Source: a virus
Virus record (IMG/VR): IMGVR_UViG_3300045391_001876
Location: 1 to 64,000 of that record
Reading direction: 5' to 3' (one strand)
DNA length: 64,000 nt
Shown piece by piece: positions 1 through 64,000 of the stretch. The position numbers and the translations under genes were made by a program. The first letter of the stretch is position 1. The number at the start of each line of letters is the position of its first letter. The notes beneath the pieces were generated by a model, which worked only from the letters and a program-made list of their open reading frames with translations, did not search any database and had not been told where the DNA came from.

Positions 1-186
1 CAGTTCCGGGAAGTGTTCCGCGATGGCTACCAGGTCTGCCCCGTGCTCCGTGGTGGTGGAGAAGTGTGCGAGCTGGTTGCCGGGTAGCTGCGCCAGTTGC
101 GCGGTTACGGTGATGGACTGTCCGCGCCCGGGCTTCTTTGTGCGCACGCATCGGGCGTACACGGTCTCACTGTCCTGTGTGGACAT
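1..186 (-). CDS. hypothetical protein, N-terminal part only (gene runs off left edge)
   Basis: ATG at 186 with AAGGAG at 193-198 (minus). Open minus frame for 62 codons to position 1 (MSTQDSETVYARCVRTKKPG...). Absent from ORF track because there is no stop in the window. Confidence 0.45.
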   Translation of the reverse strand, partial: MSTQDSETVYARCVRTKKPGRGQSITVTAQLAQLPGNQLAHFSTTTEHGADLVAIAEHFPEL

Positions 187-230
187 TCGGTGCTCCTTCG
201 GTGATCGGGAAGGTTGCTGGAGGAACGGGT

Positions 231-267
231 GCGGTGGCCCACCACTGTTGGGTCGGTGGGCCACCGC
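231..267 (-). terminator. hairpin downstream of gene 278..592
   Basis: Perfect 13-bp stem gcggtggcccacc / ggtgggccaccgc (231-243, 255-267) with an 11-nt loop, just after the minus-strand stop at 278. Confidence 0.4.
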
Positions 268-277
268 TACCTACGGG

Positions 278-592
278 CTAGTGCCCGTCGCGGTTACCGA
301 TGTAGATATCTCCTTCCACGTACGTGATCGCGGTGCCGTCCGGTGCCCGTAGCGCGTAGTGGTAGGCGGCCATGTACCAGATAGGCACCCAACCGGCCTC
401 CATCAGCGCCTCATACACCGTGTCGTCCCCACCGGAACCGGCGAAGAAGCCGTCACCCTCGGTGGAAACCCCTGGGCCGTAAGGGTTCCGCTCATGGGAC
501 AGGATGGCGACCACGGCATCCGCTGTGGTCGCGCTACGCAGCTCCTTTAGCTGGGCAGCAACCTTGGCCCAGAACCCGGACTGATCAGGCAT
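278..592 (-). CDS. hypothetical protein (104 aa)
   Basis: ORF 278..694 trimmed to ATG 592 (MPDQSGFWAKV...). Protein-like composition. A near-copy of the 13-bp word sits just upstream (599). Confidence 0.55.
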   Translation of the reverse strand: MPDQSGFWAKVAAQLKELRSATTADAVVAILSHERNPYGPGVSTEGDGFFAGSGGDDTVYEALMEAGWVPIWYMAAYHYALRAPDGTAITYVEGDIYIGNRDGH

Positions 593-724
593 CGGTCCCT
601 CCACTGTGGACAGTCGTTGTTTGCGTGCACCGGTCGCATGCAGGCACCGGACCGAGTACGGGGTGTGGCTGCCAGTGGGTGGCCTGCCGGTCACACCGCA
701 GGAACCACGCGCACTGGTACTCCG

Positions 725-1033
725 TCACCGATTGGCCGGCCATACCGCCTGCTCCGCTTGCGCGTGGACACTCCAGGTCCACAGGTCACACAGGTCCCGG
801 ATCACCCCGGCCTCCCGTACACCACGCAACAGGCCCACGATGCTGGCCCGTAGCTCCACCGGGTCCACCGTCCCCCAGCAGAACAGGCTGAGGAATGGCG
901 CCCCCAGTACGGCCGCGGAGCTGTGTCGGCCGGCGATACTGCGCGCGTCGCTGTCGGTCAGTGGCCACCCGTCCGACCGCTGGTCCACCTCCTCCCGTAA
1001 CAACATGGCTTCCTGGTCCGTGGTCAGCATCAT
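725..1033 (-). CDS. hypothetical protein (102 aa)
   Basis: ORF 725..1366 trimmed to ATG 1033 (MMLTTDQEAM...). GGGGGAGGG RBS upstream. ATGA-type overlap with the stop of the upstream gene. Confidence 0.55.
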   Translation of the reverse strand: MMLTTDQEAMLLREEVDQRSDGWPLTDSDARSIAGRHSSAAVLGAPFLSLFCWGTVDPVELRASIVGLLRGVREAGVIRDLCDLWTWSVHAQAEQAVWPANR

Positions 1034-1596
1034 GTGCCCTCCCCCTCTGTTGATGCGATTGCGTCCGTGACCTGGCCCAGCTCCAGGGCCAGCTCCTGCA
1101 TCGCGGCCGATTCCATGTGCCGCTGGACGTAGTCCACCAGCGCCAGCAACTGAGGTGTGTCGCTCCTTACGTCTTGTACGGAGACCGGGCTGTCCTCCCC
1201 GAACCACCACACCAGCGCGTTCCGTACATCCGGAGGTAGTGCCGACCAACCCTCGTCCACTGTGGACAGTGGTTCCGGTCCACCACATGCCTCCACAGCT
1301 GCCAACGCGCAAGCCGGTGCGTCCTCGGGTGGCCAGGAACTGCGCATGTAGGAGTGCCAGGACCACGCGTCGGTAACGGTTGCGTGTTCCTTGCCCCGGG
1401 AGGTCAAGCGCGGACCGCTGACGTACACATCTATCAAGCGCTGTGGTGCACCAGCGAACTGCACGCGCACCAGCCGTGCCCGAAACGTGGAGCTACGGCC
1501 CAGGCACGTCACCTCCAGGTCGGTGGCTTCCTCTCCTTCCAGCACGAACGCGACCTTGCGGTTCGGTACCGGTATGTGGTCCTCGATCATCCTCAT
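1030..1596 (-). CDS. hypothetical protein (188 aa)
   Basis: ORF 1030..1869 trimmed to ATG 1596 (MRMIEDHIPV...). ATGA overlap with the small upstream ORF. Confidence 0.6.
   Translation of the reverse strand: MRMIEDHIPVPNRKVAFVLEGEEATDLEVTCLGRSSTFRARLVRVQFAGAPQRLIDVYVSGPRLTSRGKEHATVTDAWSWHSYMRSSWPPEDAPACALAAVEACGGPEPLSTVDEGWSALPPDVRNALVWWFGEDSPVSVQDVRSDTPQLLALVDYVQRHMESAAMQELALELGQVTDAIASTEGEGT
1255..1267. repeat. 13-bp word GTCCACTGTGGAC (perfect copy 1)
   Basis: Read directly. Lies in gene 1030..1596 and is read as L-S-T-V-D. Confidence 0.9.
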
Positions 1597-1763
1597 GTCT
1601 GCTTCCGTCCCTTGGTTTTGGTCTGGCGCTCCCACGCGTCGGCACAGTCCTGATCGCAGAACCACCTGTTCCACCGGGTGATCACGGATTGGACCGGCCG
1701 GTTGAGCTGGCACCAGGCACACATCGTTCGCTCTGGGTCTTCCAGTGGCTCGCAGGACCGCAT
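1593..1763 (-). CDS. small zinc-finger protein (56 aa), hand-translated
   Basis: ATG 1763 to TGA 1593 (MRSCEPLEDPERTMCAWCQLNRPVQSVITRWNRWFCDQDCADAWERQ...). CxxC...FCxxxC pattern. Stop overlaps the next start. Below the ORF-track size cutoff. Confidence 0.45.
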   Translation of the reverse strand: MRSCEPLEDPERTMCAWCQLNRPVQSVITRWNRWFCDQDCADAWERQTKTKGRKQT

Positions 1764-1876
1764 CATGACGCGGCACCGAGCATCTGAACCGGTGCCAGCA
1801 ACACCACCTCCGTGATGTTGGTACGCAGCTCCACATCGGGCGGCATGGTGCGCGTGTCGCTGTACCCAAGGACGCG

Positions 1877-1904
1877 GAGGACCCGCCTATCGAGGCGGGT
1901 CCTC
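1877..1904 (-). terminator. hairpin downstream of gene 1936..2307
   Basis: Perfect 11-bp stem gaggacccgcc / ggcgggtcctc with a 6-nt loop. Confidence 0.45.
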
Positions 1905-1935
1905 TCTGCGATGGGCCAGTAGGTTCGGGTGCGGG

Positions 1936-2307
1936 TCACTGGTGCTCCCGCGTGGTTGGGGTGATCGCACGTGATGCCGCGCTGTTGATGACGCGCGCAC
2001 GCCCGTAGGAAGGACCCTGGCCCTTGACCTGGCGCTCGTACTGGCGGGCCTCGTTAGCGGAGTTGGCGTTGGCCGCCAACTCATCCGCCTGCACGATCGC
2101 CTTGGCCACCTCCAGAATCAGGTCCGGGTACAGCTCCGCGACGATACCGACCAGGCTGGCCAGATCAGCGGGATACATGTACAGGTTGATGCCCCGGCCG
2201 GTCACGTTGCCGGGACCGTCGACGGCCCGTGCGTGCACCGTCAACCCACCCCCGGCCGGTAAGGAGTAGCTGCGGGTGAGGGCCGCGCTGATACTGCGGC
2301 GGTTCAT
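1936..2307 (-). CDS. hypothetical protein (123 aa)
   Basis: ORF 1936..2988 trimmed to ATG 2307 (MNRRSISAALTRSY...). ATGA overlap with the upstream stop. Confidence 0.55.
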   Translation of the reverse strand: MNRRSISAALTRSYSLPAGGGLTVHARAVDGPGNVTGRGINLYMYPADLASLVGIVAELYPDLILEVAKAIVQADELAANANSANEARQYERQVKGQGPSYGRARVINSAASRAITPTTREHQ

Positions 2308-2786
2308 GTCGTCCGCCTCCGGCCACCGCACCCGGCGTGCCCGCAACCACCGCACTGGCCACCGCTGTTGCACGCGCACGGGCACGGGCCGGGGTCCAGT
2401 GGCCCGTCCGCAACCTGCATCCCGGCCGCGCGTACCTGGTCCTCGGTCACCGGACCCTTGCCCGCGTTCTCTAGGGACGCGTTGAGCGTGTCCAGGTCCA
2501 CGGTGAAGGAGATGACACCGGGGACCGCGTCCCCCAGCGGCAGCGTGTCCCTCAGCGTGCTCAGCGCGCGCTCTACCTGTGTGGCCGCGCGGGCGATGGA
2601 CGGTGCGTTGTCCGGGGACTTGCCACACCGGTCCGGGTGCATCGAATCGTCGTGCAACACCTCCAGCGCTTCCATCACAACCCCCAGTGCGCGCACCACG
2701 GAGGCCACAGTCTTTTCGCGCTTGTCGTACGACAGTCGGGGTGTGGGCGTCTGGACCGCGTAGGTGGGCCGCTTCTTCGGGCTCAT
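2304..2786 (-). CDS. hypothetical protein (160 aa) with Cys/Gly-rich C-terminus
   Basis: ORF 2304..3095 trimmed to ATG 2786 (MSPKKRPTYAV...). C-terminal PCPCACNSGGQCGGCGHAGCGG. ATGA overlap upstream. Confidence 0.55.
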   Translation of the reverse strand: MSPKKRPTYAVQTPTPRLSYDKREKTVASVVRALGVVMEALEVLHDDSMHPDRCGKSPDNAPSIARAATQVERALSTLRDTLPLGDAVPGVISFTVDLDTLNASLENAGKGPVTEDQVRAAGMQVADGPLDPGPCPCACNSGGQCGGCGHAGCGGRRRTT

Positions 2787-3061
2787 CGTGTCGTCTCCTG
2801 TCGGATGGTGCGGTAGCGGTACGCGGGCTTGTCGTCGGGACCGGTGTACGCCGGCCACAACCGCGCGTGGTGGGTGCACATGCGAACGCGGTCGTGGCTG
2901 CCACCCCTGGCCGCCGCCCATGCCTTGTGTGTGGCCGGTGATCCGCACGGGTAGTCCTCGGCCGTGCCGTACCCGAAGTAGGCCGCAAAGGTGAGCTGAC
3001 ACGTTTGGCGCGGGGAACGGCGCCCCTTGCGGGGGCGCCGTGCGCTGGCGGCGCTTGTCAT
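2783..3061 (-). CDS. hypothetical protein (92 aa)
   Basis: ORF 2783..3097 trimmed to ATG 3061 (MTSAASARRPRKG...). ATGA overlap with the upstream stop. Confidence 0.5.
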   Translation of the reverse strand: MTSAASARRPRKGRRSPRQTCQLTFAAYFGYGTAEDYPCGSPATHKAWAAARGGSHDRVRMCTHHARLWPAYTGPDDKPAYRYRTIRQETTR

Positions 3062-4032
3062 CGCGCGATGGTGGCGTAGGCGCGCGTGCAACCACACGTC
3101 AGCTTCCAGTACTGCTCCACGCCACCGTCCACCAGGCGCGCACCCGTGATGGTGATCCGCTGTTCACCGTGCTCGGGGCACATCGGCACCTCTCCCTCCA
3201 CGCCTTCGGGCATACCGGACCCAGTGTGGAGATTGAGTCCATTGTGGACGAAAACTTCTGCTCCACAGTCGGCCCGTGCGATGTCAGCGGCGGCTTCCTG
3301 GCGTTCGGTGACCTCGTCCTCGGTCATGGCGGCGATGTCGGCCGGTGTGGGGATCGCTCCTCCCGGGAAGACGTACCCGGCCTCGGTCACCAGCCTGGCC
3401 CACAGGTCCAGCGGCACGGTGACGGTGGCGTCCAACACCTCGTCGCCCTCCTGTTCCGGACCCTCGTCTTCTTCGGCGCGGGCGGCTGGGACGGTGGTGT
3501 CCTGCTCGGCGCGCGGGGTACCGAAGCGTTGCGCGTCCCCGTAGGCGGCGAACGTCCACGTGCCGTCCGCGTTGCTGGTGATCCGGCCACTGGCACCGTC
3601 GTTGAACTCGATCACCAGGCCCCGGTCGTCGGTGTACAGGATTCCCCAACCGTCACGCCCGCTGATTCGCGGTCCGGCCAGCGTGTAGCTACCACCGTCG
3701 CTAGCGTGGCGGGTGTATGTGGCGTAGGGGGTGATGATCCCGTTGTCCCCGTACCAGAACGCAACGGCGGCGCGAAGCAGGTCCGGTGTCATCCGCGTAA
3801 TCAGCGGGTCCGTGGTGGTTGTGGTGGCGTCGCCGGCGTAGTCGTCGGTGGCTTCTCCGGCCTCCAGGTCGTGGGTGCAGTCGATGCGCAGCATCTCGCA
3901 AGGCTTGCAAGATGTACCGGCGGCGGCGTTGCGCTCGGCGTTGGCGATGGCTTCGGCGTCCTCGGCGGCAACCCGCGCGTCCAGCGCGGCGAGGTACTTC
4001 GGGTCTGCGGTTCGGCTCTGGTAAGTGCTCAC
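3058..4032 (-). CDS. hypothetical protein (324 aa)
   Basis: ORF 3058..4146 trimmed to GTG 4032 (VSTYQSRTADPKYL...) behind a GGGAG RBS. Acidic central region. Confidence 0.6.
   Translation of the reverse strand: MSTYQSRTADPKYLAALDARVAAEDAEAIANAERNAAAGTSCKPCEMLRIDCTHDLEAGEATDDYAGDATTTTTDPLITRMTPDLLRAAVAFWYGDNGIITPYATYTRHASDGGSYTLAGPRISGRDGWGILYTDDRGLVIEFNDGASGRITSNADGTWTFAAYGDAQRFGTPRAEQDTTVPAARAEEDEGPEQEGDEVLDATVTVPLDLWARLVTEAGYVFPGGAIPTPADIAAMTEDEVTERQEAAADIARADCGAEVFVHNGLNLHTGSGMPEGVEGEVPMCPEHGEQRITITGARLVDGGVEQYWKLTCGCTRAYATIAR
3221..3268. repeat. 48-nt segment, inverted near-copy of 30473..30520
   Basis: 44/48 identical to the reverse complement of 30473-30520. Centred on a 13-bp word copy. 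Confidence 0.85.
3237..3249. repeat. 13-bp word GTCCATTGTGGAC (perfect copy 2)
   Basis: Read directly. In gene 3058..4032 in the unusual phase (V-H-N-G-L). Confidence 0.9.
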
Positions 4033-4066
4033 GATGCGCTCCCTGGTGGGGTGGGGGTTGCTTGCT

Positions 4067-4077
4067 ACGTGACACGT
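4067..4077. promoter_or_regulatory. palindrome ACGTGACACGT (candidate operator)
   Basis: Perfect 11-bp palindrome in the 91-bp gap between the RHH gene and gene 3058..4032. Same word at 4963, and 10/11 at 59335. Confidence 0.4.
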
Positions 4078-4123
4078 TACCCTCTGGGCTGGATGGCCGC
4101 CGGTATTCCGGTGTGCCATTCGG

Positions 4124-4294
4124 TTACACCTCGACGGACTTTCCATGCCGCTCTAAAAACTCCTGCAATGCCTGCCGTATGAGCTGCGAACGCTTGCGGT
4201 CAAGCGGACCGGTCAACTCCTGGTACGCCGCGATGGACTCCTTCGACATCCGGACGCTGACAAACACCCGCGCTACCTCGTTGCGGTCGGCCAT
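4124..4294 (-). CDS. ribbon-helix-helix (CopG/Arc-like) DNA-binding protein (56 aa)
   Basis: MADRNEVARVFVSVRMSKESIAAYQEL...RSQLIRQALQEFLERH is a typical beta-strand plus two-helix RHH pattern. ATG 4294 with a GGAG RBS. Confidence 0.6.
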   Translation of the reverse strand: MADRNEVARVFVSVRMSKESIAAYQELTGPLDRKRSQLIRQALQEFLERHGKSVEV

Positions 4295-4371
4295 GTCTGG
4301 CGGCTCCAATCAGGAGACCCGGAAACCCCCCGGCGCGCGGGGGGGTTCCGGTAGGTGGGTCCAGCAAGGGC

Positions 4372-4902
4372 TTACTTGGCCGGCGTGCTGGCCTTGGCGG
4401 CCGCCTTGCGCGGCGCGGACTTGGTAGCGGGCGCTGCGGTGGTGGGCGTGGTGTCAACTGCCGTGTCGGTCTTGGGCTTGCCCTGGAAGTAGAACAGCGT
4501 CCCGTCCTCGGCCAGTTCCTTGACCACGTTGACGCGCAGCTTGGCCAGCTTGCCACCGTTGCGGATGGCCGTGTCCGCGCGCTGCATGGACTTGGCGTCG
4601 TTGGTGTTGACCGGCCCGACAACGCGCCACTTGCCGTCCTCCGCGCTGGCCTCGATCAGGTTCTTGAAGACCTGCGCGGCCCCGCCAGCGGCACCCCTGG
4701 TGCGCTTGGGGGCCTCATCCACGGCCTTGACGGTGTTGGCCAGCTTGAACAGGTCCAGCGTGTCCGATTCGGCTGCCGGCGTGCTCGGCGCGGTGGCCGG
4801 TGTGGTCGGGGCGGGCTTGATCGGGGTGACCTTGGCGGGGGTGACCTTGGCGGCGGACTGCTGGCGGGCGGCGGCAACCTTGGCAACGCGGCTGGTGGAC
4901 AT
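4372..4902 (-). CDS. hypothetical protein with Lys/Ala/Pro-rich termini (possible nucleoid-associated/DNA-binding)
   Basis: ORF 4372..5505 trimmed to ATG 4902 (MSTSRVAKVAAARQQSAAKVTPAKV...KSAPRKAAAKASTPAK). GGAAGGA RBS. The basic AKP tails resemble actinobacterial histone-like tails. Confidence 0.55.
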   Translation of the reverse strand: MSTSRVAKVAAARQQSAAKVTPAKVTPIKPAPTTPATAPSTPAAESDTLDLFKLANTVKAVDEAPKRTRGAAGGAAQVFKNLIEASAEDGKWRVVGPVNTNDAKSMQRADTAIRNGGKLAKLRVNVVKELAEDGTLFYFQGKPKTDTAVDTTPTTAAPATKSAPRKAAAKASTPAK

Positions 4903-4962
4903 TTTCTGATCCTTCCGTTGGGGCGGGGCTCCTGCGCGGTCCCGCCACTCACAAGCTAGCTT

Positions 4963-4973
4963 ACGTGACACGT
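4963..4973. promoter_or_regulatory. palindrome ACGTGACACGT (candidate operator)
   Basis: Perfect copy in the divergent gap 4903-5010, between the leftward block and the ParB/DpdA operon. Confidence 0.4.
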
Positions 4974-5010
4974 AGGCCGCCACTCCTGGCCAAAAAAAGG
5001 ACCCCGGAAT

Positions 5011-5691
5011 ATGCCTACACCTATCGCCACCTCGCTCCTTCCGCTGGCAATTCCGGTCGATAACTTGGTCCTGGACGCCACGAACGCGCGCCGGGGTGAC
5101 GTGGCCGCGATCCGCCGTAGCTTGAACGTGTTCGGGCAACGCAAGCCGGTTGTGGTCAAGCGCACCGGACAGGACGCGCAAGGGCGCCCCACGGGTGTGG
5201 TGATCGCCGGCAACCACACCCTGAGCGCGGCCCTGGAGTTGGGGTGGGCCGAGATCGCCGCCGTGTTCGTGGAGGACGACGACCAGACAGCCAAGGCCTA
5301 CGCGCTGGCCGACAACCGCACCGCCGAGCTGGCCACCTGGGACTATGAACAACTGGCCACCACGCTGGCCGAGCTGCAAGACAGCGAGCTGGACCTGACC
5401 GACCTGGGGTGGCAACCACACGAGCTGGAGGGGTTGCTGGGGGCCACGTGGACTCCAGCACCGCCAAGCGCGGACCTGGAGTCGTTCTCCAACGGGCGTA
5501 AGCACGCCATCACGCTGTCGGACAGCTCGTGGCCCATCGTGGAGCGCGCGCTGAACCTGGTGCGGGAACAGCTCGGTGACCTCACCTTGACCGACGAGGC
5601 CGCGCTAATCCATGTGTGCCAGGGATACACGGCGGAGCCTCGTGGGGAGTTCGTTATCAGTGACAACGCTGCGGTTGGTGGGAGCAAGTGA
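5011..5691 (+). CDS. ParB N-terminal domain protein (possible DpdB-like partner of DpdA)
   Basis: ParB/Srx-type motif ...KPVVVKR...VVIAGNHTLSAALELGWAEI. First gene of the deazaguanine operon. Confidence 0.8.
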   Translation: MPTPIATSLLPLAIPVDNLVLDATNARRGDVAAIRRSLNVFGQRKPVVVKRTGQDAQGRPTGVVIAGNHTLSAALELGWAEIAAVFVEDDDQTAKAYALADNRTAELATWDYEQLATTLAELQDSELDLTDLGWQPHELEGLLGATWTPAPPSADLESFSNGRKHAITLSDSSWPIVERALNLVREQLGDLTLTDEAALIHVCQGYTAEPRGEFVISDNAAVGGSK

Positions 5692-5836
5692 CAGCGCGCG
5701 GCGGCGGTTGGCCCGCGCGTTTGCGGAACGACCGGAGGACGAGCTGACCACCATGCGACTTGCCACCACGGGAAGCAACGGGGCCAACGGCACCAGGGGA
5801 AGCCTCCGGCGCGGACTGGCGGTGGGAGAGGACCCG

Positions 5837-6745
5837 ATGACCACGGTTCGGCTGGTGGGGGCACACGCGGTCAAGTCCGGTTTCCTGCGCCACGGGTTGG
5901 GCGACACCACCCCCACCCGGTACGCGCGACCGGCACTGCTGGTGTCCTGGTGGTACTGGCAGACGTTCTCCGAGGAACGGGAGCACTACTCCTTCCGGGA
6001 CTACTCCCTGGACAGTGGGGCGTTCAGCGCGCACAACAGCGGCGTGACCATCGACTTCCAGGAGTACCAGACGGCCGCGGCAACGCTGCTTGCGTCCGAT
6101 CCCCAGTGCACAGAGGTTTTCGCGCTCGATGTCATCGGGGACTGGCGGGCGAGCCTGCGCAACACCGAGACCATGTGGGAGGCCGGTATACCGGCCATCC
6201 CGACGTACCACATCGGTGAACCGGAACACGTCCTCAAGCACCTGGCGGCCACTTACCCCAAGATCGCCATCGGTGGTGCGGTCGGCCTACACCTGGCACG
6301 TAAGAAGGAGTGGATCAGACAGGTCTTCGCCCGTGTGTGGCCCAAGCCGATTCACGGGTTGGGGATGGGGAGCGAACAGCTCGCAATGGGCTTCCCGTTC
6401 CACAGCATGGACGCCACCAACTGGGAGATGGCTCCGGCCGCCTACGGCAACTGGAAGTCCATGCCAGGCGGCAGTATCCGTGGTGGTAACCAGCCGCTTC
6501 GGATGGAGGTGGAGTGGTATCTGCGCCTGGAGGAACGCGTACAGGCCCGGTGGCGTAAGGAGATGACACTGCTGGCGGAGATGCTGGAGAAGGACACCCC
6601 CGCTTCCATCCGTCTTGCTGTGGTGGCGCGGGGCAACAACCGGATCATCGGCGGCCTACGCGACCCGGCCATGCGCTTGGCGGTTGCGGCCCCCAACACA
6701 CAGAGCGGCACGGCCAAGCGGGCACGGAAGGGGTTGGCCGGGTGA
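5837..6745 (+). CDS. dpdA: DpdA-like DNA guanine transglycosylase (TGT superfamily)
   Basis: TGT-like catalytic motifs LDSGAFSA and HSMDATNW. ATG 5837 behind GGGAGAGGA. The frame is open from 5612, so 5678 (GTG) or 5753 (ATG) are alternative starts. Confidence 0.7.
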   Translation: MTTVRLVGAHAVKSGFLRHGLGDTTPTRYARPALLVSWWYWQTFSEEREHYSFRDYSLDSGAFSAHNSGVTIDFQEYQTAAATLLASDPQCTEVFALDVIGDWRASLRNTETMWEAGIPAIPTYHIGEPEHVLKHLAATYPKIAIGGAVGLHLARKKEWIRQVFARVWPKPIHGLGMGSEQLAMGFPFHSMDATNWEMAPAAYGNWKSMPGGSIRGGNQPLRMEVEWYLRLEERVQARWRKEMTLLAEMLEKDTPASIRLAVVARGNNRIIGGLRDPAMRLAVAAPNTQSGTAKRARKGLAG

Positions 6746-7137
6746 GCGACCTACACCGCACGATCGCCGTTGGCCCGTTCGGGGTCTTCTTCACCAACGT
6801 CAACCGCGCGATGAACTTGCGCGCGCACAGTCACACGGCCTACGTGACGGTCGTGTACGACACCACGGGCCGACACGGCTTCCCTAGCTTCCAAACCACC
6901 AACGCCGCGCTGCACAAGCGAATCCGGGACCTGACCGCCGAGGTGTTCAAGGACGCCACCAACGAGGACGTGACGGACCGGCTGTTCGATCATCTGGACG
7001 GCTACACGGACCCGAGCTGGACCGAGTGGGGCGGGGACTACACGTTGCGCGCGGTTCACCTGGACGTGGTGGGCGTACTGGACGACATTGGCCACGACGC
7101 CGGCACCACGCGATACAGCGTGGAGCGTGTTGGGTGA
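6742..7137 (+). CDS. hypothetical protein (131 aa) inside the deazaguanine operon
   Basis: GTGA overlaps at both ends couple it to dpdA and queD. No recognisable motif. Confidence 0.6.
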   Translation: MSDLHRTIAVGPFGVFFTNVNRAMNLRAHSHTAYVTVVYDTTGRHGFPSFQTTNAALHKRIRDLTAEVFKDATNEDVTDRLFDHLDGYTDPSWTEWGGDYTLRAVHLDVVGVLDDIGHDAGTTRYSVERVG

Positions 7138-7559
7138 GGGCGCTGCTTGCGGTCAAACACAACATCGAGGTGGCACACCGCCTGTACCAGACGCCGGGCA
7201 AGTGCCAGAACATCCACGGGCACAGTATGTGGGTGACGCTGGAGGTGGAGGGTCAGCAGGACGCGACGGGCAAGCTGGACGGCCTGGACTTCTCCCTGAT
7301 GAAGCAGGCCTTTCGTGGGTACCTGGACGCGACCTTTGACCACCACCTCCTCCTGCACAAGGCTGATCCGTTCGCCCGGCTGCTGGACACGGACTCCGAT
7401 ACCAACGTCCGTCTCCCCGGCCTGGTGGCACTGGAAGCTGACCCCACGACGGAGACGATCGCCGCGCTCGTCCTGAACGCGATGACCGCCCGCTTCCCGC
7501 GCACCAGCGCGGTGGAAGTGATGGAGACGGCTGTCAACCGGGCACGGGTGGAACGGTGA
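7134..7559 (+). CDS. queD: 6-carboxy-5,6,7,8-tetrahydropterin synthase
   Basis: CQNIHGHSMWV and FDHHLLL motifs. GTG 7134 overlaps the preceding stop. Confidence 0.85.
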   Translation: MRALLAVKHNIEVAHRLYQTPGKCQNIHGHSMWVTLEVEGQQDATGKLDGLDFSLMKQAFRGYLDATFDHHLLLHKADPFARLLDTDSDTNVRLPGLVALEADPTTETIAALVLNAMTARFPRTSAVEVMETAVNRARVER

Positions 7560-8278
7560 CGGTACTGACACAGCAGAACGCACCGTCCATTGTGGTCTCC
7601 GAGGTTTTCGGTCCCACGCTGCAAGGGGAAGGCCGCAACCTCGGGCAGCGCGCGGCCTTCGTGCGCTTGGGCGGATGCAACTTGCACTGCTCCTGGTGCG
7701 ATACCCCGTACACATGGGACGCGTCGCGTTTCGACCTGCACAAGGAGATGCGCCGCGTACCTGTGTCCACTGTGGTCACACAGGTAGCGGCCATGAACCC
7801 CAACGTGGTGGTGGTCACGGGCGGGGAACCGCTGCTATGGCGTGGACACGCCGGCTGGGATGCGCTGATACCAGAGCTGGCCGCGATCGGCCCCGTGGAG
7901 GTCGAGACCAATGGCACCCAGTTCCCCGGAGCGGAACAGGTGGCTTGCTACAACGTCTCCCCCAAGCTGGCCCATGCCGGTGACCCGGAGGAACGGCGGA
8001 TCAACCGGGACGTGCTGTCGGCCTTCGCCGAGCTGGCCCACGCGGGCCGCGCGATCCTCAAGGTTGTCGTCACCAACCCGGAGGATGTCCGTGCCGGGGC
8101 TCAGCTAGCCCGAGAGACATCGTGGCCGATGTCCACGGTGTACGTGATGCCGGAGGGCACAAGCCCGCTCATGCTTGCGCTGCGCCACGCGATGGTGGCC
8201 AATGCGGTTCTGGACGAGGGGGTCAACATGACCACGCGGCTACACGTGCTTTGTTGGAACACGGAGCGTGGACGGTGA
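7556..8278 (+). CDS. queE: 7-carboxy-7-deazaguanine synthase (radical SAM)
   Basis: EVFGPTLQGEG and the GGCNLHCSWCDT cluster motif. Confidence 0.9.
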   Translation: MTVLTQQNAPSIVVSEVFGPTLQGEGRNLGQRAAFVRLGGCNLHCSWCDTPYTWDASRFDLHKEMRRVPVSTVVTQVAAMNPNVVVVTGGEPLLWRGHAGWDALIPELAAIGPVEVETNGTQFPGAEQVACYNVSPKLAHAGDPEERRINRDVLSAFAELAHAGRAILKVVVTNPEDVRAGAQLARETSWPMSTVYVMPEGTSPLMLALRHAMVANAVLDEGVNMTTRLHVLCWNTERGR

Positions 8279-15870: not shown

Positions 15871-16722
15871 CTGCTGCTGGACCTGTTCTGTGGTGCAGGC
15901 GGCTCGTCGGTCGGCTACAGCCGCGCCGGCTTCGCTGTGATCGGAGTGGACTGGCGGCCGCAACCCGGCTACCCGTTCCGCCTGATACAGGCCGACGCCA
16001 CTACCGTCGATGTCCAGGACTTACTGTCCACAGTGGACGCCGTCCACGCATCCCCACCGTGCCAGCGTTATTCCGTGATGGGACAACCCGGCATTGACCG
16101 GTCCCGATACCCGGACCTGATACCGGTCATACGGGAACGCCTACAGGCGTGGGGGAAACCGTGGGTCATGGAAAACGTCCCGCTGGCGCCGTTGCATGAC
16201 GCCAAGCTCGTGTGCGGAGTATCGCTCGGGCTGCGCGTCATACGGCACAGGCTGTTCGAGACTTCCTGGCCGTACGAACCGTTGCCCTGCACCCACCTGC
16301 ACGGCGGCAACGCGCTCGGTATCTACGTGTCTTTCTACGAGGGCCGGCGTCAACCGGCGGGACGTAAGACACCACCGCACCGCAAGGCGTCCCAGTTCCG
16401 CCAGGCCGCCGGGTTGACCTGGATGACCACGCGGGAGATGCGCCAAGCGATACCGCCGGCCTACACCGAACACATCGGCCGGCAGCTCCTCGACTACATC
16501 GACAGTCAGTCCACAGTGGAGGGAAGTGCTATGGCCGCGCGGGACGAGCAACTGGACGCATTCGACATCGGCATGGGAGCGGACGCGCCACCGAAGGCGG
16601 TAGTGCCGGACCCGCCCGTGGCCCCAACATCCATCACAGGGTTGAACACCATGATGGCCAGCATGGGCTTCCCGGGCGCGGACCTACAGGACCCGTGGGA
16701 CTACCAACAGCCGGCCAACTAG
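15871..16722 (+). CDS. DNA (cytosine-5) methyltransferase, start codon non-canonical or lost
   Basis: Motif I LDLFCGAGG (15877-15903), motif IV ASPPCQ, motif VI ENV, and C-terminal AIPPAYTEHIG. The frame opens at 15841, but the first ATG/GTG/TTG is 15937, after motif I. Only CTG codons (15871/74/77/83) lie upstream. Confidence 0.7.
   Translation: MLLDLFCGAGGSSVGYSRAGFAVIGVDWRPQPGYPFRLIQADATTVDVQDLLSTVDAVHASPPCQRYSVMGQPGIDRSRYPDLIPVIRERLQAWGKPWVMENVPLAPLHDAKLVCGVSLGLRVIRHRLFETSWPYEPLPCTHLHGGNALGIYVSFYEGRRQPAGRKTPPHRKASQFRQAAGLTWMTTREMRQAIPPAYTEHIGRQLLDYIDSQSTVEGSAMAARDEQLDAFDIGMGADAPPKAVVPDPPVAPTSITGLNTMMASMGFPGADLQDPWDYQQPAN
16026..16038. repeat. 13-bp word GTCCACAGTGGAC (perfect copy 4)
   Basis: Read directly. 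In the C5-MTase, read as S-T-V-D. Confidence 0.9.
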
Positions 16723-16741
16723 ACAGGGGAGGGAAAACCCC

Positions 16742-16927
16742 GTGGCACGAGGGAAGTCCAGCAAGCCCGCACCGATGCCGGGCGGTATGGATCACGTCAT
16801 GCCGACCGGTGGTGCGACGGCAGCAGAGAAACACCCGCCGGTCGACATGCCGCACCCGCTGCAAGCGGAGGTCCCGGCCACGTCCAGCACCGACGACGCA
16901 CACCCGCCAGGACCGGTCGCCAAGTAG
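16742..16927 (+). CDS. possible small protein (61 aa)
   Basis: GTG behind GGGAGGG. Pro/Ala-rich with weak coding signal. Confidence 0.3.
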   Translation: MARGKSSKPAPMPGGMDHVMPTGGATAAEKHPPVDMPHPLQAEVPATSSTDDAHPPGPVAK

Positions 16928-17069
16928 CGGCCGGCGGCTCCCACCACCTAGTCCCCACGACCGTCCACGCGGCAGGCCGCCAGCCACCGCATCCCTACTC
17001 CGGCAACACCCGAGGCAGCGCGCCACGCACCTCACCGTCAGTCCACAAGCGACAGTGAGGGGACTCGCC

Positions 17070-18341
17070 ATGAGCGAGATGACCGAGCGCCTACGGGAGC
17101 GCCGGCTCAACGTGTGGGAGCAGGCCAAGGCTTTGGCCGACCGCGCGGCGGACGAAAACCGCGCGTTCAGCTCCGAGGAGCAGGGCCAGTGGGACGCGCT
17201 GAACGAGGAGCTGGACAAGCTTGACGTTCGCATCAAGAGCGCGCTGGACGCACAGGAGCGCGCGAAGGAAGCCGACGCGGTCTTCGACCGGCTCGCCGGT
17301 GACAAGGCCGGCACCGACAAGCGCAACGCTGGCAACGACGGTGCGGACGCAAGCAAGACGGCCACGGAGCTGCGTGCGTTCCTGCGCGGCGAAGGCCCCC
17401 GTGCCATTGAGATCCGGCCGAACGGCCCGGTCAACTTCCGCACGCTCAGCAAGCTGACCACGGGCGCGGGTGGCAACCTCGTACCCACCACGTTCTATGA
17501 CCGCCTGATGGCCCACCTCATCGAGGTGAGCGCAATCCTCCAGGCCGGCGCGACTGTTCTCAATACCACGGGTGGCGAAAGCCTCCAGGTACCGAAGACG
17601 ACGGCCCACTCCACCGCGCTGCTGACCGCTGAGGCCGGCGCGCTCACCGCATCCGACCCGACGTTCGGCCAGGCATCCCTTGGTGCCTACAAGTACGGCC
17701 ACTTGGTCCAGGTCTCGCGGGAACTGCTCACCGACTCCGGTGTGGACCTGGAGGGCTACCTGGCCATGGAATCCGGGCGTGCACTGGGAAACGCGCTGGG
17801 CGCTGACCTGGTAACGGCCAATGGTTCCGGCAAGCCAACCGGCATCCTGAACAACACCACGCTTGGCGTTACCGGTCCTACCGGTGCCACGGGCGGTCTC
17901 GGTGCCACGTCGGCCACGCTGAACCAGGGCGCAGACCTACTGTTCGACCTGTTCTACAGCGTCATCGCTCCGTACCGCGCGTCCAGCGCCTGCGCATGGA
18001 TCGTGCGGGATGCCACGATGGCCGCGCTGCGGAAGATCAAGGACACCACCGGTCAGTACATCTTCCAACCCGCACTGGTGGCCGGCACACCGGACACCCT
18101 GATCGGGAAGCCCATCTACGTCGACCCCTTCGTGCCCGCGATCGCCACGGGTGCAAAGTCCATCATCTTCGGCGACATCAGCCAGTACTTCGTGCGGCTG
18201 GCCGGAGGCGTGCGCTTCGAGCGCTCGGACGAGTTCGCTTTCAACACCGACCTCGTCACCTTCCGTGCGTTGATTCGCGGGGACGGCATCCTGGTGGACC
18301 AGACCGGCGCGGTAAAGCACTTCATCGGAGCGACCACATAG
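17070..18341 (+). CDS. major capsid protein (HK97 fold) with N-terminal delta-like domain
   Basis: ATG 17070 (MSEMTERLRERR...), a coiled-coil N-terminus, then a typical HK97 MCP core (GGNLVPTTF..., YGHLVQVSRELL, TGQYIFQP). Confidence 0.9.
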   Translation: MSEMTERLRERRLNVWEQAKALADRAADENRAFSSEEQGQWDALNEELDKLDVRIKSALDAQERAKEADAVFDRLAGDKAGTDKRNAGNDGADASKTATELRAFLRGEGPRAIEIRPNGPVNFRTLSKLTTGAGGNLVPTTFYDRLMAHLIEVSAILQAGATVLNTTGGESLQVPKTTAHSTALLTAEAGALTASDPTFGQASLGAYKYGHLVQVSRELLTDSGVDLEGYLAMESGRALGNALGADLVTANGSGKPTGILNNTTLGVTGPTGATGGLGATSATLNQGADLLFDLFYSVIAPYRASSACAWIVRDATMAALRKIKDTTGQYIFQPALVAGTPDTLIGKPIYVDPFVPAIATGAKSIIFGDISQYFVRLAGGVRFERSDEFAFNTDLVTFRALIRGDGILVDQTGAVKHFIGATT

Positions 18342-18443
18342 ACCGGCTCGTCGGCCCTGGAGCCTTCAACCGGTTCCGGGGCCGACGACGGGCCAGATGA
18401 TCCACGAAGGGGTTGTGCATATGCGGCTACCGGCCATCGCTGT

Positions 18444-18977
18444 GTGCACGTGGTTGTGCCCCCGGCCGAGCTTGTCCAGGACGTGACCACCAACCCGCCG
18501 CCCAGCGATCCGGGTAACCCCGGCTGGACGCTTAACACCTTGCAAGCTCATGTGGCACAGGTCTTGGCCGAGCGGGACGCGCGGTACAGCCAGCGCATGG
18601 ACTCGATCGAACGCATGATCGAAATCATGGTGACCAGCCAGGCCGACAAGGTCACCTTGGCCCTGGCCAGCGCCGACAAGGCGGTGCTCAAAGCCGAGGC
18701 GGCCACGGAAAAGCGGTTCGAGGGCGTCAACGAGTTTCGCCAAGCGCTCACGGATCAAGCCGCAGCCTTCGTGACCCGGCGGGAGTTCGAGGCGTTGAGA
18801 ACGAGCGGTACGGAACGCATGGACGAGCTGAAAGAGCGCATGGACCGCACCACGGGTGTGACCGAGGGGGGCCGTACCCGAACCACCGACCAGCGCGCGG
18901 CGCTCGCGGCCTACGTAGGTCTAGCGGGACTACTGATCTCAGTGATCATCGTGGTGGCCACGATCCTGGCCCACTAG
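18444..18977 (+). CDS. coiled-coil protein with C-terminal transmembrane anchor (177 aa)
   Basis: Long helical region, then AALAAYVGLAGLLISVIIVVATILAH at the C-terminus. Confidence 0.5.
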   Translation: MHVVVPPAELVQDVTTNPPPSDPGNPGWTLNTLQAHVAQVLAERDARYSQRMDSIERMIEIMVTSQADKVTLALASADKAVLKAEAATEKRFEGVNEFRQALTDQAAAFVTRREFEALRTSGTERMDELKERMDRTTGVTEGGRTRTTDQRAALAAYVGLAGLLISVIIVVATILAH

Positions 18978-19014
18978 CTCCAGGACACCCAGAAAATCGG
19001 AGATCCCCTGACGT

Positions 19015-19054
19015 GCCGTGGCTTCCTGTCAACCACGGGGCAGGAAGCCACGGC
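19015..19054 (+). terminator. hairpin between head genes and sugar cassette
   Basis: 14-bp perfect stem gccgtggcttcctg / caggaagccacggc with a 12-nt loop. Confidence 0.45.
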
Positions 19055-19103
19055 GCCCCTCCACAAAGGACGGACATGACTCCACATAGGACAGTGGTTT
19101 GAG

Positions 19104-20285
19104 GTGCCCCTCAGGCGACAGTGCGCAGGCTGCGACTCGACCAGCCTGGACCCAGTGCTGGACCTGGGAAAGACACCTCTGGCCGACGCGTTTCCCCACA
19201 CGGCACAGGAGCCGGAGGTGTACTACCCGCTGGTCGTGGTGGTGTGCCGGTCATGCACGCTGGTTCAACTGGAGGACGTTGTCCCGGACGCGTTGCTGTA
19301 CGGGGCGGACTACGCGTTTCACTCCAGCGCGTCACCGGTCATCAGCGCATACCACCGGCAGTACGGCCAGTGGCTCATGGACCGGTATGGGGACAAAGCC
19401 CGTGCACTCACGGTGGAGATCGCTTGCAATGACGGCAGCCTTCTGTCCGTGCTTCACACCGCTGGTGCACGCGTGGTTGGCGTGGACCCGGCCACCAGCG
19501 CGGTGGAGGCCGCACGGGCTCGCGGTCTGTCCGTTGTGGACAGACCGTTCGACCAAGCCCTCGCCGCCGCGTTGCGTGACCAGTGGGGACCGGCAGGTCT
19601 GGTGGTTGCCAACAACGTGCTGGCACACGTGGCCGATCTTCACGGGTTCCTTGCAGCGGTGGAGTATCTGATGGCACCGGACGGCGTGGCCGTCGTGGAG
19701 TTCCAGTACCTACCGGATCTTCTGATCGGCAATCAGTGGGACCACGTCTACCACGAGCACCGCTTCTACCTGTCCGTGAACGCGCTGATCCCCATCCTGC
19801 GGCGTTACGGCCTGCATATCGTTCACCTACTGCGAACGCCCATGCAGGGCGGCAGCGTTCGTCTGAGCCTCACCAAAGCAGCCGGTCCGGTCGTGATGTT
19901 CCCCCGGGAAGATCGGTTGATGGTGCTGTTGGCCGGGTTCCAAGTTCGCGTGGACTACCTGGCCCGCCGTACCGCTGAACTGGTTCGCCAACAACAGGGC
20001 CGCGTGGCTGGTTACGGCGCGACCGCCAAGTCCGCAACTCTGCTGTCCTACTGCGGCATCGGTCCATCGGAGCTGGAGTACATAGTGGACACAACGCCCG
20101 GCAAGGTCGGGCGCGTCACGCCCGGCACGCATATCCCCGTGGTTGCCCCGGGAGACCAGCCGGTACCGGACGTGTACCTGTTGACCGCGTGGAACTACCT
20201 GGGCCGCGTGCTGTCCAACGAACGTAGCTTCTGCGACAACGGCGGTCGGTTCCTGGTACCCATTCCTGCCCCGGTGTTGCTGTGA
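19104..20285 (+). CDS. sugar-nucleotide C-methyltransferase-like SAM enzyme (TylCIII/NovU-type architecture)
   Basis: N-terminal zinc ribbon CAGCDS...CRSCTLVQL, SAM fold VEIACNDGS, and a C-terminal domain typical of NDP-hexose C-methyltransferases. Confidence 0.75.
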   Translation: MPLRRQCAGCDSTSLDPVLDLGKTPLADAFPHTAQEPEVYYPLVVVVCRSCTLVQLEDVVPDALLYGADYAFHSSASPVISAYHRQYGQWLMDRYGDKARALTVEIACNDGSLLSVLHTAGARVVGVDPATSAVEAARARGLSVVDRPFDQALAAALRDQWGPAGLVVANNVLAHVADLHGFLAAVEYLMAPDGVAVVEFQYLPDLLIGNQWDHVYHEHRFYLSVNALIPILRRYGLHIVHLLRTPMQGGSVRLSLTKAAGPVVMFPREDRLMVLLAGFQVRVDYLARRTAELVRQQQGRVAGYGATAKSATLLSYCGIGPSELEYIVDTTPGKVGRVTPGTHIPVVAPGDQPVPDVYLLTAWNYLGRVLSNERSFCDNGGRFLVPIPAPVLL

Positions 20286-21241
20286 GGGCGCTGATCACGG
20301 GTGTCTGCGGACAGGACGGTTCTTACCTGGCCGAACACCTTGCCGCTAGCGGGCACACCGTGTTCGGCTTGGTACGCGGACAGCCGAACGCGAAACGTGC
20401 CTGGATCGAGCGGCTGGTGCCTGGCATCAAGCTCGTGGAGGGAGACCTACTGGACCAGTCCAGTCTCCAGCGCGCGCTTGCCGCGAGTGAGCCCGACGTC
20501 GTCTACAACCTCGGTGCCATCACGTATGTCGGCATGTCCTGGCAGCAGCCAACGGTCATGTCAGAGGTCACCGGCCTCGGGGTGTTGCGATTGCTGGAGG
20601 CCGTCCGGGAGGTCAACCCGCGCGTCCGCGTCGTCCACGCCTCCAGCTCGGAGATGTTCGGGGACGCGCAGGAGAGCCCACAGACGGAGACCACGCGACT
20701 CGCGCCCCGTAGTCCCTACGGAGTAGCCAAGTGCTACGCGCACCACATGGTGCGCAACTACCGGGACTCCTACGGGCTGTTCGCGGCCACCGTGATCATG
20801 TTCAACCACGAGTCACCGCGACGCGGGACAGAGTTCGTCACGCGCAAGGTGACCCGAGCCGCGGCGCGTATTTCCCAGGGGCAGCAACGGTTTCTAGACC
20901 TGGGCAACGTGGACAGCCGACGAGACTGGGGTTGGGCACCGGAGTACATGACCGCGCTGCCGCTGGTGGCCCACCACACCGAGCCGGACGACTTCGTTGT
21001 GGCTACAGGGGAATCCCACAGCGTCCGGGAACTGGTGGCCGAAGCGTTCAGCGCCGTGGAGCTGGACTACCGCAATCACCTACGGATACGGGACAACCTG
21101 TATCGCCCGGCCGACGTAGACCATCTCCAGGGCGACGCAAGCAAGATACGGCGGACGTTCGGGTGGCAGGCCAACGTCGCGTTTGGACAAGTGGTCCGCC
21201 TGCTGGTGGCCCACGATCTGACCACGGTGGTGGCCGCGTGA
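20282..21241 (+). CDS. gmd: GDP-mannose 4,6-dehydratase
   Basis: ALITGVCGQDGSYLAEHL, YGVAKCYA and NHESPRRG motifs. Confidence 0.9.
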   Translation: MRALITGVCGQDGSYLAEHLAASGHTVFGLVRGQPNAKRAWIERLVPGIKLVEGDLLDQSSLQRALAASEPDVVYNLGAITYVGMSWQQPTVMSEVTGLGVLRLLEAVREVNPRVRVVHASSSEMFGDAQESPQTETTRLAPRSPYGVAKCYAHHMVRNYRDSYGLFAATVIMFNHESPRRGTEFVTRKVTRAAARISQGQQRFLDLGNVDSRRDWGWAPEYMTALPLVAHHTEPDDFVVATGESHSVRELVAEAFSAVELDYRNHLRIRDNLYRPADVDHLQGDASKIRRTFGWQANVAFGQVVRLLVAHDLTTVVAA

Positions 21242-21957
21242 AGTTCCTGCGACCAGCGGCTACAGCGATCCTGTGCAGCCACCGAAAGCACTACCTGGCC
21301 CACGCGCTACACGCTTTGACCCGCCAGACAAGAACTGACCTGCACATCCTGGTCCTGGACTCCGGTCAGTGGATCAACCGCGACGACGACCTGTCTCGGG
21401 CCATGCATCACATCTACCGCCGGTACGAACACCACCCGCTAGTGGAGTGGGTGTCCACGGGCGAGGGACCGGAGCTGCGGCGGGACGTGTGCCCCGTGGC
21501 ATGGGTAACGAACGAGGCCTTGCGAGCTGGGCTGGTACGCGGCCGGTACGTGTTTATGGCCTACGACGACGACGTACACCACCCGGAGTTCATGGCGCGG
21601 ATGGCCGGCTACCTGGACGACAACCCAGCGGCACAAGCGGTCTGGTGTTCTCAGGACCGCGTACGCCTTGGACCCAACGGGGAGAAGATCCTTGTCGGGC
21701 GCATCGCGGCCGAAGCACCACGGCATCCCGGCACGTGGGACTGTCATGTGGACGGCGCGCAAGTGATGATGCGCGCGGAAGTCCTGGACGCCATCGGCGA
21801 CCCGTGGTTGCCGGAGTCCCCCGACATCGGATCGTGTCGCCACTCAGACGGGCTGTTCCTGGAGAAGATGGGCCTTGTCACCGGTCCGGTTCCCAACATC
21901 CCGGACGTGCTGGTCACACACCGGTTCACACCACTGTCGACCTACACCCCGTCATGA
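21238..21957 (+). CDS. glycosyltransferase family 2-like
   Basis: GTG 21238 overlaps the gmd stop. AILCSHRKHYLAHALHALTRQT...LHILVLDSG and the DxD-like MAYDDDV. Confidence 0.75.
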   Translation: MKFLRPAATAILCSHRKHYLAHALHALTRQTRTDLHILVLDSGQWINRDDDLSRAMHHIYRRYEHHPLVEWVSTGEGPELRRDVCPVAWVTNEALRAGLVRGRYVFMAYDDDVHHPEFMARMAGYLDDNPAAQAVWCSQDRVRLGPNGEKILVGRIAAEAPRHPGTWDCHVDGAQVMMRAEVLDAIGDPWLPESPDIGSCRHSDGLFLEKMGLVTGPVPNIPDVLVTHRFTPLSTYTPS

Positions 21958-22172
21958 CCCCGGACAACCTTCGGCTGTCAACCGCTCTGTTCCGCGTGGG
22001 GGACGCCGTGGAGAAGTTCACGGGGGACTACCACCTGGTCGGGGAAGTGCGCGCCGTGTTCGTGACGCGGGCAGGCAAGGTGCGGTACGTGGTGGAGCAC
22101 ATGCCAGGTTTCCTACACATCTACGCGGCGAACAACCTGCGTGCGCTGGACGAGGACAGCCCACCGTCCTAA
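21954..22172 (+). CDS. hypothetical protein (72 aa)
   Basis: ATGA overlap with the GT2 stop. MTPDNLRLSTALFRVGDAVEKF... Confidence 0.5.
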   Translation: MTPDNLRLSTALFRVGDAVEKFTGDYHLVGEVRAVFVTRAGKVRYVVEHMPGFLHIYAANNLRALDEDSPPS

Positions 22173-22184
22173 GGAGACAGTCCA

Positions 22185-23147
22185 GTGAAGGTGTTCGGCT
22201 TCCATGACGGAGCCGCGTGCGGTTACTACCGCATGATGCTGCCACTGACCATGCTCGGCGACAACGGACACGAGGTGGACTTCAACCACGGCTGGCACGA
22301 GCGGGCCAAGGACTTTCCACTGATGGTGGGACAGCGCGTCGGCAAACCGGAGTCTCTGTCCATGTGGCGTCGGCTGGCTACCCCCGGTCGTCGTCTTGTA
22401 TGGGAGACAGACGACGACGTGTGGAACATCGACCCGGCCAACGGTGCCGCGTGGCTGGTCCACACCCCCGACGTACTGGACGCCCTTACCTTCACGGTCA
22501 ATACGGCGGACCTTGTAACCGTGTCAACGGAACCGCTCGCTGAAGTTGTCAGACCACTCAACCCCAACGTGGTGGTACTTCCCAACCACTTCGACGCCGC
22601 GCTCCTGGACGTTGTCCGTCCACAAAGGACAAAGATCACCGTGGGTTGGGCCGGTGGAGACAGCCACGTCCGTGACTTCGCAAGCGTCGCGTCCGTCCTT
22701 CGTCGCTTCCTTCTCCGTAACCCAGACGTGGACTTCCACAACATCGGCACTAGCTACCTCAACCCGTTCGGCCTACCAGGCCGGGCCACCACATGGTTGG
22801 CCGACGTGTGGGACTACTACCGCAGCATCGACTTCGATATCGGTATCGCACCCCTGGCCGACACCGTCTTCAACCGCAGCAAAAGCGGTATCAAGGCCCT
22901 GGAGTACCAGGCACTAGGTATCCCTGTGGTGGCCACGGACTGTCCGGCCTATCGCGGTGTAGTGCTGGACGGGGTAACCGGCTACCTGATCCGTAACGAA
23001 CACGAGTGGGGCCGGCGGCTGTACGAGCTGGCACGTGACCAGGACATGCGCGCGGAGATGGGCGCCAAGGGTCGGGAACACGCCGCACAGTGGACCATCC
23101 AACGGGGCTGGTCCCTGTGGGAAAAGGCGTACTCAGCCGTCGCGTAG
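22185..23147 (+). CDS. glycosyltransferase, GT-B fold (GT1/GT4-like)
   Basis: C-terminal SKSGIKALEYQALGIPVVATDCPAYRGVVLDGVTGYL is a typical GT-B nucleotide-sugar binding motif. Confidence 0.75.
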   Translation: MKVFGFHDGAACGYYRMMLPLTMLGDNGHEVDFNHGWHERAKDFPLMVGQRVGKPESLSMWRRLATPGRRLVWETDDDVWNIDPANGAAWLVHTPDVLDALTFTVNTADLVTVSTEPLAEVVRPLNPNVVVLPNHFDAALLDVVRPQRTKITVGWAGGDSHVRDFASVASVLRRFLLRNPDVDFHNIGTSYLNPFGLPGRATTWLADVWDYYRSIDFDIGIAPLADTVFNRSKSGIKALEYQALGIPVVATDCPAYRGVVLDGVTGYLIRNEHEWGRRLYELARDQDMRAEMGAKGREHAAQWTIQRGWSLWEKAYSAVA

Positions 23148-23381
23148 CGCGGCCGTCCACAACCTTCGCTCGCTTCTCTTGGCCTGGCGGCGACTTCGGG
23201 TGGACCGCCGGTGTCCCCACCCACGCGGCCCCACCTTGCGCCGCCGCCAGTCCTTACGCGTGGTGTCCACATGACAGGAGCAGTACCAGCGCTCCCCGCC
23301 TCGGCTTCCCAGCATCGGTGCCACAGCCAAGTCCCTTCCTCGGGTAACAACGTAACTCGTCATGAAAAGTGGTGTCCCGTC

Positions 23382-23582
23382 GTGCGCGTACGAATCCGGC
23401 AGTACATGTCAGGCACACGCAACGGGGAGGGCTGGCCCAACCCTGGGGAAGTGATGGAGGTCCCGGACCAGGAGGGAGCTGAGCTGTGTCGTAACGGGCT
23501 GGCCGAGCCCGTGAGCGAACCAGCTCCGGTTCAGCGCGCGGTTACCCCCACCCCGGAGAAGCGCTCGGCAGGGACACGCTGA
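23382..23582 (+). CDS. hypothetical protein (66 aa)
   Basis: GTG 23382 (VRVRIRQYMSGTRNGEGWPNPGEVMEVPDQEGAELCRNGLAEPV). Resembles small conserved actinophage head-tail region proteins. Confidence 0.45.
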   Translation: MRVRIRQYMSGTRNGEGWPNPGEVMEVPDQEGAELCRNGLAEPVSEPAPVQRAVTPTPEKRSAGTR

Positions 23583-23697
23583 GGCGCGCCGTGACACAAC
23601 CAATAGTGCTCGCGGAAGTAGTGGTCGTTGCTGACATCGAGGTGGTGTCCCCACCTGAGCCGGCACCAAAGCCGGACACGGACGGAAGTGACCCACA

Positions 23698-24066
23698 GTG
23701 ACAACCGGATTCGGTGCCGCCGGCCTGGCCAACGTGTGGCTCGACCAGTTGGACGGGTCCGCCGTCAAATTGCATACCGGTGACCCTGGTGTGGCCGGTA
23801 CGTCCAACGCCAGCGCGGAGACAACCCGCAAGGCCCTCACCTTCTCCGCCGCTTCGGCCGGTAGTAAGGCGGCCGTCGCAACGCTTCCCTCCTGGGCCAC
23901 CTGGTCGGCCGGATCGGAGACGTTGACCCACATCAGCCTGTGGACGGCCACGTCCGGGGGCACGTTCCGGTTGTCGCTCCCGCTCACCGCTTCCAAGGCA
24001 GTGGCCAACGGTGACACCGTCAACTTGACGAGCCTGACCATCGCGCTGATCCCGATCGCCGCGTAG
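23698..24066 (+). CDS. hypothetical structural-region protein (122 aa)
   Basis: KLHTGDPGVAGTSN...THISLWTATSGGTF pattern seen in phage structural modules. Confidence 0.5.
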   Translation: MTTGFGAAGLANVWLDQLDGSAVKLHTGDPGVAGTSNASAETTRKALTFSAASAGSKAAVATLPSWATWSAGSETLTHISLWTATSGGTFRLSLPLTASKAVANGDTVNLTSLTIALIPIAA

Positions 24067-24073
24067 GCCCACC

Positions 24074-24916
24074 GTGGCGGCCGTATTCGTCCAGGAAACC
24101 GGCGGCACCAGCGGAGCCAGCTCACCCGCGTCCTACGCGGTTACGCTCCCCAACCCCACCGTGTCCGGCAACCTGGTCGTGATCGTGATGGCCTCCGATG
24201 CCACGGTGGCGACACCGGCCGGGTTCTCCCTGGACAAGAGCCAGGTGAACAGCAACGGCCACTACCACTTCTCCAAGGTCGCGGCCGGGGAGAACAGTTG
24301 GACGGTTAGCCCGAACTCCTCGGCGGCCGGGTGTTGGTACGTGGCGGAGATATCTGGTCTGACAAGCACACCGCTAGATCAGACCGCATCCACGGGTGCC
24401 AGTACGGGCGCGACCACCCGGTCCACCGGCACCACCAGCGCGACAACACAGGCCGCGGAGCTGGCCATCGCCTCGTGGGGTTCCTCCAACGTGGGAACGG
24501 CGTTGACCTGGGGTGCTGAGAGCAACAGTTTCACCGAGCGAATCAGCGATGTTGTCACCTCCACGGCCGGGTCCAACGTGGCCCTTGCGGTCGCGTCCAA
24601 GGTGCTGTCTTCCATCGGCAGCGTGGAGTCCACGGCCACAGCGGACAGCGCGCAGGCACCCAAGTCCACCGGCATGGTGGTGACGTACCTGGTCGCGGCG
24701 GCTGGTGCCACGGTGACGCTCGACGGTGCACTTAGCGGCACCGGTCAGTTCACGGGGGCCGCGACGATGGGTCGCAACGTGGCCGCAAGCACTACGGGCA
24801 CAGGGCTTTTCACCGCAGCAACCGCCCAACCTGCCACGGTCGGCACGCTCACGTCCACCGATGCGCCGACGAGCACGCTCACGTCCACCGACCAGCGGAC
24901 AGGAGGACCAGCATGA
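24074..24916 (+). CDS. Ser/Thr/Ala-rich structural-region protein (280 aa)
   Basis: Long S/T/A/G tracts. The C-terminal LTSTDAPTSTLTSTD is encoded by a 30-bp tandem repeat. Confidence 0.6.
   Translation: MAAVFVQETGGTSGASSPASYAVTLPNPTVSGNLVVIVMASDATVATPAGFSLDKSQVNSNGHYHFSKVAAGENSWTVSPNSSAAGCWYVAEISGLTSTPLDQTASTGASTGATTRSTGTTSATTQAAELAIASWGSSNVGTALTWGAESNSFTERISDVVTSTAGSNVALAVASKVLSSIGSVESTATADSAQAPKSTGMVVTYLVAAAGATVTLDGALSGTGQFTGAATMGRNVAASTTGTGLFTAATAQPATVGTLTSTDAPTSTLTSTDQRTGGPA
24843..24891 (+). repeat. direct repeat, 19-bp gcacgctcacgtccaccga twice with 30-bp period
   Basis: Copies at 24843-24861 and 24873-24891, read directly. Confidence 0.9.
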
Positions 24917-25734
24917 CCCGGTATGCAGTGGGTCAACCGTTCCGACTGTCCACTGTGGTCACGGATATCGACGGTCTACCGGCCGACCCGACCGACATCT
25001 CCCTGCAACTGCTGTGCAGCGCGGACGGTATAACGGCCACCTACGCGTACAACCCGGGAGACATCGTCCGCACCGGCACCGGCCTGTACCGCCTCGACCT
25101 GTCCACGCTGACCGCGCTCGGACACTACGCCTACGTGTGGTTGACCACCGGGTCCAACGCCGGGGCCGGTCCTATGATCGGTACGTTCGAGCTGTACAAC
25201 CCGCTGGCCTTCAACGTGGTGTCCACAGACGACGCACGCCAGTACCTACGTCTGGTGGACGGGTCCGATGTGGACAGTGATGATGCCCGGCTGGCCGCGA
25301 TCATCGGATCGGTGACGGACGGGTTGACACGCCTCGTGGGTCCGCTGGTGCCGACCACGTACACGGAGACGCTGTTCGCAGCCGGCTTCCTGCAACTGGG
25401 ACGCGGTCCGGTGCGATCCATCACGTCCCTGACTGCACTGGGTTCTGCGCTAACCATCGCGGTGGCCGACGTGGAGGTACTACCGGGGGACGTAGTCCAG
25501 ATGACCAACCAAGCGTCCATCAACGGTTGGTACACGGTGGTCTACTCGGCCGGCCCCTCCACCATCCCCAACGATGTACGTACGGCGGCCCTGGACTGGA
25601 TCTTGCATCGCTGGCGCCAGACACAGGCTCACAGCTCCGCGACGTACGGGGACCTGATCCCGGACTTTGCCGGCCCACCCAACAGCGTGATGAACCAGGT
25701 ACGGCACTATCTGTTGACGCGGAGCGGGGTATGA
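24913..25734 (+). CDS. head-tail connector/adaptor protein (gp6-like C-terminal half)
   Basis: DDARQYLRLVDGSDVDSDDARLAAIIGSVTDGL is the typical gp6-like connector motif. The N-terminal half is an extra domain. Confidence 0.65.
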   Translation: MTRYAVGQPFRLSTVVTDIDGLPADPTDISLQLLCSADGITATYAYNPGDIVRTGTGLYRLDLSTLTALGHYAYVWLTTGSNAGAGPMIGTFELYNPLAFNVVSTDDARQYLRLVDGSDVDSDDARLAAIIGSVTDGLTRLVGPLVPTTYTETLFAAGFLQLGRGPVRSITSLTALGSALTIAVADVEVLPGDVVQMTNQASINGWYTVVYSAGPSTIPNDVRTAALDWILHRWRQTQAHSSATYGDLIPDFAGPPNSVMNQVRHYLLTRSGV

Positions 25735-26072
25735 CACTACGGGCGGCACGTGAATCCCTGACCGCCACGCTGGTGGCCTTGAACCTGTCCGGCGTTACCG
25801 TCCTTGGATTCGAGCCGACATCCCTCACGCGCGGTATCACAGTCACCGTGGCCAGCACTGGTATGGAGTCCGTGGAGTGGGTGTTGACCATCCGTGTGTA
25901 CGTCAACGGCATACAGACCGAGGAGGCACAGGACCTTCTCGACGACACAGTGTCCAGTGTGGACAGTGGCATGGTCAGCGTGCCGCGCACGTCCTGGACG
26001 TTCGGGTGGGACGCGTTGAGAAACGCCTACGTGGCAACGACCACGGCCATGTTCCCACGGGATGACTTCTGA
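25731..26072 (+). CDS. hypothetical head-tail joining region protein (113 aa)
   Basis: ATGA overlap with the upstream stop. Position. Confidence 0.5.
   Translation: MTLRAARESLTATLVALNLSGVTVLGFEPTSLTRGITVTVASTGMESVEWVLTIRVYVNGIQTEEAQDLLDDTVSSVDSGMVSVPRTSWTFGWDALRNAYVATTTAMFPRDDF
25952..25964. repeat. 13-bp word GTCCAGTGTGGAC (perfect copy 5)
   Basis: Read as S-S-V-D. The 19-mer tccagtgtggacagtggca (25953-25971) recurs at 38980-38998. Confidence 0.9.
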
Positions 26073-27094
26073 TGCGCGTGCTCGCCGTACAGCCAGGCCC
26101 GGACTTCTCCGTGGTAGATGTCCACAAAGGATGGACGGAGGCCCTGACCAACCTCGGGTGCGCTGTCTCGGACTTCAACCTGGGGGAACGGCTCACGTTC
26201 TACAGCCGCGCGCAGGTACGCGTGGAACCGGGGGTGTACAGCGAAGGACTGACACCCGAGCAGGCCATACAGCTCACGCTCAACGGGCTGTACGCCGCCA
26301 TGTACGTGGTGGTGCCGGAGGTTCTGTTGGTCACCAGCGGCTTCTACGTGACGGCTGAGTTGCTGGCCCGCGTCCGCGCGCACGGTACGCGCGTGGTGCT
26401 GTTGCATACGGAATCCCCGTATGAGGACGACCGCCAGCTCGAACGGGCCGCGTACGCCGACATCAATCTGATCAACGACCCGACCAACCTGGAGCAGTTC
26501 CGCGCGGTAGCCCCGACGTGGTACGTACCCCACGCGTACCGACCGTCCGTCCACCATCCCCGGCCCTGCCGCGACGGCTACCGCTCCGACTTCGCGTTCG
26601 TGGGTACCGGGTACCCCAGCAGGCAGGCGTTTTTTGAGCGCGTGAACTGGACCGGTCTGGACGTGGCCCTGGCCGGAAACTGGCCCGGTCTTACACCGGA
26701 GTCTCCACTACACCAGTACCTGGCCCATAAGCCGGACGAGTGTTGTGACAACACCGAAGCCGTGGACCTGTACGCCGGCACCAAGATGTCGGCCAACCTG
26801 TACCGCCGGGAAGCGGACCGTGACGCGCTGGTCCAGGGGTGGGCGATGGGACCTCGGGAAGTGGAGCTTGCCGCCACCGGCACGTTCTTCCTCCGGGAGC
26901 CGCGCGGGGAATCCGACACCGTGCTGTCGATGCTGCCCAGCTTCTCCGAGCCGGAAGACTTCGGGGAACAGGTCCGTTGGTGGATCGCTCATCCGGAGCA
27001 GCGCGAGGCTGCCGCCGAGCAGGCACGTACGGCCATCGCTGACCGTACGTTCACCAACCACGCCAAGATGTTGCTGCGCCTGCTGGGTGCCTAG
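26072..27094 (+). CDS. CgeB-like glycosyltransferase (Glyco_trans_1_2-type C-terminus)
   Basis: GPREVELAATGTFFLREP...FSEPEDFGEQVRWWIAHPEQREAAAEQARTAI matches the CgeB/DUF3880-type pattern. Confidence 0.65.
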   Translation: MRVLAVQPGPDFSVVDVHKGWTEALTNLGCAVSDFNLGERLTFYSRAQVRVEPGVYSEGLTPEQAIQLTLNGLYAAMYVVVPEVLLVTSGFYVTAELLARVRAHGTRVVLLHTESPYEDDRQLERAAYADINLINDPTNLEQFRAVAPTWYVPHAYRPSVHHPRPCRDGYRSDFAFVGTGYPSRQAFFERVNWTGLDVALAGNWPGLTPESPLHQYLAHKPDECCDNTEAVDLYAGTKMSANLYRREADRDALVQGWAMGPREVELAATGTFFLREPRGESDTVLSMLPSFSEPEDFGEQVRWWIAHPEQREAAAEQARTAIADRTFTNHAKMLLRLLGA

Positions 27095-27351
27095 CTACTG
27101 GCCGGCGTGATTGGACTGTCGAAGCAGCGCAACTCCCGCATGCGCTTGAACGCCGCGTCGTAGTAGTCCCTTGCGCTGTCGCGTTCCGCCTTGTCCAGCG
27201 TGGTTTGCAGGGCACCACAACTGCTCTCCTGCTTGATCTTGGTCAGCGTCGGGTCCTCCTTCGGCTTGCTGTGATCGCACGCGGCAAGCGACGTGGCCAC
27301 AGCAAGCGCGGTCAAAACCCTGGCACACACGGTGTGAGCGCTACGTGTCAT
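27091..27351 (-). CDS. small lipoprotein (86 aa)
   Basis: MTRSAHTVCARVLTALAVATSLAAC signal peptide with lipobox. Reverse strand, between the glycosyltransferase and the major tail gene. Confidence 0.55.
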   Translation of the reverse strand: MTRSAHTVCARVLTALAVATSLAACDHSKPKEDPTLTKIKQESSCGALQTTLDKAERDSARDYYDAAFKRMRELRCFDSPITPASS

Positions 27352-27414
27352 ACAGCAACTATGCCTATCCGCGCGCCGAGTTAGCAACACCCAACCTGAC
27401 AGGACGTGATCCGC

Positions 27415-27813
27415 ATGGCTCGTATCGCCGGCCGGCGTGGACGTGTGTACATCGCAATCACCAGTGGTGGAACGGCCACCCCGCTGCCGTTCGTGGCCAC
27501 GTGGGCGATCAATTTCGCCACGGATAAGTTCGACGTCACCACGATGGACGACACAACCAAGGTCTACGTCGCTGGTCTTCCCGACTCCTCCGGTACGTTC
27601 GCCGGCTTCTACGACGACGCAACACCTCAGACGTACACGGCCGCGACCGACGGCGTAGCTCGGGCCTTCTATATGTATCCTTCGCTGGCCACGGCGACGC
27701 AGTACTGGTTCGGCACGGTACTGCCGGACTTCTCCGTGGACGGTGACGTCGGTGGTCCGGTCAAGATGAACGTGACCTGGGCGGCGGCCACACCGTTGCA
27801 GAAGGTCGGGTAA
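27415..27813 (+). CDS. major tail protein
   Basis: MARIAGRRGRVYIAITSGG...DVTTMDDTTKVYVAGLPDSSGTFAGFYDD is a tail-tube-like pattern. Position before the chaperones. GTG 27406 is an alternative start. Confidence 0.7.
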   Translation: MARIAGRRGRVYIAITSGGTATPLPFVATWAINFATDKFDVTTMDDTTKVYVAGLPDSSGTFAGFYDDATPQTYTAATDGVARAFYMYPSLATATQYWFGTVLPDFSVDGDVGGPVKMNVTWAAATPLQKVG

Positions 27814-27821
27814 GCCGAGCG

Positions 27822-28259
27822 ATGACCGACGTGTCGATTACCACACGCGGTCTCAACGAGGCTGTCCAGCGCCTGCGCGCGGCCGACGCCGTTGTGCAGA
27901 AGGAGTTCCGGGTCGCGCTGACCGAGGCTGCTGCGCCGTTTATCAAGGCGGCGCGTGCCAACGCCAGCAGTCGACTGCCCCACCGTGGTGGGCTTGCCGC
28001 GCTGGTAGCGGCCTCGGAGTTCGAGGTCGTTCCACTGCACGGGCGTGGTGTGGCCGGGCTGCGTGTTACCAACCGAGCGCACGACAAGCGCATAGACAAA
28101 GGGCAACTACGCCACCCGGTGTGGGGGCACTGGCGTTCCATCGCAAGCCAGCCCGTACCCCCGGGCTGGTTTAGCGACGCCGGTCCACAAGCGACTCCCG
28201 CGATACGCCGGCTCATGCTGGCGGCCACCTCCCGCGTGGCCAAGAAGGTGGCCGGATGA
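27822..28259 (+). CDS. HK97 gp10-like tail/neck component
   Basis: LNEAVQRLRAAD...FIKAARANASSRLPHRGGLAALV resembles the gp10 family. Unusual position after the major tail gene. Confidence 0.45.
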   Translation: MTDVSITTRGLNEAVQRLRAADAVVQKEFRVALTEAAAPFIKAARANASSRLPHRGGLAALVAASEFEVVPLHGRGVAGLRVTNRAHDKRIDKGQLRHPVWGHWRSIASQPVPPGWFSDAGPQATPAIRRLMLAATSRVAKKVAG

Positions 28260-28591
28260 AGTTCACCATCGACGTGGAGCCGTTCACAGGCCAGGTTTTT
28301 GAGCTGCTACCCCAGGACGACCTGACATGGGCCGAGGCCGGGGAGCTGGAATCCGTACTGGGCGTGTCCCTCACCGAGCTGGACGACGTGGACACCGGAC
28401 GCCGACTACGGCGCAGTTCCCGTGCCCTGTCGGCGTTTCTGTGGATCAGCATCCGGCGACAACGACCCGGAACCAGCTACGAGGACGTAGCCAACACACC
28501 ACAGAACGCCGTCACATGGGTACCTGAGCAGGAGTCGCCGGACCCTACCGACGCGTCCGCAACGGACCAGACCACCGACAGACCCGACTGA
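28256..28591 (+). CDS. tail assembly chaperone (G-like)
   Basis: Acidic 111-aa protein directly upstream of the tape measure gene. Its 3' end is overlapped by an open -1 frame. Confidence 0.65.
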   Translation: MKFTIDVEPFTGQVFELLPQDDLTWAEAGELESVLGVSLTELDDVDTGRRLRRSSRALSAFLWISIRRQRPGTSYEDVANTPQNAVTWVPEQESPDPTDASATDQTTDRPD

Positions 28592-28710
28592 CCTACCTAG
28601 CCGCGTTCGCATTCCACTTTGGAATCCGGCCGTGGGAGTGGGGTTCCCTGACCCTCGGGGAAATCGACGTGCTCTGTGCCGAAGTCGACGCGATCAACGA
28701 GCGGGAGTAG
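28528..28710 (+). CDS. -1 frame extension of the tail chaperone (T-like part, needs frameshift)
   Basis: The frame one nucleotide back from G is open 28528-28710 (…LTYLAAFAFHFGIRPWEWGSLTLGEIDVLCAEVDAINERE) and has no start codon of its own. Confidence 0.5.
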   Translation, partial: AGVAGPYRRVRNGPDHRQTRLTYLAAFAFHFGIRPWEWGSLTLGEIDVLCAEVDAINERE

Positions 28711-28722
28711 GGGGTCGCGCCG

Positions 28723-31623
28723 ATGGCGGAGCTTGCGTTTGACGTCGTCCTCAACGACCGTGGCAGTAACGCCGGCTTCACCAAGCTGGCCGAGTCCATC
28801 CGCAAGTCCGGTGTGGCAGCGCAAAAGGCGGAGGACGCTCAGCTCAAGCTCGGTGCCGCATCCTTGCGTGGCAAGAAGGCCGCGCTGGACCTGTCGACGG
28901 CAGAAGAGAAACTCAACAAGGTCACGGCCAGCAGCAAGTCCAGCGCGGAGGAGAAGGCCCGCGCGCAGCTCGCGGTGGAGAAGGCCCAACTCAAGGTCGC
29001 CCAGTCCAACCGGGACACTGCTCGGGCCACAGACGAACTGACTGCCGCGACCGTCAAAGGCACAAAGAGCACGGGTCTGTCTCGGGAGATCCTGTTCGGC
29101 GCGGGAGTCGCCGCAGCCGCTGGTGCCGTGGGACTTCGCAAGATCATCGGCGCGTCGATGGACTTCGACAAGGCGATGAGCGGCGTTCAGGCCGTAGCCG
29201 GGGCATCCGCGCAACAACTGGACCTGCTGCGTACAGCCGCGCTCAACGCCGGGCGGGACACGTCCTTCTCCGCATCGGAAGCGGCAGTAGCGGAATCGGA
29301 ACTGGCCAAAGCGGGTGTGTCCACTTCGGACATCCTCGGCGGCGCGCTGACCGGTGCACTAAGCCTTGCTGCCGCTGGACAACTGGACCTCGGGGAAAGT
29401 GCCACCATCGCTGCCCAAGCGATGAACATCTTCAAACTCAAGGGCTCCGATGTAACCCACATCGCGGACGTACTAGCGGCCGGCGCCAACAAGAGCGCTG
29501 CCGACGTAGGTCAGCTCGGCGCTGCGATGGGGCAATCCGGGCTGGTCGCCTCGCAACTGGGCATCAGTTTCGAGGACACGATCGCCGCCCTGTCCGCGTT
29601 CGCGGACAACGCGACTGTGGGATCGGACGCCGGTACGTCGCTGAAGACCATGCTGCTCAAGCTGGCCGGACCGTCCGTGGCGTCCGCCAACACGATGAAG
29701 CAGCTCGGTATCAACGCGTTCGACGCAAGCGGCGAGTTCGTTGGCCTGGAGAAGTTCGCGGGCATCCTGCAATCGCGGCTCGGCAAGCTGACCACCCAAC
29801 AGCGCGACCAGGCTCTCACCACGATCTTCGGCACGGACGCCATCCGTGGTGCGAACATCCTGTTTTCCCTTGGTGCCAAGGGTGTTCACGACTACGCGGT
29901 CGCCGTTAACGACTCCGGTGCAGCCGGACGCAACGCGGCCATACAGATGGACAACCTGTCCGGGGATGTGGAAGCGCTACGCGGCAGCCTGGAGACCGCG
30001 TTTATCAAGACAGGCTCGGCGGCCAACGGTGTTCTGCGCGCGATGGCCAAGCAAACCGCTGGCGTGGTTAACGCGTTTAGCAACCTGCCCGGCCCGGTTC
30101 AAGCTGCTGGTCTGTCACTGCTGGCAGCAGGAACCGCTGGAGCTGGCCTGCTGGCCGCCTTCGGCACGATCGGACCGAAGATCACGGCCGCGCGCAACAG
30201 CCTCCAGGAGATGGGACGAGCTGGCCAGGTCGCCAACACCGCGATCGGCAAGATCGGCAAGGGTCTTGCTATCGGTAGCGGCGTTCTCGTCGGCCTGGAG
30301 ACCGCCGGTATCGCCATCAAAGCCCTACAGGACGCGGTCGTTGGTGCTGTGCCCGGTGTCAACGAACTGACCAAGTCGCTACTGGCCACAAAGGACACTG
30401 CCGGTGTCCTGGAGGTTGTCGGCGGGGACCTCACGCAGTTCGGGGAGCGGGTCCGCATCCTGTCGGACCCATCCGTGGAGCAGAAGTTCTCGTCCACAAT
30501 GGACTCAATCTTCACGCTGGGCCACGCAAAGCCCAAGAGCCTCCGTGTGGCCACGGACCAACTGGGCGCACTGGACAAGGCACTGACCGGCCTTGTCGAA
30601 GGTGGGCACAAGGAGCAGGCGGAGATCCTGTTCAAGCACCTTGCTGACGCCGCCGCAAAGGGCGGTGCGTCCGTGGACGAGCTGAAGAAGACCCTCCCCG
30701 GCTATGAGGACGCGCTAGCCGGTGTCGCGGTCAGCAACACGCTGGCCGCCGACGCAACCGACAAGCACACCGGTTCGGCCAACAAGGCCCGGGTGGCGTT
30801 GGGGGAAGAGAAGACGGTTGCGGAGCAACTGAAAGACAAGCTGGACGCGCTGAACGACGCCAACCTGTCCGCTGGCGAAGCCGATGACCACTTCCGCACA
30901 ACGCTGCTGGATCTGACGGAGACGATCCATGACGGTGGCAAGGGCCTTGATATCAGCGCGGCCAAGACAGACAAGCAGCGTCGCGCGGTCATCGCCAACC
31001 GCGAAGCCGTCTTTTCCGCCATCCGTGCCGCACAGACACACGCGCAAGCAGTGGCCACACAGACAGGTTCCGTCGCGGCTGGCACTACCGAGTTCGGCAA
31101 GCACATCACAGCGCTACGCAAAACCCTTGCTGCCGCTGGCCTTCTCCCGGGTGCTATCGACGCGATCATCAGAGAGTACGGCCAGGTTCCCGCGCTGGTA
31201 ACCACCAACGTCAAAGCCAACACAGCATCCGCACAACGGGCACTGGCCAACATCGACGGCGCAATCCGTCGTATCAAGCAACAAGACGGCACCACGGTCA
31301 CGGTATTCGTACGCCAGGAAGCGACCGGACCGGAGCTGATCGTGAACGGCAAGGTCAAGGCTCGCGCTTCCGGTGGGCCGGTGGAGGCGGGACAACCCTA
31401 CGTGGTGGGTGAGAACGGTCCAGAGCTGTTCGTGCCGGCTCGCGCAGGCACCGTGATGTCCAGCAGCGTTTCGATGGGCCGGTCCGTCTCCGTTGGTTCT
31501 GGGGCCGTGCAGGTGGTGTTCAACGGACCCGTGGGAGCGGGGGCCGCAACGGAAGTCCGCCAAGCGGTGGAGCAAGCGCTGTACCGGCTACGTACGGAAC
31601 TGGTGACGGGGGCACGCCGATGA
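28723..31623 (+). CDS. tape measure protein
   Basis: 966 aa, Ala/Gly-rich and helical, with the conserved TMP core (MSGVQAVAGASAQQL...AGANKSAADVGQLGAAMGQSG). Confidence 0.9.
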   Translation: MAELAFDVVLNDRGSNAGFTKLAESIRKSGVAAQKAEDAQLKLGAASLRGKKAALDLSTAEEKLNKVTASSKSSAEEKARAQLAVEKAQLKVAQSNRDTARATDELTAATVKGTKSTGLSREILFGAGVAAAAGAVGLRKIIGASMDFDKAMSGVQAVAGASAQQLDLLRTAALNAGRDTSFSASEAAVAESELAKAGVSTSDILGGALTGALSLAAAGQLDLGESATIAAQAMNIFKLKGSDVTHIADVLAAGANKSAADVGQLGAAMGQSGLVASQLGISFEDTIAALSAFADNATVGSDAGTSLKTMLLKLAGPSVASANTMKQLGINAFDASGEFVGLEKFAGILQSRLGKLTTQQRDQALTTIFGTDAIRGANILFSLGAKGVHDYAVAVNDSGAAGRNAAIQMDNLSGDVEALRGSLETAFIKTGSAANGVLRAMAKQTAGVVNAFSNLPGPVQAAGLSLLAAGTAGAGLLAAFGTIGPKITAARNSLQEMGRAGQVANTAIGKIGKGLAIGSGVLVGLETAGIAIKALQDAVVGAVPGVNELTKSLLATKDTAGVLEVVGGDLTQFGERVRILSDPSVEQKFSSTMDSIFTLGHAKPKSLRVATDQLGALDKALTGLVEGGHKEQAEILFKHLADAAAKGGASVDELKKTLPGYEDALAGVAVSNTLAADATDKHTGSANKARVALGEEKTVAEQLKDKLDALNDANLSAGEADDHFRTTLLDLTETIHDGGKGLDISAAKTDKQRRAVIANREAVFSAIRAAQTHAQAVATQTGSVAAGTTEFGKHITALRKTLAAAGLLPGAIDAIIREYGQVPALVTTNVKANTASAQRALANIDGAIRRIKQQDGTTVTVFVRQEATGPELIVNGKVKARASGGPVEAGQPYVVGENGPELFVPARAGTVMSSSVSMGRSVSVGSGAVQVVFNGPVGAGAATEVRQAVEQALYRLRTELVTGARR
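30473..30520. repeat. 48-nt segment, inverted near-copy of 3221..3268
   Basis: See 3221..3268. It lies in the tape measure gene in a different reading phase from its partner. Confidence 0.85.
30492..30504. repeat. 13-bp word GTCCACAATGGAC (perfect copy 6)
   Basis: Read as S-T-M-D in the tape measure protein. Confidence 0.9.
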
Positions 31624-34226
31624 CGGTTACCACAGTGCGGCCTGACTCCACCGTCTTGAACACGAACGTCAACACGTCCGGTGGGGCCAGCGCGTTCTCT
31701 GTGCTCGACGACAGTCCCGACAACGACGCCACTGTGGCACAAGGAAGTGCTAGCCGCGCGGAAGTACGCCTTAGTTTGACCACCACAACGGTGGGAACCA
31801 CCAACCGCGTCAAGCAGGCGCGTATCCGAGCGCGCGGCGCCCACGAGGGAACCGACGTCGGTCACGTGGAGCAGGTCAACCTTCGGCTCTACGACCCGTC
31901 GCTGGGGGTGTCCGGGCGAAACAACGCATTCGCCACCTACTCCAGCTCGTTCACCGCGTTCAGTGCCGGCTACGAGACCACACCACCCGGCGGTACGGCC
32001 TGGTCACAGTCCATTGTGGACCGCCTACAGGCGCGGGCCTTCTGGCTCAGCAGTATCAACGGCTTCTTTATCAAGGTCAGTGAGCTGTATGTGGACCTCG
32101 ATATCTACGCGCAGCCCGTGGTGTCGGCCGTCACGGTCACCAACACCACGTCCACCACAAAGCCGGACTTCAGCTACACCTTCACACAGACGGAGGGATT
32201 GCCGCAGACTGCCGTACAGGTCAAGGCCTTCTCCGCGGCCCAGTACGGCGCGTCCGGCTTCGATCCCGCAACCTCCACGGCGGCCTGGAGTTCCGGTGTC
32301 ACGCTGACCAACCTCGCATCCGGCACAGTGGGCACCGACCTGATCAACGGCACCACCTACAAGGTGTATGTCAGCGCCGGCATCGACTGGCCCGTAGAAC
32401 AGGGCCTTGGCTCCGTGTACTACTCCGCATGGGTGGCCTCCGGCTCGTTCACCATCACGGTGTCCCCACCCCCGGCCCCCACGCTGACAGTCACCAATCA
32501 GACCAGCCTGCCCGGGTACCGCAACCTGATCCGGCTCACCGCTCCTATCAACCTGATCACGGAGCAACAGGCGTCCCTGGAGGACACCACAACCACCGGG
32601 TGGGCAGCCACCAGTAACAACACGATCAGCAACTCCTCCGCGTACGCGGCAAGTGGCACGCGCTCCCTCCAGATGTCCTCCACAGCGGCCGGCACGATGA
32701 CAGCGGAGATGAGCAGCCGCCCCACCGTCAAGGCCGGCGTCAGCATGACCGCGCTGGGCACGGTGCGTTCGGCGGTATCGGTGCGCACTGTCCGCGTGGG
32801 CATCCGGTTCTACGACATCTCCGGTGCGCTTATCGGGTCCACCAACTTCGGCACCCCTGTGTCGGACGCGACTGGTTCCGACACCACACCAACTGTCACC
32901 GTGACAAGTCCAGCGGCAGCAGCATCGGCAGCCATCGTCCTGGAGGTGCAGTCCACAGGGGCCGGCGCGGAGGTGCACCGTTGGGACAAAATGGATCTCC
33001 ACTACGGGTCCAGTACTACGTGGACCCCTGGGGGTTACAAAGACACGGCCACGTTGACCGTGTACCGCGCCCAGCGCATCAGCACAGATGTTGCGCGCGG
33101 GCCCGCGCGCAACTGGCTCCATCCCCAACTGTTCAGTAGCGGCGCGCTCAACTCCAACACCGACGGGTTCAGTGTCCGCAACTCCGGGGACGCCATCCGG
33201 ACAATGCCCCTGGACCGAGCCAGCCCGGAAGGTCCCGGGCAAGTCAGCGCCGGCATGATCGAGTGGACAGTGCGCACCACAACCGGTGGGGCACTGGACA
33301 TCGGTGCGGCGGACGGAACAACCAACGACGGGCTACAGCCGTACCCGTTCCCGGCCGTGCCAGGCATGTCGATGACGGCCACCCTGTGGGCCTGGGCTTC
33401 GGCCGCATGGTCCACCCGCCTGGGGATCATCTACACCGACCGTTTCAACACGCAGGTCGGCAGCACCACGTGGACCGCAATCACAGCACTGTCCACAACG
33501 GAACAGAAGTTGAGCATCGCGGCCACACCCCCAGCAGGCACGTGCTTCGCACGGATGGTGCTGGAGAACAACACACCAGCAAGCGGCGTACAGGTCTACC
33601 TGTGCATGCCGCGCTTCCGCGTCACCGCCGACCCGGACGAGGCGTGGTCCGGCCAAGTGTTTTCGTGGGAAACGGAGACAGTACGCGCGCTGTCGTCCTC
33701 GTCCATTGTGGACGGTGCCAGTGACCTGATCGTGTACGACCACGAACCACCGGCCGGTCGTCCGTGCTTGTACTGGGCGCGCGTAATGGCCGTAACGTCG
33801 GCCGGTCTGTCGATGGCCTCCCTGGACTCCACAGCGGTTCACGTGTACACCACGGCCCCAACCAAGACCCTGCTCAAAGACCCGTTCCAGCCCGAGAACG
33901 CCTATGTAGCAAGGGTTTTGACGGACAACAGCGTTACACAGGAGGAGGACGCGGACGAGTCCCACGTGATGGGTCGGGACGGGGAGCCGGTGATCTTCCG
34001 CGACTGGCTGTCCGGAGAGAACGGCCACATCGTGGTCTTCGCGGCCTCGGAGCTGGAGCGCTACCGGCTTGACCAACTTCACCCCAGCGCACGGCCGCTG
34101 CTTCTCCAGTGGGCAACCGGCGGCAACACCTACATCCGCATCACGCGACGTAGTAAGGCACCAGTCCGCATCGGTGCCGGCTACTGGCGCGCGGAGTTCG
34201 ACTACGTACAGACAGGGCGGCCCTGA
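31620..34226 (+). CDS. minor tail protein (868 aa; distal-tail-like with carbohydrate-binding-like insertions)
   Basis: Position after the TMP. Segments such as LEDTTTTGWAATSNNTISNSSAYAASGTRSLQM resemble CBM/galactose-binding-like modules. Confidence 0.7.
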   Translation: MTVTTVRPDSTVLNTNVNTSGGASAFSVLDDSPDNDATVAQGSASRAEVRLSLTTTTVGTTNRVKQARIRARGAHEGTDVGHVEQVNLRLYDPSLGVSGRNNAFATYSSSFTAFSAGYETTPPGGTAWSQSIVDRLQARAFWLSSINGFFIKVSELYVDLDIYAQPVVSAVTVTNTTSTTKPDFSYTFTQTEGLPQTAVQVKAFSAAQYGASGFDPATSTAAWSSGVTLTNLASGTVGTDLINGTTYKVYVSAGIDWPVEQGLGSVYYSAWVASGSFTITVSPPPAPTLTVTNQTSLPGYRNLIRLTAPINLITEQQASLEDTTTTGWAATSNNTISNSSAYAASGTRSLQMSSTAAGTMTAEMSSRPTVKAGVSMTALGTVRSAVSVRTVRVGIRFYDISGALIGSTNFGTPVSDATGSDTTPTVTVTSPAAAASAAIVLEVQSTGAGAEVHRWDKMDLHYGSSTTWTPGGYKDTATLTVYRAQRISTDVARGPARNWLHPQLFSSGALNSNTDGFSVRNSGDAIRTMPLDRASPEGPGQVSAGMIEWTVRTTTGGALDIGAADGTTNDGLQPYPFPAVPGMSMTATLWAWASAAWSTRLGIIYTDRFNTQVGSTTWTAITALSTTEQKLSIAATPPAGTCFARMVLENNTPASGVQVYLCMPRFRVTADPDEAWSGQVFSWETETVRALSSSSIVDGASDLIVYDHEPPAGRPCLYWARVMAVTSAGLSMASLDSTAVHVYTTAPTKTLLKDPFQPENAYVARVLTDNSVTQEEDADESHVMGRDGEPVIFRDWLSGENGHIVVFAASELERYRLDQLHPSARPLLLQWATGGNTYIRITRRSKAPVRIGAGYWRAEFDYVQTGRP
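32009..32021. repeat. 13-bp word GTCCATTGTGGAC (perfect copy 7)
   Basis: Read as S-I-V-D. Confidence 0.9.
33701..33713. repeat. 13-bp word GTCCATTGTGGAC (perfect copy 8)
   Basis: Read as S-I-V-D. Confidence 0.9.
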
Positions 34227-35380
34227 TGTGGCCACAGTCGACACGCATGGCAACCTCCTTGGCCGCAGGAGGAACCGTTGTCGGCAAGCTGGACATACTG
34301 GTCGACGGTGCGCTGGCCCTGTCCCTGGACTCCACGGACCCCACCTTTACCGACCTCGGTGGTCCGGTCGGTGGACGGGTGGACGTCCAGCGGGGAACGG
34401 TACGGCGCTCCTGCACCGTGTCCCTGCTGGACGTCGACCGGGTGTTCACCCAGCAGGACGCGCTGGACCTACTGGTACCGCTACGCGCTGAACTACGCCC
34501 GTGGCGCGGCGTGATCTACAGCGACGTGACCAACGAGCAACCACCGGACGACCGGGAACTGGTACCTCTGGGCACATTCGTCGTGGCCGACGTCGACCTA
34601 ACCCACTGGCCGCTAGTGGAGATCAGCGGCTATGACCGCGCGTGGTTGTTGGCCCAGCACCGCAACATTGCGGCCTACGCCACCACCTCCGGGGCGTTGT
34701 CGATGGTGGCCCTACAGGATCTTCTGGAGGCCAGCACCTTCCCGGCCAGCCGACTGGAAACGCGGTTCCCGGCCACTACCACCACGGTTGGTGCCCAAGT
34801 GTGGGACGCGCAAAGCGACCTAGCCGAGGCAGCGCAGGACATCGCGGCAGCGGCAGGTCATGTCTTCTACGTCGACCCGCTCGGGGTGTTCACCTGTGTA
34901 CCGGAAACCGACCTGGACGCGGACCCCGTGGTGCTGTCCTACGTGGAGGGCGAGTCGCTGCTGATCCTCCCCAGCCTCAAGCGGTCCGGTTCCGACACGC
35001 GCAACGCCGTAGTGGTCACCTCCAGCGCGGCCGACCTGACCACCGTCGTGTCTGGGTACGCACAGGACGACGACCCTGCTTCCCTCACCTACGTCGGTGC
35101 GCTCGGGGTGATCCCGGAGTTCTTCGACAGTCCTCTGATCCGAACGGCGGCCCAGGCCGACCTCGCCGCGCGTACACGATTGCGCAGCATCGTTGGTCTG
35201 TCGGACGCAACGGCGATTGTCGCGCTGGTCCAGCCCGGCCTGGAGTCCGGGGACGTGATCTACGTGCGCTCGTCGGCCCCCGACATCGACACGCGGTTGA
35301 TCGTGGACTCCTTCTCCGTACCGCTACGCGTGGGGGAGTCCCAGACCCTGACCTGCCGCGCAAAGGTGGTGACAGTGTGA
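34226..35380 (+). CDS. minor tail protein (tail-tip, Gp37-like family by resemblance)
   Basis: Position. LGTFVVADVDLTHWPLVEISGYDRAWLL...HVFYVDPLGVFTC pattern. Confidence 0.6.
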   Translation: MWPQSTRMATSLAAGGTVVGKLDILVDGALALSLDSTDPTFTDLGGPVGGRVDVQRGTVRRSCTVSLLDVDRVFTQQDALDLLVPLRAELRPWRGVIYSDVTNEQPPDDRELVPLGTFVVADVDLTHWPLVEISGYDRAWLLAQHRNIAAYATTSGALSMVALQDLLEASTFPASRLETRFPATTTTVGAQVWDAQSDLAEAAQDIAAAAGHVFYVDPLGVFTCVPETDLDADPVVLSYVEGESLLILPSLKRSGSDTRNAVVVTSSAADLTTVVSGYAQDDDPASLTYVGALGVIPEFFDSPLIRTAAQADLAARTRLRSIVGLSDATAIVALVQPGLESGDVIYVRSSAPDIDTRLIVDSFSVPLRVGESQTLTCRAKVVTV

Positions 35381-36009
35381 CGCTGGCCGAGGACGTACGC
35401 CAAGCAACCCGGCGGTCCGTGGTCCGGCTGGCACCCCGGCGGCGCAACGCAACCGTGACCGTGGCCAGTCCCCTCACTGTCACGCTTGAGGGCGATTCTG
35501 CCGCTGTCAACGCGGTGACCCTCACCAGTTACGTCCCCGTGGTGGGAGACGTCGTGCAGGTGCTTCTCAACCCCGGGGCTCTACCGCTGGTTCTGGGGGA
35601 CGTCCTCACCACGCAGGACGGCTTGCCCAGCGTGGTGACCGACAGCACCGGAGTGGGACCTACCTCCGGAACCACGGAGCTTGTGATCGCCACTGCCGCG
35701 TCGGTCACCCTGGACGGGACGACACGCGTCCGTGTCCGCTACGAGGCCGCTCGTATCGACACCACCATTAACGGGGACGTGTTCACCTTCCGCATCAAAG
35801 ACGGCTCCACAGTGATGCGGGCCTTCCGCTATAACGCCCCGGGCCTGGCTGCAGACGGGATCAACTTCGAGTGGATCTCCGACACAGCGCCGAGCGCCGC
35901 CGCGCACGTCTTCACAGCCGCCGTCGTACGGTCCTCCGGCACAGGGACTTTGCAGATCAACGGCAGCAGCGTGAACATCGCACAGTTCAGCGTGAGCCGG
36001 TTTCGCTGA
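35377..36009 (+). CDS. minor tail protein (210 aa)
   Basis: GTG 35377 overlaps the upstream stop. Beta-rich sequence. Position. Confidence 0.55.
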   Translation: MTLAEDVRQATRRSVVRLAPRRRNATVTVASPLTVTLEGDSAAVNAVTLTSYVPVVGDVVQVLLNPGALPLVLGDVLTTQDGLPSVVTDSTGVGPTSGTTELVIATAASVTLDGTTRVRVRYEAARIDTTINGDVFTFRIKDGSTVMRAFRYNAPGLAADGINFEWISDTAPSAAAHVFTAAVVRSSGTGTLQINGSSVNIAQFSVSRFR

Positions 36010-36026
36010 CCCCCTACCGCACAGGC

Positions 36027-37022
36027 ATGGTGGACATGACAACGTTCGCCGACATCTCACACCACCAGTCCACTGTGGACTTGGCGGCCTATGCAACCGT
36101 CCACGACCGGGTGGTACTCAAGGCCACCGAAGGAACCACCTACACAGACCCCACCTTCGCGGCTCGGTGGCGACAAGCCGGGTCACTGAACCTGGCCCGT
36201 GTCGCATACCACTTTGCCCGCAACGCCAACACCGGCAGCCTGGAGTTCGATCACTTCCTGTCCGTTGTGGACAGTGCAGGTATCGGTCCCCGCGACTGGC
36301 TATGCCTTGACACTGAGGACACAGCAAGCCCAGGACGCGCGGTCGCTGCGGCACAAGAGTTCACGGCGCGCGCTGTTCAACGCGGCTACGCCAACGGACT
36401 GGTCTACACAGGACGGTGGTACGCAGAACCCAACGGCTTGACAGCCGACGCGATGCCACCTGGCTGGCGGCGCCTGTGGTTGTCGGACTACACCACCGCC
36501 CACAGTGACACCGGTATGCCGCTGCCCACAGGGTGGACACGAGCACAGGTAGTTGCTCGGCAGCACACCTCCACAGCCACGGTTACCGGGATCACTGGCC
36601 CCTGTGACTACAGCCGCGTACTGGCGGACTGGCTCCAAACCACCATGGCACCAGGGGATGACAACATGAGCGCCGAGGATGTACAGGCTCTGTCTGACAA
36701 GCTGGACGCCATCTTCCGGCTGATAACGGTCGGCGATTCTGCCGATGACACCGTGGACCCACAGACACACCGGTTCAACCTCCAGCGTGTGCTGCAAGGT
36801 TTGGAGGACCCGACCTCCTCCAAGCTTCTCAAGAACGACGCACAGCAGCTCGCTGCCCTGACCACCATCACGGCGCAACTGGCCGCGCTGACGGCCGTGG
36901 TGGGAGGACCACCAACCGGTAGTGGCGGCTGGACACCGGAACAGGCACACCAGATTGCCCTGGAGGCAGCGCGAGAAGCCGTGGACGGGATCACGGTCAC
37001 CGTCCACGGCGAACCGGTCTAG
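36027..37022 (+). CDS. endolysin, glycoside hydrolase family 25 muramidase domain plus C-terminal helical region
   Basis: FADISHHQSTVDLAAYA...VVLKATEGTTYTDPTF...LARVAYHFA is the GH25 signature. Confidence 0.85.
   Translation: MVDMTTFADISHHQSTVDLAAYATVHDRVVLKATEGTTYTDPTFAARWRQAGSLNLARVAYHFARNANTGSLEFDHFLSVVDSAGIGPRDWLCLDTEDTASPGRAVAAAQEFTARAVQRGYANGLVYTGRWYAEPNGLTADAMPPGWRRLWLSDYTTAHSDTGMPLPTGWTRAQVVARQHTSTATVTGITGPCDYSRVLADWLQTTMAPGDDNMSAEDVQALSDKLDAIFRLITVGDSADDTVDPQTHRFNLQRVLQGLEDPTSSKLLKNDAQQLAALTTITAQLAALTAVVGGPPTGSGGWTPEQAHQIALEAAREAVDGITVTVHGEPV
36068..36080. repeat. 13-bp word GTCCACTGTGGAC (perfect copy 9)
   Basis: Read as S-T-V-D in the endolysin. Confidence 0.9.
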
Positions 37023-37621
37023 CTGTGATGAGGCACTCCGTTCATCGACGGGGGTGGTGTGGGCACAGGGTGCGTCCACGTGTAGCCGGCCAGGTTCACC
37101 AGGATGTCAACGACCTTGTTGGCCACGTCGTCCACCACGAACTGGTGAAGCAACATCCGCGCGGCCACGGGATCGCCCTGGTTCACCCACAGCGCGGCGG
37201 AGTCCACCATCAGTTGGGCCTGCCGTCCGCTGAGGCAGTGGGTTTTCGCCATGAGGCGGTAAGCCTCCTCCCGGCTCCTGTCGCCACCCAGCGACGCGCA
37301 CGGCTCGGTGCGGGAATGGGTGATGGCGCAGTGCGTGCACAACCACTTGTCGCTGATCGGGTCTTCCGGTGGTAGCTCGTCAGCAGGCTGTACCAGCTTC
37401 TTGACCGACCACGCGAACGCGGCTTCCGTAACCTCCAGCTCCTCCAGTGCCGCAATGATGTGTAACGTGCCTAGCTTGACGAGGGCCTGTCCCTTATCCG
37501 CGCGCACCGTTGCGGAGATCGCCGTGGACGGTTGCAAAGTGATCTCGCCCTGCAACCCGTGCAGGTTCCTACGCTCGTCGCCACCGAACCGCTGTGTGGT
37601 GGGCTCACTGATGTGGGACAC
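37019..37621 (-). CDS. hypothetical protein (200 aa)
   Basis: ORF 37019..37732 trimmed to GTG 37621 behind AAGGAGA. Convergent with the endolysin. Confidence 0.5.
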   Translation of the reverse strand: MSHISEPTTQRFGGDERRNLHGLQGEITLQPSTAISATVRADKGQALVKLGTLHIIAALEELEVTEAAFAWSVKKLVQPADELPPEDPISDKWLCTHCAITHSRTEPCASLGGDRSREEAYRLMAKTHCLSGRQAQLMVDSAALWVNQGDPVAARMLLHQFVVDDVANKVVDILVNLAGYTWTHPVPTPPPSMNGVPHHS

Positions 37622-37654
37622 GGACACTCTCCTTACGGCATAGGGAAACGAGTC

Positions 37655-37710
37655 GGCCCCCGAGGTTGGCGTGTCACTGGGTTCTCCAGCGCACGCTGAC
37701 CTCGGGGGCC
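37655..37710. repeat. inverted repeat, 12-bp arms with 32-nt spacer
   Basis: ggcccccgaggt (37655-37666) / acctcgggggcc (37699-37710), followed by TTTTT at 37713-37717. Confidence 0.6.
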
Positions 37711-37741
37711 GATTTTTGCGTTCATCACACATACACGGTGG

Positions 37742-38485
37742 TCACCACACGGTGCGCGGGGTTGATTCCGGGTCGGGACTTGCGTCCTGTGTGGACAGTG
37801 GCTCACGCGCCGTGGCATCCCCGGTAGCCAGGTGCTCCCGCACCTGCTTGACACGAACCGCGGCCGTCTCCGCATCAAGACCGAACACGGCTGCGATCGC
37901 GTCGGCCAAGGCATGATCTGTGACCGGGGCGGGACCGACACCACGGCGTGTTCTGCTGTAGCGCTCCCACGCGATCACTGCGGCAGCAGGGATTCTCCAG
38001 TGGCCCGCATAGTTGTTGCGCACCACAGGGACTTTGCCCACCAACTCGGCGGGAAGGAACCCCGCGACGTTGGTAACCCCGTCAACGCTGCGCAGCCACG
38101 CGTTGACTGTAGTGGCCGACCGTTCTAGGTGGTCGGCCAGTTGCTTGACCGTCCAGTCTGTTTCGTTGGCTGACTTGGGTGTCAAGCGCACCTCCCGGTC
38201 ACGGCCTTCTCCTCTTCGCTGTATCGAGCCCACATGAACCCAGGATCGTAGGCCGTCCCGGGCGACTGCACGTTGTCCCGTAGCTTCCCGCTCGGCCACT
38301 GTCCTCATGCGAACGCGAGGTCGCCCACCACTTGCGCGTTGTTGGTCGTTGTCGGATGTTCGCACTGCCACGCCCGGCGGCACCTTCTTGCACATCTTTG
38401 CCACCACGACCGACTCGGAATGCCACTGGCCATCGGACAGTTCGGCCAGCAGCGTTTCGATCCACGGTTGCCGTTCCCTAGGCAT
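37742..38485 (-). CDS. HTH DNA-binding protein (247 aa)
   Basis: ORF trimmed to ATG 38485. WTVKQLADHLERSATTVNAWLRS is a helix-turn-helix. Overlaps the stop of the ParB-like gene. Confidence 0.55.
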   Translation of the reverse strand: MPRERQPWIETLLAELSDGQWHSESVVVAKMCKKVPPGVAVRTSDNDQQRASGGRPRVRMRTVAEREATGQRAVARDGLRSWVHVGSIQRRGEGRDREVRLTPKSANETDWTVKQLADHLERSATTVNAWLRSVDGVTNVAGFLPAELVGKVPVVRNNYAGHWRIPAAAVIAWERYSRTRRGVGPAPVTDHALADAIAAVFGLDAETAAVRVKQVREHLATGDATAREPLSTQDASPDPESTPRTVW

Positions 38486-39485
38486 GAACCACACCCGGTG
38501 CAGATAGCTCGCTACGTATCTTTTGCAGCGTATTGACTGCGGCGTCAATCCGCTCCACGATCTCCTCTCTGTCAGTGGTCGGATAGTGGGAAGCGACCCC
38601 CGCGTAGTCCGTGATGTGGAGGACGCTAGTTACCGCGCGTTCAAGGTTAGTACGCGCAGTGTGTCTTTTCCCAGGGGTCGGTTTGTATGCTGCCCCGCCG
38701 CTTTCGATCCGTCCTTTGTAGACCTGCTCGCGCAGGTCTTGCACGAGCGAGCGTTGTGTGTCCCCGGACCGACTCACGTTGATAGTGGCTATCACGTCTT
38801 GAACTTCGTCGCTGGTGAGCCCACCGTCGACAGTCAGACGGGCCAGCTCGCGGAACCCCTCGTCTGTGTGGACACCGCCAAGCCGTTGTCTGGTACTGGC
38901 GGGTAGCTTTTCCCACTCCCGATCCGTGAGACCGGCCGCGCTTGCGCGTCGTTTTGCTTCCTGTCGGCGAACCTCCTTTTCCAGTGTGGACAGTGGCACC
39001 AACATCAGTGCTGCCGCTGCGGTCTGGGACATCTGGTTCTCCACCAGATGCAAGGCCTGCCGCAACCGCTCCTCTTCCGGTGGGGGAAGCCCGTGACCGA
39101 GGTTGAGAACGAACGTCAGCTCCAGGACCGTGCGCTTGGATACGTCCGTTACCTCGTACACGTTGAGCAGCAGGTTGCGCCGCGTGTAGGCCGCAAGCCT
39201 GTGGTTCCCCGACACGATCACGTACAGCCCGTTGTCGCCGCGCCGTGCCACCACGGCAGGAAGGCCGCGCCCTGTGGACAAGGCCTCCGTATAGCGAGCC
39301 GCTGTCGGCTCGTCCAGCTTGCCGAGACGGGAGTTGTTGTTGATGGACGCGACTGGGTCGAACGCGGATGGTGCCACGTTTTCCACGTACTTCCACGTCA
39401 CACCGCGCTTGGTAAGTAGCTCCTCCACTTCCGGATCTCGAACGGATTGTATGGCCGTCTTTGCCACAGAGGTTTTTCCTTTCAT
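38478..39485 (-). CDS. ParB-family protein with central HTH (335 aa)
   Basis: ParB/Srx N-domain (LPAVVARRGDNGLYVIVSGNHRLAAY) followed by the HTH-like MSQTAAAALMLVPLSTLEKEV. No ParA nearby. Confidence 0.75.
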   Translation of the reverse strand: MKGKTSVAKTAIQSVRDPEVEELLTKRGVTWKYVENVAPSAFDPVASINNNSRLGKLDEPTAARYTEALSTGRGLPAVVARRGDNGLYVIVSGNHRLAAYTRRNLLLNVYEVTDVSKRTVLELTFVLNLGHGLPPPEEERLRQALHLVENQMSQTAAAALMLVPLSTLEKEVRRQEAKRRASAAGLTDREWEKLPASTRQRLGGVHTDEGFRELARLTVDGGLTSDEVQDVIATINVSRSGDTQRSLVQDLREQVYKGRIESGGAAYKPTPGKRHTARTNLERAVTSVLHITDYAGVASHYPTTDREEIVERIDAAVNTLQKIRSELSAPGVVHA

Positions 39486-40069
39486 ACGTAGGCGTCGAGG
39501 ATCGTGCGGCTGTCCTTGGCCACCACGACCTGGAGTCCTAGGTAACGTCGCTTTTCGATATGAGGCAACGACTTGTCTGGGATCACCTCATCCGGGTTGT
39601 TGGTATCGGCGGCGAGCAGGACCTTTACGGGGTCCAGGTTGCGGGCCAGGATCTCGGCCCGGCAGCCACTGCGGAAGCGCCATCGCGTAGCTGCCCGCTC
39701 CACGGCTGACAGGTCATGTCCGTCCAGCAGTTGCGGATACACCGACGGCACCGGCTGTTCTACCTGTACCGCACCGTCCCGCTTGATAACGGGGAACGGA
39801 ATCGTGATGTTGTTACGGCCCGCCGTCGATGGTGCGGCCGGAGGAAGTGAACCGAACACCGAGGCCGGTAGCTCTCTCATCACGCTTGGGCGGACAGCGC
39901 TGCGAATCGGTGTGCCGTAAAGCTTCCAGCCGTAGACGTCGGCCCGGCAGTTCCGCGCGCACTTGTCACACAGCTCCAGCTTCACGGTGTCATCGTCTAA
40001 CCCGAGGATGACCGACGTGAGGAGCGCACACGGTGTCTCACACCGGCCACACTGTGGGGATCGTGCCAT
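39482..40069 (-). CDS. hypothetical protein with N-terminal zinc ribbon (195 aa)
   Basis: CGRCETPC...CDKCARNC. First gene of the leftward three-gene operon. Confidence 0.55.
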   Translation of the reverse strand: MARSPQCGRCETPCALLTSVILGLDDDTVKLELCDKCARNCRADVYGWKLYGTPIRSAVRPSVMRELPASVFGSLPPAAPSTAGRNNITIPFPVIKRDGAVQVEQPVPSVYPQLLDGHDLSAVERAATRWRFRSGCRAEILARNLDPVKVLLAADTNNPDEVIPDKSLPHIEKRRYLGLQVVVAKDSRTILDAYV

Positions 40070-40198
40070 CGCCTGTTCCTCCCGTACCTGTAGGACTCGG
40101 TAAGGCCAGTGTGCCTACGACCGCCGCCGCTACCAATACGTGATGAGCGCCGGTATCGGGTGCCGCAGTCTACGCGGCCGCGTACACCCTGGCCGGAT

Positions 40199-40213
40199 AA
40201 TCCTCCAAGGATC
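40199..40213. promoter_or_regulatory. operator-like palindrome AATCCTCCAAGGATC
   Basis: RATCC-N5-GGATC family, in the 343-bp divergent gap 40070-40412. Confidence 0.5.
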
Positions 40214-40372
40214 GACGTACGGCAACAGGGCACGCCTACCAAGTTGGGCAACCCCACCGGCACGGGAGAGCCACACCGTCGCGTGTGGATCGTTCCCCCA
40301 GCTCGCTACGTACGTACCGGTTGTTGCAAGCACCGAGGTGTAGGTAACATGGGGTACGTACGAGAAACTCTA

Positions 40373-40387
40373 GATCCTGACAGGATC
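40373..40387. promoter_or_regulatory. operator-like palindrome GATCCTGACAGGATC
   Basis: Same family, 25 nt upstream of GTG 40413. Confidence 0.5.
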
Positions 40388-40412
40388 TTAATCGCCCCCG
40401 GAGGTACCCCAG

Positions 40413-40586
40413 GTGATACACGAAAACGCTTACGTGGAAGCACATCCGGCCACTGACGCGTGGATGATGGGAGATCGTTACGGCACCGTGGTCAAGGTGG
40501 GCCGTGTGTGGGTGCACGTTCGGATGACACGGTCAGGCAAGGTGCGCAGGTTCCGGGAGCGGAACCTGATCGTGCAGGACAACTGA
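40413..40586 (+). CDS. small protein (57 aa), hand-translated
   Basis: GGAGG RBS, then GTG 40413 (VIHENAYVEAHPATDAWMMGDRYGTVVKVGRVWVHVRMTRSGKVRRFRERNLIVQDN). Below the ORF-track cutoff. Confidence 0.5.
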   Translation: MIHENAYVEAHPATDAWMMGDRYGTVVKVGRVWVHVRMTRSGKVRRFRERNLIVQDN

Positions 40587-40587
40587 C

Positions 40588-40917
40588 GTGCCCACCATGC
40601 TGGTGGTGACCCCAGACATGGAGGCTGTACCGGTTATCGCGCAGCCTCAGCAGGACCTGTTCATTCAACTGGTCAGGTTCCCGGTACGCGTGTTGGTTCG
40701 CCCTACCTTCCTGGCCTACGTACCGTCCACCACTACTCCTGCAATTAGCGTGGGGCGTCCTCCACTCAACCTGCTTGCGTCCGCGCTGCTGTACCCGGAC
40801 GTGGTGATCGGGACCGGGGTGCTTGTCGGGCGCGGACGCACCTCCGACGTACCGGAGAGCGTGTTCGCTGCCGTGGTGGAGATATGGCGCCGCCTGTACG
40901 AGGACACCTCGTGGTAA
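40588..40917 (+). CDS. hypothetical protein (109 aa)
   Basis: GTG two nucleotides after the preceding stop. Packed operon. Confidence 0.5.
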   Translation: MPTMLVVTPDMEAVPVIAQPQQDLFIQLVRFPVRVLVRPTFLAYVPSTTTPAISVGRPPLNLLASALLYPDVVIGTGVLVGRGRTSDVPESVFAAVVEIWRRLYEDTSW

Positions 40918-41387
40918 CCACCACCACGGGGAAGCCGTGGCTGACACCTCACGCGTGCGCTGTGTGTGCCAGGACGCTGAACTACCTGGAGGGCCGGGAC
41001 GAGGGCGCGTGGGTCCACGCCCCGCAGGATGAGGATCGATCCCATCCCGTGGTTGCTGTACCGACTACGGCAATCGCCGCCTTGGAGCGCTGTGACTTCT
41101 GCTCCGTGGACACCACACAGTTCATCGTGCCTGCCCGGTCGTTCTCGCTGGGCACGATGTTCGGGGGGTTGGACGGCAACAGTGTGGGGGCCTGGGGTGC
41201 CTGTTCCGCATGCGCGGAGTTGATCCGGACCAACAGGTGGACGGCCCTGGCACGTCACGTGATCACGACCTACCGAGCCAACGGGATCATGCCGACCGGC
41301 CTACCGGACCAGGAACTGGAGACCAGGATGAAACGCCTGTGGCGGATGCTGCGGGCCAACATCACAGGGGAGCTGATCCCTCGATGA
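40911..41387 (+). CDS. hypothetical Cys-rich protein (158 aa)
   Basis: GTG 40911 overlaps the upstream stop. CAVC...CDFC...CSAC pairs. Confidence 0.5.
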   Translation: MVTTTTGKPWLTPHACAVCARTLNYLEGRDEGAWVHAPQDEDRSHPVVAVPTTAIAALERCDFCSVDTTQFIVPARSFSLGTMFGGLDGNSVGAWGACSACAELIRTNRWTALARHVITTYRANGIMPTGLPDQELETRMKRLWRMLRANITGELIPR

Positions 41388-41515
41388 CCACCACCAGTAC
41401 GCAGACCCCACCACAGCGGCCGTACGAGGAGTGCTGCCGCTGTGGGGTGGACGCATACAACCCGAAAACCGGCCACTGTGGACACTGCGGTGCGACATCG
41501 AGGAGTACGCCATGA
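41384..41515 (+). CDS. small zinc-ribbon protein (43 aa)
   Basis: ATGA overlap. CCRCG...HCGHCG. Confidence 0.35.
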   Translation: MTTTSTQTPPQRPYEECCRCGVDAYNPKTGHCGHCGATSRSTP

Positions 41516-41859
41516 ACGGTGACAGGGTGGCCGACCTGCTGGCGGAGCTGGCCCACCAGCATGACCGCACCACGGACCCGCAACCCAACCCGCGTGTGGT
41601 GGTGGAGATCGCGGACGCCCCGGGGGAAAGCTACTTCCCGATCACGGGTGTGTCCCTGCTGGACGACGGAACCCTGGCCGTACAGGTGAAGATCCCGCTA
41701 CATGCGGCCACCGTGGAGGTGATGAACGGCCACTGGCCCGACAGCACAGGGGTGTTCCGTAGCTGCTCCTGTGGCTGGCGCTGGACACCGGGGTGTGACT
41801 TCACCACCCACGTGGCCACCGAGCTGCTGATCCGGATGGAGAAGCACTGTGGCCGGTAG
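41512..41859 (+). CDS. hypothetical protein (115 aa)
   Basis: ATGA overlap with the upstream stop. Its 3' end overlaps the integrase start. Confidence 0.5.
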   Translation: MNGDRVADLLAELAHQHDRTTDPQPNPRVVVEIADAPGESYFPITGVSLLDDGTLAVQVKIPLHAATVEVMNGHWPDSTGVFRSCSCGWRWTPGCDFTTHVATELLIRMEKHCGR

Positions 41860-43390
41860 GACGTACGACACGTACGCGCGCCTGTCTCGCGCGCCGGACG
41901 GATCACTGGAGACCGTGGAACGCCAGCTCCGCGATATGCGCGAAGCCCTTGCCGTCACGGGAGACTTCGTTGGCGAGGAGTTCTACGACAACAACCTGTC
42001 GGCCTGGAAGCGCAACGTCTGCCGAGAGGACTTCGAACGGCTGTTCCGCAAGATCGAGACTGGTCAAACCACGCACGTCATGGTGTGGCACACGGACCGG
42101 TATTACCGCCAGATGTGGGACCTGGAGCGGCTGATCAGGGCGGCAGACGCTGGCTTGGTCGTTAGGCATCTGTACGGGGAGTACGACCTGTCAGACGCAG
42201 ACCAGCGCGCTAACGCGCGCATCATCTGCACTATGTCGCAGAAGGCCTCCGACGACACGTCCCGCCGCGTACGGGCCAAGCTCGTCGACAACGCCAAGCG
42301 CGGGAAGCTGCACGGCAAGCGCTCCTACGGGTACAACACGGACGGAACCCAGGTACCGGCCGAGGCCGCTGTCATCCAGGAAGCTGCCCGCCGCCGCATC
42401 GACGGTGAGGGGTGGGACGCGATAGCGAAAGACCTGACGGCCCGCAACATCCGCACCGTGGAACATCGAGTCCGGATGGCCGACGGCGCCACCCGAGTTA
42501 CCGGGGGCGTCCACTTCACCCGTACGTCCCTACACAAATTGATGGGAAACCCGCGCCTGGCAGGGCTCGTGCTCCACGACGGTGAGCTGCTCGGCAGGGT
42601 TGCGGAACCGATCCTGGACGAGGAGACGTGGCAGGAACTGTCGCTGATCCTTAGCACAAGCAGGCATGGAGCCCGCCCCGATGCGCGCTACCTGCTTACC
42701 GGACATGTGTGGTGTACGGAGTGCAAGGGCCGTAAGCGCGGGGCGATCATCCGTGAGGCCAAAGCTGCCATGCCTGACGGGCGACCCCGACGTGTCTACC
42801 GGTGTCGGTCCACCGAGAGCGTCAGATGCGCTCGCACGGTGACGGCTGAGTACCTGGAGGAGGTTGTCGGGGAGTACGTCAAGCAGGCCCTGGCCAACCC
42901 GGTGTACGTGGCCCAGGTGATGGCGGCCCTCCATGTCCAGGACGACAAGTCCGCGGCCGTCCAGGCCGAGCTGGACCGCTTGACAGACGCGATGGCAGCG
43001 CTGGTGGACAACTACAGCGCCGGCTACATCACAAAGATCAAATACGCGGAGTCCCGTGAGCGACTGAGGCAGAGGATCAACGCTCGTCGCGCGCAACTGG
43101 CCCACCTACAGGACCCGGCCACGGTCGCGGCGGCACAGACCTTGCAGGTGCACCGGGCATGGGAGGAGGCCGACACCAAAGGCCGGCGACAACTGGTGGA
43201 CGCCGTGGTGGAGCGCGTGTGGGTGTCCGGTGTCACCGGTAAGCGCTCCGCGCTCGCGCCGTTCGACCCTAGCCGCGTACGGGTGGAGTTGGTGAAACCG
43301 GAACAACGGCTCGGTGGGGTCACCGTGCTGCAACCGCCGGGAAGCCTGGCGGTCAACCTGAGGGAGGGCACACGCAATGCCGGAACGTAG
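41849..43390 (+). CDS. large serine recombinase (integrase)
   Basis: N-terminal resolvase domain with YARLS catalytic Ser, a recombinase domain, a Cys-rich zinc ribbon (CTECKG...CRSTESVRC) and a coiled-coil C-terminus. Confidence 0.9.
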   Translation: MAGRTYDTYARLSRAPDGSLETVERQLRDMREALAVTGDFVGEEFYDNNLSAWKRNVCREDFERLFRKIETGQTTHVMVWHTDRYYRQMWDLERLIRAADAGLVVRHLYGEYDLSDADQRANARIICTMSQKASDDTSRRVRAKLVDNAKRGKLHGKRSYGYNTDGTQVPAEAAVIQEAARRRIDGEGWDAIAKDLTARNIRTVEHRVRMADGATRVTGGVHFTRTSLHKLMGNPRLAGLVLHDGELLGRVAEPILDEETWQELSLILSTSRHGARPDARYLLTGHVWCTECKGRKRGAIIREAKAAMPDGRPRRVYRCRSTESVRCARTVTAEYLEEVVGEYVKQALANPVYVAQVMAALHVQDDKSAAVQAELDRLTDAMAALVDNYSAGYITKIKYAESRERLRQRINARRAQLAHLQDPATVAAAQTLQVHRAWEEADTKGRRQLVDAVVERVWVSGVTGKRSALAPFDPSRVRVELVKPEQRLGGVTVLQPPGSLAVNLREGTRNAGT

Positions 43391-43580
43391 CGAGCGGTAC
43401 TACATGCGCGTTGAGCCGGAAGGTCGACGCACCTTCTACGGACCGTATGCGGACGACGAGCTGTCCGCGCCGACCCGTCTTGCAGAGGAAGCACGGCAAC
43501 TCGGCGCGGAGCTGTACGTGACGCGGGCCAGCAACCTGTATGAGGCCATGAACGCTTTCCCCAGAGGTGCAAGGCGATGA
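43377..43580 (+). CDS. hypothetical protein (67 aa)
   Basis: Overlaps the integrase 3' end. ATGA overlap with the next gene. Confidence 0.5.
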   Translation: MPERSERYYMRVEPEGRRTFYGPYADDELSAPTRLAEEARQLGAELYVTRASNLYEAMNAFPRGARR

Positions 43581-44284
43581 CGCGTCCGGAGCTGTGCATC
43601 AACGGGGAAGCACACGATGACGTGCGTATCTGCCAGGTACAGCAGAAGGTGGACGCGGAACCGACGTGGCAACTGGTGGACTGCGGCGTGTGCAAGCGAC
43701 TGGACGTGATGGAGGACGGGCCGCTTTCCGCGCTGGTCCAGGAGCTTCTGGACCTGGTGGATATGACCGGTGACACCACGGACGAGCAGGTGGAGAACAG
43801 CCTGGAGCGGTTGAGCGAACGCATCGACGAGGAACCTCGTGTAGTGGGTGTTTACACGGGGAAGGACGCGCCTGACGAGGGCTTTCAACCGATTCGCTGT
43901 ACGCGCTGTGGGCATGTCGGCCGGGTGGCCAATGTCAGCGTGGACGAGCGAGTGTCCCGGGACGTGGACGGTATCCCGCTAGCGGTGTGCAGGGGCTGTG
44001 TGCACAAGGCCACCCCGGACATGGAGCAACCACCCCCGGTACGCCGCCTCTCCCGTCGAACGCGGTTGAGGCACCGCCGGCTTGCCGCCCTGGTCGCGTA
44101 CCTACGGGGCAACGGGGAGGTGTCCGCGCGACCGATGATGGATCACCTACGTACGGGTACCCATCTGCATGCCCTGCTGGTGGAGCTGGAGACCGCTGGC
44201 GTTGTGGTGTCGCGCCGAGTGCGTCCGGGAGAGCTGGCGCCAGCGTCGTTGCCGCGCACCGTGTACCGCCTGGTTCAGCGGTAG
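43577..44284 (+). CDS. double zinc-ribbon plus winged-helix protein (235 aa)
   Basis: Cys pairs C7/C19, C36/C39, C117/C120 and C147/C150. C-terminal LAALVAYLRGNGEVSARPMMDHL...LLVELETAGVV is wHTH-like. Confidence 0.55.
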   Translation: MTRPELCINGEAHDDVRICQVQQKVDAEPTWQLVDCGVCKRLDVMEDGPLSALVQELLDLVDMTGDTTDEQVENSLERLSERIDEEPRVVGVYTGKDAPDEGFQPIRCTRCGHVGRVANVSVDERVSRDVDGIPLAVCRGCVHKATPDMEQPPPVRRLSRRTRLRHRRLAALVAYLRGNGEVSARPMMDHLRTGTHLHALLVELETAGVVVSRRVRPGELAPASLPRTVYRLVQR

Positions 44285-44294
44285 GCGGCGCGTT

Positions 44295-44474
44295 GTGGTG
44301 CAGGTGACTATCTCCGTGTCCGGTAACACCACGCGGCGCACAACGCTGCCTGAGCTACCACGGCGCGGGGACCGCATGCTCATGCGTACCGGAAGCAAGG
44401 TGTACGAGGTCGTCAACGTGATGTGGTTCGAAGAGGCGGAGGATCAGTGGGAGATACGGGTGGTGCTTCGGTGA
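44295..44474 (+). CDS. possible small protein (59 aa)
   Basis: GTG 44295. Its stop overlaps the next start (GTGA). Confidence 0.35.
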   Translation: MVQVTISVSGNTTRRTTLPELPRRGDRMLMRTGSKVYEVVNVMWFEEAEDQWEIRVVLR

Positions 44475-44944
44475 CGCATCCCCTGGTCCGCGCATTCATG
44501 GTGGGCTCGATATTCGCAGCGGTTGTGGTGATCGTTGCGACTGCCACAGGAGTTGGCATGCCTGGACATATCGACGGTTACTTTCGGCACATACCGCTGG
44601 CCGAGCTACGCAAGCACATGGACTCGGCCCCTGTGCCAACCGGTGCTGTGTTGATAACCGAGGAGGCCGAGGAAGGATCAGCGGACCGGGCCACCACACT
44701 GACGCGAGAGTATCGCACGACACCAAAAAGTCCGGCCTGCGCGCAAGTTGTGTATGCGGCTCGCGCGGCCGGGTGGGAGTTTATATACGCAGGTAGGCCT
44801 ATCGACCCTAGAACCTGCGCGACAAACCACGATGTGGCGTTGGGCGATCTGATTCCACATGCGACACAGGCCGCCCCGATCACAGTTACCTGGGACGGCC
44901 CGCGACTGTTCTACTCGTTGACCGAGGGCGACATGCCCCTCTAG
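44471..44944 (+). CDS. membrane-anchored protein (157 aa)
   Basis: N-terminal transmembrane span FMVGSIFAAVVVIVATATGV. Last gene before the convergent repressor. Confidence 0.55.
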   Translation: MTHPLVRAFMVGSIFAAVVVIVATATGVGMPGHIDGYFRHIPLAELRKHMDSAPVPTGAVLITEEAEEGSADRATTLTREYRTTPKSPACAQVVYAARAAGWEFIYAGRPIDPRTCATNHDVALGDLIPHATQAAPITVTWDGPRLFYSLTEGDMPL

Positions 44945-45381
44945 TCCCCGTTAACCGAAAGGCCCTCGTCCGTCGCCGGCGAGGGCCTTTCGTGTTTCTG
45001 GAGCACGCGCTGTTGCTCCGCTAACTCCAACACTCTTACGCGGCCGGTGGTGTTCAGCTCCCGCCAAACTTCCAGTAAGCGGATCAGGGCCGCGTCGCCG
45101 TCCATCATGCCGCCGAGGGCCATCATCAGTGTGGTTACGGGTAGTTCCAAACCTGCGGCCAGCTTGTCCAATGTGGACTGTCTTACCGAGTAGTGCCTAC
45201 GGTGGCGGTCCAGGATGCTGTACAGCGTGGTGACCGGTAGCTCGCTGCGCTTGGCAAGCTGAGCCTTGGACCAACCACGCGCAGTCCGTGTGCCTTCGAT
45301 CAACTCGCGCAACTGGTCCGGCTTGTCGGTGCGAGGGTTCGAGTGCACAGGTGGGGTCCTCCCTGTCCGCTTAGGACACAT
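44941..45381 (-). CDS. XRE-family HTH repressor (candidate immunity repressor)
   Basis: GWSKAQLAKRSELPVTTLYSILD is an HTH. Divergent from a Cro-like operon. ATG 45381 (ORF opens at TTG 45390). Confidence 0.75.
   Translation of the reverse strand: MCPKRTGRTPPVHSNPRTDKPDQLRELIEGTRTARGWSKAQLAKRSELPVTTLYSILDRHRRHYSVRQSTLDKLAAGLELPVTTLMMALGGMMDGDAALIRLLEVWRELNTTGRVRVLELAEQQRVLQKHERPSPATDEGLSVNGD
44956..44992 (+). terminator. hairpin terminator lying inside the 3' end of the convergent repressor gene
   Basis: 13-bp perfect stem cgaaaggccctcg / cgagggcctttcg, an 11-nt loop, then tgtttct. Confidence 0.5.
45166..45178. repeat. 13-bp word GTCCAATGTGGAC (perfect copy 10)
   Basis: In the repressor gene, read as S-T-L-D. 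Confidence 0.9.
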
Positions 45382-45533
45382 GGCGGGCAAACCCTACACG
45401 TAGCACATCCCCGTCCCAGGGGTGGACGACATCGTTAATGACGGTGCTAACTAGGCACTCTCCCAATGGCCATAGGCCCTAGCCACGGGTGTACGCGGTC
45501 GCGTAGAACCGAAGGCACGCTTTTCCGTGCCTC

Positions 45534-45548
45534 GATCCCGCAAGGATC
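45534..45548. promoter_or_regulatory. operator-like palindrome GATCCCGCAAGGATC
   Basis: RATCC-N5-GGATC family, 18 nt upstream of TTG 45567. Preceded by a 7-bp hairpin (45513-45532). Confidence 0.5.
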
Positions 45549-45566
45549 TAAGGGGGGTGGTTCATC

Positions 45567-45848
45567 TTGACCGTCCTACCTGGCCAGATGGAACTACCGC
45601 TTGCCAACGTGGAACCCCTCCGGTATCGCCGCCCAGGGCCACGATCCCGTTATGCCGGTGTCGCCGCATACCTGCGTGAGCACCCTGGGGAGTGGCGGTG
45701 TATAGACCGCCGTCCTTCCCACCAATCGGCCGACATGCTCGCCCGCAACATCCGCCGTGGCCGACCGACTGTCCTGTGTGGAATGCAGGTGGTGGTTCGC
45801 CGTGGTACTGAGGTGTGGGCCTGCTTTCCGCAACCGGAACAGGACTGA
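45567..45848 (+). CDS. hypothetical early protein (93 aa)
   Basis: AAGGGGGG RBS, then TTG 45567 (ATG 45588 is an alternative). First gene of the rightward early operon. Confidence 0.5.
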   Translation: MTVLPGQMELPLANVEPLRYRRPGPRSRYAGVAAYLREHPGEWRCIDRRPSHQSADMLARNIRRGRPTVLCGMQVVVRRGTEVWACFPQPEQD

Positions 45849-45854
45849 GACACA

Positions 45855-46061
45855 GTGGAGCTGCTTAACCCGGCGTGGTTTCGAACGCTGCTGATGGAAC
45901 GCGGCTATACGCCAGCAGCCTTCGCGCTGGCCATCGGAGTTACGCCGGCCACGATTCACCGGTTGATGGCGGGTACGCGTCGCGCATCACCCGCACTGGC
46001 CTCCCGTATCGCGCTCACCCTGGACTACAGCATGAGCGCACTGTTCAAAGTCGCGGCGTGA
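45855..46061 (+). CDS. Cro-like HTH protein (68 aa)
   Basis: GYTPAAFALAIGVTPATIHRLMAG is an HTH. Confidence 0.65.
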   Translation: MELLNPAWFRTLLMERGYTPAAFALAIGVTPATIHRLMAGTRRASPALASRIALTLDYSMSALFKVAA

Positions 46062-46201
46062 CTTGGGTTCTTACCGACCAGGACAGGAAAGCAATCGCCG
46101 TTCTGGTCGCGGTCCAGCTCGCCCGTAATCCCGGTCCACTTCCTCCACGGTCAGTGCTTCTGATCGTGGAGGCGATGCGCTCCAGGAAAGGTCAGACATG
46201 A
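46058..46201 (+). CDS. possible small protein (47 aa)
   Basis: GTGA and ATGA overlaps at both ends. Confidence 0.3.
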   Translation: MTWVLTDQDRKAIAVLVAVQLARNPGPLPPRSVLLIVEAMRSRKGQT

Positions 46202-46575
46202 CGGATGAGGAACTGGACCCGTACTTCGTGGTCCTGGACGACTATGCGTCGCTGATCGAAGAGTACGAGGCGGCCAAGGTCGTCGCGTCCAACGCGGACG
46301 AGGAAGTCCGGCGGCTTAGGGACATGCTGGTAAAACTCCTACCTGCCAAGGAGGAGGCACCGGACGGCTGCATCGGTACCCACACCGGTAAGGCGCGACT
46401 CAGCTACCGCCCCCAGGCCCGCCGCCAGCTCGACCACTACAAGCTCCGCACGGTGTACCCATCGGTGTACGAGTCGTGTTCGGCCTACGCGGTCAGTTGG
46501 ATACTGCGCACGCTACCGGTGGCACAGGACAACACCGGTACACCGGAAGCCGCGTCCACTGTGGACACACCGTGA
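46198..46575 (+). CDS. hypothetical protein (125 aa)
   Basis: Packed operon with an acidic N-terminus. Confidence 0.5.
   Translation: MTDEELDPYFVVLDDYASLIEEYEAAKVVASNADEEVRRLRDMLVKLLPAKEEAPDGCIGTHTGKARLSYRPQARRQLDHYKLRTVYPSVYESCSAYAVSWILRTLPVAQDNTGTPEAASTVDTP
46554..46566. repeat. 13-bp word GTCCACTGTGGAC (perfect copy 11)
   Basis: Read as S-T-V-D. Confidence 0.9.
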
Positions 46576-46883
46576 CGCCATCGGCTATCCGTAAGGCGTT
46601 GGCCGAGCTTGGCGATACCAAGGACGCCATCGTGGACTCACTGCTGCTCCTGGGTTTCTCCGGTACGCCAGGCAACTCCACGGACTGTCCGCTGGCCCGG
46701 TACCTCAACCACGCGTTTCCCGGCGCGGAGTTCGACGTGTCAGGGTTGACCATCTTCGATCGACAGACACTTGATGGTCCTTTCGGCGATGCGGTCGAGC
46801 TGACACCGCCACCCCCGATCGAAGCGTTCATCGAGGTCTTCGACAGCGGGGACGTGCCGGAGCTGGTCCGCTCGTATGCCTAA
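46572..46883 (+). CDS. hypothetical protein (103 aa)
   Basis: GTG 46572 overlaps the upstream stop. Confidence 0.5.
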   Translation: MTPSAIRKALAELGDTKDAIVDSLLLLGFSGTPGNSTDCPLARYLNHAFPGAEFDVSGLTIFDRQTLDGPFGDAVELTPPPPIEAFIEVFDSGDVPELVRSYA

Positions 46884-47298
46884 CCTCGTACCCGGTGCGG
46901 GTGGCGTGAACCGACCGCCACCCGCACCGACCACCAGAAAGCGCAGCCACACCACGGCACGCGCGGCCGGAAAACTTGCTGAGCGGGTGCTCGTCGCGTG
47001 GGCCAGGTCCAACGGAGCCCCGCATGCGGAACGACGCATCGCGGGGGCCAGGCTGGACCGAGGGGACGTGGCGGGTACCCCAGGACTTGTCATCGAGTGC
47101 AAGGCTCCCGGTCCCGGGTCTCCCGTCCAGCTTGGTCCGTGGTTGGACGAGACCATGACCGAGCGCGACAACGACTCGGCCACCATCGGCCTGCTGGTGG
47201 TCAAGCGTCGCAATCGAGGCTCCCCGGGCCAGTGGTATTGGGTCACTGACGGGGACACGATGGCCCGCCTGTTGCGTGAGGCCGGGTGGTGGAAGTGA
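46876..47298 (+). CDS. PD-(D/E)XK-fold nuclease (Holliday-junction-resolvase-like)
   Basis: DRGDVAG...LVIECK matches a D...ExK catalytic pattern. Confidence 0.45.
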   Translation: MPNLVPGAGGVNRPPPAPTTRKRSHTTARAAGKLAERVLVAWARSNGAPHAERRIAGARLDRGDVAGTPGLVIECKAPGPGSPVQLGPWLDETMTERDNDSATIGLLVVKRRNRGSPGQWYWVTDGDTMARLLREAGWWK

Positions 47299-48068
47299 CC
47301 ACCGACATGTTCGTGGCACCGCAACCTCCAGGGGCCGAGCCGATCCCTGCCAACCCGTCCCTACTGGAGGGAACACCGTTTGCCGGCTGGGTCCGGGAGA
47401 CGCTGTGGACGGCCACACACGACCTGCCGCGGAGTCGTCAAACCACCATCGGCCCCAGCCAGCTCGGGTTGTCGTGCTCCCGGCAGATCGCGTTCCAAGT
47501 AGCCGGCGTGACACCGGTCAACTTCAGCATCGACCCGCTACCCAGCATGGTGGGCACCGCGATGCACGCGTTCGTCGCGTCCGTGTTCGCCGGCCTGCGC
47601 CCACCCGGCCGCTACCTGGTGGAGCAGCGCGTTACGTACCAGGGCGTCAGCGGAACGCTGGACCTGTATGACCGCCGTACAGGCACGGTGTTCGACTGGA
47701 AGTTCCCCAAGCTGGCCAAGCTGCGCCGCGTGCTATCGGAGGGACCACCACGCCACTATCAGTGGCAGCTTCAGACGTACGCGGCCGGGCTTGCTGCACA
47801 AGGGGAAAAGCCGACCCGTCTGGCCGTGGTGTACATCCCGGTGGACGGAGCCCTGACCGACATCACGGCGTGGGTGTACCCCGTGGTGACGGCCGAAGCC
47901 GACCAGGCCGTGGACCGCCTGGCCACTGTCCGAACGCAACTCGGTAACACAGCACACCCCGGAGCCGTACCCGCACAGCCGTCGCGCCTGTGCCCGTGGT
48001 GCCCCTACCACCGTCCACAGTGGACAGGTGACCTGGACGTTGCCTGCCCCGGAGAGGAAACCAAGTGA
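47286..48068 (+). CDS. Cas4/RecB-family exonuclease
   Basis: GTLDLYD...FDWKF nuclease motifs. Cys cluster: one N-terminal Cys plus C-terminal CPWCPY...C. Confidence 0.65.
   Translation: MVEVTTDMFVAPQPPGAEPIPANPSLLEGTPFAGWVRETLWTATHDLPRSRQTTIGPSQLGLSCSRQIAFQVAGVTPVNFSIDPLPSMVGTAMHAFVASVFAGLRPPGRYLVEQRVTYQGVSGTLDLYDRRTGTVFDWKFPKLAKLRRVLSEGPPRHYQWQLQTYAAGLAAQGEKPTRLAVVYIPVDGALTDITAWVYPVVTAEADQAVDRLATVRTQLGNTAHPGAVPAQPSRLCPWCPYHRPQWTGDLDVACPGEETK
48013..48025. repeat. 13-bp word GTCCACAGTGGAC (perfect copy 12)
   Basis: Read in the unusual phase P-Q-W-T. Confidence 0.9.
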
Positions 48069-48637
48069 GCGAGTTCAGCGGTCCGTCCAATGTGGACGCC
48101 ATCGAGTGGAAGTCCCTCTATGGCAAACTCCTGGCCATCTGGCCGTACGGCCGCGAGGTAACCGGTACCAAGTTCGGGGAGAAGGCCTGCATCCGGGCCG
48201 ACGTGTACGACCTGGACGCCGGTATGCCGGTCAGCATGGACGCGCTGATTTTCCCGCGCGCACTGGTGATGCAGTGTGGGGGCATTCCACGCGGTAAGGC
48301 TGTGATCGGTCGGTTGGGTCAGGGCGAGTCGCGCGGTGGTCAAACCCCACCGTGGAAGTTGAGTGACCCGACACCGGAAGACCTTGCGCGGGCACAGGCC
48401 TACTTTGCGGCCAAGCCTCCGCGTATCCACAGCATGCTTGGTCGCTCCCCATCACCCACACCGAGCTACCAACCAACCCAACAGGTCCAGCAGCCGCCGG
48501 CACAGCCCGCTTACCAGTACCCCCCACAGCAACCCCAGCCCCCACAGCAACCGGTGTATCCACCGCCACAGCAACCCCAGCCCCCACAGCAACCCACTTA
48601 CCAACCCCCGCCGAACACAGGTCAGCCGCCCTACTGA
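48065..48637 (+). CDS. hypothetical protein with Pro/Gln-repeat C-terminus (190 aa)
   Basis: Globular N-terminal part, then a QPPAQPAYQYPPQQPQPPQQPVYPPPQQPQPPQQPTYQPPP tail. Confidence 0.55.
   Translation: MSEFSGPSNVDAIEWKSLYGKLLAIWPYGREVTGTKFGEKACIRADVYDLDAGMPVSMDALIFPRALVMQCGGIPRGKAVIGRLGQGESRGGQTPPWKLSDPTPEDLARAQAYFAAKPPRIHSMLGRSPSPTPSYQPTQQVQQPPAQPAYQYPPQQPQPPQQPVYPPPQQPQPPQQPTYQPPPNTGQPPY
48085..48097. repeat. 13-bp word GTCCAATGTGGAC (perfect copy 13)
   Basis: Read as S-N-V-D. Confidence 0.9.
48524..48594 (+). repeat. direct repeat, 29-bp ccacagcaaccccagcccccacagcaacc twice with 42-bp period
   Basis: Copies at 48524-48552 and 48566-48594. Confidence 0.9.
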
Positions 48638-48678
48638 CAGACAGCGCTCACTGTCCGCCAGGTTGAGGGGAGTCCACT

Positions 48679-50670
48679 GTGGAAGGTGAGGCGATTCAGC
48701 GTGTGCTGGATCGGTTGGAATCGGTCAACCGATCCGGCACCGGCTGGTCGGCACGCTGTCCGGCACACGACGACGGGGTCAACTCCCTGTCTGTGTCCAC
48801 AGGCGACAGTGCTGGTGTACTTCTCCACTGCCACGCGGGATGCACCGTCCAGGACGTAGTGGTCGCGCTCGGCTTGTCAATGACGGACCTACAAGGCCAA
48901 CCGGTCCGGGTGGCGGAGTACCCGTACCACGACGTGGACGGCAACGTGCTCTACACCGTGGAGCGGTGGGCCAACCCCAAGAAGTTCCGGTGTGTGCCGT
49001 CCCTACCCGAGCCGGCTCGTCGCGTGCTGTTCGCGCAGCAGTGGATCACCTATGCCCGCGACAGCGGTCGAACCATATACGTGGTGGAAGGGGAGAAGGA
49101 TGCGTGCTCCTTGCAGGCACTGGGAATCCCGGCCACCTGCAACGTACTGGGGGCTGGTCCCGGCAAGTGGTACCCGCATTACTCGGACCAACTGGCCGGC
49201 TGCTCCGTGGTCGTGGTGGCCGACAACGATGAACCCGGCAAAGCTCACGCGCGAGCTGTCGCGGCTGCGCTCCGCGACACGGCAAAGTCCGTGGCACTCG
49301 CGGTTCCACACGACGGCCACGGCAAGGACATCACGGAGTTCCTTGAGGCCGGGTACACAGTGGACAGACTGGCCACGCTACCGGAGCGGGAATCCCTACC
49401 AGCACTCAACTCGGCACATGTGATGCCGGGCCGAGTGGAATGGGTGTGGCCCGGCTACATCCCACGCGGGAAACTGACCACAGTGGAGGGTGACCCGGGG
49501 GACGGGAAATCCACGCTGACCATCGACCTAGTAGCCCGGTGGTCCACCGGTATGCAGATGCCTGACGGCGCGGCCAGCGGCGGCCCGTACACCGCGATGA
49601 TGATCAGCGCGGAGGACGACCCAGAAGACACGGTTGTGCCGCGACTGATCGCGGCCGGTGCGGACAGGCACCGCGTCTATCTGTTGTCCAGCGGCGCGGA
49701 CCCGGACCGCCCGTTCAATCTCGGGGTGGACCTGACCGAGCTGGAACGCACCATTACCAGTCTCGGTGTGCAGATTCTGGTACTGGACCCGTTGTCGTCC
49801 TTCCTCCCGGACGACACGGACTCCCACAGCGACCACAAAATCCGCCGCGCGCTGTACCCGCTGCATCTCCTGGCACGTCGGGCCAACGTTGCTGTGATCG
49901 CGGTACGCCACCTGTCCAAATCGGCCACCAAGGCGATCTATGCCGGCAACGGTTCCATCGGCATCATCGCGGCGGCCCGTGCCGCCTTCATGGTCGGTCC
50001 CGTACCGGGCGGAGATCCGCTGGACCGCGCGCTTGTGCCTATCAAGTGCAACCTGGCCGCCAAACCACCAGCGTTGGGCTACCGGGTCCAGGTCCACCCA
50101 CACCACGGCACGGGCTACATCCTGTGGGCCGGCCCCATCGACATGGTGGCCCAGGAGCTGTTGGACGGAGAGAAGGCCCAGGTACAACGGCTCACCAGAG
50201 ACCTGGCCCGGGAGTACCTATCTGAGCTAACCGACCACGCACCTATGACGTGGCGGGAGATCAGCACGCGTGCCAAGGCCGATGGCTACAGCGAGCACAC
50301 GCTGCGCGATGTACGAGCACACGTACTGGCCAAGTTCATCAACCCGATCATGCCCGGGGGTGAGCGCATGGAGGGCACCTACTGGGTTCGTCTCGACCAG
50401 GTCGACACGTTCAGTGACGTCGTTGCCGGCCTTGCCGTTGATAACCGTACGGAAATCCACGGCAAGGCGGCAGCGACGGAACAGATCGTAACCACAGACG
50501 TGGAGTCCACACAGGACAGTGAGGAAGCACTAGACCGCGCCGAGGACGCGCTGTTGTGTGCACCGAGCGTGTGTGACGTCTGCGGAAGCCTGGATGGCAC
50601 GGTGTTCCCGCGTCCGTATCTGGTGATCCGTTGTCCAACCCACGACCCTCGCAAGTGGACAGACCAGTGA
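48679..50670 (+). CDS. DNA primase/helicase (zinc finger + Toprim + RepA/AAA_25-like NTPase)
   Basis: CPAHDD...CHAGC, Toprim VVEGEKDA...VADNDEPG, and Walker A GDPGDGKST. Confidence 0.85.
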   Translation: MEGEAIQRVLDRLESVNRSGTGWSARCPAHDDGVNSLSVSTGDSAGVLLHCHAGCTVQDVVVALGLSMTDLQGQPVRVAEYPYHDVDGNVLYTVERWANPKKFRCVPSLPEPARRVLFAQQWITYARDSGRTIYVVEGEKDACSLQALGIPATCNVLGAGPGKWYPHYSDQLAGCSVVVVADNDEPGKAHARAVAAALRDTAKSVALAVPHDGHGKDITEFLEAGYTVDRLATLPERESLPALNSAHVMPGRVEWVWPGYIPRGKLTTVEGDPGDGKSTLTIDLVARWSTGMQMPDGAASGGPYTAMMISAEDDPEDTVVPRLIAAGADRHRVYLLSSGADPDRPFNLGVDLTELERTITSLGVQILVLDPLSSFLPDDTDSHSDHKIRRALYPLHLLARRANVAVIAVRHLSKSATKAIYAGNGSIGIIAAARAAFMVGPVPGGDPLDRALVPIKCNLAAKPPALGYRVQVHPHHGTGYILWAGPIDMVAQELLDGEKAQVQRLTRDLAREYLSELTDHAPMTWREISTRAKADGYSEHTLRDVRAHVLAKFINPIMPGGERMEGTYWVRLDQVDTFSDVVAGLAVDNRTEIHGKAAATEQIVTTDVESTQDSEEALDRAEDALLCAPSVCDVCGSLDGTVFPRPYLVIRCPTHDPRKWTDQ

Positions 50671-52622
50671 CCAACTACGCGCAAGGCCTACCGGGTGTGC
50701 TGGCCAGCGGGGCACCAGCGGACGGCGTACCGCGATACCGGGAAACCACACCAGCCCATGTGCCCAGCAACTGGGAGCGGCCCCGGGGCATCTACCGCAA
50801 GCTCCAGGCGGCCAAGCCTTTCGCGCTGGACTGGCAACCGACCACCACGCTACGCATCGACGGCCAACCCGATACTCCGGTCTGGGTAGCTGACACACCG
50901 GACCAGCTCCGGGCCGTGGTCCACCATGTCTGGCGTCAACCAGCCCTATCGCTGGACACTGAATCCAGCGACAAGCGCGGCATCTACACCGAACAGTTCC
51001 GGTTGCGGACCATCCAACTGGCCACGCCCACCAGCGTGGTTTACATACCGGTGGACCGGCACGAACCTGCCAAGCTGCGCGCGCTGTTCATCCACGGCAC
51101 CTCGTGGTTGGTCCATAACGCGGCCTTCGACCTAGCTGTTCTGGACGCGCAACTGGCCGTATCGCTCGACGATATGTGGCCGTCCACTGTGGACAGCATG
51201 CTGTACGCGCAACTGGTACAGCATCCGACCACCCGTGCAGGTGACGGTGCATTCCCGGCCGCGCTTAAGGAGCTAACACGCAAGCTTGTTGACCCCGAGT
51301 ATGGGGAGGACAAAGAGCTGCGCTCCGTGATGCGCCGCAACAAGTGGACATGGGCCACCGTCCCCACCGATTGCCCGGAGTACATCCGGTACGCGGCCCT
51401 GGACCCCGTGATCACCATTCACGTGTTCATACACCTCCTACGTGCCAGTCGTTTGGCCGACGAACCGCTGTATGAGTACGAGGCGCGCGTCGCATGGCTG
51501 ATGTGTCGGCTGGCCCGTCGCGGTCTCAGCGTGGACAGCGACCGTGCCACCGCGCTTGTCGACCAGTTCACCACGCGCCATGCCGAGGTGGTTTCGCTGT
51601 TCGACACGTACGGCCTGGACCCGGAATCACCGGATACGCACGACAACAAACGCGCGTTCGTGGCCGCGATGAGCACGCGTGGTGTCGCGCTGACAAAGAC
51701 CACACCTAAGAACGGCCTTCCCGCTCTGGACGCGATAACACTGGTGGACGCGTGCCTGGCAGCAGACAAGCCGGACGACGCGCTGTATCTGGCCTGGACC
51801 GATCTGCACCAGGCCGGGAAGTACCGGACCGCCTACGTGGAGCCGTTCCAAAACGCTGCCGCGTCCGGTGGCCGCGTACATCCGGTGATCCGCACCCTGG
51901 GAGCACGCACAGGTCGGATGTCCATCTCCGACCCGCCCCTCCAGCAGCTCCCGCGTATCGGATCGGTACGGGCCTGTCTGTGTGCCGACCCTGGGCACGT
52001 ACTGGTGGGCGCGGACTATGCGGCCATCGAGATGCGGGTCGCCGCCGCGTTGAGCGCAGACCCGACCATGCGCCGGCTGATCGCGGAAGGCGTAGACATC
52101 CATGACACCGTGGCCCGATCCCTGTTTGGCCCGGCATTTACCGACGAGCAACGCAACGTGGCCAAGCGGGCCGGGTTCGGTCGGTTGTTCGGTGCTGGCG
52201 CAGCCACGGTCGCTCGACAGTGCCGCGTACCGGAACATGTGGCAGCCAGTGCGCTGGAGGCCTTCGACGCGCTGTTCCCCGGTGTTCAGCGGTACGCGCA
52301 TCGTGTAGCCCGGGAACAGGAGTTGGTTACCTTCTCCGGGCGGCGTATCCGCGCGGACGAGGCGCGGCCCTACGCCAACATCAATTACTACGTCCAGTCC
52401 ACGGCACGGGACGTGTTCGTGCTCGGTGGGATGCGCGCGGCCGGGTCCGGGCTGGAGCCGTACCTGTGGCTGCCGGTCCATGACGAGTGGATCGTGCAAG
52501 CACCGGAGCCGGACGCCGTGGAGGTGGCACACGTACTGGAGGACGCGCAGGCAAGCGCACTGGGGGGTGTGTCGTTCGTGGCTTCGGCCAAGGTGATCGG
52601 TCGCAACTGGGTCAAGTCATGA
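50667..52622 (+). CDS. DNA polymerase I (family A) with 3'-5' exonuclease domain
   Basis: LDTES (Exo I), DYAAIEMRVAA (motif A), RNVAKRAGFGRLFG (motif B), VHDEWIV (motif C). GTG 50667 overlaps the primase stop. Confidence 0.9.
   Translation: MTNYAQGLPGVLASGAPADGVPRYRETTPAHVPSNWERPRGIYRKLQAAKPFALDWQPTTTLRIDGQPDTPVWVADTPDQLRAVVHHVWRQPALSLDTESSDKRGIYTEQFRLRTIQLATPTSVVYIPVDRHEPAKLRALFIHGTSWLVHNAAFDLAVLDAQLAVSLDDMWPSTVDSMLYAQLVQHPTTRAGDGAFPAALKELTRKLVDPEYGEDKELRSVMRRNKWTWATVPTDCPEYIRYAALDPVITIHVFIHLLRASRLADEPLYEYEARVAWLMCRLARRGLSVDSDRATALVDQFTTRHAEVVSLFDTYGLDPESPDTHDNKRAFVAAMSTRGVALTKTTPKNGLPALDAITLVDACLAADKPDDALYLAWTDLHQAGKYRTAYVEPFQNAAASGGRVHPVIRTLGARTGRMSISDPPLQQLPRIGSVRACLCADPGHVLVGADYAAIEMRVAAALSADPTMRRLIAEGVDIHDTVARSLFGPAFTDEQRNVAKRAGFGRLFGAGAATVARQCRVPEHVAASALEAFDALFPGVQRYAHRVAREQELVTFSGRRIRADEARPYANINYYVQSTARDVFVLGGMRAAGSGLEPYLWLPVHDEWIVQAPEPDAVEVAHVLEDAQASALGGVSFVASAKVIGRNWVKS
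51182..51194. repeat. 13-bp word GTCCACTGTGGAC (perfect copy 14)
   Basis: Read as S-T-V-D in Pol I. Confidence 0.9.
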
Positions 52623-52750
52623 TCACCGGCAGCTCCGCGCTGAGAGCGCCGCGGCCGTTGTCCACCCAACCACCCGCGCTCAGCGCGCTGGACCGGCAGC
52701 GTCCAGCACAGCTCCACCGCGCTGTCCCTGAGCCCCGGGGGACCGTGTGA
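52619..52750 (+). CDS. possible small protein (43 aa)
   Basis: ATGA overlap with the Pol I stop and GTGA overlap with the next start. Confidence 0.3.
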   Translation: MITGSSALRAPRPLSTQPPALSALDRQRPAQLHRAVPEPRGTV

Positions 52751-53373
52751 CCGTCGCTCCCTGCCCGTACCCCCGATGCCAGGGACCGGACGGCAATCCC
52801 GTACTAACCGCCGAGGGAATCTGTCTGCGATGCCGCAGCTCGGTCGAGCGGGACCTACGCGCGGCCCCAGACATGTACGTGCGCCTGCATCTTGGGCTGG
52901 CACCCACCGATGGCCCGACAGAGAAGGTGTCCGGGACCAAGTCTCCGGCCCCACCACTACGGCTGGCCATGCTCGCTGCCGGCGCCTCCTATGCCGGCGT
53001 GCTGTCGCTGTGGGTGGCCATGCTCCGCGCTGCCGGGGACTTGGCCGAACCACCACGTGGACACACCCGTGAAGGGTGGACCGTGGGGCACAGCGTGGAC
53101 CTGCTGGTGCCACGGGTGGACCGAGCGTGTCTCGTCTCCCCACAGTCCGCGCTGGACCTGTCAGGGACGGCGCTGGTGGCTCGCCGGCTTCTTAAGCTCA
53201 CCCGACTGTTCCACCGCCTGGCCGCCCCCTGCCCGGATTGCGACCTCTTGGCGCTGTACCGGGAGGACGGGGCCGCTTACGTTCGGTGTTCGGCCTGTGG
53301 GGCGGAATGGGCCGAAGAGTTGTATCAGTCACTCGCCAGGGTTATCGCGGCCGAGTACAACGTGTCAGGTTGA
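52747..53373 (+). CDS. hypothetical zinc-ribbon protein (208 aa)
   Basis: CPYPRC...CLRC at the N-terminus and CPDC...CSAC at the C-terminus. Confidence 0.55.
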   Translation: MTVAPCPYPRCQGPDGNPVLTAEGICLRCRSSVERDLRAAPDMYVRLHLGLAPTDGPTEKVSGTKSPAPPLRLAMLAAGASYAGVLSLWVAMLRAAGDLAEPPRGHTREGWTVGHSVDLLVPRVDRACLVSPQSALDLSGTALVARRLLKLTRLFHRLAAPCPDCDLLALYREDGAAYVRCSACGAEWAEELYQSLARVIAAEYNVSG

Positions 53374-53400
53374 CCCGTGGCAATGGGTTACTGCCACGGG

Positions 53401-53415
53401 AATCCTCGTTGGATC
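53401..53415. promoter_or_regulatory. operator-like palindrome AATCCTCGTTGGATC
   Basis: RATCC-N5-GGATC family, in the gap 53374-53583. Confidence 0.5.
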
Positions 53416-53501
53416 TAGGCGAGGCGAGTAAGAGCTACTACGCTGCCGCGTACATAGCCAGCACGGATTCCCGAACGGGAAGGAGCGCGAAGATCAAAAA
53501 A

Positions 53502-53516
53502 GATCCGCGCAGGATC
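53502..53516. promoter_or_regulatory. operator-like palindrome GATCCGCGCAGGATC
   Basis: Second copy in the same gap. Confidence 0.5.
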
Positions 53517-53583
53517 GGATGGAAAGTGGGGGCAGGCAGTCCGGCTACTGCGCGGAACGGTGCGAAAGGGGGAGTGGGCACAG

Positions 53584-53853
53584 GTGGGTCAGCTTCGAGG
53601 GCAGGGTCGCCCGCGCGTACCTATCACGGACGAGCAGCTCCGGGAACTGCAAGCGCTTTACGGTGACGTCCCAACGCAGACGCGAGTGCACCACGAGTGG
53701 GACAGCAACGAGGGCCGGCGGTTCCTCCGGTACGTGATGCAACTGGTGGGCAGCAGCGTTCCGCTTCGATGGATCGCGCATGTTCTCGGGCTCGATGATC
53801 GGATTCTCCAGCAGGCCATAAGTCGGCCGACCAATCACGGGACGACAAAATGA
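53584..53853 (+). CDS. hypothetical protein, possible HTH (89 aa)
   Basis: AAGGGGGAG RBS before GTG 53584 (ORF opens at 53560). Confidence 0.45.
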   Translation: MGQLRGQGRPRVPITDEQLRELQALYGDVPTQTRVHHEWDSNEGRRFLRYVMQLVGSSVPLRWIAHVLGLDDRILQQAISRPTNHGTTK

Positions 53854-54185
53854 CTGCCCCAGATGAGCAAGGGGAAAGGGGGCTGGGTGATCCGTTCCGG
53901 GAGATGTGGTTAGACGGCAATATGCGGCCACCGTTCTGTTCCAGCGCGCACAGTCACAACCGCCTTACCCCCGGTGTGGGTTGCCGATACTGCTGGCCGA
54001 ACACATGCAAGTGGGACCAGGCCCAGCAGGCACGCGGTATGGACCTAGAGCCGCATCCACCAACGGTTCACGGGCGTCACCGCACACCCAACCGCGTCGG
54101 TGTTCTCCGCCATCTGTTGCGGCTACACCGACATACCGATCAGTCCCCCAGCGACCAGGAGATGGACGGCGGTACCGGTGTCTGA
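53850..54185 (+). CDS. hypothetical protein (111 aa)
   Basis: ATGA overlap with the upstream stop. Cys/His-containing. Confidence 0.4.
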   Translation: MTAPDEQGERGLGDPFREMWLDGNMRPPFCSSAHSHNRLTPGVGCRYCWPNTCKWDQAQQARGMDLEPHPPTVHGRHRTPNRVGVLRHLLRLHRHTDQSPSDQEMDGGTGV

Positions 54186-54501
54186 GCCCATCGAACCAAT
54201 GGACGTCCGCGCGTTCCTGGACCGGTTGCGGGTACCAGACCTGCCGGTCGACTTCCCAACGGCACCAGGGCAAACCGTGACGGTCATTCTGGACCAAGCC
54301 GGGCATCAGTCCCGGGACTACACGGTGTGCGGCACGACGCAGTGTGTCGACTGTGGACACACGGTGCTGCTGGGCACTCAAAGCTTTGACGCGGTGGTGT
54401 CCGGTCGCGCGCTTCCCCTGTGCCACCCGTGTTCCCTGCTGATGTTCGAGTCGAGTAAGTGGACCGGCTCCACGTACATCGGTCGTGTGGAGGACTCATG
54501 A
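54178..54501 (+). CDS. hypothetical zinc-ribbon protein (107 aa)
   Basis: GTG 54178 (ATG 54199 is an alternative). CVDCGH...CHPC. Confidence 0.45.
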   Translation: MSEPIEPMDVRAFLDRLRVPDLPVDFPTAPGQTVTVILDQAGHQSRDYTVCGTTQCVDCGHTVLLGTQSFDAVVSGRALPLCHPCSLLMFESSKWTGSTYIGRVEDS

Positions 54502-54800
54502 GCCGCACCGATAAGACCCGGCCGTACGAGGTACGCACGCTGGACCCGTCAGAGCTGCGGTACTGGTCCACGACGGCCAACCGCTGGCACCTCCACACCT
54601 ACCCAGCTCCGCGGCCTTCACGCAGCTTGCGCCGAGCCTGGTGGGCCGGAAGTCGCACACAGCAGCGTGCGTGGAGGGACGCCGTCATGGCGCATCTGGA
54701 CTGGTACCGCAACCACGTGGAGCGCGCTATCGGGTGGCTGGAACTACCTGAGGCACCGGACAACCGTGCCCGGCACCAAGTCCTGCAGGACGGGTGGTGA
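54498..54800 (+). CDS. hypothetical protein (100 aa)
   Basis: ATGA overlap. MSRTDKTRPYEVRTLDP... Confidence 0.5.
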   Translation: MSRTDKTRPYEVRTLDPSELRYWSTTANRWHLHTYPAPRPSRSLRRAWWAGSRTQQRAWRDAVMAHLDWYRNHVERAIGWLELPEAPDNRARHQVLQDGW

Positions 54801-55183
54801 ACACCATCGGTACGGACGTGGACGAGTTGCGCGCGATGCTGGACGTACTGCCGGACTACATCCGTCAGGCTCACCAGGCCGTTCGGGACATCCGCCAAGC
54901 CATCCGCGATGGTCAAGAGGAAGCGCGGCGCCTCATCGAGACGGACGTCTCCAAGACGGTGGAACAGGTGGTGGAAACCCACATCACGGCACTAACCCGC
55001 GCGGCCGAGCAAGCCATGCAGGTCCACACCCAACAGATCGCTGCCATGTTCGAACGGTTGACCAGACAGCTCCGCGCTACGGAACAACGGATGGAGCCGT
55101 ACCAGGAACTACCGTCCGGCCTTGAGAGCGTCGGCATCGTCCGTAGAAACCCAGGCACACAACGGAAAGGTAGGAACAGGTGA
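54794..55183 (+). CDS. coiled-coil protein (129 aa)
   Basis: Heptad-like helical sequence in a packed operon. Confidence 0.5.
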   Translation: MVNTIGTDVDELRAMLDVLPDYIRQAHQAVRDIRQAIRDGQEEARRLIETDVSKTVEQVVETHITALTRAAEQAMQVHTQQIAAMFERLTRQLRATEQRMEPYQELPSGLESVGIVRRNPGTQRKGRNR

Positions 55184-55296
55184 ACATCGGTCTCCCGCTG
55201 TACGAGGGTGACGAGCCCCACGAGGACCCGGACGAGCACGGGGAGGAACAACCGGTCCAGGTGCCTACGGTCGAGCCGGTACCCGTACCGGCGTGA
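55180..55296 (+). CDS. possible small acidic protein (38 aa)
   Basis: GTGA overlaps at both ends. Confidence 0.3.
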   Translation: MNIGLPLYEGDEPHEDPDEHGEEQPVQVPTVEPVPVPA

Positions 55297-55988
55297 GCTT
55301 CTACGGCTTTCGACGCTGGCGTGTCGGAGCGACAGGAGACCTTCTGCCACTCAGCTTCCGGCACGCCAGCCCGTGGGCACAGGGGCAACAGCAACCGCCC
55401 AGCGTGTGTCACTGCTTCACGCGGTACTACCTGCTGGAGATGATCGGAACGCGGGCCTCGGAGCTTCAACACCCGTTCCCCAACAAGAGCGCCGGTCGGT
55501 GTGGCTACTACGTGCATCGCTCACCGATACTTCCGTGCTTCTGTACGGAGAGCACCCACCCTCGACACGGCGCGGTCGGTGTCGTGCGCGGCTGGGGTCG
55601 TTACGTGGAGCACGAGGACGGATGGCGCTGCCAGTACGCGGAAATCGTGGGCATGGTGGACTTCACCGGTCGCGTTCAACAGGGCTACACCGGGGCGCGC
55701 TACCCGGACCTTTCCACGATGTACGCGGAGTGGGCACCAGAAGCCAGCGTGTGGGCCACAGACGAGGTGGACTGGTGCAACGAGCTTGGTCCTGCCGGCC
55801 ACTCCTCCGGTCTGCTCTACGGTTCCCCAGCATTCCAGTGGGCGCCCGTACCGTGGATCACCATTTACGGCGGACCGATACCGCGACAAGGGACGTGGTC
55901 GGACATGGCTACATTCACTGCGCTGCTTCGAACAACACTGGCTGCCACGCTGGAAAACGCGCTGTCTAACCACCCACCAGGGGACTAA
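55293..55988 (+). CDS. hypothetical protein (231 aa)
   Basis: Protein-like composition (MSFYGFRRWRV...CGYYVH...), unlike the two Arg-rich ORFs overlapping it in other frames. Confidence 0.55.
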   Translation: MSFYGFRRWRVGATGDLLPLSFRHASPWAQGQQQPPSVCHCFTRYYLLEMIGTRASELQHPFPNKSAGRCGYYVHRSPILPCFCTESTHPRHGAVGVVRGWGRYVEHEDGWRCQYAEIVGMVDFTGRVQQGYTGARYPDLSTMYAEWAPEASVWATDEVDWCNELGPAGHSSGLLYGSPAFQWAPVPWITIYGGPIPRQGTWSDMATFTALLRTTLAATLENALSNHPPGD

Positions 55989-56001
55989 CGGAGGACGACC
56001 T

Positions 56002-56457
56002 GTGAAGCTGACTCCACTCGATCTGCCTCGCATGCTCGGGCTGTACCACAGAATCCCCGTCAAGCAGGAGGGCACGGTCTACTGGTGCGCGCGGCTCGGT
56101 GCCGCTGTGTTCGCCGTCGCGGCGGGGTTGTCGTTCAACTTCGGCAACGGTCTTGCGGGCGCTGCGTTCCTCTTCTGTGCTGCGTCCTGGTCGCTGGCCA
56201 CGACGGCGATCTGGGTTTGGTTTCCCGGTGCTCTGCTCACAGCGCTACAGCAACACACGATGGACGTCGTGGCCGCGCGTACCCGGTTCCCTGACGGTGG
56301 GGAGGATGGCATGGAGGGTTACCGCATGTGGCTCCGTTACATCGCTGGCCAGGTAGGGCTTGGCGTTCGGTTCAAGGATGCGCCCAACGGCACCCCGAGT
56401 GCCCTGGTGGAGCTGTACGACCCACACGGCGGCATCATCGGGATACGCCCGCGCTAA
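56002..56457 (+). CDS. membrane protein (151 aa)
   Basis: GGAGGA RBS before GTG 56002. Two hydrophobic spans (LGAAVFAVAAGLSF, AAFLFCAASWSLATTAIWVWF). Confidence 0.55.
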   Translation: MKLTPLDLPRMLGLYHRIPVKQEGTVYWCARLGAAVFAVAAGLSFNFGNGLAGAAFLFCAASWSLATTAIWVWFPGALLTALQQHTMDVVAARTRFPDGGEDGMEGYRMWLRYIAGQVGLGVRFKDAPNGTPSALVELYDPHGGIIGIRPR

Positions 56458-56581
56458 CCCACATACCGGAGGACCGGTGTGTTCCAGCTCCTCGGCCATG
56501 ACGGAGTGTTGCCCGGTAACGGACGCCTGCGCAGTCCGTTCCTCCTCATGGTGCTGACACACCGGTCCTCCCCTCCCTTAC

Positions 56582-57001
56582 GTGCCCGTGTTTCCCGAAG
56601 GGACAACCGGTATGGGCGAAGACAGGCCTGCGGAGTCCGAAGTGGACTTTGACGCCGACGAACCGACCAAGTGCTATGTGGACTATGAGGTCGTAAGTGT
56701 TGGCATGATCGCGGACGGTTGGCACGCCGTGTATGTCAACCGTCCACCGTTGACCGAGGGGCAACCGGCGTTCTGGGAGGAGCCTCTGATCGGTTTCGCT
56801 CTGTACGAGGTGACGCGAAGGCCTTATCCCACAGGGGAACCAGCCCGCAAACTACCCCGGGAGATTCACGGGGTAGTGGACTGTGGTGGCTACTTTGGCC
56901 CACCACATGAGCTGGGTAACTTCTGGTTCTACCGCAGTCCGCGTCAACCGCTACCAACTAACGTGGAGCTTGCCGAGGAGCTGGCTCGCCGAGGTTGGTA
57001 G
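56582..57001 (+). CDS. hypothetical protein (139 aa)
   Basis: ORF track. ATG 56612 is an alternative start. Confidence 0.5.
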   Translation: MPVFPEGTTGMGEDRPAESEVDFDADEPTKCYVDYEVVSVGMIADGWHAVYVNRPPLTEGQPAFWEEPLIGFALYEVTRRPYPTGEPARKLPREIHGVVDCGGYFGPPHELGNFWFYRSPRQPLPTNVELAEELARRGW

Positions 57002-57044
57002 TCCACACATCAAACCGCTACTACCAAAGGAGATCAGGTACTAC

Positions 57045-57239
57045 ATGTCGAAACGATCCGTTCGCATGGGTGGTCTGTTGCGCTGCTGTCTGGTGTCCAT
57101 CCAGGAGTACAAGGGGCCGGAAGACCCTGGCACCACGGTGATTCCGTGTCGATTCCACAGCGTGGACGGGCCAACCGTTCGGCTAGCCAGTGATGGTGTC
57201 TGGGAGTGGGCTGGCATGCCGAACCAGAGCGAGAGGTGA
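57045..57239 (+). CDS. hypothetical protein (64 aa)
   Basis: AAGGAG RBS before ATG 57045. Confidence 0.45.
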   Translation: MSKRSVRMGGLLRCCLVSIQEYKGPEDPGTTVIPCRFHSVDGPTVRLASDGVWEWAGMPNQSER

Positions 57240-57245
57240 GGACGG

Positions 57246-57575
57246 GTGGCAGTGGAAGCGTTGCGCCCGTACGACCCACAACCGGAAACGCTGGCCACAC
57301 CGGACCCGGTCAACGCCTGTTGGCTGTTGGTGTGCCCGGAATGCGGGGAGGAATGGATCGAGGACCCGGACAGCACAGCGATCGTGCACCCGGACCGTGA
57401 CCAGTACGACTCCCCGCTGAACACTCGTGGTGGTTGGGTTCAGATCAACCTGGTGTGCTCCCGAGGGCACACCTTCGCGTTGGTGATCGCCAACCACAAG
57501 GGTGTTCACATGATCGGGTATGCCCGCCGTGTGATCGAACCGGGACCGCTGTCGTTGGTGCGGGTCGCTACATGA
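57246..57575 (+). CDS. hypothetical zinc-finger protein (109 aa)
   Basis: CPECG...C..GH pattern. Confidence 0.5.
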   Translation: MAVEALRPYDPQPETLATPDPVNACWLLVCPECGEEWIEDPDSTAIVHPDRDQYDSPLNTRGGWVQINLVCSRGHTFALVIANHKGVHMIGYARRVIEPGPLSLVRVAT

Positions 57576-57658
57576 GCGACTGGGCACAGGTAGCGGTTAT
57601 CGGCATCGTATGCGCAGCTATCGTAGTTGGCCTGTGGCTCGGTGGACGGGAGCGTTAG
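57572..57658 (+). CDS. possible transmembrane peptide (28 aa)
   Basis: ATGA overlap. MSDWAQVAVIGIVCAAIVVGLWLGGRER. Confidence 0.3.
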   Translation: MSDWAQVAVIGIVCAAIVVGLWLGGRER

Positions 57659-58168
57659 GTGGCCCCCAACCGCCGCCGCATGTTGCACAGCCTGTACGTG
57701 CGCGTCCCTGCCATCGCGTGTAGGGGACTGTGCTGGGCCTCCTGTGGTGTCATCGACATGAGCCCTACCGAGCGCAGGCAGCTCGCGGCCGAGGGTTACC
57801 AGTTCCCCACACTGCGAGAAGTGGCCAGCCAGGAAGATCAGGACACCCCGTTCTACTGCCCGGCGCTGACAGCGGATCGTCGGTGCGCGGTGTATGACAA
57901 CCGCCCGATGATCTGTCGGCTGTGGGGTACGTCCGTGGACATGCCGTGCCCACACGGATGCCGGCCCGATCGGTACCTCGGCCGCGCGGAAAGCATGGCG
58001 CTTCTGTTGGGTGCCCTGACGGTGGGTGGTGCCCAGGAAGCTAACGCCGCGCGCGACATACACACGCTGATCGGCTCAGCCGAGTCCTTGGAGGGACAGG
58101 CCGTGTACGACTCGGTTGTCCGCCGAGGCATGCGCAGTGACCGACGACGTGCCATGTACGGAGAGTAG
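57659..58168 (+). CDS. YkgJ-family cysteine-cluster (putative Fe-S/zinc) protein
   Basis: CRGLCWASCG...CPALTADRRCAVYDNRPMICRLWG is the UPF0153/YkgJ pattern. Confidence 0.55.
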   Translation: MAPNRRRMLHSLYVRVPAIACRGLCWASCGVIDMSPTERRQLAAEGYQFPTLREVASQEDQDTPFYCPALTADRRCAVYDNRPMICRLWGTSVDMPCPHGCRPDRYLGRAESMALLLGALTVGGAQEANAARDIHTLIGSAESLEGQAVYDSVVRRGMRSDRRRAMYGE

Positions 58169-58238
58169 TACCCGTATCCTCTCCCACGCTGCGGGCCTGT
58201 ATGACTCGTACGACAACCACACAGTGAGGAGCGAGTCG

Positions 58239-58655
58239 ATGCGCTGCCAACGACCCGAATGCGATCCCGCCGACGCGGAGTGCTGGAGGACCCACCCCAC
58301 GCCCGAGGGTATGGAGCCCACGTTCGTGGACTTCGACGTTGCGCGCTGGGAGTGCCCTGGTGGTGTTAACGCCATCCCGAACCTGTACCTAGTCTTCGGC
58401 AAGCGCTGGTGGCCCGGGTGGTTGTGGACGTTGAACGTGACACGCGGCATACCGCAGAAAGAGGTAACGACCCGCCAAACCGCGTACGTGCGAGGAGGTA
58501 TACGTCTTCGCCGTGGTGGGTGGCGATTCGTACAGGAAGGTGAGGTGCCGCAGGCCATGTGGCTGGCCGCGATGCAGAAGTGTCGACCGTTCCAGCCACG
58601 CGGAACTACCGCACGCGCTGTGCTGATGTGGATGATGGTCGACGGTCGACAGTGA
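58239..58655 (+). CDS. hypothetical protein (138 aa)
   Basis: GAGGAG RBS before ATG 58239 (ORF opens at 58116). Confidence 0.5.
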   Translation: MRCQRPECDPADAECWRTHPTPEGMEPTFVDFDVARWECPGGVNAIPNLYLVFGKRWWPGWLWTLNVTRGIPQKEVTTRQTAYVRGGIRLRRGGWRFVQEGEVPQAMWLAAMQKCRPFQPRGTTARAVLMWMMVDGRQ

Positions 58656-58660
58656 CCAAC

Positions 58661-59002
58661 ATGTGGCAGCACGTGTTGACATCGGCCTCCTGCTTTGTCG
58701 CAGGATCTCTGTCCTATAGGACGCTTGTCGTGTTGTGGCGTCGGTTGACCCACGTTGCTGCCATTACCGTTGACGCCATGCGGCGGCGAATGGTGAACAC
58801 AGCGGGTGCAGCGCGCCTGGCCAGGGTTAAGCCGGCCACGATCAGGAAGTGGTCCGAGCGTGGGACCTTGAAGGGCCACCGGGTACACGACGGGTCGCGC
58901 GTGCACAAGGTGTATGACGTAGACGACGTACTGCACGCGGAAAAGCGGCACCGGGATCATGGCGGCGGCTCTTGCGCAGGACGACACGGTGCGTCACAGT
59001 GA
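58661..59002 (+). CDS. MerR/excisionase-like HTH protein (113 aa)
   Basis: VNTAGAARLARVKPATIRKWSERGTL is an HTH, preceded by a hydrophobic N-terminus. Confidence 0.45.
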   Translation: MWQHVLTSASCFVAGSLSYRTLVVLWRRLTHVAAITVDAMRRRMVNTAGAARLARVKPATIRKWSERGTLKGHRVHDGSRVHKVYDVDDVLHAEKRHRDHGGGSCAGRHGASQ

Positions 59003-59205
59003 CCCGTGATGGTGGGCGTACTATCCCCGCTGACGCCGCGTGCCTGTGGGTGTCCCTCCCGTTCGCCACGTTCGGCCTGGTCATCCTGAACGGGTTTGTG
59101 GTGGCAGCCCCTCCCATCGCTCGGTGGAGCTGTGGCCGTAACGCGCACGATGTCGTCGCGTACTACCGTGCCCGAGGTGCCCGGCTCCAGCAGGTTCCCC
59201 GATAA
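58999..59205 (+). CDS. hypothetical protein (68 aa)
   Basis: GTGA overlap. Hydrophobic core LPFATFGLVILNGFVVAAPP. Confidence 0.45.
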   Translation: MTRDGGRTIPADAACLWVSLPFATFGLVILNGFVVAAPPIARWSCGRNAHDVVAYYRARGARLQQVPR

Positions 59206-59206
59206 C

Positions 59207-59250
59207 GACACCACCCCCCGTACCGGAGATCGCGTACGGGGGGTGGTGTC
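59207..59250 (+). terminator. strong hairpin ending the rightward early/replication operon
   Basis: 17-bp perfect stem gacaccaccccccgtac / gtacggggggtggtgtc with a 10-nt loop, starting 2 nt after the last stop. Confidence 0.6.
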
Positions 59251-59334
59251 GGGGGTAACGCGCTAGCCGGCACGCCACTCCATATATCGCTGCCCTCAGA
59301 CAAAGACAGCGGATACCCACAAGCAGTATGGCCT

Positions 59335-59345
59335 ACGTGTCACGC
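59335..59345. promoter_or_regulatory. near-copy (10/11) of palindrome ACGTGTCACGT
   Basis: acgtgtcacgc, in the non-coding gap 59251-59381. Confidence 0.3.
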
Positions 59346-59381
59346 GAACGGCAAGACACGAACGCGTGTATCCGCTGTGCA

Positions 59382-59597
59382 CTAGGACATCCAGCCCGGC
59401 GGGTACTGGTCGGGTCGTGGTCTGTCCACCGCCCTACCTTCGGCCAGCTCGACCGCTGCCGGCACTGTGATGTCCCAGTAGAACCGGTGGTGCGTACGGC
59501 AGCCCTTGAGGTGCTGTACATCCTTCGGCAAACCATGTCGTGCGACCTGGTAGACCAACCGTAAGTGGCACAGTCGCTCGCTGAGGTTGGATGCCAC
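59382..59597 (-). CDS. hypothetical protein (71 aa)
   Basis: High third-position GC. ATG one nucleotide after the upstream stop. Confidence 0.4.
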   Translation of the reverse strand: MASNLSERLCHLRLVYQVARHGLPKDVQHLKGCRTHHRFYWDITVPAAVELAEGRAVDRPRPDQYPPGWMS

Positions 59598-59598
59598 C

Positions 59599-59964
59599 TC
59601 AGTTCACCACGCGCCCGTGCACGTCGTACTGGTCGGCCGACAGACCACTGCGCCCCATCTCCACCGGGTGCCCGATGCGGGAACAGTGACAGTTGACCAA
59701 CAGCGCTTGCTTCGCGTCGGTCCACCCGTAGATGCAGCAGTTGCCGCACTTCCCGGCGTAGCAGGACACGCAGATACTGACCTGCATCGTGTGCTGTGGC
59801 TCCGGACGAGCTGGACCGTCCACAGTGGAGCGCCTGGGCAATTCCGCGGTTCTATGTGGCCCGTCCACCACACCGATACCGGGCATGTCGACGCACCCGT
59901 CGAAGTAGCAGACCGCGTCCCCACTGTCGGTCATGAACGTGCCTGTGACCTTTCCGTGGTTCAT
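59599..59964 (-). CDS. Cys-rich hypothetical protein (121 aa)
   Basis: CVSCYAGKCGNCCIYGW...CHC. ATGA overlap with the upstream stop (ATG 59934 is an alternative). Confidence 0.5.
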   Translation of the reverse strand: MNHGKVTGTFMTDSGDAVCYFDGCVDMPGIGVVDGPHRTAELPRRSTVDGPARPEPQHTMQVSICVSCYAGKCGNCCIYGWTDAKQALLVNCHCSRIGHPVEMGRSGLSADQYDVHGRVVN

Positions 59965-60293
59965 GAACGTCTCCGTCTCGGGTTGTTCCGTTGCAGTGCG
60001 CGGATCACCGTGGCCGGGTTGCCGTCCCGTACCGGTGCGATCATCTCCTCGGCGACAGCGGCACCGAACAGTGCTCGTAGCTCCTCAGCGGCACCGCCTA
60101 CCGGTGTCGCTTGGGTGACCTGTGTGGGGTCCACACAGTGCCAACACCGGGTGATCACTTCACCGGTCAGCACGAGTGGCAGCCCGGAGCGGGACACCCA
60201 CGCGTGGTGGCCGCAATCCGCCGTGATCAGCGTCGAGCCCGGCAACATGAGCGGGGCGTCTACCGGGGCCACCATCAGTACGTACTGGTCCAT
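59961..60293 (-). CDS. hypothetical protein (110 aa)
   Basis: Protein-like sequence. The + strand ORF over the same DNA is judged to be its antisense shadow. Confidence 0.5.
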   Translation of the reverse strand: MDQYVLMVAPVDAPLMLPGSTLITADCGHHAWVSRSGLPLVLTGEVITRCWHCVDPTQVTQATPVGGAAEELRALFGAAVAEEMIAPVRDGNPATVIRALQRNNPRRRRS

Positions 60294-60315
60294 CTACGCA
60301 ACTCCCTTCACACCC

Positions 60316-60651
60316 ATGTCGCCGCGTACCCCGCGCCGGCCCTGCCTGGACTGTGGCCGGCTCTGTAGCGCTTCCCGGTGCGTCGCTTGCTCGTCCGCTC
60401 GGCTTCGCCGTAGGGACCAACTGAGGGGTTCGGCCACCCAACGTGGTTACGGTGCGACCTGGCGGCGGCTTGCGCTCGCTGTGCTTAAACGTGACCGAGG
60501 TGTCTGTCACTGGTGCGGCGGGGCCGCCACCACGGTGGACCATGTGGTGCCCAAGGTCCGTGGTGGTGGTGACGACCCCACCAACCTCGTCGCGGCGTGC
60601 GCGACCTGTAACTACGGACGCACCTCCCGGCTACGTCGAGGAACGCCCTAG
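60316..60651 (+). CDS. HNH endonuclease (111 aa)
   Basis: N-terminal zinc ribbon CLDCG..CVAC, then RGYGATW...CHWCG...VDHVVP...NLVAACATCN. Confidence 0.8.
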   Translation: MSPRTPRRPCLDCGRLCSASRCVACSSARLRRRDQLRGSATQRGYGATWRRLALAVLKRDRGVCHWCGGAATTVDHVVPKVRGGGDDPTNLVAACATCNYGRTSRLRRGTP

Positions 60652-60993
60652 GGCACGGGCCTTGAGTATCACGGCGTCTGTCATCCCCGGTGCAGGTCCG
60701 TTGTGCGCTCGGACCAGGATCACGAACACGGTGCATTCGCTGTGGCCAGCGTCTGTGGACTTCTGCGAGATCACCTTGGAATCCCACCCGCACGCGCCCC
60801 ACATGTTCAGTGAGGCTTCGGCCGTCGTGATGTGGAAGGTCAGCAACCGGTACTCGAACCACCGGTCCTGGTCATCCACGGCCGCGTCGGCACCACGCGG
60901 GTGTACGGCCCACTGGAGGAAGTCCCGCTCGCTCTGCACCTGGCGCTCCATCGCCCGTTGCTCGCGGCCGAGCTGCCCCACGGACCGCATCAC
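60631..60993 (-). CDS. hypothetical protein (120 aa)
   Basis: Last gene of the leftward lipoprotein-methyltransferase operon. Convergent overlap with the HNH gene. Confidence 0.5.
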   Translation of the reverse strand: MMRSVGQLGREQRAMERQVQSERDFLQWAVHPRGADAAVDDQDRWFEYRLLTFHITTAEASLNMWGACGWDSKVISQKSTDAGHSECTVFVILVRAHNGPAPGMTDAVILKARALGRSST

Positions 60994-60999
60994 GACGTC

Positions 61000-61845
61000 C
61001 TACAGCGACGCGACGGTGGACACGGCCACATTCCCACGGGCGTCCAGCGGAGGACGGTTCGGCGGCTTGTCTGTTGGCGCATCCCACACAACTCCTCGTG
61101 TCATCTCGTCCAGGTGGTAGGTAACCACCCCGGGAAAGTGCCGCTGGTACGTGTCGTGGAACTGGGCGCTGTGCAGCGGTACGTCGGCCACGACGCTGTC
61201 CAGCCACGTCGGGTGGAGAAGCAGGTCCTTGGTCGTGTAATAGGTGGAGGAGTCACCCGTGGTCTGTATCGCGTAGGCGGCCATGCGTTCGGCCCGCTCC
61301 AGGTGGAACTGGTGTGTTTCCCACCCGCCCGGGTTGACCATGTCCACCACTACGAGCCGCCCACCCGGCGCGAGCAACTGCCTCACCTTGGGCAGTACGG
61401 TGTCCGCGTCACCGGCATGGTGTAGCGCGCGTACCGACAGCACGTAGTGGTACGGACCGAACGGCGCCGTGTGGTCGTCCATCGTTTGCCGCTGGTACCG
61501 GATGCCTTCCAGGCCACGGAGCTTGCGCGCAATCTCCAGCATGCTGCCGGACGGGTCGATACCGATCACGGACAGGCAGCGCTGCTTGAGCTGCACCGTG
61601 GACCGTCCTGTGCCGCACCCGATGTCCAGCCCGCGCGCCATCCCGTGGCGTACCGGTTGCTGGTGCACCTCGTGAACGGGCGTCCACGGGTCGTCCAGAC
61701 TCTCCCGCTCCGACATGCCCGGGTCCAGCGTCTTGTCGAGCGCGGCGGCCACCCACCCGTGCACGCTGGCGTCGATGCCCTCCCACAGAGCGCAGAAGCG
61801 TTCGTACTTTTCGGCCAGCTCGTCGAACCCTGTCGCTGTGGTCAC
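61000..61845 (-). CDS. class I SAM-dependent methyltransferase (281 aa)
   Basis: GLDIGCGTGRS (motif I) and LAPGGRLVVVD. GTG 61845 overlaps the upstream stop. Confidence 0.75.
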   Translation of the reverse strand: MTTATGFDELAEKYERFCALWEGIDASVHGWVAAALDKTLDPGMSERESLDDPWTPVHEVHQQPVRHGMARGLDIGCGTGRSTVQLKQRCLSVIGIDPSGSMLEIARKLRGLEGIRYQRQTMDDHTAPFGPYHYVLSVRALHHAGDADTVLPKVRQLLAPGGRLVVVDMVNPGGWETHQFHLERAERMAAYAIQTTGDSSTYYTTKDLLLHPTWLDSVVADVPLHSAQFHDTYQRHFPGVVTYHLDEMTRGVVWDAPTDKPPNRPPLDARGNVAVSTVASL

Positions 61846-62993
61846 TGGTGCGGCTCCTGACCCAGTACCACGCTGTGGTCCAGGAACTGATTGGTGGCCA
61901 GGGACGCACCGGTAAGCCCCGCCGGCACGGTAACCCTCCGACTGGCGTACACCGGCCTGAGGTCCCCGAGCACCTTGTCGAGACGTCCACTCGGTGCTAC
62001 GTCCAGGCTGCCGAAAACCCTGTCTGCACCGTTGGCGGCCAGTCCGTCCTCCCACATCACGCGAACCCCGTACCGCGCCTGCTCCAGGCTGTAGGAGTAC
62101 GGGGCCGGGTACTTCGCGTCCAGGTCCACGATGCGCTTCAACGCTGGGTCCGGGTTGTTGAAGAAGGCCACCGAGGCACGCTGGAGGATCGGTACCAGTT
62201 TGTGAAGACACGCGGCCTTCTCGGTGACATCGCTCTTGCGCACGATCACTGCGTTGCGGTAGTTGGGGAAGCCGGCGTCGGCCACGTACGCGTACCGCGT
62301 CTGCACATGGAGTTGGTTGTAGATGTAGACCTCGTTGGTGGAGAACCCACCGACTGCCGCGCTGCGCTTCTCCATCAGGTGGGTGGGAGATCCGTCGTAA
62401 CTGGTGTTGAGCTGCTTGGCGCGCAGGATGCCGGACCCGACCAGGTAGTCCACCTGTGCCGTGGGGAACGTGAACACCGTGTCGTTGGTCTGGCCGATAT
62501 CGGTGATCGTGTTCCAGTCCGGGTGCACCTTGGCATCCCAGATGTACACCACAGGGTCCACCTGGAGCGGTGCCATCACGGCCACCGTGGGGTTGTCCTG
62601 GGTCCAGGACGCGATCACGTCGTCCATGGCCTCCTGACCGAGGTCGATGTCAGGGTGCACCTTCATCAGCTCGGAGGCTTGGATACCCGACACGGCCGGT
62701 CCCCCGGCCATCAGCTCGATACGCACACCGGTCGGCTTGCCCTGGTCGTACAGGTCACCGGTCACGCTCTTGTGGTTGGTGTCCACGGTGACGTTGCCGC
62801 CCAGGAGCTGGAACTGTGGGCCTTGCGTGCTCTCCGGGAACCAGGACAGCGCAAACTTGATCAGCGGTTTGCACACCCCGGCCAGCGGCCCGCTGCTGCT
62901 GGCCGTACTGGTGGTGACCGCTGGCGAGCTGGAGCACGCTGTTGCGGCCAGAACCACCGCCGCCAGCGCGATCAGTACCCGTCTGGATCTCAT
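61842..62993 (-). CDS. lipoprotein resembling an ABC-transporter solute-binding protein (NMT1/SsuA-like, tentative)
   Basis: MRSRRVLIALAAVVLAATAC signal peptide with lipobox. Mature part begins ...KFALSWFPESTQGPQFQLLGG and has SBP-like length and pattern. Confidence 0.6.
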   Translation of the reverse strand: MRSRRVLIALAAVVLAATACSSSPAVTTSTASSSGPLAGVCKPLIKFALSWFPESTQGPQFQLLGGNVTVDTNHKSVTGDLYDQGKPTGVRIELMAGGPAVSGIQASELMKVHPDIDLGQEAMDDVIASWTQDNPTVAVMAPLQVDPVVYIWDAKVHPDWNTITDIGQTNDTVFTFPTAQVDYLVGSGILRAKQLNTSYDGSPTHLMEKRSAAVGGFSTNEVYIYNQLHVQTRYAYVADAGFPNYRNAVIVRKSDVTEKAACLHKLVPILQRASVAFFNNPDPALKRIVDLDAKYPAPYSYSLEQARYGVRVMWEDGLAANGADRVFGSLDVAPSGRLDKVLGDLRPVYASRRVTVPAGLTGASLATNQFLDHSVVLGQEPHQ

Positions 62994-63030
62994 GCGTAGC
63001 CCTTCTGTACTGGGGGTTTAGGTCGTAGGT

Positions 63031-63045
63031 AATCCTAACAGGATC
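63031..63045. promoter_or_regulatory. operator-like palindrome AATCCTAACAGGATC
   Basis: Identical to 11026-11040. 37 nt upstream (minus strand) of the lipoprotein ATG, in the divergent gap. Confidence 0.5.
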
Positions 63046-63140
63046 ACCCCCTTACCTCAGGATGCCGAGACCTGCCAATCCGCTGTGCACAAGGAACGTG
63101 CCCCACACGTCCAGTTGACAGAGGAGGGAAGGTAATCCGG

Positions 63141-63464
63141 TTGAGTGAGTTCCCTACCGGCGTCGTTAACAGTGGCGGTAGCGACTTCCCGTTGCCGACG
63201 GTCTTTCTGTGGACGGAGCTGAACCGCAGGATCGACGTGGCCACACACAGGATCGACTCCCTGGACCAACACGGCACACGGGGCGTGGAAGCTTTGCGTC
63301 TGGCCTTCCAGCAGCTCGAACAGGACATCCGAGACCACGAGGCCACCCACCAGGTGACCGAGGAGCGTCAGGCGAACTCCCGCCGTTGGTTGATAGGCAC
63401 GGTTGTGTCGCTGCTGGTTCCCCTGTACCCGCTGATTGGGTGGGTGTTGATTCAAGGCCGCTAG
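63141..63464 (+). CDS. coiled-coil protein with C-terminal transmembrane anchor (107 aa)
   Basis: TTG start behind GAGGAGGGAAGG. C-terminal RRWLIGTVVSLLVPLYPLIGWVLI. Same architecture as 18444..18977. Confidence 0.45.
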   Translation: MSEFPTGVVNSGGSDFPLPTVFLWTELNRRIDVATHRIDSLDQHGTRGVEALRLAFQQLEQDIRDHEATHQVTEERQANSRRWLIGTVVSLLVPLYPLIGWVLIQGR

Positions 63465-63483
63465 TCGCTGGCCGGCCGTAGGC

Positions 63484-63532
63484 GGTGGCCCCCGCGTTGT
63501 CTTCCCGACCCACAGTCAACGCGGGGACCACC
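63484..63532 (+). terminator. hairpin after gene 63141..63464
   Basis: 16-bp stem with one mismatch (ggtggcccccgcgttg / caacgcggggaccacc) and a 17-nt loop. Confidence 0.4.
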
Positions 63533-63794
63533 TGGCACCAGTGAGGTTGCGACATCGAGTTTCCGGCGTCAACCGGTGACCGCGCGCTTCCCGCCACAGG
63601 ACAGCGGTCCTCGACCCTCCGGTACGTAACCGTGGAGGGTAGGGCGGTCCGTAGCGCTGGTCCAGTACCCCACGCGGTGGACCCCCCAGCGTCCACGCTG
63701 CCCGCTTAGCCGCCGTTCCCCGGTGTCCCTGGGTGGGTGCGCTCTCCGCTGGTGGCACAGTCCCGCTCAGGCTTGATCAACAGAAGGGTGAACG

Positions 63795-64000
63795 GTGTCG
63801 AAATCGTGGAACGTAGATGCACCCGTGACCGTGGTGGACGACGTAGCGGCCACCTTCACGGCCGAGGTGACGGACCCCAACCTGATCATCATGGGTAGCC
63901 CGTGGCTGGTGGACCGGATCACGGTCACCATGCACCTGGCCGACGAGGCACCCATGCCTGTGGTAGAGGGTGACGTGTTGCTGGTGCGAACCAAGGTGGC
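63795..64000 (+). CDS. hypothetical protein, N-terminal part only (runs off right edge)
   Basis: GTG 63795 (VSKSWNVDAPVTVVDDVAATFTAEVTDPNLIIMGSPWLVDR...). Open to the window end with high third-position GC. Absent from the ORF track because there is no stop. Confidence 0.4.
   Translation, partial: MSKSWNVDAPVTVVDDVAATFTAEVTDPNLIIMGSPWLVDRITVTMHLADEAPMPVVEGDVLLVRTKV

Follow-up and report, generated by a model that had tools for sequence, protein, structure and literature searches.

Some members of the ParB family, among them the KorB protein of plasmid RK2 and Noc, which acts on the Bacillus chromosome, load at dispersed DNA sites before spreading or sliding away from them. Dispersed sites are also found in phages, with the stoperators of cluster A mycobacteriophages bound by an immunity repressor, and cluster O mycobacteriophages carrying an unexplained 17-bp repeat. 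It is this repeat that is the closest precedent for the word described here, GTCCA-N-TGTGGAC, which occurs in 14 perfect copies in 64 kb of phage DNA (the window, being positions 1 to 64,000 of IMG/VR record IMGVR_UViG_3300045391_001876). The phage is uncultured, GC-rich and temperate, and encodes both a serine integrase and an XRE-type repressor. An analogy with KorB operators, drawn earlier from the sequence alone, fits in site architecture (6-1-6, 13 bp).

The near-palindrome, 13 bp long, is a signal at the level of DNA that has been built into the coding sequence of the phage lineage itself by point substitutions. At the dispersed copies a dimeric protein that recognises a specific DNA sequence may dock with high affinity, load and spread; the most likely reader is a ParB/Noc/KorB-family protein of the phage (protein B), and we give this reading a probability of about 0.4.

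Abundance and placement of the word

The sequence-only reading had listed 14 perfect copies and about 20 near-copies, and both lists hold. All 14 perfect copies of GTCCA-N3-TGGAC were recovered, each with NTG or CAN at its centre, and the 34 distinct sites that match GTCCANTGTGGAC with no more than one mismatch are exactly those 14 and 20. Dinucleotide shuffles give 0.14 perfect GTCCA-N3-TGGAC copies (maximum 2 in 100 shuffles) and 0.85 sites at up to one mismatch. The protein-preserving shuffles that had been proposed were also run, 2000 times, with synonymous codons permuted within each gene to keep every protein and the codon usage of each gene. The enrichment survives this codon-aware null, with 14 perfect sites against 0.45 (max 4), 34 sites at up to one mismatch against 6.1 (max 14) and 66 at up to two mismatches against 28 (max 41). 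The density of sites is about 1 per 1.9 kb. The half-site TGTGGAC is not enriched outside full sites (27 vs 22.9 expected), thus both arms of the word are required, which is how a dimer would read it.

The perfect sites on the + strand are at 1255..1267 (GTCCACTGTGGAC, read STVD), 3237..3249 (GTCCATTGTGGAC, off-phase and read VHNGL), 25952..25964 (SSVD), 32009..32021 and 33701..33713 (both SIVD in a minor tail gene), 36068..36080 (STVD in gene 36027..37022), 45166..45178 (STLD, within the XRE repressor gene), 46554..46566 (STVD), 48085..48097 (SNVD) and 51182..51194 (STVD in gene 50667..52622, Pol I according to the sequence-only reading). Those on the - strand are at 9310..9322 (STLD in a TerS-like gene), 16026..16038 (STVD in a C5 methyltransferase gene), 30492..30504 (STMD in the tape measure gene) and 48013..48025 (off-phase, PQWT, in a PD-(D/E)XK nuclease gene).

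Sites with one mismatch lie on the + strand at 172..184 (GTCCTGTGTGGAC, codons 2-5 of a - strand gene ending at 186), 599..611 (CTCCACTGTGGAC, intergenic, just upstream of the - strand gene 278..592), 7585..7597 and 7765..7777 (QueE-like gene), 14998..15010 (portal gene), 19529..19541, 24948..24960, 25263..25275, 36260..36272, 37784..37796 (3' end of cassette gene C, see below), 38979..38991 (within the gene for protein B itself), 41471..41483 (off-phase), 48672..48684 (start of a Toprim/AAA_25 primase-helicase gene) and 54346..54358 (off-phase). On the - strand they are at 15019..15031 (portal gene, inverted and 21 bp from 14998), 16509..16521 (C5 methyltransferase gene), 22618..22630 (off-phase), 49353..49365, 50505..50517 and 59818..59830. 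Two pairs of sites have a spacing of exactly 21 bp.

The sites are evenly dispersed over the genome and 94% are intragenic. The two that had been named as lying outside genes, 599 and 48672, are still the only ones with our own gene calls, which come from a self-trained codon model giving reliable frames and approximate starts. Relative to the gene, 17 sites have the same orientation and 15 the opposite, in agreement with the lack of transcriptional bias proposed earlier. There is no link to gene ends, no site marks the region upstream of the cassette, and within the 506-bp intergenic region between the repressor and early genes there is no perfect or one-mismatch site, the nearest, at 45771, having two mismatches. 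Placement ignores promoters, gene ends and the direction of transcription.

Selection on the nucleotide word

The phase G|TCC|ANN|NTG|GAC is used by 27 of the 32 genic sites (binomial p = 4e-9 against 1/3), being 12/14 perfect and 15/18 near sites, just as had been claimed. The claim made for codon choice is likewise borne out, with the word spelling all seven STVD peptides and 14 of the 15 S[TINS][VLM]D peptides despite the rarity of its codons: ACT and ACA together supply only 22% of the Thr codons, and 7% of the Ile codons are ATT. Selection acts on the nucleotide word and not on the peptide, a proposal of the sequence-only reading that the codon-aware shuffles, the rare-codon spelling and the comparison of orthologues all support, as they do its view that the favoured phase is the one that proteins can accommodate. 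Readings of the word as an RNA hairpin, a peptide or a mobile repeat are weaker or were rejected.

Origin of the sites

The flanks of the sites are unrelated, one pair excepted; 3237..3249 and 30492..30504 each lie within a 47-nt duplicate (3220-3266 and 30475-30521). When homologous genes were aligned, as had been suggested, the orthologous positions in relatives differed at 2-8 bases inside local alignments of 68-78% identity. The relative R1 has GGCGATCGTCGAT where the window has GTCCATTGTGGAC, the TerS-like site at 9310 has 2-3 mismatches at the orthologous positions of R1, L002 and L003, and R1 differs at 5 bases at both minor tail sites, as does R2 at 32009. Most orthologous positions are thus without the word, as expected if it is gained independently, and conservation is seen at 14998 and 24948, both of which are shared with R1. 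Because the flanks are unrelated and the orthologous positions mostly lack the word, the sites must have arisen one by one, each by point substitution.

The candidate reader and its cassette

Protein B (38478..39485, - strand) has a GxxRxxA motif (SGNHRLAA), in which G93, R96 and A99 are invariant, a central HTH and a helical C-terminal part. Its earlier description as a ParB protein with an HTH is confirmed by a profile match to Spo0J/ParB across the N-domain and HTH, and by an AlphaFold model (pLDDT 85.7) that matches Noc, ParB, Spo0J and KorB with probability 1.0 in alignments of about 175-237 columns. It is encoded within a mobile three-gene cassette, together with gene A (39482..40069, - strand), which encodes a zinc-ribbon-like protein with CxxC...CxxC and no Walker motif, and gene C (37742..38548, - strand), which encodes a second HTH protein with weak HTH_17/HTH_23 matches. 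A gene of similar size to A precedes B in other contigs and gene C is conserved downstream of B in every cassette. No ParA partner for protein B is present.

Among the candidate readers listed from the sequence, B is the only one to have any comparative support. The word is most likely bound by a protein, for which B is the leading candidate. If it behaves as KorB and Noc do, B would use the dispersed sites as loading points and spread or slide from them, coating the phage genome as a whole instead of individual promoters. If so, its purpose may be to silence, organise, segregate or mark the phage DNA.

Alternative readers

The evidence of codon-aware enrichment, codon spelling, half-sites and flanks demands just some two-arm reader, which might instead be another dimeric DNA-binding protein of the phage, either cassette protein C, which adjoins B in every cassette, or a small HTH protein on a shared mobile module. 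The presence of the word in contigs where B was not detected fits this, but the C proteins of different word-bearing phages share only about 30% identity and no further shared DNA-binding gene was found among the loci compared, leaving it unlikely, though less so than the other alternatives. The reader could also be a conserved host protein, in which case the word would be two DnaA boxes set edge to edge, serving to titrate host DnaA or to recruit it, or else the site of a host factor competing with DnaA. The high-affinity actinobacterial DnaA box is TTGTCCACA, with the core GTCCACA (PMC4285127 Table 1), of which the invariant heptamer TGTGGAC is the complement (7/7 match). Positions +14/+15 flanking the sites are mostly purines, as YYGTCCACA predicts, and recurrence of the word in unrelated phages with a GC content of 62 to 70% suits a reader conserved among hosts. 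Yet solitary boxes are not enriched, be it TGTGGAC or YYGTCCACA (7 vs 6.8), TTGTCCACA is present once, the left arm GTCCA is constrained as much as the box whereas DnaA reads single 9-mers, and the word is absent from most high-GC actinophages checked; a host reader too is unlikely.

Stoperator-like silencing, in which the XRE immunity repressor (44941..45390, - strand) would bind the dispersed sites in the lysogen and block transcription through the prophage, had also been put forward. The phage is of the right kind, temperate with integrase and repressor, the number of dispersed 13-bp sites (about 30) is that of stoperators, and the repressor gene itself contains one perfect site. The analogy fares poorly: the sites are quasi-palindromic, unoriented and largely intragenic, the repressor/early-gene intergenic region where an operator is expected is without one, and among word-bearing loci no homologue of the repressor could be detected in L218 or L215, while the one in L219 shares only 38% identity, so that this is improbable. 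It is quite improbable that the word is a target or loading site for DNA modification, by the ParB-like and DpdA-like transglycosylase pair (5011..6745, + strand; no HTH found in the ParB-like protein), which would insert 7-deazaguanine, or by the C5 methyltransferase. The phage does encode QueD, QueE and GTP cyclohydrolase besides these, and phage base-modifying enzymes that work with a ParB-like partner have been described (PMC13229309; PMC10164549), but the known DpdA context is short and CxGCxG-like (PMC10164549). A modification target has no need to be over-represented. Both candidates had been named as readers, which the comparison with relatives does not support: L003 keeps Dpd genes of 74-82% identity and has no site at up to one mismatch in 11 kb, and R1 has sites although its interval from protease to capsid contains no methyltransferase gene. 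It is very improbable that the word works on phage DNA ends or during replication, whether as a Chi-like signal, as protection against nucleases or as a site of specific nicking or recombination. The even dispersal, the slightly more frequent use of one orientation on the + strand (23:11, p = 0.058) and the co-occurrence of PD-(D/E)XK nuclease genes in several word-bearing loci would suit such a role, of which the Chi-like one had been suggested earlier. However, Chi sites are asymmetric and of 5-8 nt, and no known one resembles a word with dyad symmetry and twelve fixed positions. The half-site shows no enrichment and the strand bias is weak. L220 and L223 have this nuclease family too, yet the word is missing or degenerate there.

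The word in other phages

Several high-GC contigs of uncultured phages, otherwise unrelated, are enriched in the same word, which is absent from control actinophages, with 0 sites in BatStarr (50 kb). Of 13 lineages whose contigs were fetched by protein B alone, 6 carry the word (R1, L219/R2, L218, L215, L223/L214 and L227/L230), compared with 1-2 of 12 high-GC loci fetched by TerL or portal. The Fisher p of 0.04-0.11 treats L227 and L230 as separate lineages, predating their merging as related phages in the 6/13 count. The link between protein B and the word is suggestive only, being statistically weak and confounded by a host or ecology in common. Enrichment is also seen in L206, L039, L061, L064/L120 and L078, partial contigs in which scans with few peptide patterns found no B. 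L206 and R2 have many one-mismatch sites and zero perfect ones, a pattern not predicted by a simple binding-site model. The two clades of B that go with the word are not each other's sister, and the same word accompanies B proteins that are only 30-32% identical, whilst the B of L220 (35-37%) is without the word. Another B-bearing phage, L222, has a 14-bp palindrome of its own in 7 copies.

Abundance and reading phase of the word

The 13-bp near-palindrome GTCCACTGTGGAC, which has T and G at its centre positions 7 and 8, occurs in the window far more often than expected. All 14 perfect copies of GTCCA-N3-TGGAC counted by the sequence-only reading were recovered at their positions, each with an NTG or CAN centre, against 0.14 expected from dinucleotide-preserving shuffles, and together with the 20 imperfect copies reported alongside them they make up precisely the 34 distinct sites with at most one mismatch to GTCCANTGTGGAC, for which shuffles give 0.85. 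A self-trained codon model called 93 genes (89% coding), and in a codon-aware null synonymous codons were permuted within each gene in 2000 shuffles, leaving the proteins and the per-gene codon usage unchanged. The observed counts exceed the shuffle maxima in all mismatch classes, with 14 perfect sites against a mean of 0.45 and a maximum of 4, 34 sites with up to one mismatch against 6.1 and 14, and 66 with up to two against 28 and 41. Chance, codon usage and protein composition are thus ruled out by the dinucleotide and the protein-preserving shuffles, and the word in the window is real, strong and selected at the level of DNA. A literature search for the word itself returned only unrelated eukaryotic, viral and immunology papers.

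Genes contain 32 of the 34 sites, with only two lying between genes, and 27 of these 32 are read as G-TCC-ANN-NTG-GAC whichever way the word points (p = 4e-9), as had been claimed, with no orientation bias relative to transcription (17 along, 15 against). The word accounts for the spelling of 14 of the 15 S[TINS][VLM]D tetrapeptides that the called genes encode, and STVD is found seven times where composition predicts 0.46. The observation that STVD has a single spelling also stands, this being always TCC-AC(T/A)-GTG-GAC, with ACT and ACA together providing just 22% of the window's Thr codons. Selection on an STVD-like peptide is ruled out by the one rare-codon DNA spelling that 14 of the 15 share and by the existence of off-phase sites (five within genes) and of intergenic ones, the target of selection being the DNA and not the peptide. 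Reading in the remaining phases would bring in Cys or His-x-Gly, or Pro-x-Trp, and the phase bias reflects coding tolerance. In other word-bearing contigs, for which the frame was crudely inferred, 22 of 35 callable sites are in the same dominant phase. Within the window no excess of sites near gene ends was found, nor any regular spacing (gap CV 0.85 vs 0.95 random, P = 0.26).

Anatomy and origin of the sites

Information is restricted to the 13 bp, the flanks reaching at most 0.43 bit with mild preferences for A/G, G and T at +14 to +16 and for Y at -1/0. The TGTG at positions 7-10 is constant in all 34 sites, mismatches are located at positions 1, 5, 12 and 13, and half of the sites have C at position 6, which makes a perfect 6-1-6 palindrome. 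Outside full sites the heptamer TGTGGAC occurs 27 times where 22.9 +/- 3.8 are expected, and as the half-site alone is not enriched both arms must be required; the pentamer GTCCA/TGGAC outside the 13-mer sites is counted 385 times vs 309 +/- 11 in synonymous shuffles. An exact spacing of 21 bp, about two helical turns, is seen in two pairs of sites, an inverted pair in the portal gene (14998/15019) and, in the gap between genes that lies upstream of 19104, a pair whose members have two mismatches each (19059/19080). The requirement for two arms and the helical-repeat spacing are as expected of a dimeric DNA-binding protein. An RNA hairpin or terminator can be dismissed, the 5-bp stem being weak (-4.1 kcal/mol) and insignificant in context (z = -0.9 to +0.15), with both orientations found in transcripts. 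A shorter core, CCANNGTGG, which seemed to be elevated in more genomes, was dropped for its heterogeneous centre and its overlap with a Trp codon context.

Comparison of sequences indicates that the sites arose independently by point substitution. Only one of 2140 site pairs shares its flanks, this being a 47-nt inverted duplicate, 94% identical, at 3220-3266 and 30475-30521 with one perfect site per copy; the copies lie in gene 3058..4032 (minus strand) and in the tape measure gene (plus strand), where the same repeat strand is read in different frames (VHNGL vs STMD). In the closest relatives (the IMG/VR contigs R1 and R2, together with L002 and L003, with portal proteins about 70-75% and TerL 86-88% identical to those of the window) most of the window sites are missing at orthologous positions, with local alignments around the sites 68-78% identical. 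Opposite the GTCCATTGTGGAC of the window at 32009 and 33701, R1 has GGCGATCGTCGAT and GGCGTTCGCGGAC, and three sites (14998, 16026 and 24948) are kept as one-mismatch sites in a relative. The changes that create sites are partly non-synonymous (Ala to Ser/Thr). Small mobile repeats of the REP or MITE kind, copy-paste and in-frame insertion are ruled out by the unrelated flanks of all but the one duplicate and by orthologues that differ by substitution.

The word in other phages

Counting sites with 0, 1 and 2 mismatches over the length examined, the word is found in L206, a soil metagenome contig (Ga0070683_100001739; TerL 53% identical), at 0, 18 and 9 in 12.9 kb, in the relatives R1 (1, 6 and 7 in 37 kb) and R2 (0, 5 and 10 in 18 kb), and in the uncultured contigs L218 (3, 1 and 5 in 18 kb), L215 (3, 1 and 1 in 18 kb), L223 (0, 2 and 13 in 21 kb) and L227 (1, 3 and 2 in 19 kb), with several copies also in L039, L061, L064/L120 and L078. 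Controls are clean, with 0, 0 and 2 in the 50 kb of Gordonia phage BatStarr and in a Streptomyces prophage region, and 0, 0 and 1-2 in each of L220, L222 and L225. The word thus recurs, enriched, in some of the uncultured high-GC phages, and its density differs greatly from one to the next. Despite many one-mismatch sites there is no perfect site in L206 or R2; mismatches in L206 fall at many different positions, and under a simple decay model fitted to its one- and two-mismatch counts (18:9) some 16 perfect copies would be expected in this contig. Some hosts may select against perfect sites.

No nucleotide match to the window was found among 50,697 GenBank phage records, the nearest TerL is 49% identical (Pontimonas phage), and no cultured relatives of L206 or L039 were found. 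The window portal protein is encoded on a 68.6-kb Logan contig (run SRR12692950) whose gene order matches, with coordinates that cannot be simply mapped onto the window, which may therefore derive from a second contig encoding this protein or from a permuted copy.

A candidate reader and its cassette

The candidate reader is the protein B (38478..39485, minus strand), which both its sequence and its modelled structure indicate to be a genuine member of the ParB family, with the ParB-CTPase fold and a central HTH. It carries the GxxRxxA motif (SGNHRLAA), in which G93, H95, R96 and A99 are invariant across 20 homologues, and a profile built from B and its homologues matches Spo0J (PDB 1vz0, E = 5.6e-5) over residues 57-170, that is the N-terminal domain and the HTH. 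The AlphaFold model (pLDDT 85.7) is matched by Foldseek to Noc, ParB, Spo0J and KorB with probability 1.0 over about 175-237 alignment columns, Noc (PDB 7nfu, 7ng0 and 7ol9) being the best structural match. There is a weak Pfam match to HTH_23 at 137-177, and homologues have PF13384 and PF02195. The model also has a confident helical C-terminal part (277-328), the region in which the family has its dimerisation domain, which none of the matched PDB entries, themselves C-terminally truncated, matched.

B is flanked by a CxxC zinc-ribbon-like gene (A) and an HTH gene (C), and the order of small upstream gene, ParB-like gene and HTH gene recurs in L219, L218, L220, L222, L223 and L227, which are morphologically different uncultured actinophage contigs. 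In these other contigs the small gene before B resembles A in size, the gene after it is a weak homologue of C, and the cassette is often beside integrase or replication (primase-helicase) genes. No Walker motif is found in A and no Pfam match to ParA among the neighbours of B in other contigs; a ParABS partition system does not fit, as there is no adjacent ParA and the sites are dispersed rather than clustered. No site with up to one mismatch lies in the 427-bp gap upstream of the cassette. Metagenomes contain 867 representatives of the family at E <= 1e-30, but B as a single tblastn query retrieved no homologue from the 50,697 GenBank phage records or from PLSDB plasmids; nor did P0009, used as a query against the GenBank phages alone.

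The word is present in 6 of 13 lineages fetched through B alone, vs 1-2 of 12 high-GC loci fetched through TerL or portal (Fisher p 0.04-0.11, computed before the related pair L227/L230 was merged), an association that is confounded by ecology. The B proteins that go with the word fall into two non-sister clades, and several word-rich contigs have no B in the parts examined. Co-variation of the recognition helix of B with the word was too weak to use, word-positive proteins tending to L-[ERD]-[KRN]-A-[RK] and the window's own protein deviating from this. The word-negative L222, with a ParB-like homologue 32% identical, has its own 14-bp palindrome TCAACAGCTGTTGA in seven copies (345, 2620, 9369, 13185, 13207, 14078 and 19166), of which six are intergenic and one lies some 150 bp ahead of the A-B-C cassette.

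Comparison with known systems

The nearest published phenomenon is a 17-bp repeat, 5'-TGTTCGGNNNCCGAACA, of the cluster O mycobacteriophages, present in 34 copies in Corndog, of which 14 are intergenic, 10 are near gene 5' ends and about a third are clearly intragenic (PMC4351075). Its authors predicted a dimeric binding protein, the function of the repeat being unknown, and the cluster O genome encodes a protein with a ParB-like domain and has methyl- and glycosyl-transferase genes within the structural operon (PMC4351075). Both systems have more than 30 dyad-symmetric copies spread over genomes of similar size, most of them off promoters, and in both the asymmetric central triplet is independent of the direction of transcription. 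The sequence and length of TGTTCGGNNNCCGAACA differ from those of the window word, however, and the phages are unrelated; 32 of 34 window sites are intragenic and the sites are phase-locked, unlike those of Corndog. Cluster O phages lack an integrase, whereas the phage of the window is temperate, with genes for a serine integrase and an XRE repressor, and the cluster O repeat is limited to one closely related cluster, whereas the window word recurs in otherwise unrelated contigs.

By analogy the nearest mechanistic models are KorB with its OB sites on plasmid RK2 and Noc with its NBS sites. KorB, like B, has the ParB-CTPase fold with an HTH (PMC11790492), and the fold search with B retrieved KorB structures. 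The partner of KorB is a small HTH protein, KorA, which recalls the HTH gene C next to B, and the OB sites too are 13-bp 6-1-6 palindromes dispersed over a replicon of about 60 kb, some of them far from promoters or inside genes. RK2 has 12 OB sites, mostly promoter-linked, whereas the window has about 34 sites that are nearly all intragenic and unlike the OB sites in sequence. KorB acts in partition with the ParA-type IncC, whereas the window has no ParA and B is a predicted binder of its sites. Noc, a ParB paralogue that likewise has no ParA partner, uses many palindromic NBS sites scattered over the chromosome of Bacillus subtilis for a genome-wide, non-promoter function. It is a chromosomal, membrane-tethering protein and not a phage protein, and the NBS sequence is unrelated to the word. 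The USS and DUS of Haemophilus and Neisseria, words of 9-12 nt that are gained inside genes by point substitution, in tolerated frames and with recoding of peptides, offer an evolutionary analogy only, as these lie on chromosomes, lack symmetry and owe their accumulation to uptake bias; in phages no comparable drive is known. What sets the window apart from the known systems is the intragenic, phase-locked placement, the demonstrable recoding, the recurrence in unrelated phages and the link to a mobile ParB cassette.

Candidate readers of the word

In the mechanism with the best support a ParB/KorB-like protein would dock or load at the dispersed sites. For B itself as the reader we put the probability at about 0.4, on account of the non-sister clades, the confounding by ecology and the word-rich contigs where B was not seen; that the reader is some dimeric DNA-binding protein, the other protein readers among the rivals included, is considerably more probable and is what we expect. 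The XRE repressor (44941..45390, minus strand) would read the sites under a stoperator model, an analogy that had been drawn with cluster A mycobacteriophages. Like the window sites, stoperators are copies of a 13-bp word (about 24-36) across a temperate actinophage genome. They lack symmetry, follow the direction of transcription, mostly occupy short gaps between genes and include the early-promoter operator, and none of these four features is present in the window, the repressor failing on orientation (17:15), on location (2 of 34 intergenic) and on operator, with no site of up to one mismatch in the 506 bp that separate the repressor from the early genes (45349-45854), and the site itself being quasi-palindromic; neither is the repressor common to the word-bearing L218 or L215. 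A further likeness that may hold is action over the genome, as summarised for stoperators in PMC4351075, rather than control of a single promoter. The Dpd pair (a ParB-like and a DpdA-like gene, 5011..6745, plus strand) and the C5 methyltransferase, also put forward as readers, are real genes, but in L003 the Dpd genes persist although its 11 kb contain no site, and R1 carries sites while lacking the methyltransferase gene, both of which speak against them.

The suggestion of a Chi-like signal did not hold up, since a Chi-like word is short, asymmetric, enriched alone and strongly strand-biased, whereas here the half-site is at expectation and the strand bias is weak (23:11, p = 0.058). Host DnaA was considered as well: read on the other strand, the heptamer TGTGGAC that all sites share is GTCCACA, which forms the core of TTGTCCACA, the high-affinity DnaA box of actinobacteria such as Mycobacterium and Streptomyces (PMC4285127). 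Reading of the word by DnaA alone is nevertheless unlikely, as solitary boxes (YYGTCCACA) are at expectation and the full consensus 9-mer is present only once in the window, so that the word cannot be taken as single DnaA boxes; unlike the box it needs its second arm. Because the site contains the core of the host box, mimicry of DnaA or competition with it at the word may occur.

Returning to B, a fuller proposal, which we regard as unlikely as a whole, is that a ParB-CTPase/HTH family of about 330 residues, carried by uncultured actinophages on a mobile zinc-ribbon/ParB/HTH cassette, would load at sites every ~2 kb and then coat the entire phage genome, with the need for loading sites causing unrelated phage genes to be recoded, even to the point of altered amino acids, and with the system perhaps competing with or mimicking DnaA. 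Dispersed palindromic words in actinophages have been noted earlier, in cluster O, and never explained. The present case is unusually clean, since the word is almost wholly intragenic, rare codons and amino-acid changes reveal its protein cost, comparison with relatives displays the creation of sites, and a concrete, testable candidate reader can be offered in a ParB/KorB-fold protein on a mobile cassette. Should B prove to be the reader, the biology of CTP-switch clamps, so far one of plasmids and chromosomes, would take in the coating of phage DNA along its entire genome, and a DNA-binding protein would be seen to mould coding sequence throughout a virus. Should the word be read by a host factor such as DnaA instead, phages would have a new route to interfere with host replication control.

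Other features of the window

Upstream of TerS and TerL lies a 7-deazaguanine module (5011-8910) of a ParB-like gene (phrog_620), a TGT/DpdA-like gene (phrog_887), QueD, QueE and GTP cyclohydrolase I, which is kept in R1 and L003; QueC was not detected in the module, and a 131-residue ORF at 6742-7137 has no family match. The C5 cytosine DNA methyltransferase gene (15871-16722) is between the prohead protease and major capsid genes and has an orthologue in R2 (68%), and it is missing from R1, where the gap between protease and capsid is only about 460 bp. After the capsid gene, within the structural operon, Pfam matches identify a methyltransferase, an epimerase and two glycosyltransferase genes (19104-23147), which recall the capsid-modification genes of cluster O mycobacteriophages.

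A second word, CGCTGGACCTGT, has six perfect and five one-mismatch copies in the window (3402, 4749, 10760, 15875, 28883, 32904, 34311, 47656, 48481, 53150 and 54538). Eight of the 10 copies in called genes are gene-oriented and encode xLDL or a one-residue variant in preferred codons, whilst the copy at 15875 is upstream of the called methyltransferase start. Protein-preserving shuffles themselves yield copies (1.09 perfect, with a maximum of 5, vs 6 observed; 5.5 with up to one mismatch vs 11 observed), and this word is therefore largely a codon or peptide effect with a modest excess. Gene 48065..48637 contains a tandem 42-bp repeat (48521-48604) in two copies that are 83% identical. Against a third-order Markov model several further words are over-represented, namely GGGACTA (16 vs 3.4), TGACCGAGG (11 vs 0.8), GGAGAAG (34 vs 10) and GAGCTG (128 vs 58).

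Follow-up and report, generated by a model that had tools for sequence, protein, structure and literature searches.

The chlorovirus PBCV-1 carries its own GDP-mannose 4,6-dehydratase (Gmd) together with transferases, and its major capsid protein is glycosylated by these virus-encoded enzymes independently of the host machinery. The PBCV-1 GMD reportedly also reduces the 4-keto intermediate, giving GDP-D-rhamnose. PBCV-1 is a giant eukaryotic virus with an unrelated capsid architecture and is not known to have a C-methyltransferase. Among mycobacteriophages, virion glycosylation has been described for Corndog (Cluster O) and Che8 (Cluster F1) (Freeman et al. 2023, as cited in PMC11600133, PMC11256854 and PMC10877033). 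For the Cluster O enzymes, modification of both the capsid and the tail tube is reported (PMC4351075; PMC11600133 citing Freeman 2023). For the sugar itself, a precedent is an in-silico proposal for the GDP-virenose pathway of Coxiella burnetii, which involves a Gmd (CBU0689), a TylCIII-like methyltransferase (CBU0691) and GMER (CBU0688) (PMC3539893). Synechococcus phage DSL-LC02 (OR032571; PMC10611076) has, in this order, genes for Gmd, a C-methyltransferase homolog, GDP-L-fucose synthase and glycosyltransferases, and the methyltransferase was not discussed by its authors (PMC10611076).

Here we analyse a 64,000-nt stretch of viral DNA, referred to below as the window. It comes from a soil actinobacterial phage, and we consider it somewhat more probable than an even chance that this phage glycosylates its virion with a GDP-derived 6-deoxy-3-C-methylhexose, the 4-reduction being carried out by a bifunctional Gmd or C-methyltransferase or by the host.

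A sugar-nucleotide and glycosyltransferase operon

Positions 19104-23147 of the window form a translationally coupled operon of five genes:

19104..20285 (+ strand): predicted NDP-4-keto-sugar 3-C-methyltransferase (C-MT) of the TylCIII/KijD1/TcaB9/MtmC family, from Pfam and PDB matches
20282..21241 (+ strand): GDP-mannose 4,6-dehydratase (Gmd; PF16363, 5e-109), start overlapping the C-MT stop (GTGA)
21238..21957 (+ strand): GT2, a GT-A/GT2-like, SpsA-like glycosyltransferase, start overlapping the Gmd stop (GTGA)
21954..22172 (+ strand): 72-aa protein, overlapping GT2 (ATGA)
22185..23147 (+ strand): GT-B, a GT4-like (PimA/MshA-like) glycosyltransferase with a GT1/GT4 family match and an AGGAG ribosome-binding site upstream

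In a Pfam search the first protein combined a PF08421 zinc ribbon, a PF13489 class I SAM methyltransferase domain and PF08484, and it matched KijD1 (5t64, 8e-77), MtmC (4rv9, 2e-70) and TcaB9 (3ndi, 1e-67) over its full length. Four cysteines and a Y-x-E-H motif are invariant or nearly so across its homologs, and by homology the product is a sugar 3-C-methyltransferase of the TylCIII/KijD1/MtmC type. The best PDB matches of Gmd are all GMDs (top 1rpn, 3e-90), with S-x-E and Y-x3-K aligned, and its match to TIGR01472 (7e-99) lies under the equivalog cut-off. The family match of GT2 is weak, its alignment to SpsA keeps the DDD motif, and it is 61-81% identical to its homologs in relatives L001-L003 and 63% to that in a Micromonospora prophage. 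The 72-aa ORF, which gave no family match in profile searches, has a 50% identical counterpart in L001 and is, on this conservation, a real gene. An earlier note on this DNA had listed the same five genes at these positions, together with a CgeB-like transferase at 26072, and the five enzymes among these six products were all found where it had placed them.

The earlier note had also recognised no 4-ketoreductase or epimerase in the cassette, and this holds more widely: none occurs anywhere in the 64,000-nt window, and the six-frame ORFs of the window and its three closest relatives contain no second SDR. No dTDP-glucose pathway gene is found here either. The pathway thus looks incomplete, and members of the TylCIII family typically belong to antibiotic deoxysugar pathways (PMC3539893), as would be expected if the cassette were passenger cargo with no phage role, acquired as a piece of a deoxysugar or natural-product cluster from an actinobacterium and possibly decaying for want of a reductase. 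The state of the genes speaks against this. The cassette ORFs are all intact and translationally coupled with coding GC3, and the catalytic motifs are conserved in both C-MT and Gmd. The distribution described next bears on the same point, and we regard the passenger explanation as the least probable of those considered here, and very improbable in itself.

Spread of the module

The C-MT–Gmd–GT2 core, counted by relatives of C-MT, is carried by at least 124 IMG/VR contigs and by two prophages that reside in a cultured strain, Micromonospora sp. WMMD1102. In 49 of 80 sampled loci Gmd lies no more than 1.5 kb downstream of C-MT, and only one of these 49 has a second SDR; homologs of the window transferases were present in 63 of the 80. 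Because the architecture without a reductase is kept in 48 of the 49 viral loci that have C-MT and Gmd, across a C-MT identity span of 38-71%, it points to purifying selection and not to decay.

All six C-MT homolog contexts sampled were phage structural regions, including the two Micromonospora prophages and one Trueperaceae contig, and in unrelated phage lineages the cassette adjoins capsid or tail genes every time. Between the window and a Micromonospora prophage the cassette proteins are 49-69% identical, whereas the portal is 27% identical and capsid similarity is undetectable. From this distribution we regard the C-MT–Gmd–GT2 core as a module that is mobile among phages. Of the actinophages in a set of 50,697 phage records, none was found to have Gmd or C-MT. 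The module is present in well over a hundred uncultured phages, yet it has not been described before.

The slot after the capsid gene

Profile searches identified terminase, portal, protease and an HK97-type capsid upstream of the cassette, and tape measure and tail proteins downstream, in agreement with the head-tail setting first proposed. The genes and hairpins around the operon are as follows:

16695..18341 (+ strand): HK97-type major capsid protein (phrog_10, 1.8e-75), candidate glycan acceptor
18348..18388 (+ strand): 17-bp GC-rich hairpin directly 3′ of the capsid stop, without a U tract, a probable attenuator or terminator from folding
18444..18977 (+ strand): 177-aa protein with a C-terminal transmembrane anchor, from its translation
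19013..19056 (+ strand): 18-bp perfect hairpin 48 nt 5′ of the cassette (z -6.6), no U tract
23382..23582 (+ strand): conserved 66-aa protein at the downstream edge of the insertion slot, from homologs
23698..24066 (+ strand): Gp80-like/phrog_240 head-associated protein, from profile matches
24074..24916 (+ strand): 280-aa ORF, coding by GC3 (0.81-0.83 in frame)
24913..25734 (+ strand): conserved 273-aa neck/connector-region protein, with homologs in relatives
25731..26072 (+ strand): conserved 113-aa protein, ATGA-coupled to the preceding gene

The last five of these separate GT-B from the third transferase, where four genes had been counted before. Homologs of the 66-aa protein align only from residue 58 of a longer ORF. 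The head-associated protein is absent from L001 and L002, and the 280-aa ORF has neither homologs in relatives nor a family match. An L024 protein that carries a Pfam PF24163 (HCP) record shares 37% identity with the 273-aa protein, and the L001 homolog of the 113-aa protein bears N-terminal DUF4082 and PKD domains. The 177-aa protein gave no family match and has no homolog in L001-L020, and no convincing signature of an acceptor was seen at the C-terminus of the capsid protein.

The nearest relatives (L001, L002, L003 and L017) carry the cassette in synteny. In distant relatives without it, the 23382 homolog abuts the capsid gene. Instead of this cassette, L004, L008 and L024 have an O-methyltransferase, a GT2 and a GT-B homolog in the slot, the GT-B homologs of L004 and L008 being kept at the same place, and L006 has a variant made up of an SDR, a GT2, a GT-B and a C-MT. 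By this comparison the post-capsid slot is a hotspot at which relatives hold O-methyltransferase or SDR variants, or nothing, and it acts as an exchangeable 'glycan type' locus from one related phage to the next. Since the slot also accepts unrelated cargo (QueC and DUF6884 in L001, endonuclease VII in L008 and L029), position alone is weak evidence for a role in the virion.

The earlier note was right about a hairpin before the cassette, although the stem is 18 bp at 19013-19056 and not 14 bp at 19015-19054; none of 200 shuffles folded as well. Equivalent hairpins trail the capsid gene in L001 and L003 and precede the C-MT gene in L025 and L029. Placed behind the capsid gene and ahead of the operon, the two hairpins of the window probably cut transcription from structural to catalytic levels. 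The one just upstream of the cassette could also be a complete terminator that sets the cassette apart as a moron, and this touches on a different explanation, in which the cassette modifies not virion proteins but a glycopolymer or glycolipid of the host cell envelope during infection or lysogeny, for superinfection exclusion or receptor masking, in the manner of prophage-encoded serotype-converting or wall-teichoic-acid transferases. With its large serine recombinase (41849-43390) the phage is temperate, as this explanation would have it; a tail-anchored membrane protein lies just upstream of the cassette, GT4 and GT2 enzymes like these usually use lipid-linked or polymeric acceptors, and variant swapping at one locus also fits diversification of a host surface antigen. 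However, neither the cassette nor the rest of the window yielded a flippase, a GT-C or a polyprenyl-phosphate transferase. The cassette is also part of the late structural operon: it shares the strand of that operon, is translationally coupled and sits ~19 kb away from the integrase. A scan that is weak for actinobacteria found no sigma-70-like promoter. Envelope modification would also leave the linkage described in the next section unexplained, and we think it unlikely.

The third glycosyltransferase and the probable tail tube

The third transferase and the genes that follow it are:

26072..27094 (+ strand): GT3, third glycosyltransferase, CgeB-like (PF13524, 5e-12), TGATG-coupled to the preceding gene
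27415..27813 (+ strand): p132, 132-aa probable tail tube (major tail) protein and candidate GT3 acceptor, from profile, Foldseek, tblastn and position
27822..28591 (+ strand): two small ORFs in the tail assembly chaperone position, between p132 and the tape measure
28723..31623 (+ strand): tape measure protein (phrog_1533, 1e-97)

The PHROG matches of p132 to major tail proteins are weak, and its Foldseek matches, obtained with a weak model (pLDDT 51), are enriched for siphophage tail-tube proteins. In cultured phages its only tblastn matches are annotated tail tube or major tail proteins, and it is followed by the chaperone-like genes and then the tape measure. This makes p132 most likely the tail tube, as was proposed when GT3 was placed just before the major tail gene. 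GT3 lies directly upstream of p132, the two are neighbours at 12 of 15 loci, and their top homologs sit on equal-sized contigs. GT3 and the tail-tube gene are inherited together across lineages.

The AlphaFold model of GT3 (pLDDT 93) has a GT-B fold, with Foldseek matches to GT4-type GT-B enzymes at 1e-10 to 1e-8, and GT3 has more than 2,500 homologs. Because its structural neighbours mix polysaccharide, small-molecule, protein and DNA transferases, the fold does not point to an acceptor. The presence of T4 alpha-glucosyltransferase among them is of interest for the view that phage DNA is what the transferases hypermodify, through glycosylation of a hydroxylated base like that of T4-like or TET/5mYOX-associated systems, with Gmd and C-MT supplying an unusual donor. 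DNA-hypermodification clusters have been reported in neighbourhoods with phage structural genes (10.1101/2023.12.21.572611), a C5-DNA-methylase-like ORF lies at 15937-16722, and there is a QueE-like gene at 7556 and a QueC within the L001 cassette. However, TET/JBP, 2OG-dioxygenase, ThyA/ThyX-like hydroxymethylase and TGT/DpdA domains were not found in any window ORF, and this lack of machinery for a hydroxylated base weakens the DNA explanation. The methylase-like ORF matches its profile only partly and is absent from the cassette-bearing L003 and L025, and the DNA transferases in PMC13326640 were inferred to use UDP-sugars. Modification of DNA leaves the linkage of GT3 to the tail tube unexplained as well, and we consider it very unlikely.

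The comparative data favour glycosylation of the virion, as judged from gene content: the adjacency to capsid and tail genes, the linkage of GT3 to the tail tube, the Corndog-like cassettes at the slot and the lack of enzymes for a DNA acceptor base.

Proposed pathway

We propose that a late-expressed, phage-encoded glycosylation system decorates virion proteins. In a first step, with the activity taken from its family, the phage Gmd would dehydrate host GDP-mannose to GDP-4-keto-6-deoxy-D-mannose. The TylCIII/KijD1-type C-MT would then use SAM to methylate the carbon beside the keto group, most likely C3, as suggested by its family membership and by the conserved adjacency of the C-MT and Gmd genes. 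It is only this adjacency that points to a GDP-sugar as its substrate; the characterised family members act on dTDP-sugars. The 4-keto group would be reduced without a dedicated reductase, and candidates for this step are a bifunctional Gmd, an MtmC-like reductase activity of C-MT, and host Rmd or Fcl. There are precedents for bifunctional GMDs in P. aeruginosa and A. thermoaerophilus (PMC3584063, PMC3539893), and in MtmC 4-ketoreductase is a second activity within the C-MT fold (PMC10269268). These steps would yield a GDP-6-deoxy-3-C-methylhexose, a sugar of the evalose or virenose type. GT2 and the GT4-like GT-B of the post-capsid operon would build the glycan, most plausibly on the capsid, and GT3 would most plausibly glycosylate the tail tube.

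The idea of a phage-made branched deoxy sugar on virion proteins, which the earlier note had put forward, is supported in part, by the enzyme identities and the comparative context, and from these we infer what the acceptor is, how the sugar is built and which nucleotide sugar C-MT uses. That head and tail are separate targets, as it suggested, is plausible, and the joint inheritance of GT3 and the tail-tube gene lends weight to the proposal.

Comparison with known systems

The likeness to PBCV-1 lies in a virus-borne Gmd accompanied by transferases, compared at the level of families. In DSL-LC02, too, several transferases accompany a Gmd, and the C-MT homolog next to this Gmd is 26% identical at 99% coverage. 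However, DSL-LC02 is a T4-like cyanomyovirus, its cluster lies outside the head-tail genes shown, and it carries a 4-reductase/epimerase. The proposed Coxiella pathway likewise pairs Gmd with a TylCIII-type 3-C-methyltransferase to give a 6-deoxy-3-C-methylhexose, and the catalytic residues of its Gmd have the same Thr-to-Ser change as the window Gmd (PMC3539893). It differs in having a GMER/Fcl epimerase-reductase, which the window lacks, and in that the sugar enters the LPS O-antigen, whereas the window genes lie in a phage head-tail module. TylCIII, EryBIII, KijD1, TcaB9 and MtmC are homologous to C-MT over its full length, with the zinc ribbon, SAM and C-terminal domains and Y-x-E-H present. 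Those enzymes serve dTDP-2,6-dideoxy or amino sugars in natural-product clusters, whereas the partner in the window is a phage GDP-mannose dehydratase.

Like Corndog and Che8, the window combines actinobacteriophage-encoded glycosyltransferases with a sugar-methylating enzyme, and as in Corndog, where the capsid and tail-tube subunits are reported to be modified, the genes lie within the virion structural operon. The O-methyltransferase, GT2 and GT-B content of Cluster O is shared with the slot of L004, L008 and L024 (PMC4351075). Sequence similarity could not be detected between the three window transferases and the experimentally validated ones of Corndog and Che8, and the position differs, being after the capsid and before the tail tube in the window, between portal and protease in Corndog and near the right genome end in F1. 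In contrast to Corndog and Che8, the phage in the window, as read from its genes alone, would make its own modified nucleotide sugar through Gmd and C-MT.

Genomic setting and enzymes of the cassette

The window (65% GC) is a temperate siphophage-like genome whose structural genes, together with those for the tail proteins and the endolysin, are on the plus strand; it also encodes a primase-helicase and PolA.

Landmark genes of the window
11061, + strand: large terminase, structural gene
13736, + strand: portal, structural gene
15168, + strand: protease, structural gene
16695-18341, + strand: HK97-type major capsid protein, structural gene
28723, + strand: tape measure, structural gene
41849: large serine recombinase, non-structural module

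The relatives of the window are IMG/VR contigs, Jiangellaceae and Kribbellaceae MAG contigs and Streptomyces prophages, from which it follows that the host is an actinobacterium. Capsid identity to cultured phages does not exceed about 35%, and megablast of the cassette against cultured phages gave no match; by these comparisons the phage belongs to a lineage without a close cultured relative. Near the right end, at 61842-62993 on the minus strand, there is a host-like gene for a homolog of the NMT1/THI5-like substrate-binding proteins (PF09084, 1e-5).

Genes of the cassette, and the third glycosyltransferase
19104-20285: predicted sugar 3-C-methyltransferase (C-MT), with a PF08421 zinc ribbon, a class I SAM domain and PF08484
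20282-21241: GDP-mannose 4,6-dehydratase (Gmd), matching PF16363 at 5e-109 and P. aeruginosa GMD 1rpn at 3e-90
21238-21957: SpsA-like GT2 with a DDD motif
21954-22172: 72-aa protein, conserved in the near relative L001
22185-23147: GT4-like GT-B enzyme, from family profile matches
26072-27094: third glycosyltransferase (GT3), a GT-B enzyme matching PF13524, AlphaFold pLDDT 93

An earlier note made from the sequence alone had named these enzymes, and all of them are present where it placed them, as seen in Pfam searches, PDB alignments and, for GT3, AlphaFold and Foldseek. The N-terminal zinc ribbon of C-MT scores 1.3e-18, with C7, C10, C48 and C51 invariant or nearly so in homologs, and the protein aligns from end to end with KijD1 (5t64, 8e-77, residues 6-389), MtmC (4rv9, 2e-70) and TcaB9 (3ndi, 1e-67). 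Its Y-H-E-H is matched in the alignment by Y-D-E-H of KijD1; H217, E218 and H219 are invariant in homologs and H175 is nearly so, and we take the Tyr-x-Glu-His motif and the upstream His to be active-site residues with the roles that they have in TcaB9. C-MT is by sequence a member of the TylCIII/TcaB9/KijD1/MtmC family of NDP-sugar 3-C-methyltransferases.

Gmd is of the short, P. aeruginosa-like type and scores 257-306 bits against eleven GMD structures in the PDB versus 114 bits (6e-32) against the Rmd structure 2pk3. Although its 331 bits against TIGR01472 are below the NCBIfam equivalog cut-off of 415, this is still by far its top family. The catalytic residues, aligned to 1rpn, read S-S-E (S-x-E) and P-Y-G-V-A-K (Y-x3-K), and other active GMDs are known to carry the same Thr126-to-Ser substitution (PMC3539893). 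The Foldseek matches of GT3 at E 1e-10 to 1e-8 are sucrose-phosphate synthase, the mycobacterial methylmannose-polysaccharide mannosyltransferase, MshA, BshA, GtfC and PglA.

GT3 and the tail tube

The GT3 family has more than 2,500 metagenomic homologs, many of them on contigs of 30-68 kb. In L023, L024, L025 and L002 the GT3 gene is directly upstream of a gene for a 132-135-aa protein, after which come chaperone-like genes and then the tape measure. The corresponding protein of the window is p132, encoded at 27415-27813 (start revised from homologs), and the GT3-p132 adjacency was found in 12 of the 15 viral loci with enough downstream sequence. The top homologs of both proteins are on contigs of identical length, and linkage of GT3 to the probable tail-tube gene is a plain feature of these loci.

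That p132, with 55-76% identity across lineages, is very probably the tail tube protein follows from four lines of evidence. It has weak PHROG major-tail matches; the only cultured-phage proteins that it matches by tblastn carry the annotation 'tail tube protein' or 'major tail protein'; the Foldseek neighbours of its low-confidence AlphaFold model (pLDDT 51), used as enrichment evidence only and alongside the other lines, are mostly siphophage tail tubes (lambda gpV, GTA, 80alpha, monocin, T1 and TP901-1-type); and its gene is located upstream of those for the chaperone-like proteins and the tape measure. Neither p132 nor the 24913 protein had a match when searched by profile against PDB sequences. 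In two loci (L006:4116-4523 and L007:4372-4779) the p132 homolog is directly 3' of the capsid gene, with the glycosylation genes downstream of it, an odd position for a tail tube.

Two further observations concern the surroundings of GT3. The homolog of the 25731-26072 gene in L001 (11522-12634) has N-terminal DUF4082 and PKD (Ig-like) domains, and the Micromonospora prophage L025 encodes a separate DUF4082 protein in the equivalent place (13273-13833); domains of this kind, here in the neck region beside GT3, are of the surface-display or carbohydrate-binding type. In an operon that is otherwise tightly packed, a 320-bp gap (27095-27414) separates GT3 from the tail-tube gene and may hold a promoter or another regulatory element for the tail genes. 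An antisense ORF in this gap (27091-27390) was rejected as a gene: it is unconserved, and its comparison with an ORF called in L024 gave an E value of 0.67.

Operon layout

The five genes of the cassette are translationally coupled, through GTGA, GTGA and ATGA overlaps and then an AGGAG site 5' of the GT-B gene, and the start of GT3 is coupled to the preceding gene via TGATG. Between GT-B and GT3 there are five ORFs, not the four genes counted earlier. The hairpin reported before the cassette exists, but its stem is of 18 bp and not 14 bp, and it spans 19013-19056 (z -6.6). A second hairpin of 17 bp is found 3' of the capsid gene (18348-18388), and hairpins of differing sequence occupy the equivalent positions in L001, L003, L025 and L029. 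Both the post-capsid and the pre-cassette hairpins are without U tracts; they may be attenuators that reduce expression 3' of the capsid gene.

Between the capsid gene and the cassette, with a strong hairpin on either side, the plus strand encodes a 177-aa protein (18444-18977) whose N-terminus is rich in Pro and whose middle is helical, and which has a transmembrane anchor at its C-terminus. It has no homolog among the relatives and no family match, and its gene may be a moron, perhaps one for superinfection exclusion.

The layout bears on the main rival explanation that survives, which is that the cassette modifies the host envelope. The phage is temperate, a hairpin is located 5' of the cassette, and lipid-linked acceptors are common for GT4 and GT2 enzymes, all of which would suit such a role. 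However, Pfam scans of the window found no flippase, GT-C or polyprenyl-P transferase domain, and the cassette, translationally coupled, belongs to the late operon and is some 19 kb away from the integrase. A scan for sigma-70 promoters and U-tract terminators, ill-suited to a GC-rich actinobacterial genome, detected no promoter-like site. Envelope modification would also leave the linkage between GT3 and the tail tube without explanation.

The site after the capsid gene

The four nearest relatives (L001, L002, L003 and L017, capsid identity 73-85%) share with the window the order C-MT, Gmd, GT2 following the capsid gene, and they also carry GT-B and GT3 where the contig reaches far enough. 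In distant relatives (capsid identity 46-58%), including two Streptomyces prophages, the homolog of the 23382 gene, which in the window marks the downstream edge of this site, is directly 3' of the capsid gene, and the cassette is therefore an insertion at this site. At the same site L004, L008 and L024 have a Methyltransf_24 O-methyltransferase, a GT2 and a GT-B homolog, sometimes with an SDR or FAD enzyme. Unrelated cargo is found there as well (QueC and DUF6884 in L001, endonuclease VII in L008 and L029). The site behaves as a hotspot, and because it also takes unrelated cargo, arguments from position alone have to be tempered.

Within the O-methyltransferase-type cassette of L008, positions 9510-10505 encode an FAD/NAD(P)-binding oxidoreductase of 331 aa (PF01266, PF13450), perhaps a flavoenzyme that modifies sugars, for instance a pyranose-furanose mutase, and in that case a further tailoring variant at this site. 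Capsid proteins mostly end in Thr (ATT, AAT, GAT, PAT) at loci with GT-B, and in Ala or Ser at loci that lack the cassette; those of L003 and L017 end in AAV. The capsid C-terminus was considered as an acceptor signature and rejected, since L003 and L017 break the pattern and the sample is small and phylogenetically dependent.

Distribution and mobility of the module

At least 124 IMG/VR contigs carry the module, and C-MT has 3,554 homologs in the database at E <= 1e-30; all six contexts sampled at 46-67% C-MT identity are phage structural regions. The 64.5-kb contig L029 has the order capsid, EndoVII, GT-B, C-MT, Gmd, GT2; the Trueperaceae contig L027, whose capsid is of another family, has GT, C-MT, Gmd, GT2 and then Dit; and in L028, a 94-kb phage that encodes WhiB, C-MT is again in the structural region. 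The prophages L025 and L026 of Micromonospora sp. WMMD1102 share the order portal, ClpP-type protease, capsid, C-MT, Gmd, GT2, GT3, 133-aa protein, tape measure. The cassette proteins of the window share 49-69% identity with those of the Micromonospora prophage, against 27% for the portal, and capsid similarity is undetectable. The module is phage-borne, widely distributed and mobile. That one architecture is conserved over 38-71% C-MT identity contradicts the idea that the cassette is decaying cargo.

The Micromonospora C-MT homolog was rejected as a cellular comparator, its locus being a prophage. The two prophage copies (genome GCA_029626265.1, contig JARUBN010000001.1, 53378-74598 and 5374-26594) are about 48 kb apart, identical base for base over their first 16.3 kb (portal to GT3) and divergent from the start of the tail-tube gene onward; they are either mosaic prophages with a common head-plus-glycosylation module or an assembly artefact.

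In our comparison set of 50,697 cultured or deposited phage records, C-MT has eight matches (huge or uncultured phages and one cyanophage) and Gmd 89 (cyanomyoviruses, archaeal viruses and faecal contigs), none of the 89 in an actinophage. A record labelled 'M. avium' was rejected as an actinophage Gmd, being a bacterial GPL locus. By tblastn GT2 and GT3 have no match in this set, and the best match of GT-B is Streptomyces phage Zuko gp5 (38%).

Genes of DNA modification

We took seriously the possibility that the transferases glycosylate phage DNA, given that such clusters can adjoin structural genes and that the window contains both a partial C5-methylase-like ORF and a QueE-like gene. The former (15937-16722, + strand, 261 aa) has a partial PF00145 match (positions 45-113 of 324, E 7e-5) and a phrog_363 match, and is in an unusual spot, with the protease gene on one side and the capsid gene on the other. 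Its L001 counterpart is 67% identical, other cassette-bearing relatives do not have it, and it is not co-inherited with the cassette. Against DNA as the acceptor, Pfam searches of the window ORFs, some of them concatenated so that weak hits could be lost, found no TET/5mYOX, hydroxymethylase/hydroxylase or TGT-like domain, and the DNA transferases described in PMC13326640 presumably use UDP-sugars. 'Serglycin' Pfam matches were discarded as artefacts of the Gly-Ser linkers that join concatenated ORFs.

The QueE-like gene (7556-8278, + strand) encodes a radical-SAM protein (TIGR03365, 4e-28), and in L001 the QueC (PF06508, 6e-62) and DUF6884 genes are inserted within the glycosylation cassette itself (6979-8060). 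Phages of this group may modify their DNA with 7-deazaguanine; searches of the window found no TGT/DpdA-like gene.

The sugar pathway and the missing 4-reductase

The earlier note recognised no 4-ketoreductase or epimerase, and wider searches bear this out. Six-frame ORFs of the window and of L001-L003, searched with Gmd and a phage GDP-fucose synthase, yielded only Gmd itself, and no epimerase or reductase turned up when the neighbouring ORFs and the rest of the window's ORFs were scanned with Pfam and NCBIfam. We then sampled 80 IMG/VR loci with a C-MT relative, counting Gmd if it was at most 1.5 kb downstream on the same strand, and found a Gmd-family gene in 49 of them; a second SDR was within ±10 kb in only one of the 49. 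Absence of the reductase is the rule for the C-MT plus Gmd module. This proximity of Gmd in the viral loci, and the lack of any dTDP-glucose pathway gene in Pfam scans of the window, are indirect evidence that C-MT would take a GDP- and not a dTDP-sugar; methylation would presumably be at C-3.

Fuller gene sets also occur. An SDR epimerase/reductase adjoins GT2, GT-B and C-MT in L006, and Synechococcus phage DSL-LC02 has a more complete pathway (OR032571.1, 94.4-102.4 kb), with Gmd, a C-MT homolog and GDP-L-fucose synthase followed by a GT, a GT4, an FkbM methyltransferase and further GTs. The published description of DSL-LC02 names Gmd and the fucose synthase and omits the C-methyltransferase between them.

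Of the virenose-type GDP-6-deoxy-3-C-methylhexose pathway, Gmd and a TylCIII-type C-methyltransferase are present, and the GMER/Rmd component was not found in the window or in L001-L003; the logic of the pathway may still hold by way of a bifunctional or a host enzyme. One candidate for the 4-keto reduction would be a bifunctional Gmd, as bifunctionality is known for some GMDs, among them that of P. aeruginosa, the best PDB match here, and some have Ser in place of Thr (PMC3584063, PMC3539893). Another would be a second activity of C-MT like that of MtmC, which is C-methyltransferase and 4-ketoreductase in one enzyme (PMC10269268). A host enzyme would be the third option.

Discussion

With the envelope and DNA alternatives weighed, we favour, with moderate confidence, the proposal of the earlier note that the cassette glycosylates virion proteins, which we infer to be the acceptors. 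For glycans bound covalently to capsid and tail-tube subunits, the linkage of GT3 to the tail-tube gene is the one indirect sign. A more ambitious version, which we regard as tentative and rather doubtful, is that this is an undescribed, widespread phage module in which two enzymes make a branched 6-deoxyhexose and separate sets of transferases coat the capsid and the tail tube. The branched-chain sugar would be made from host GDP-mannose, with bifunctional Gmd or C-MT performing the 4-keto reduction. Capsid glycans would come from a swappable 'glycotype' locus 3' of the capsid gene, with C-methyl, O-methyl or SDR variants as in O-antigen loci, and tail-tube glycans from GT3, which would co-evolve with its tail-tube substrate.

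If true, glycosylated virions would be common among soil actinophages, as a trait that diversifies, and not peculiar to a few mycobacteriophages, the only phages in which, to our knowledge, virion glycosylation has so far been shown and where it alters antibody recognition. The locus suggests that phages carry, beyond transferases, their own nucleotide-sugar tailoring in the form of Gmd and C-MT for a rare branched sugar. The module is common in uncultured soil phages and moves among unrelated head types, and the swapping of sugar cassettes at one locus among relatives is a sign that the particle surface is under diversifying selection. With no reductase in 48 of 49 loci, the route of 4-keto reduction is a biochemical question, and one that is testable, as the cultured Micromonospora strain carries two prophages with the module. 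Rare-sugar enzymes that use GDP-sugars would also be useful for glycoengineering.

Among known systems, the gene content of the L004, L008 and L024 sites resembles that of Cluster O mycobacteriophages, which have an O-methyltransferase and transferases inside the structural operon (PMC4351075); the passages of PMC11600133 and PMC10877033 that cite Freeman 2023 report modification of the capsid and the tail tube by these enzymes. In the window, too, phage transferases and a sugar-modifying enzyme are within or beside virion genes, as in the systems of the Corndog/Che8 type. The system of the window would work like these, yet its transferases are outside their sequence families, since tblastn of GT2, GT-B and GT3 found no mycobacteriophage match in the 50,697 records. 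The literature that we searched holds no description of comparable nucleotide-sugar tailoring in phages, and it is this phage-encoded tailoring that the window would add to what is seen in Corndog and Che8.
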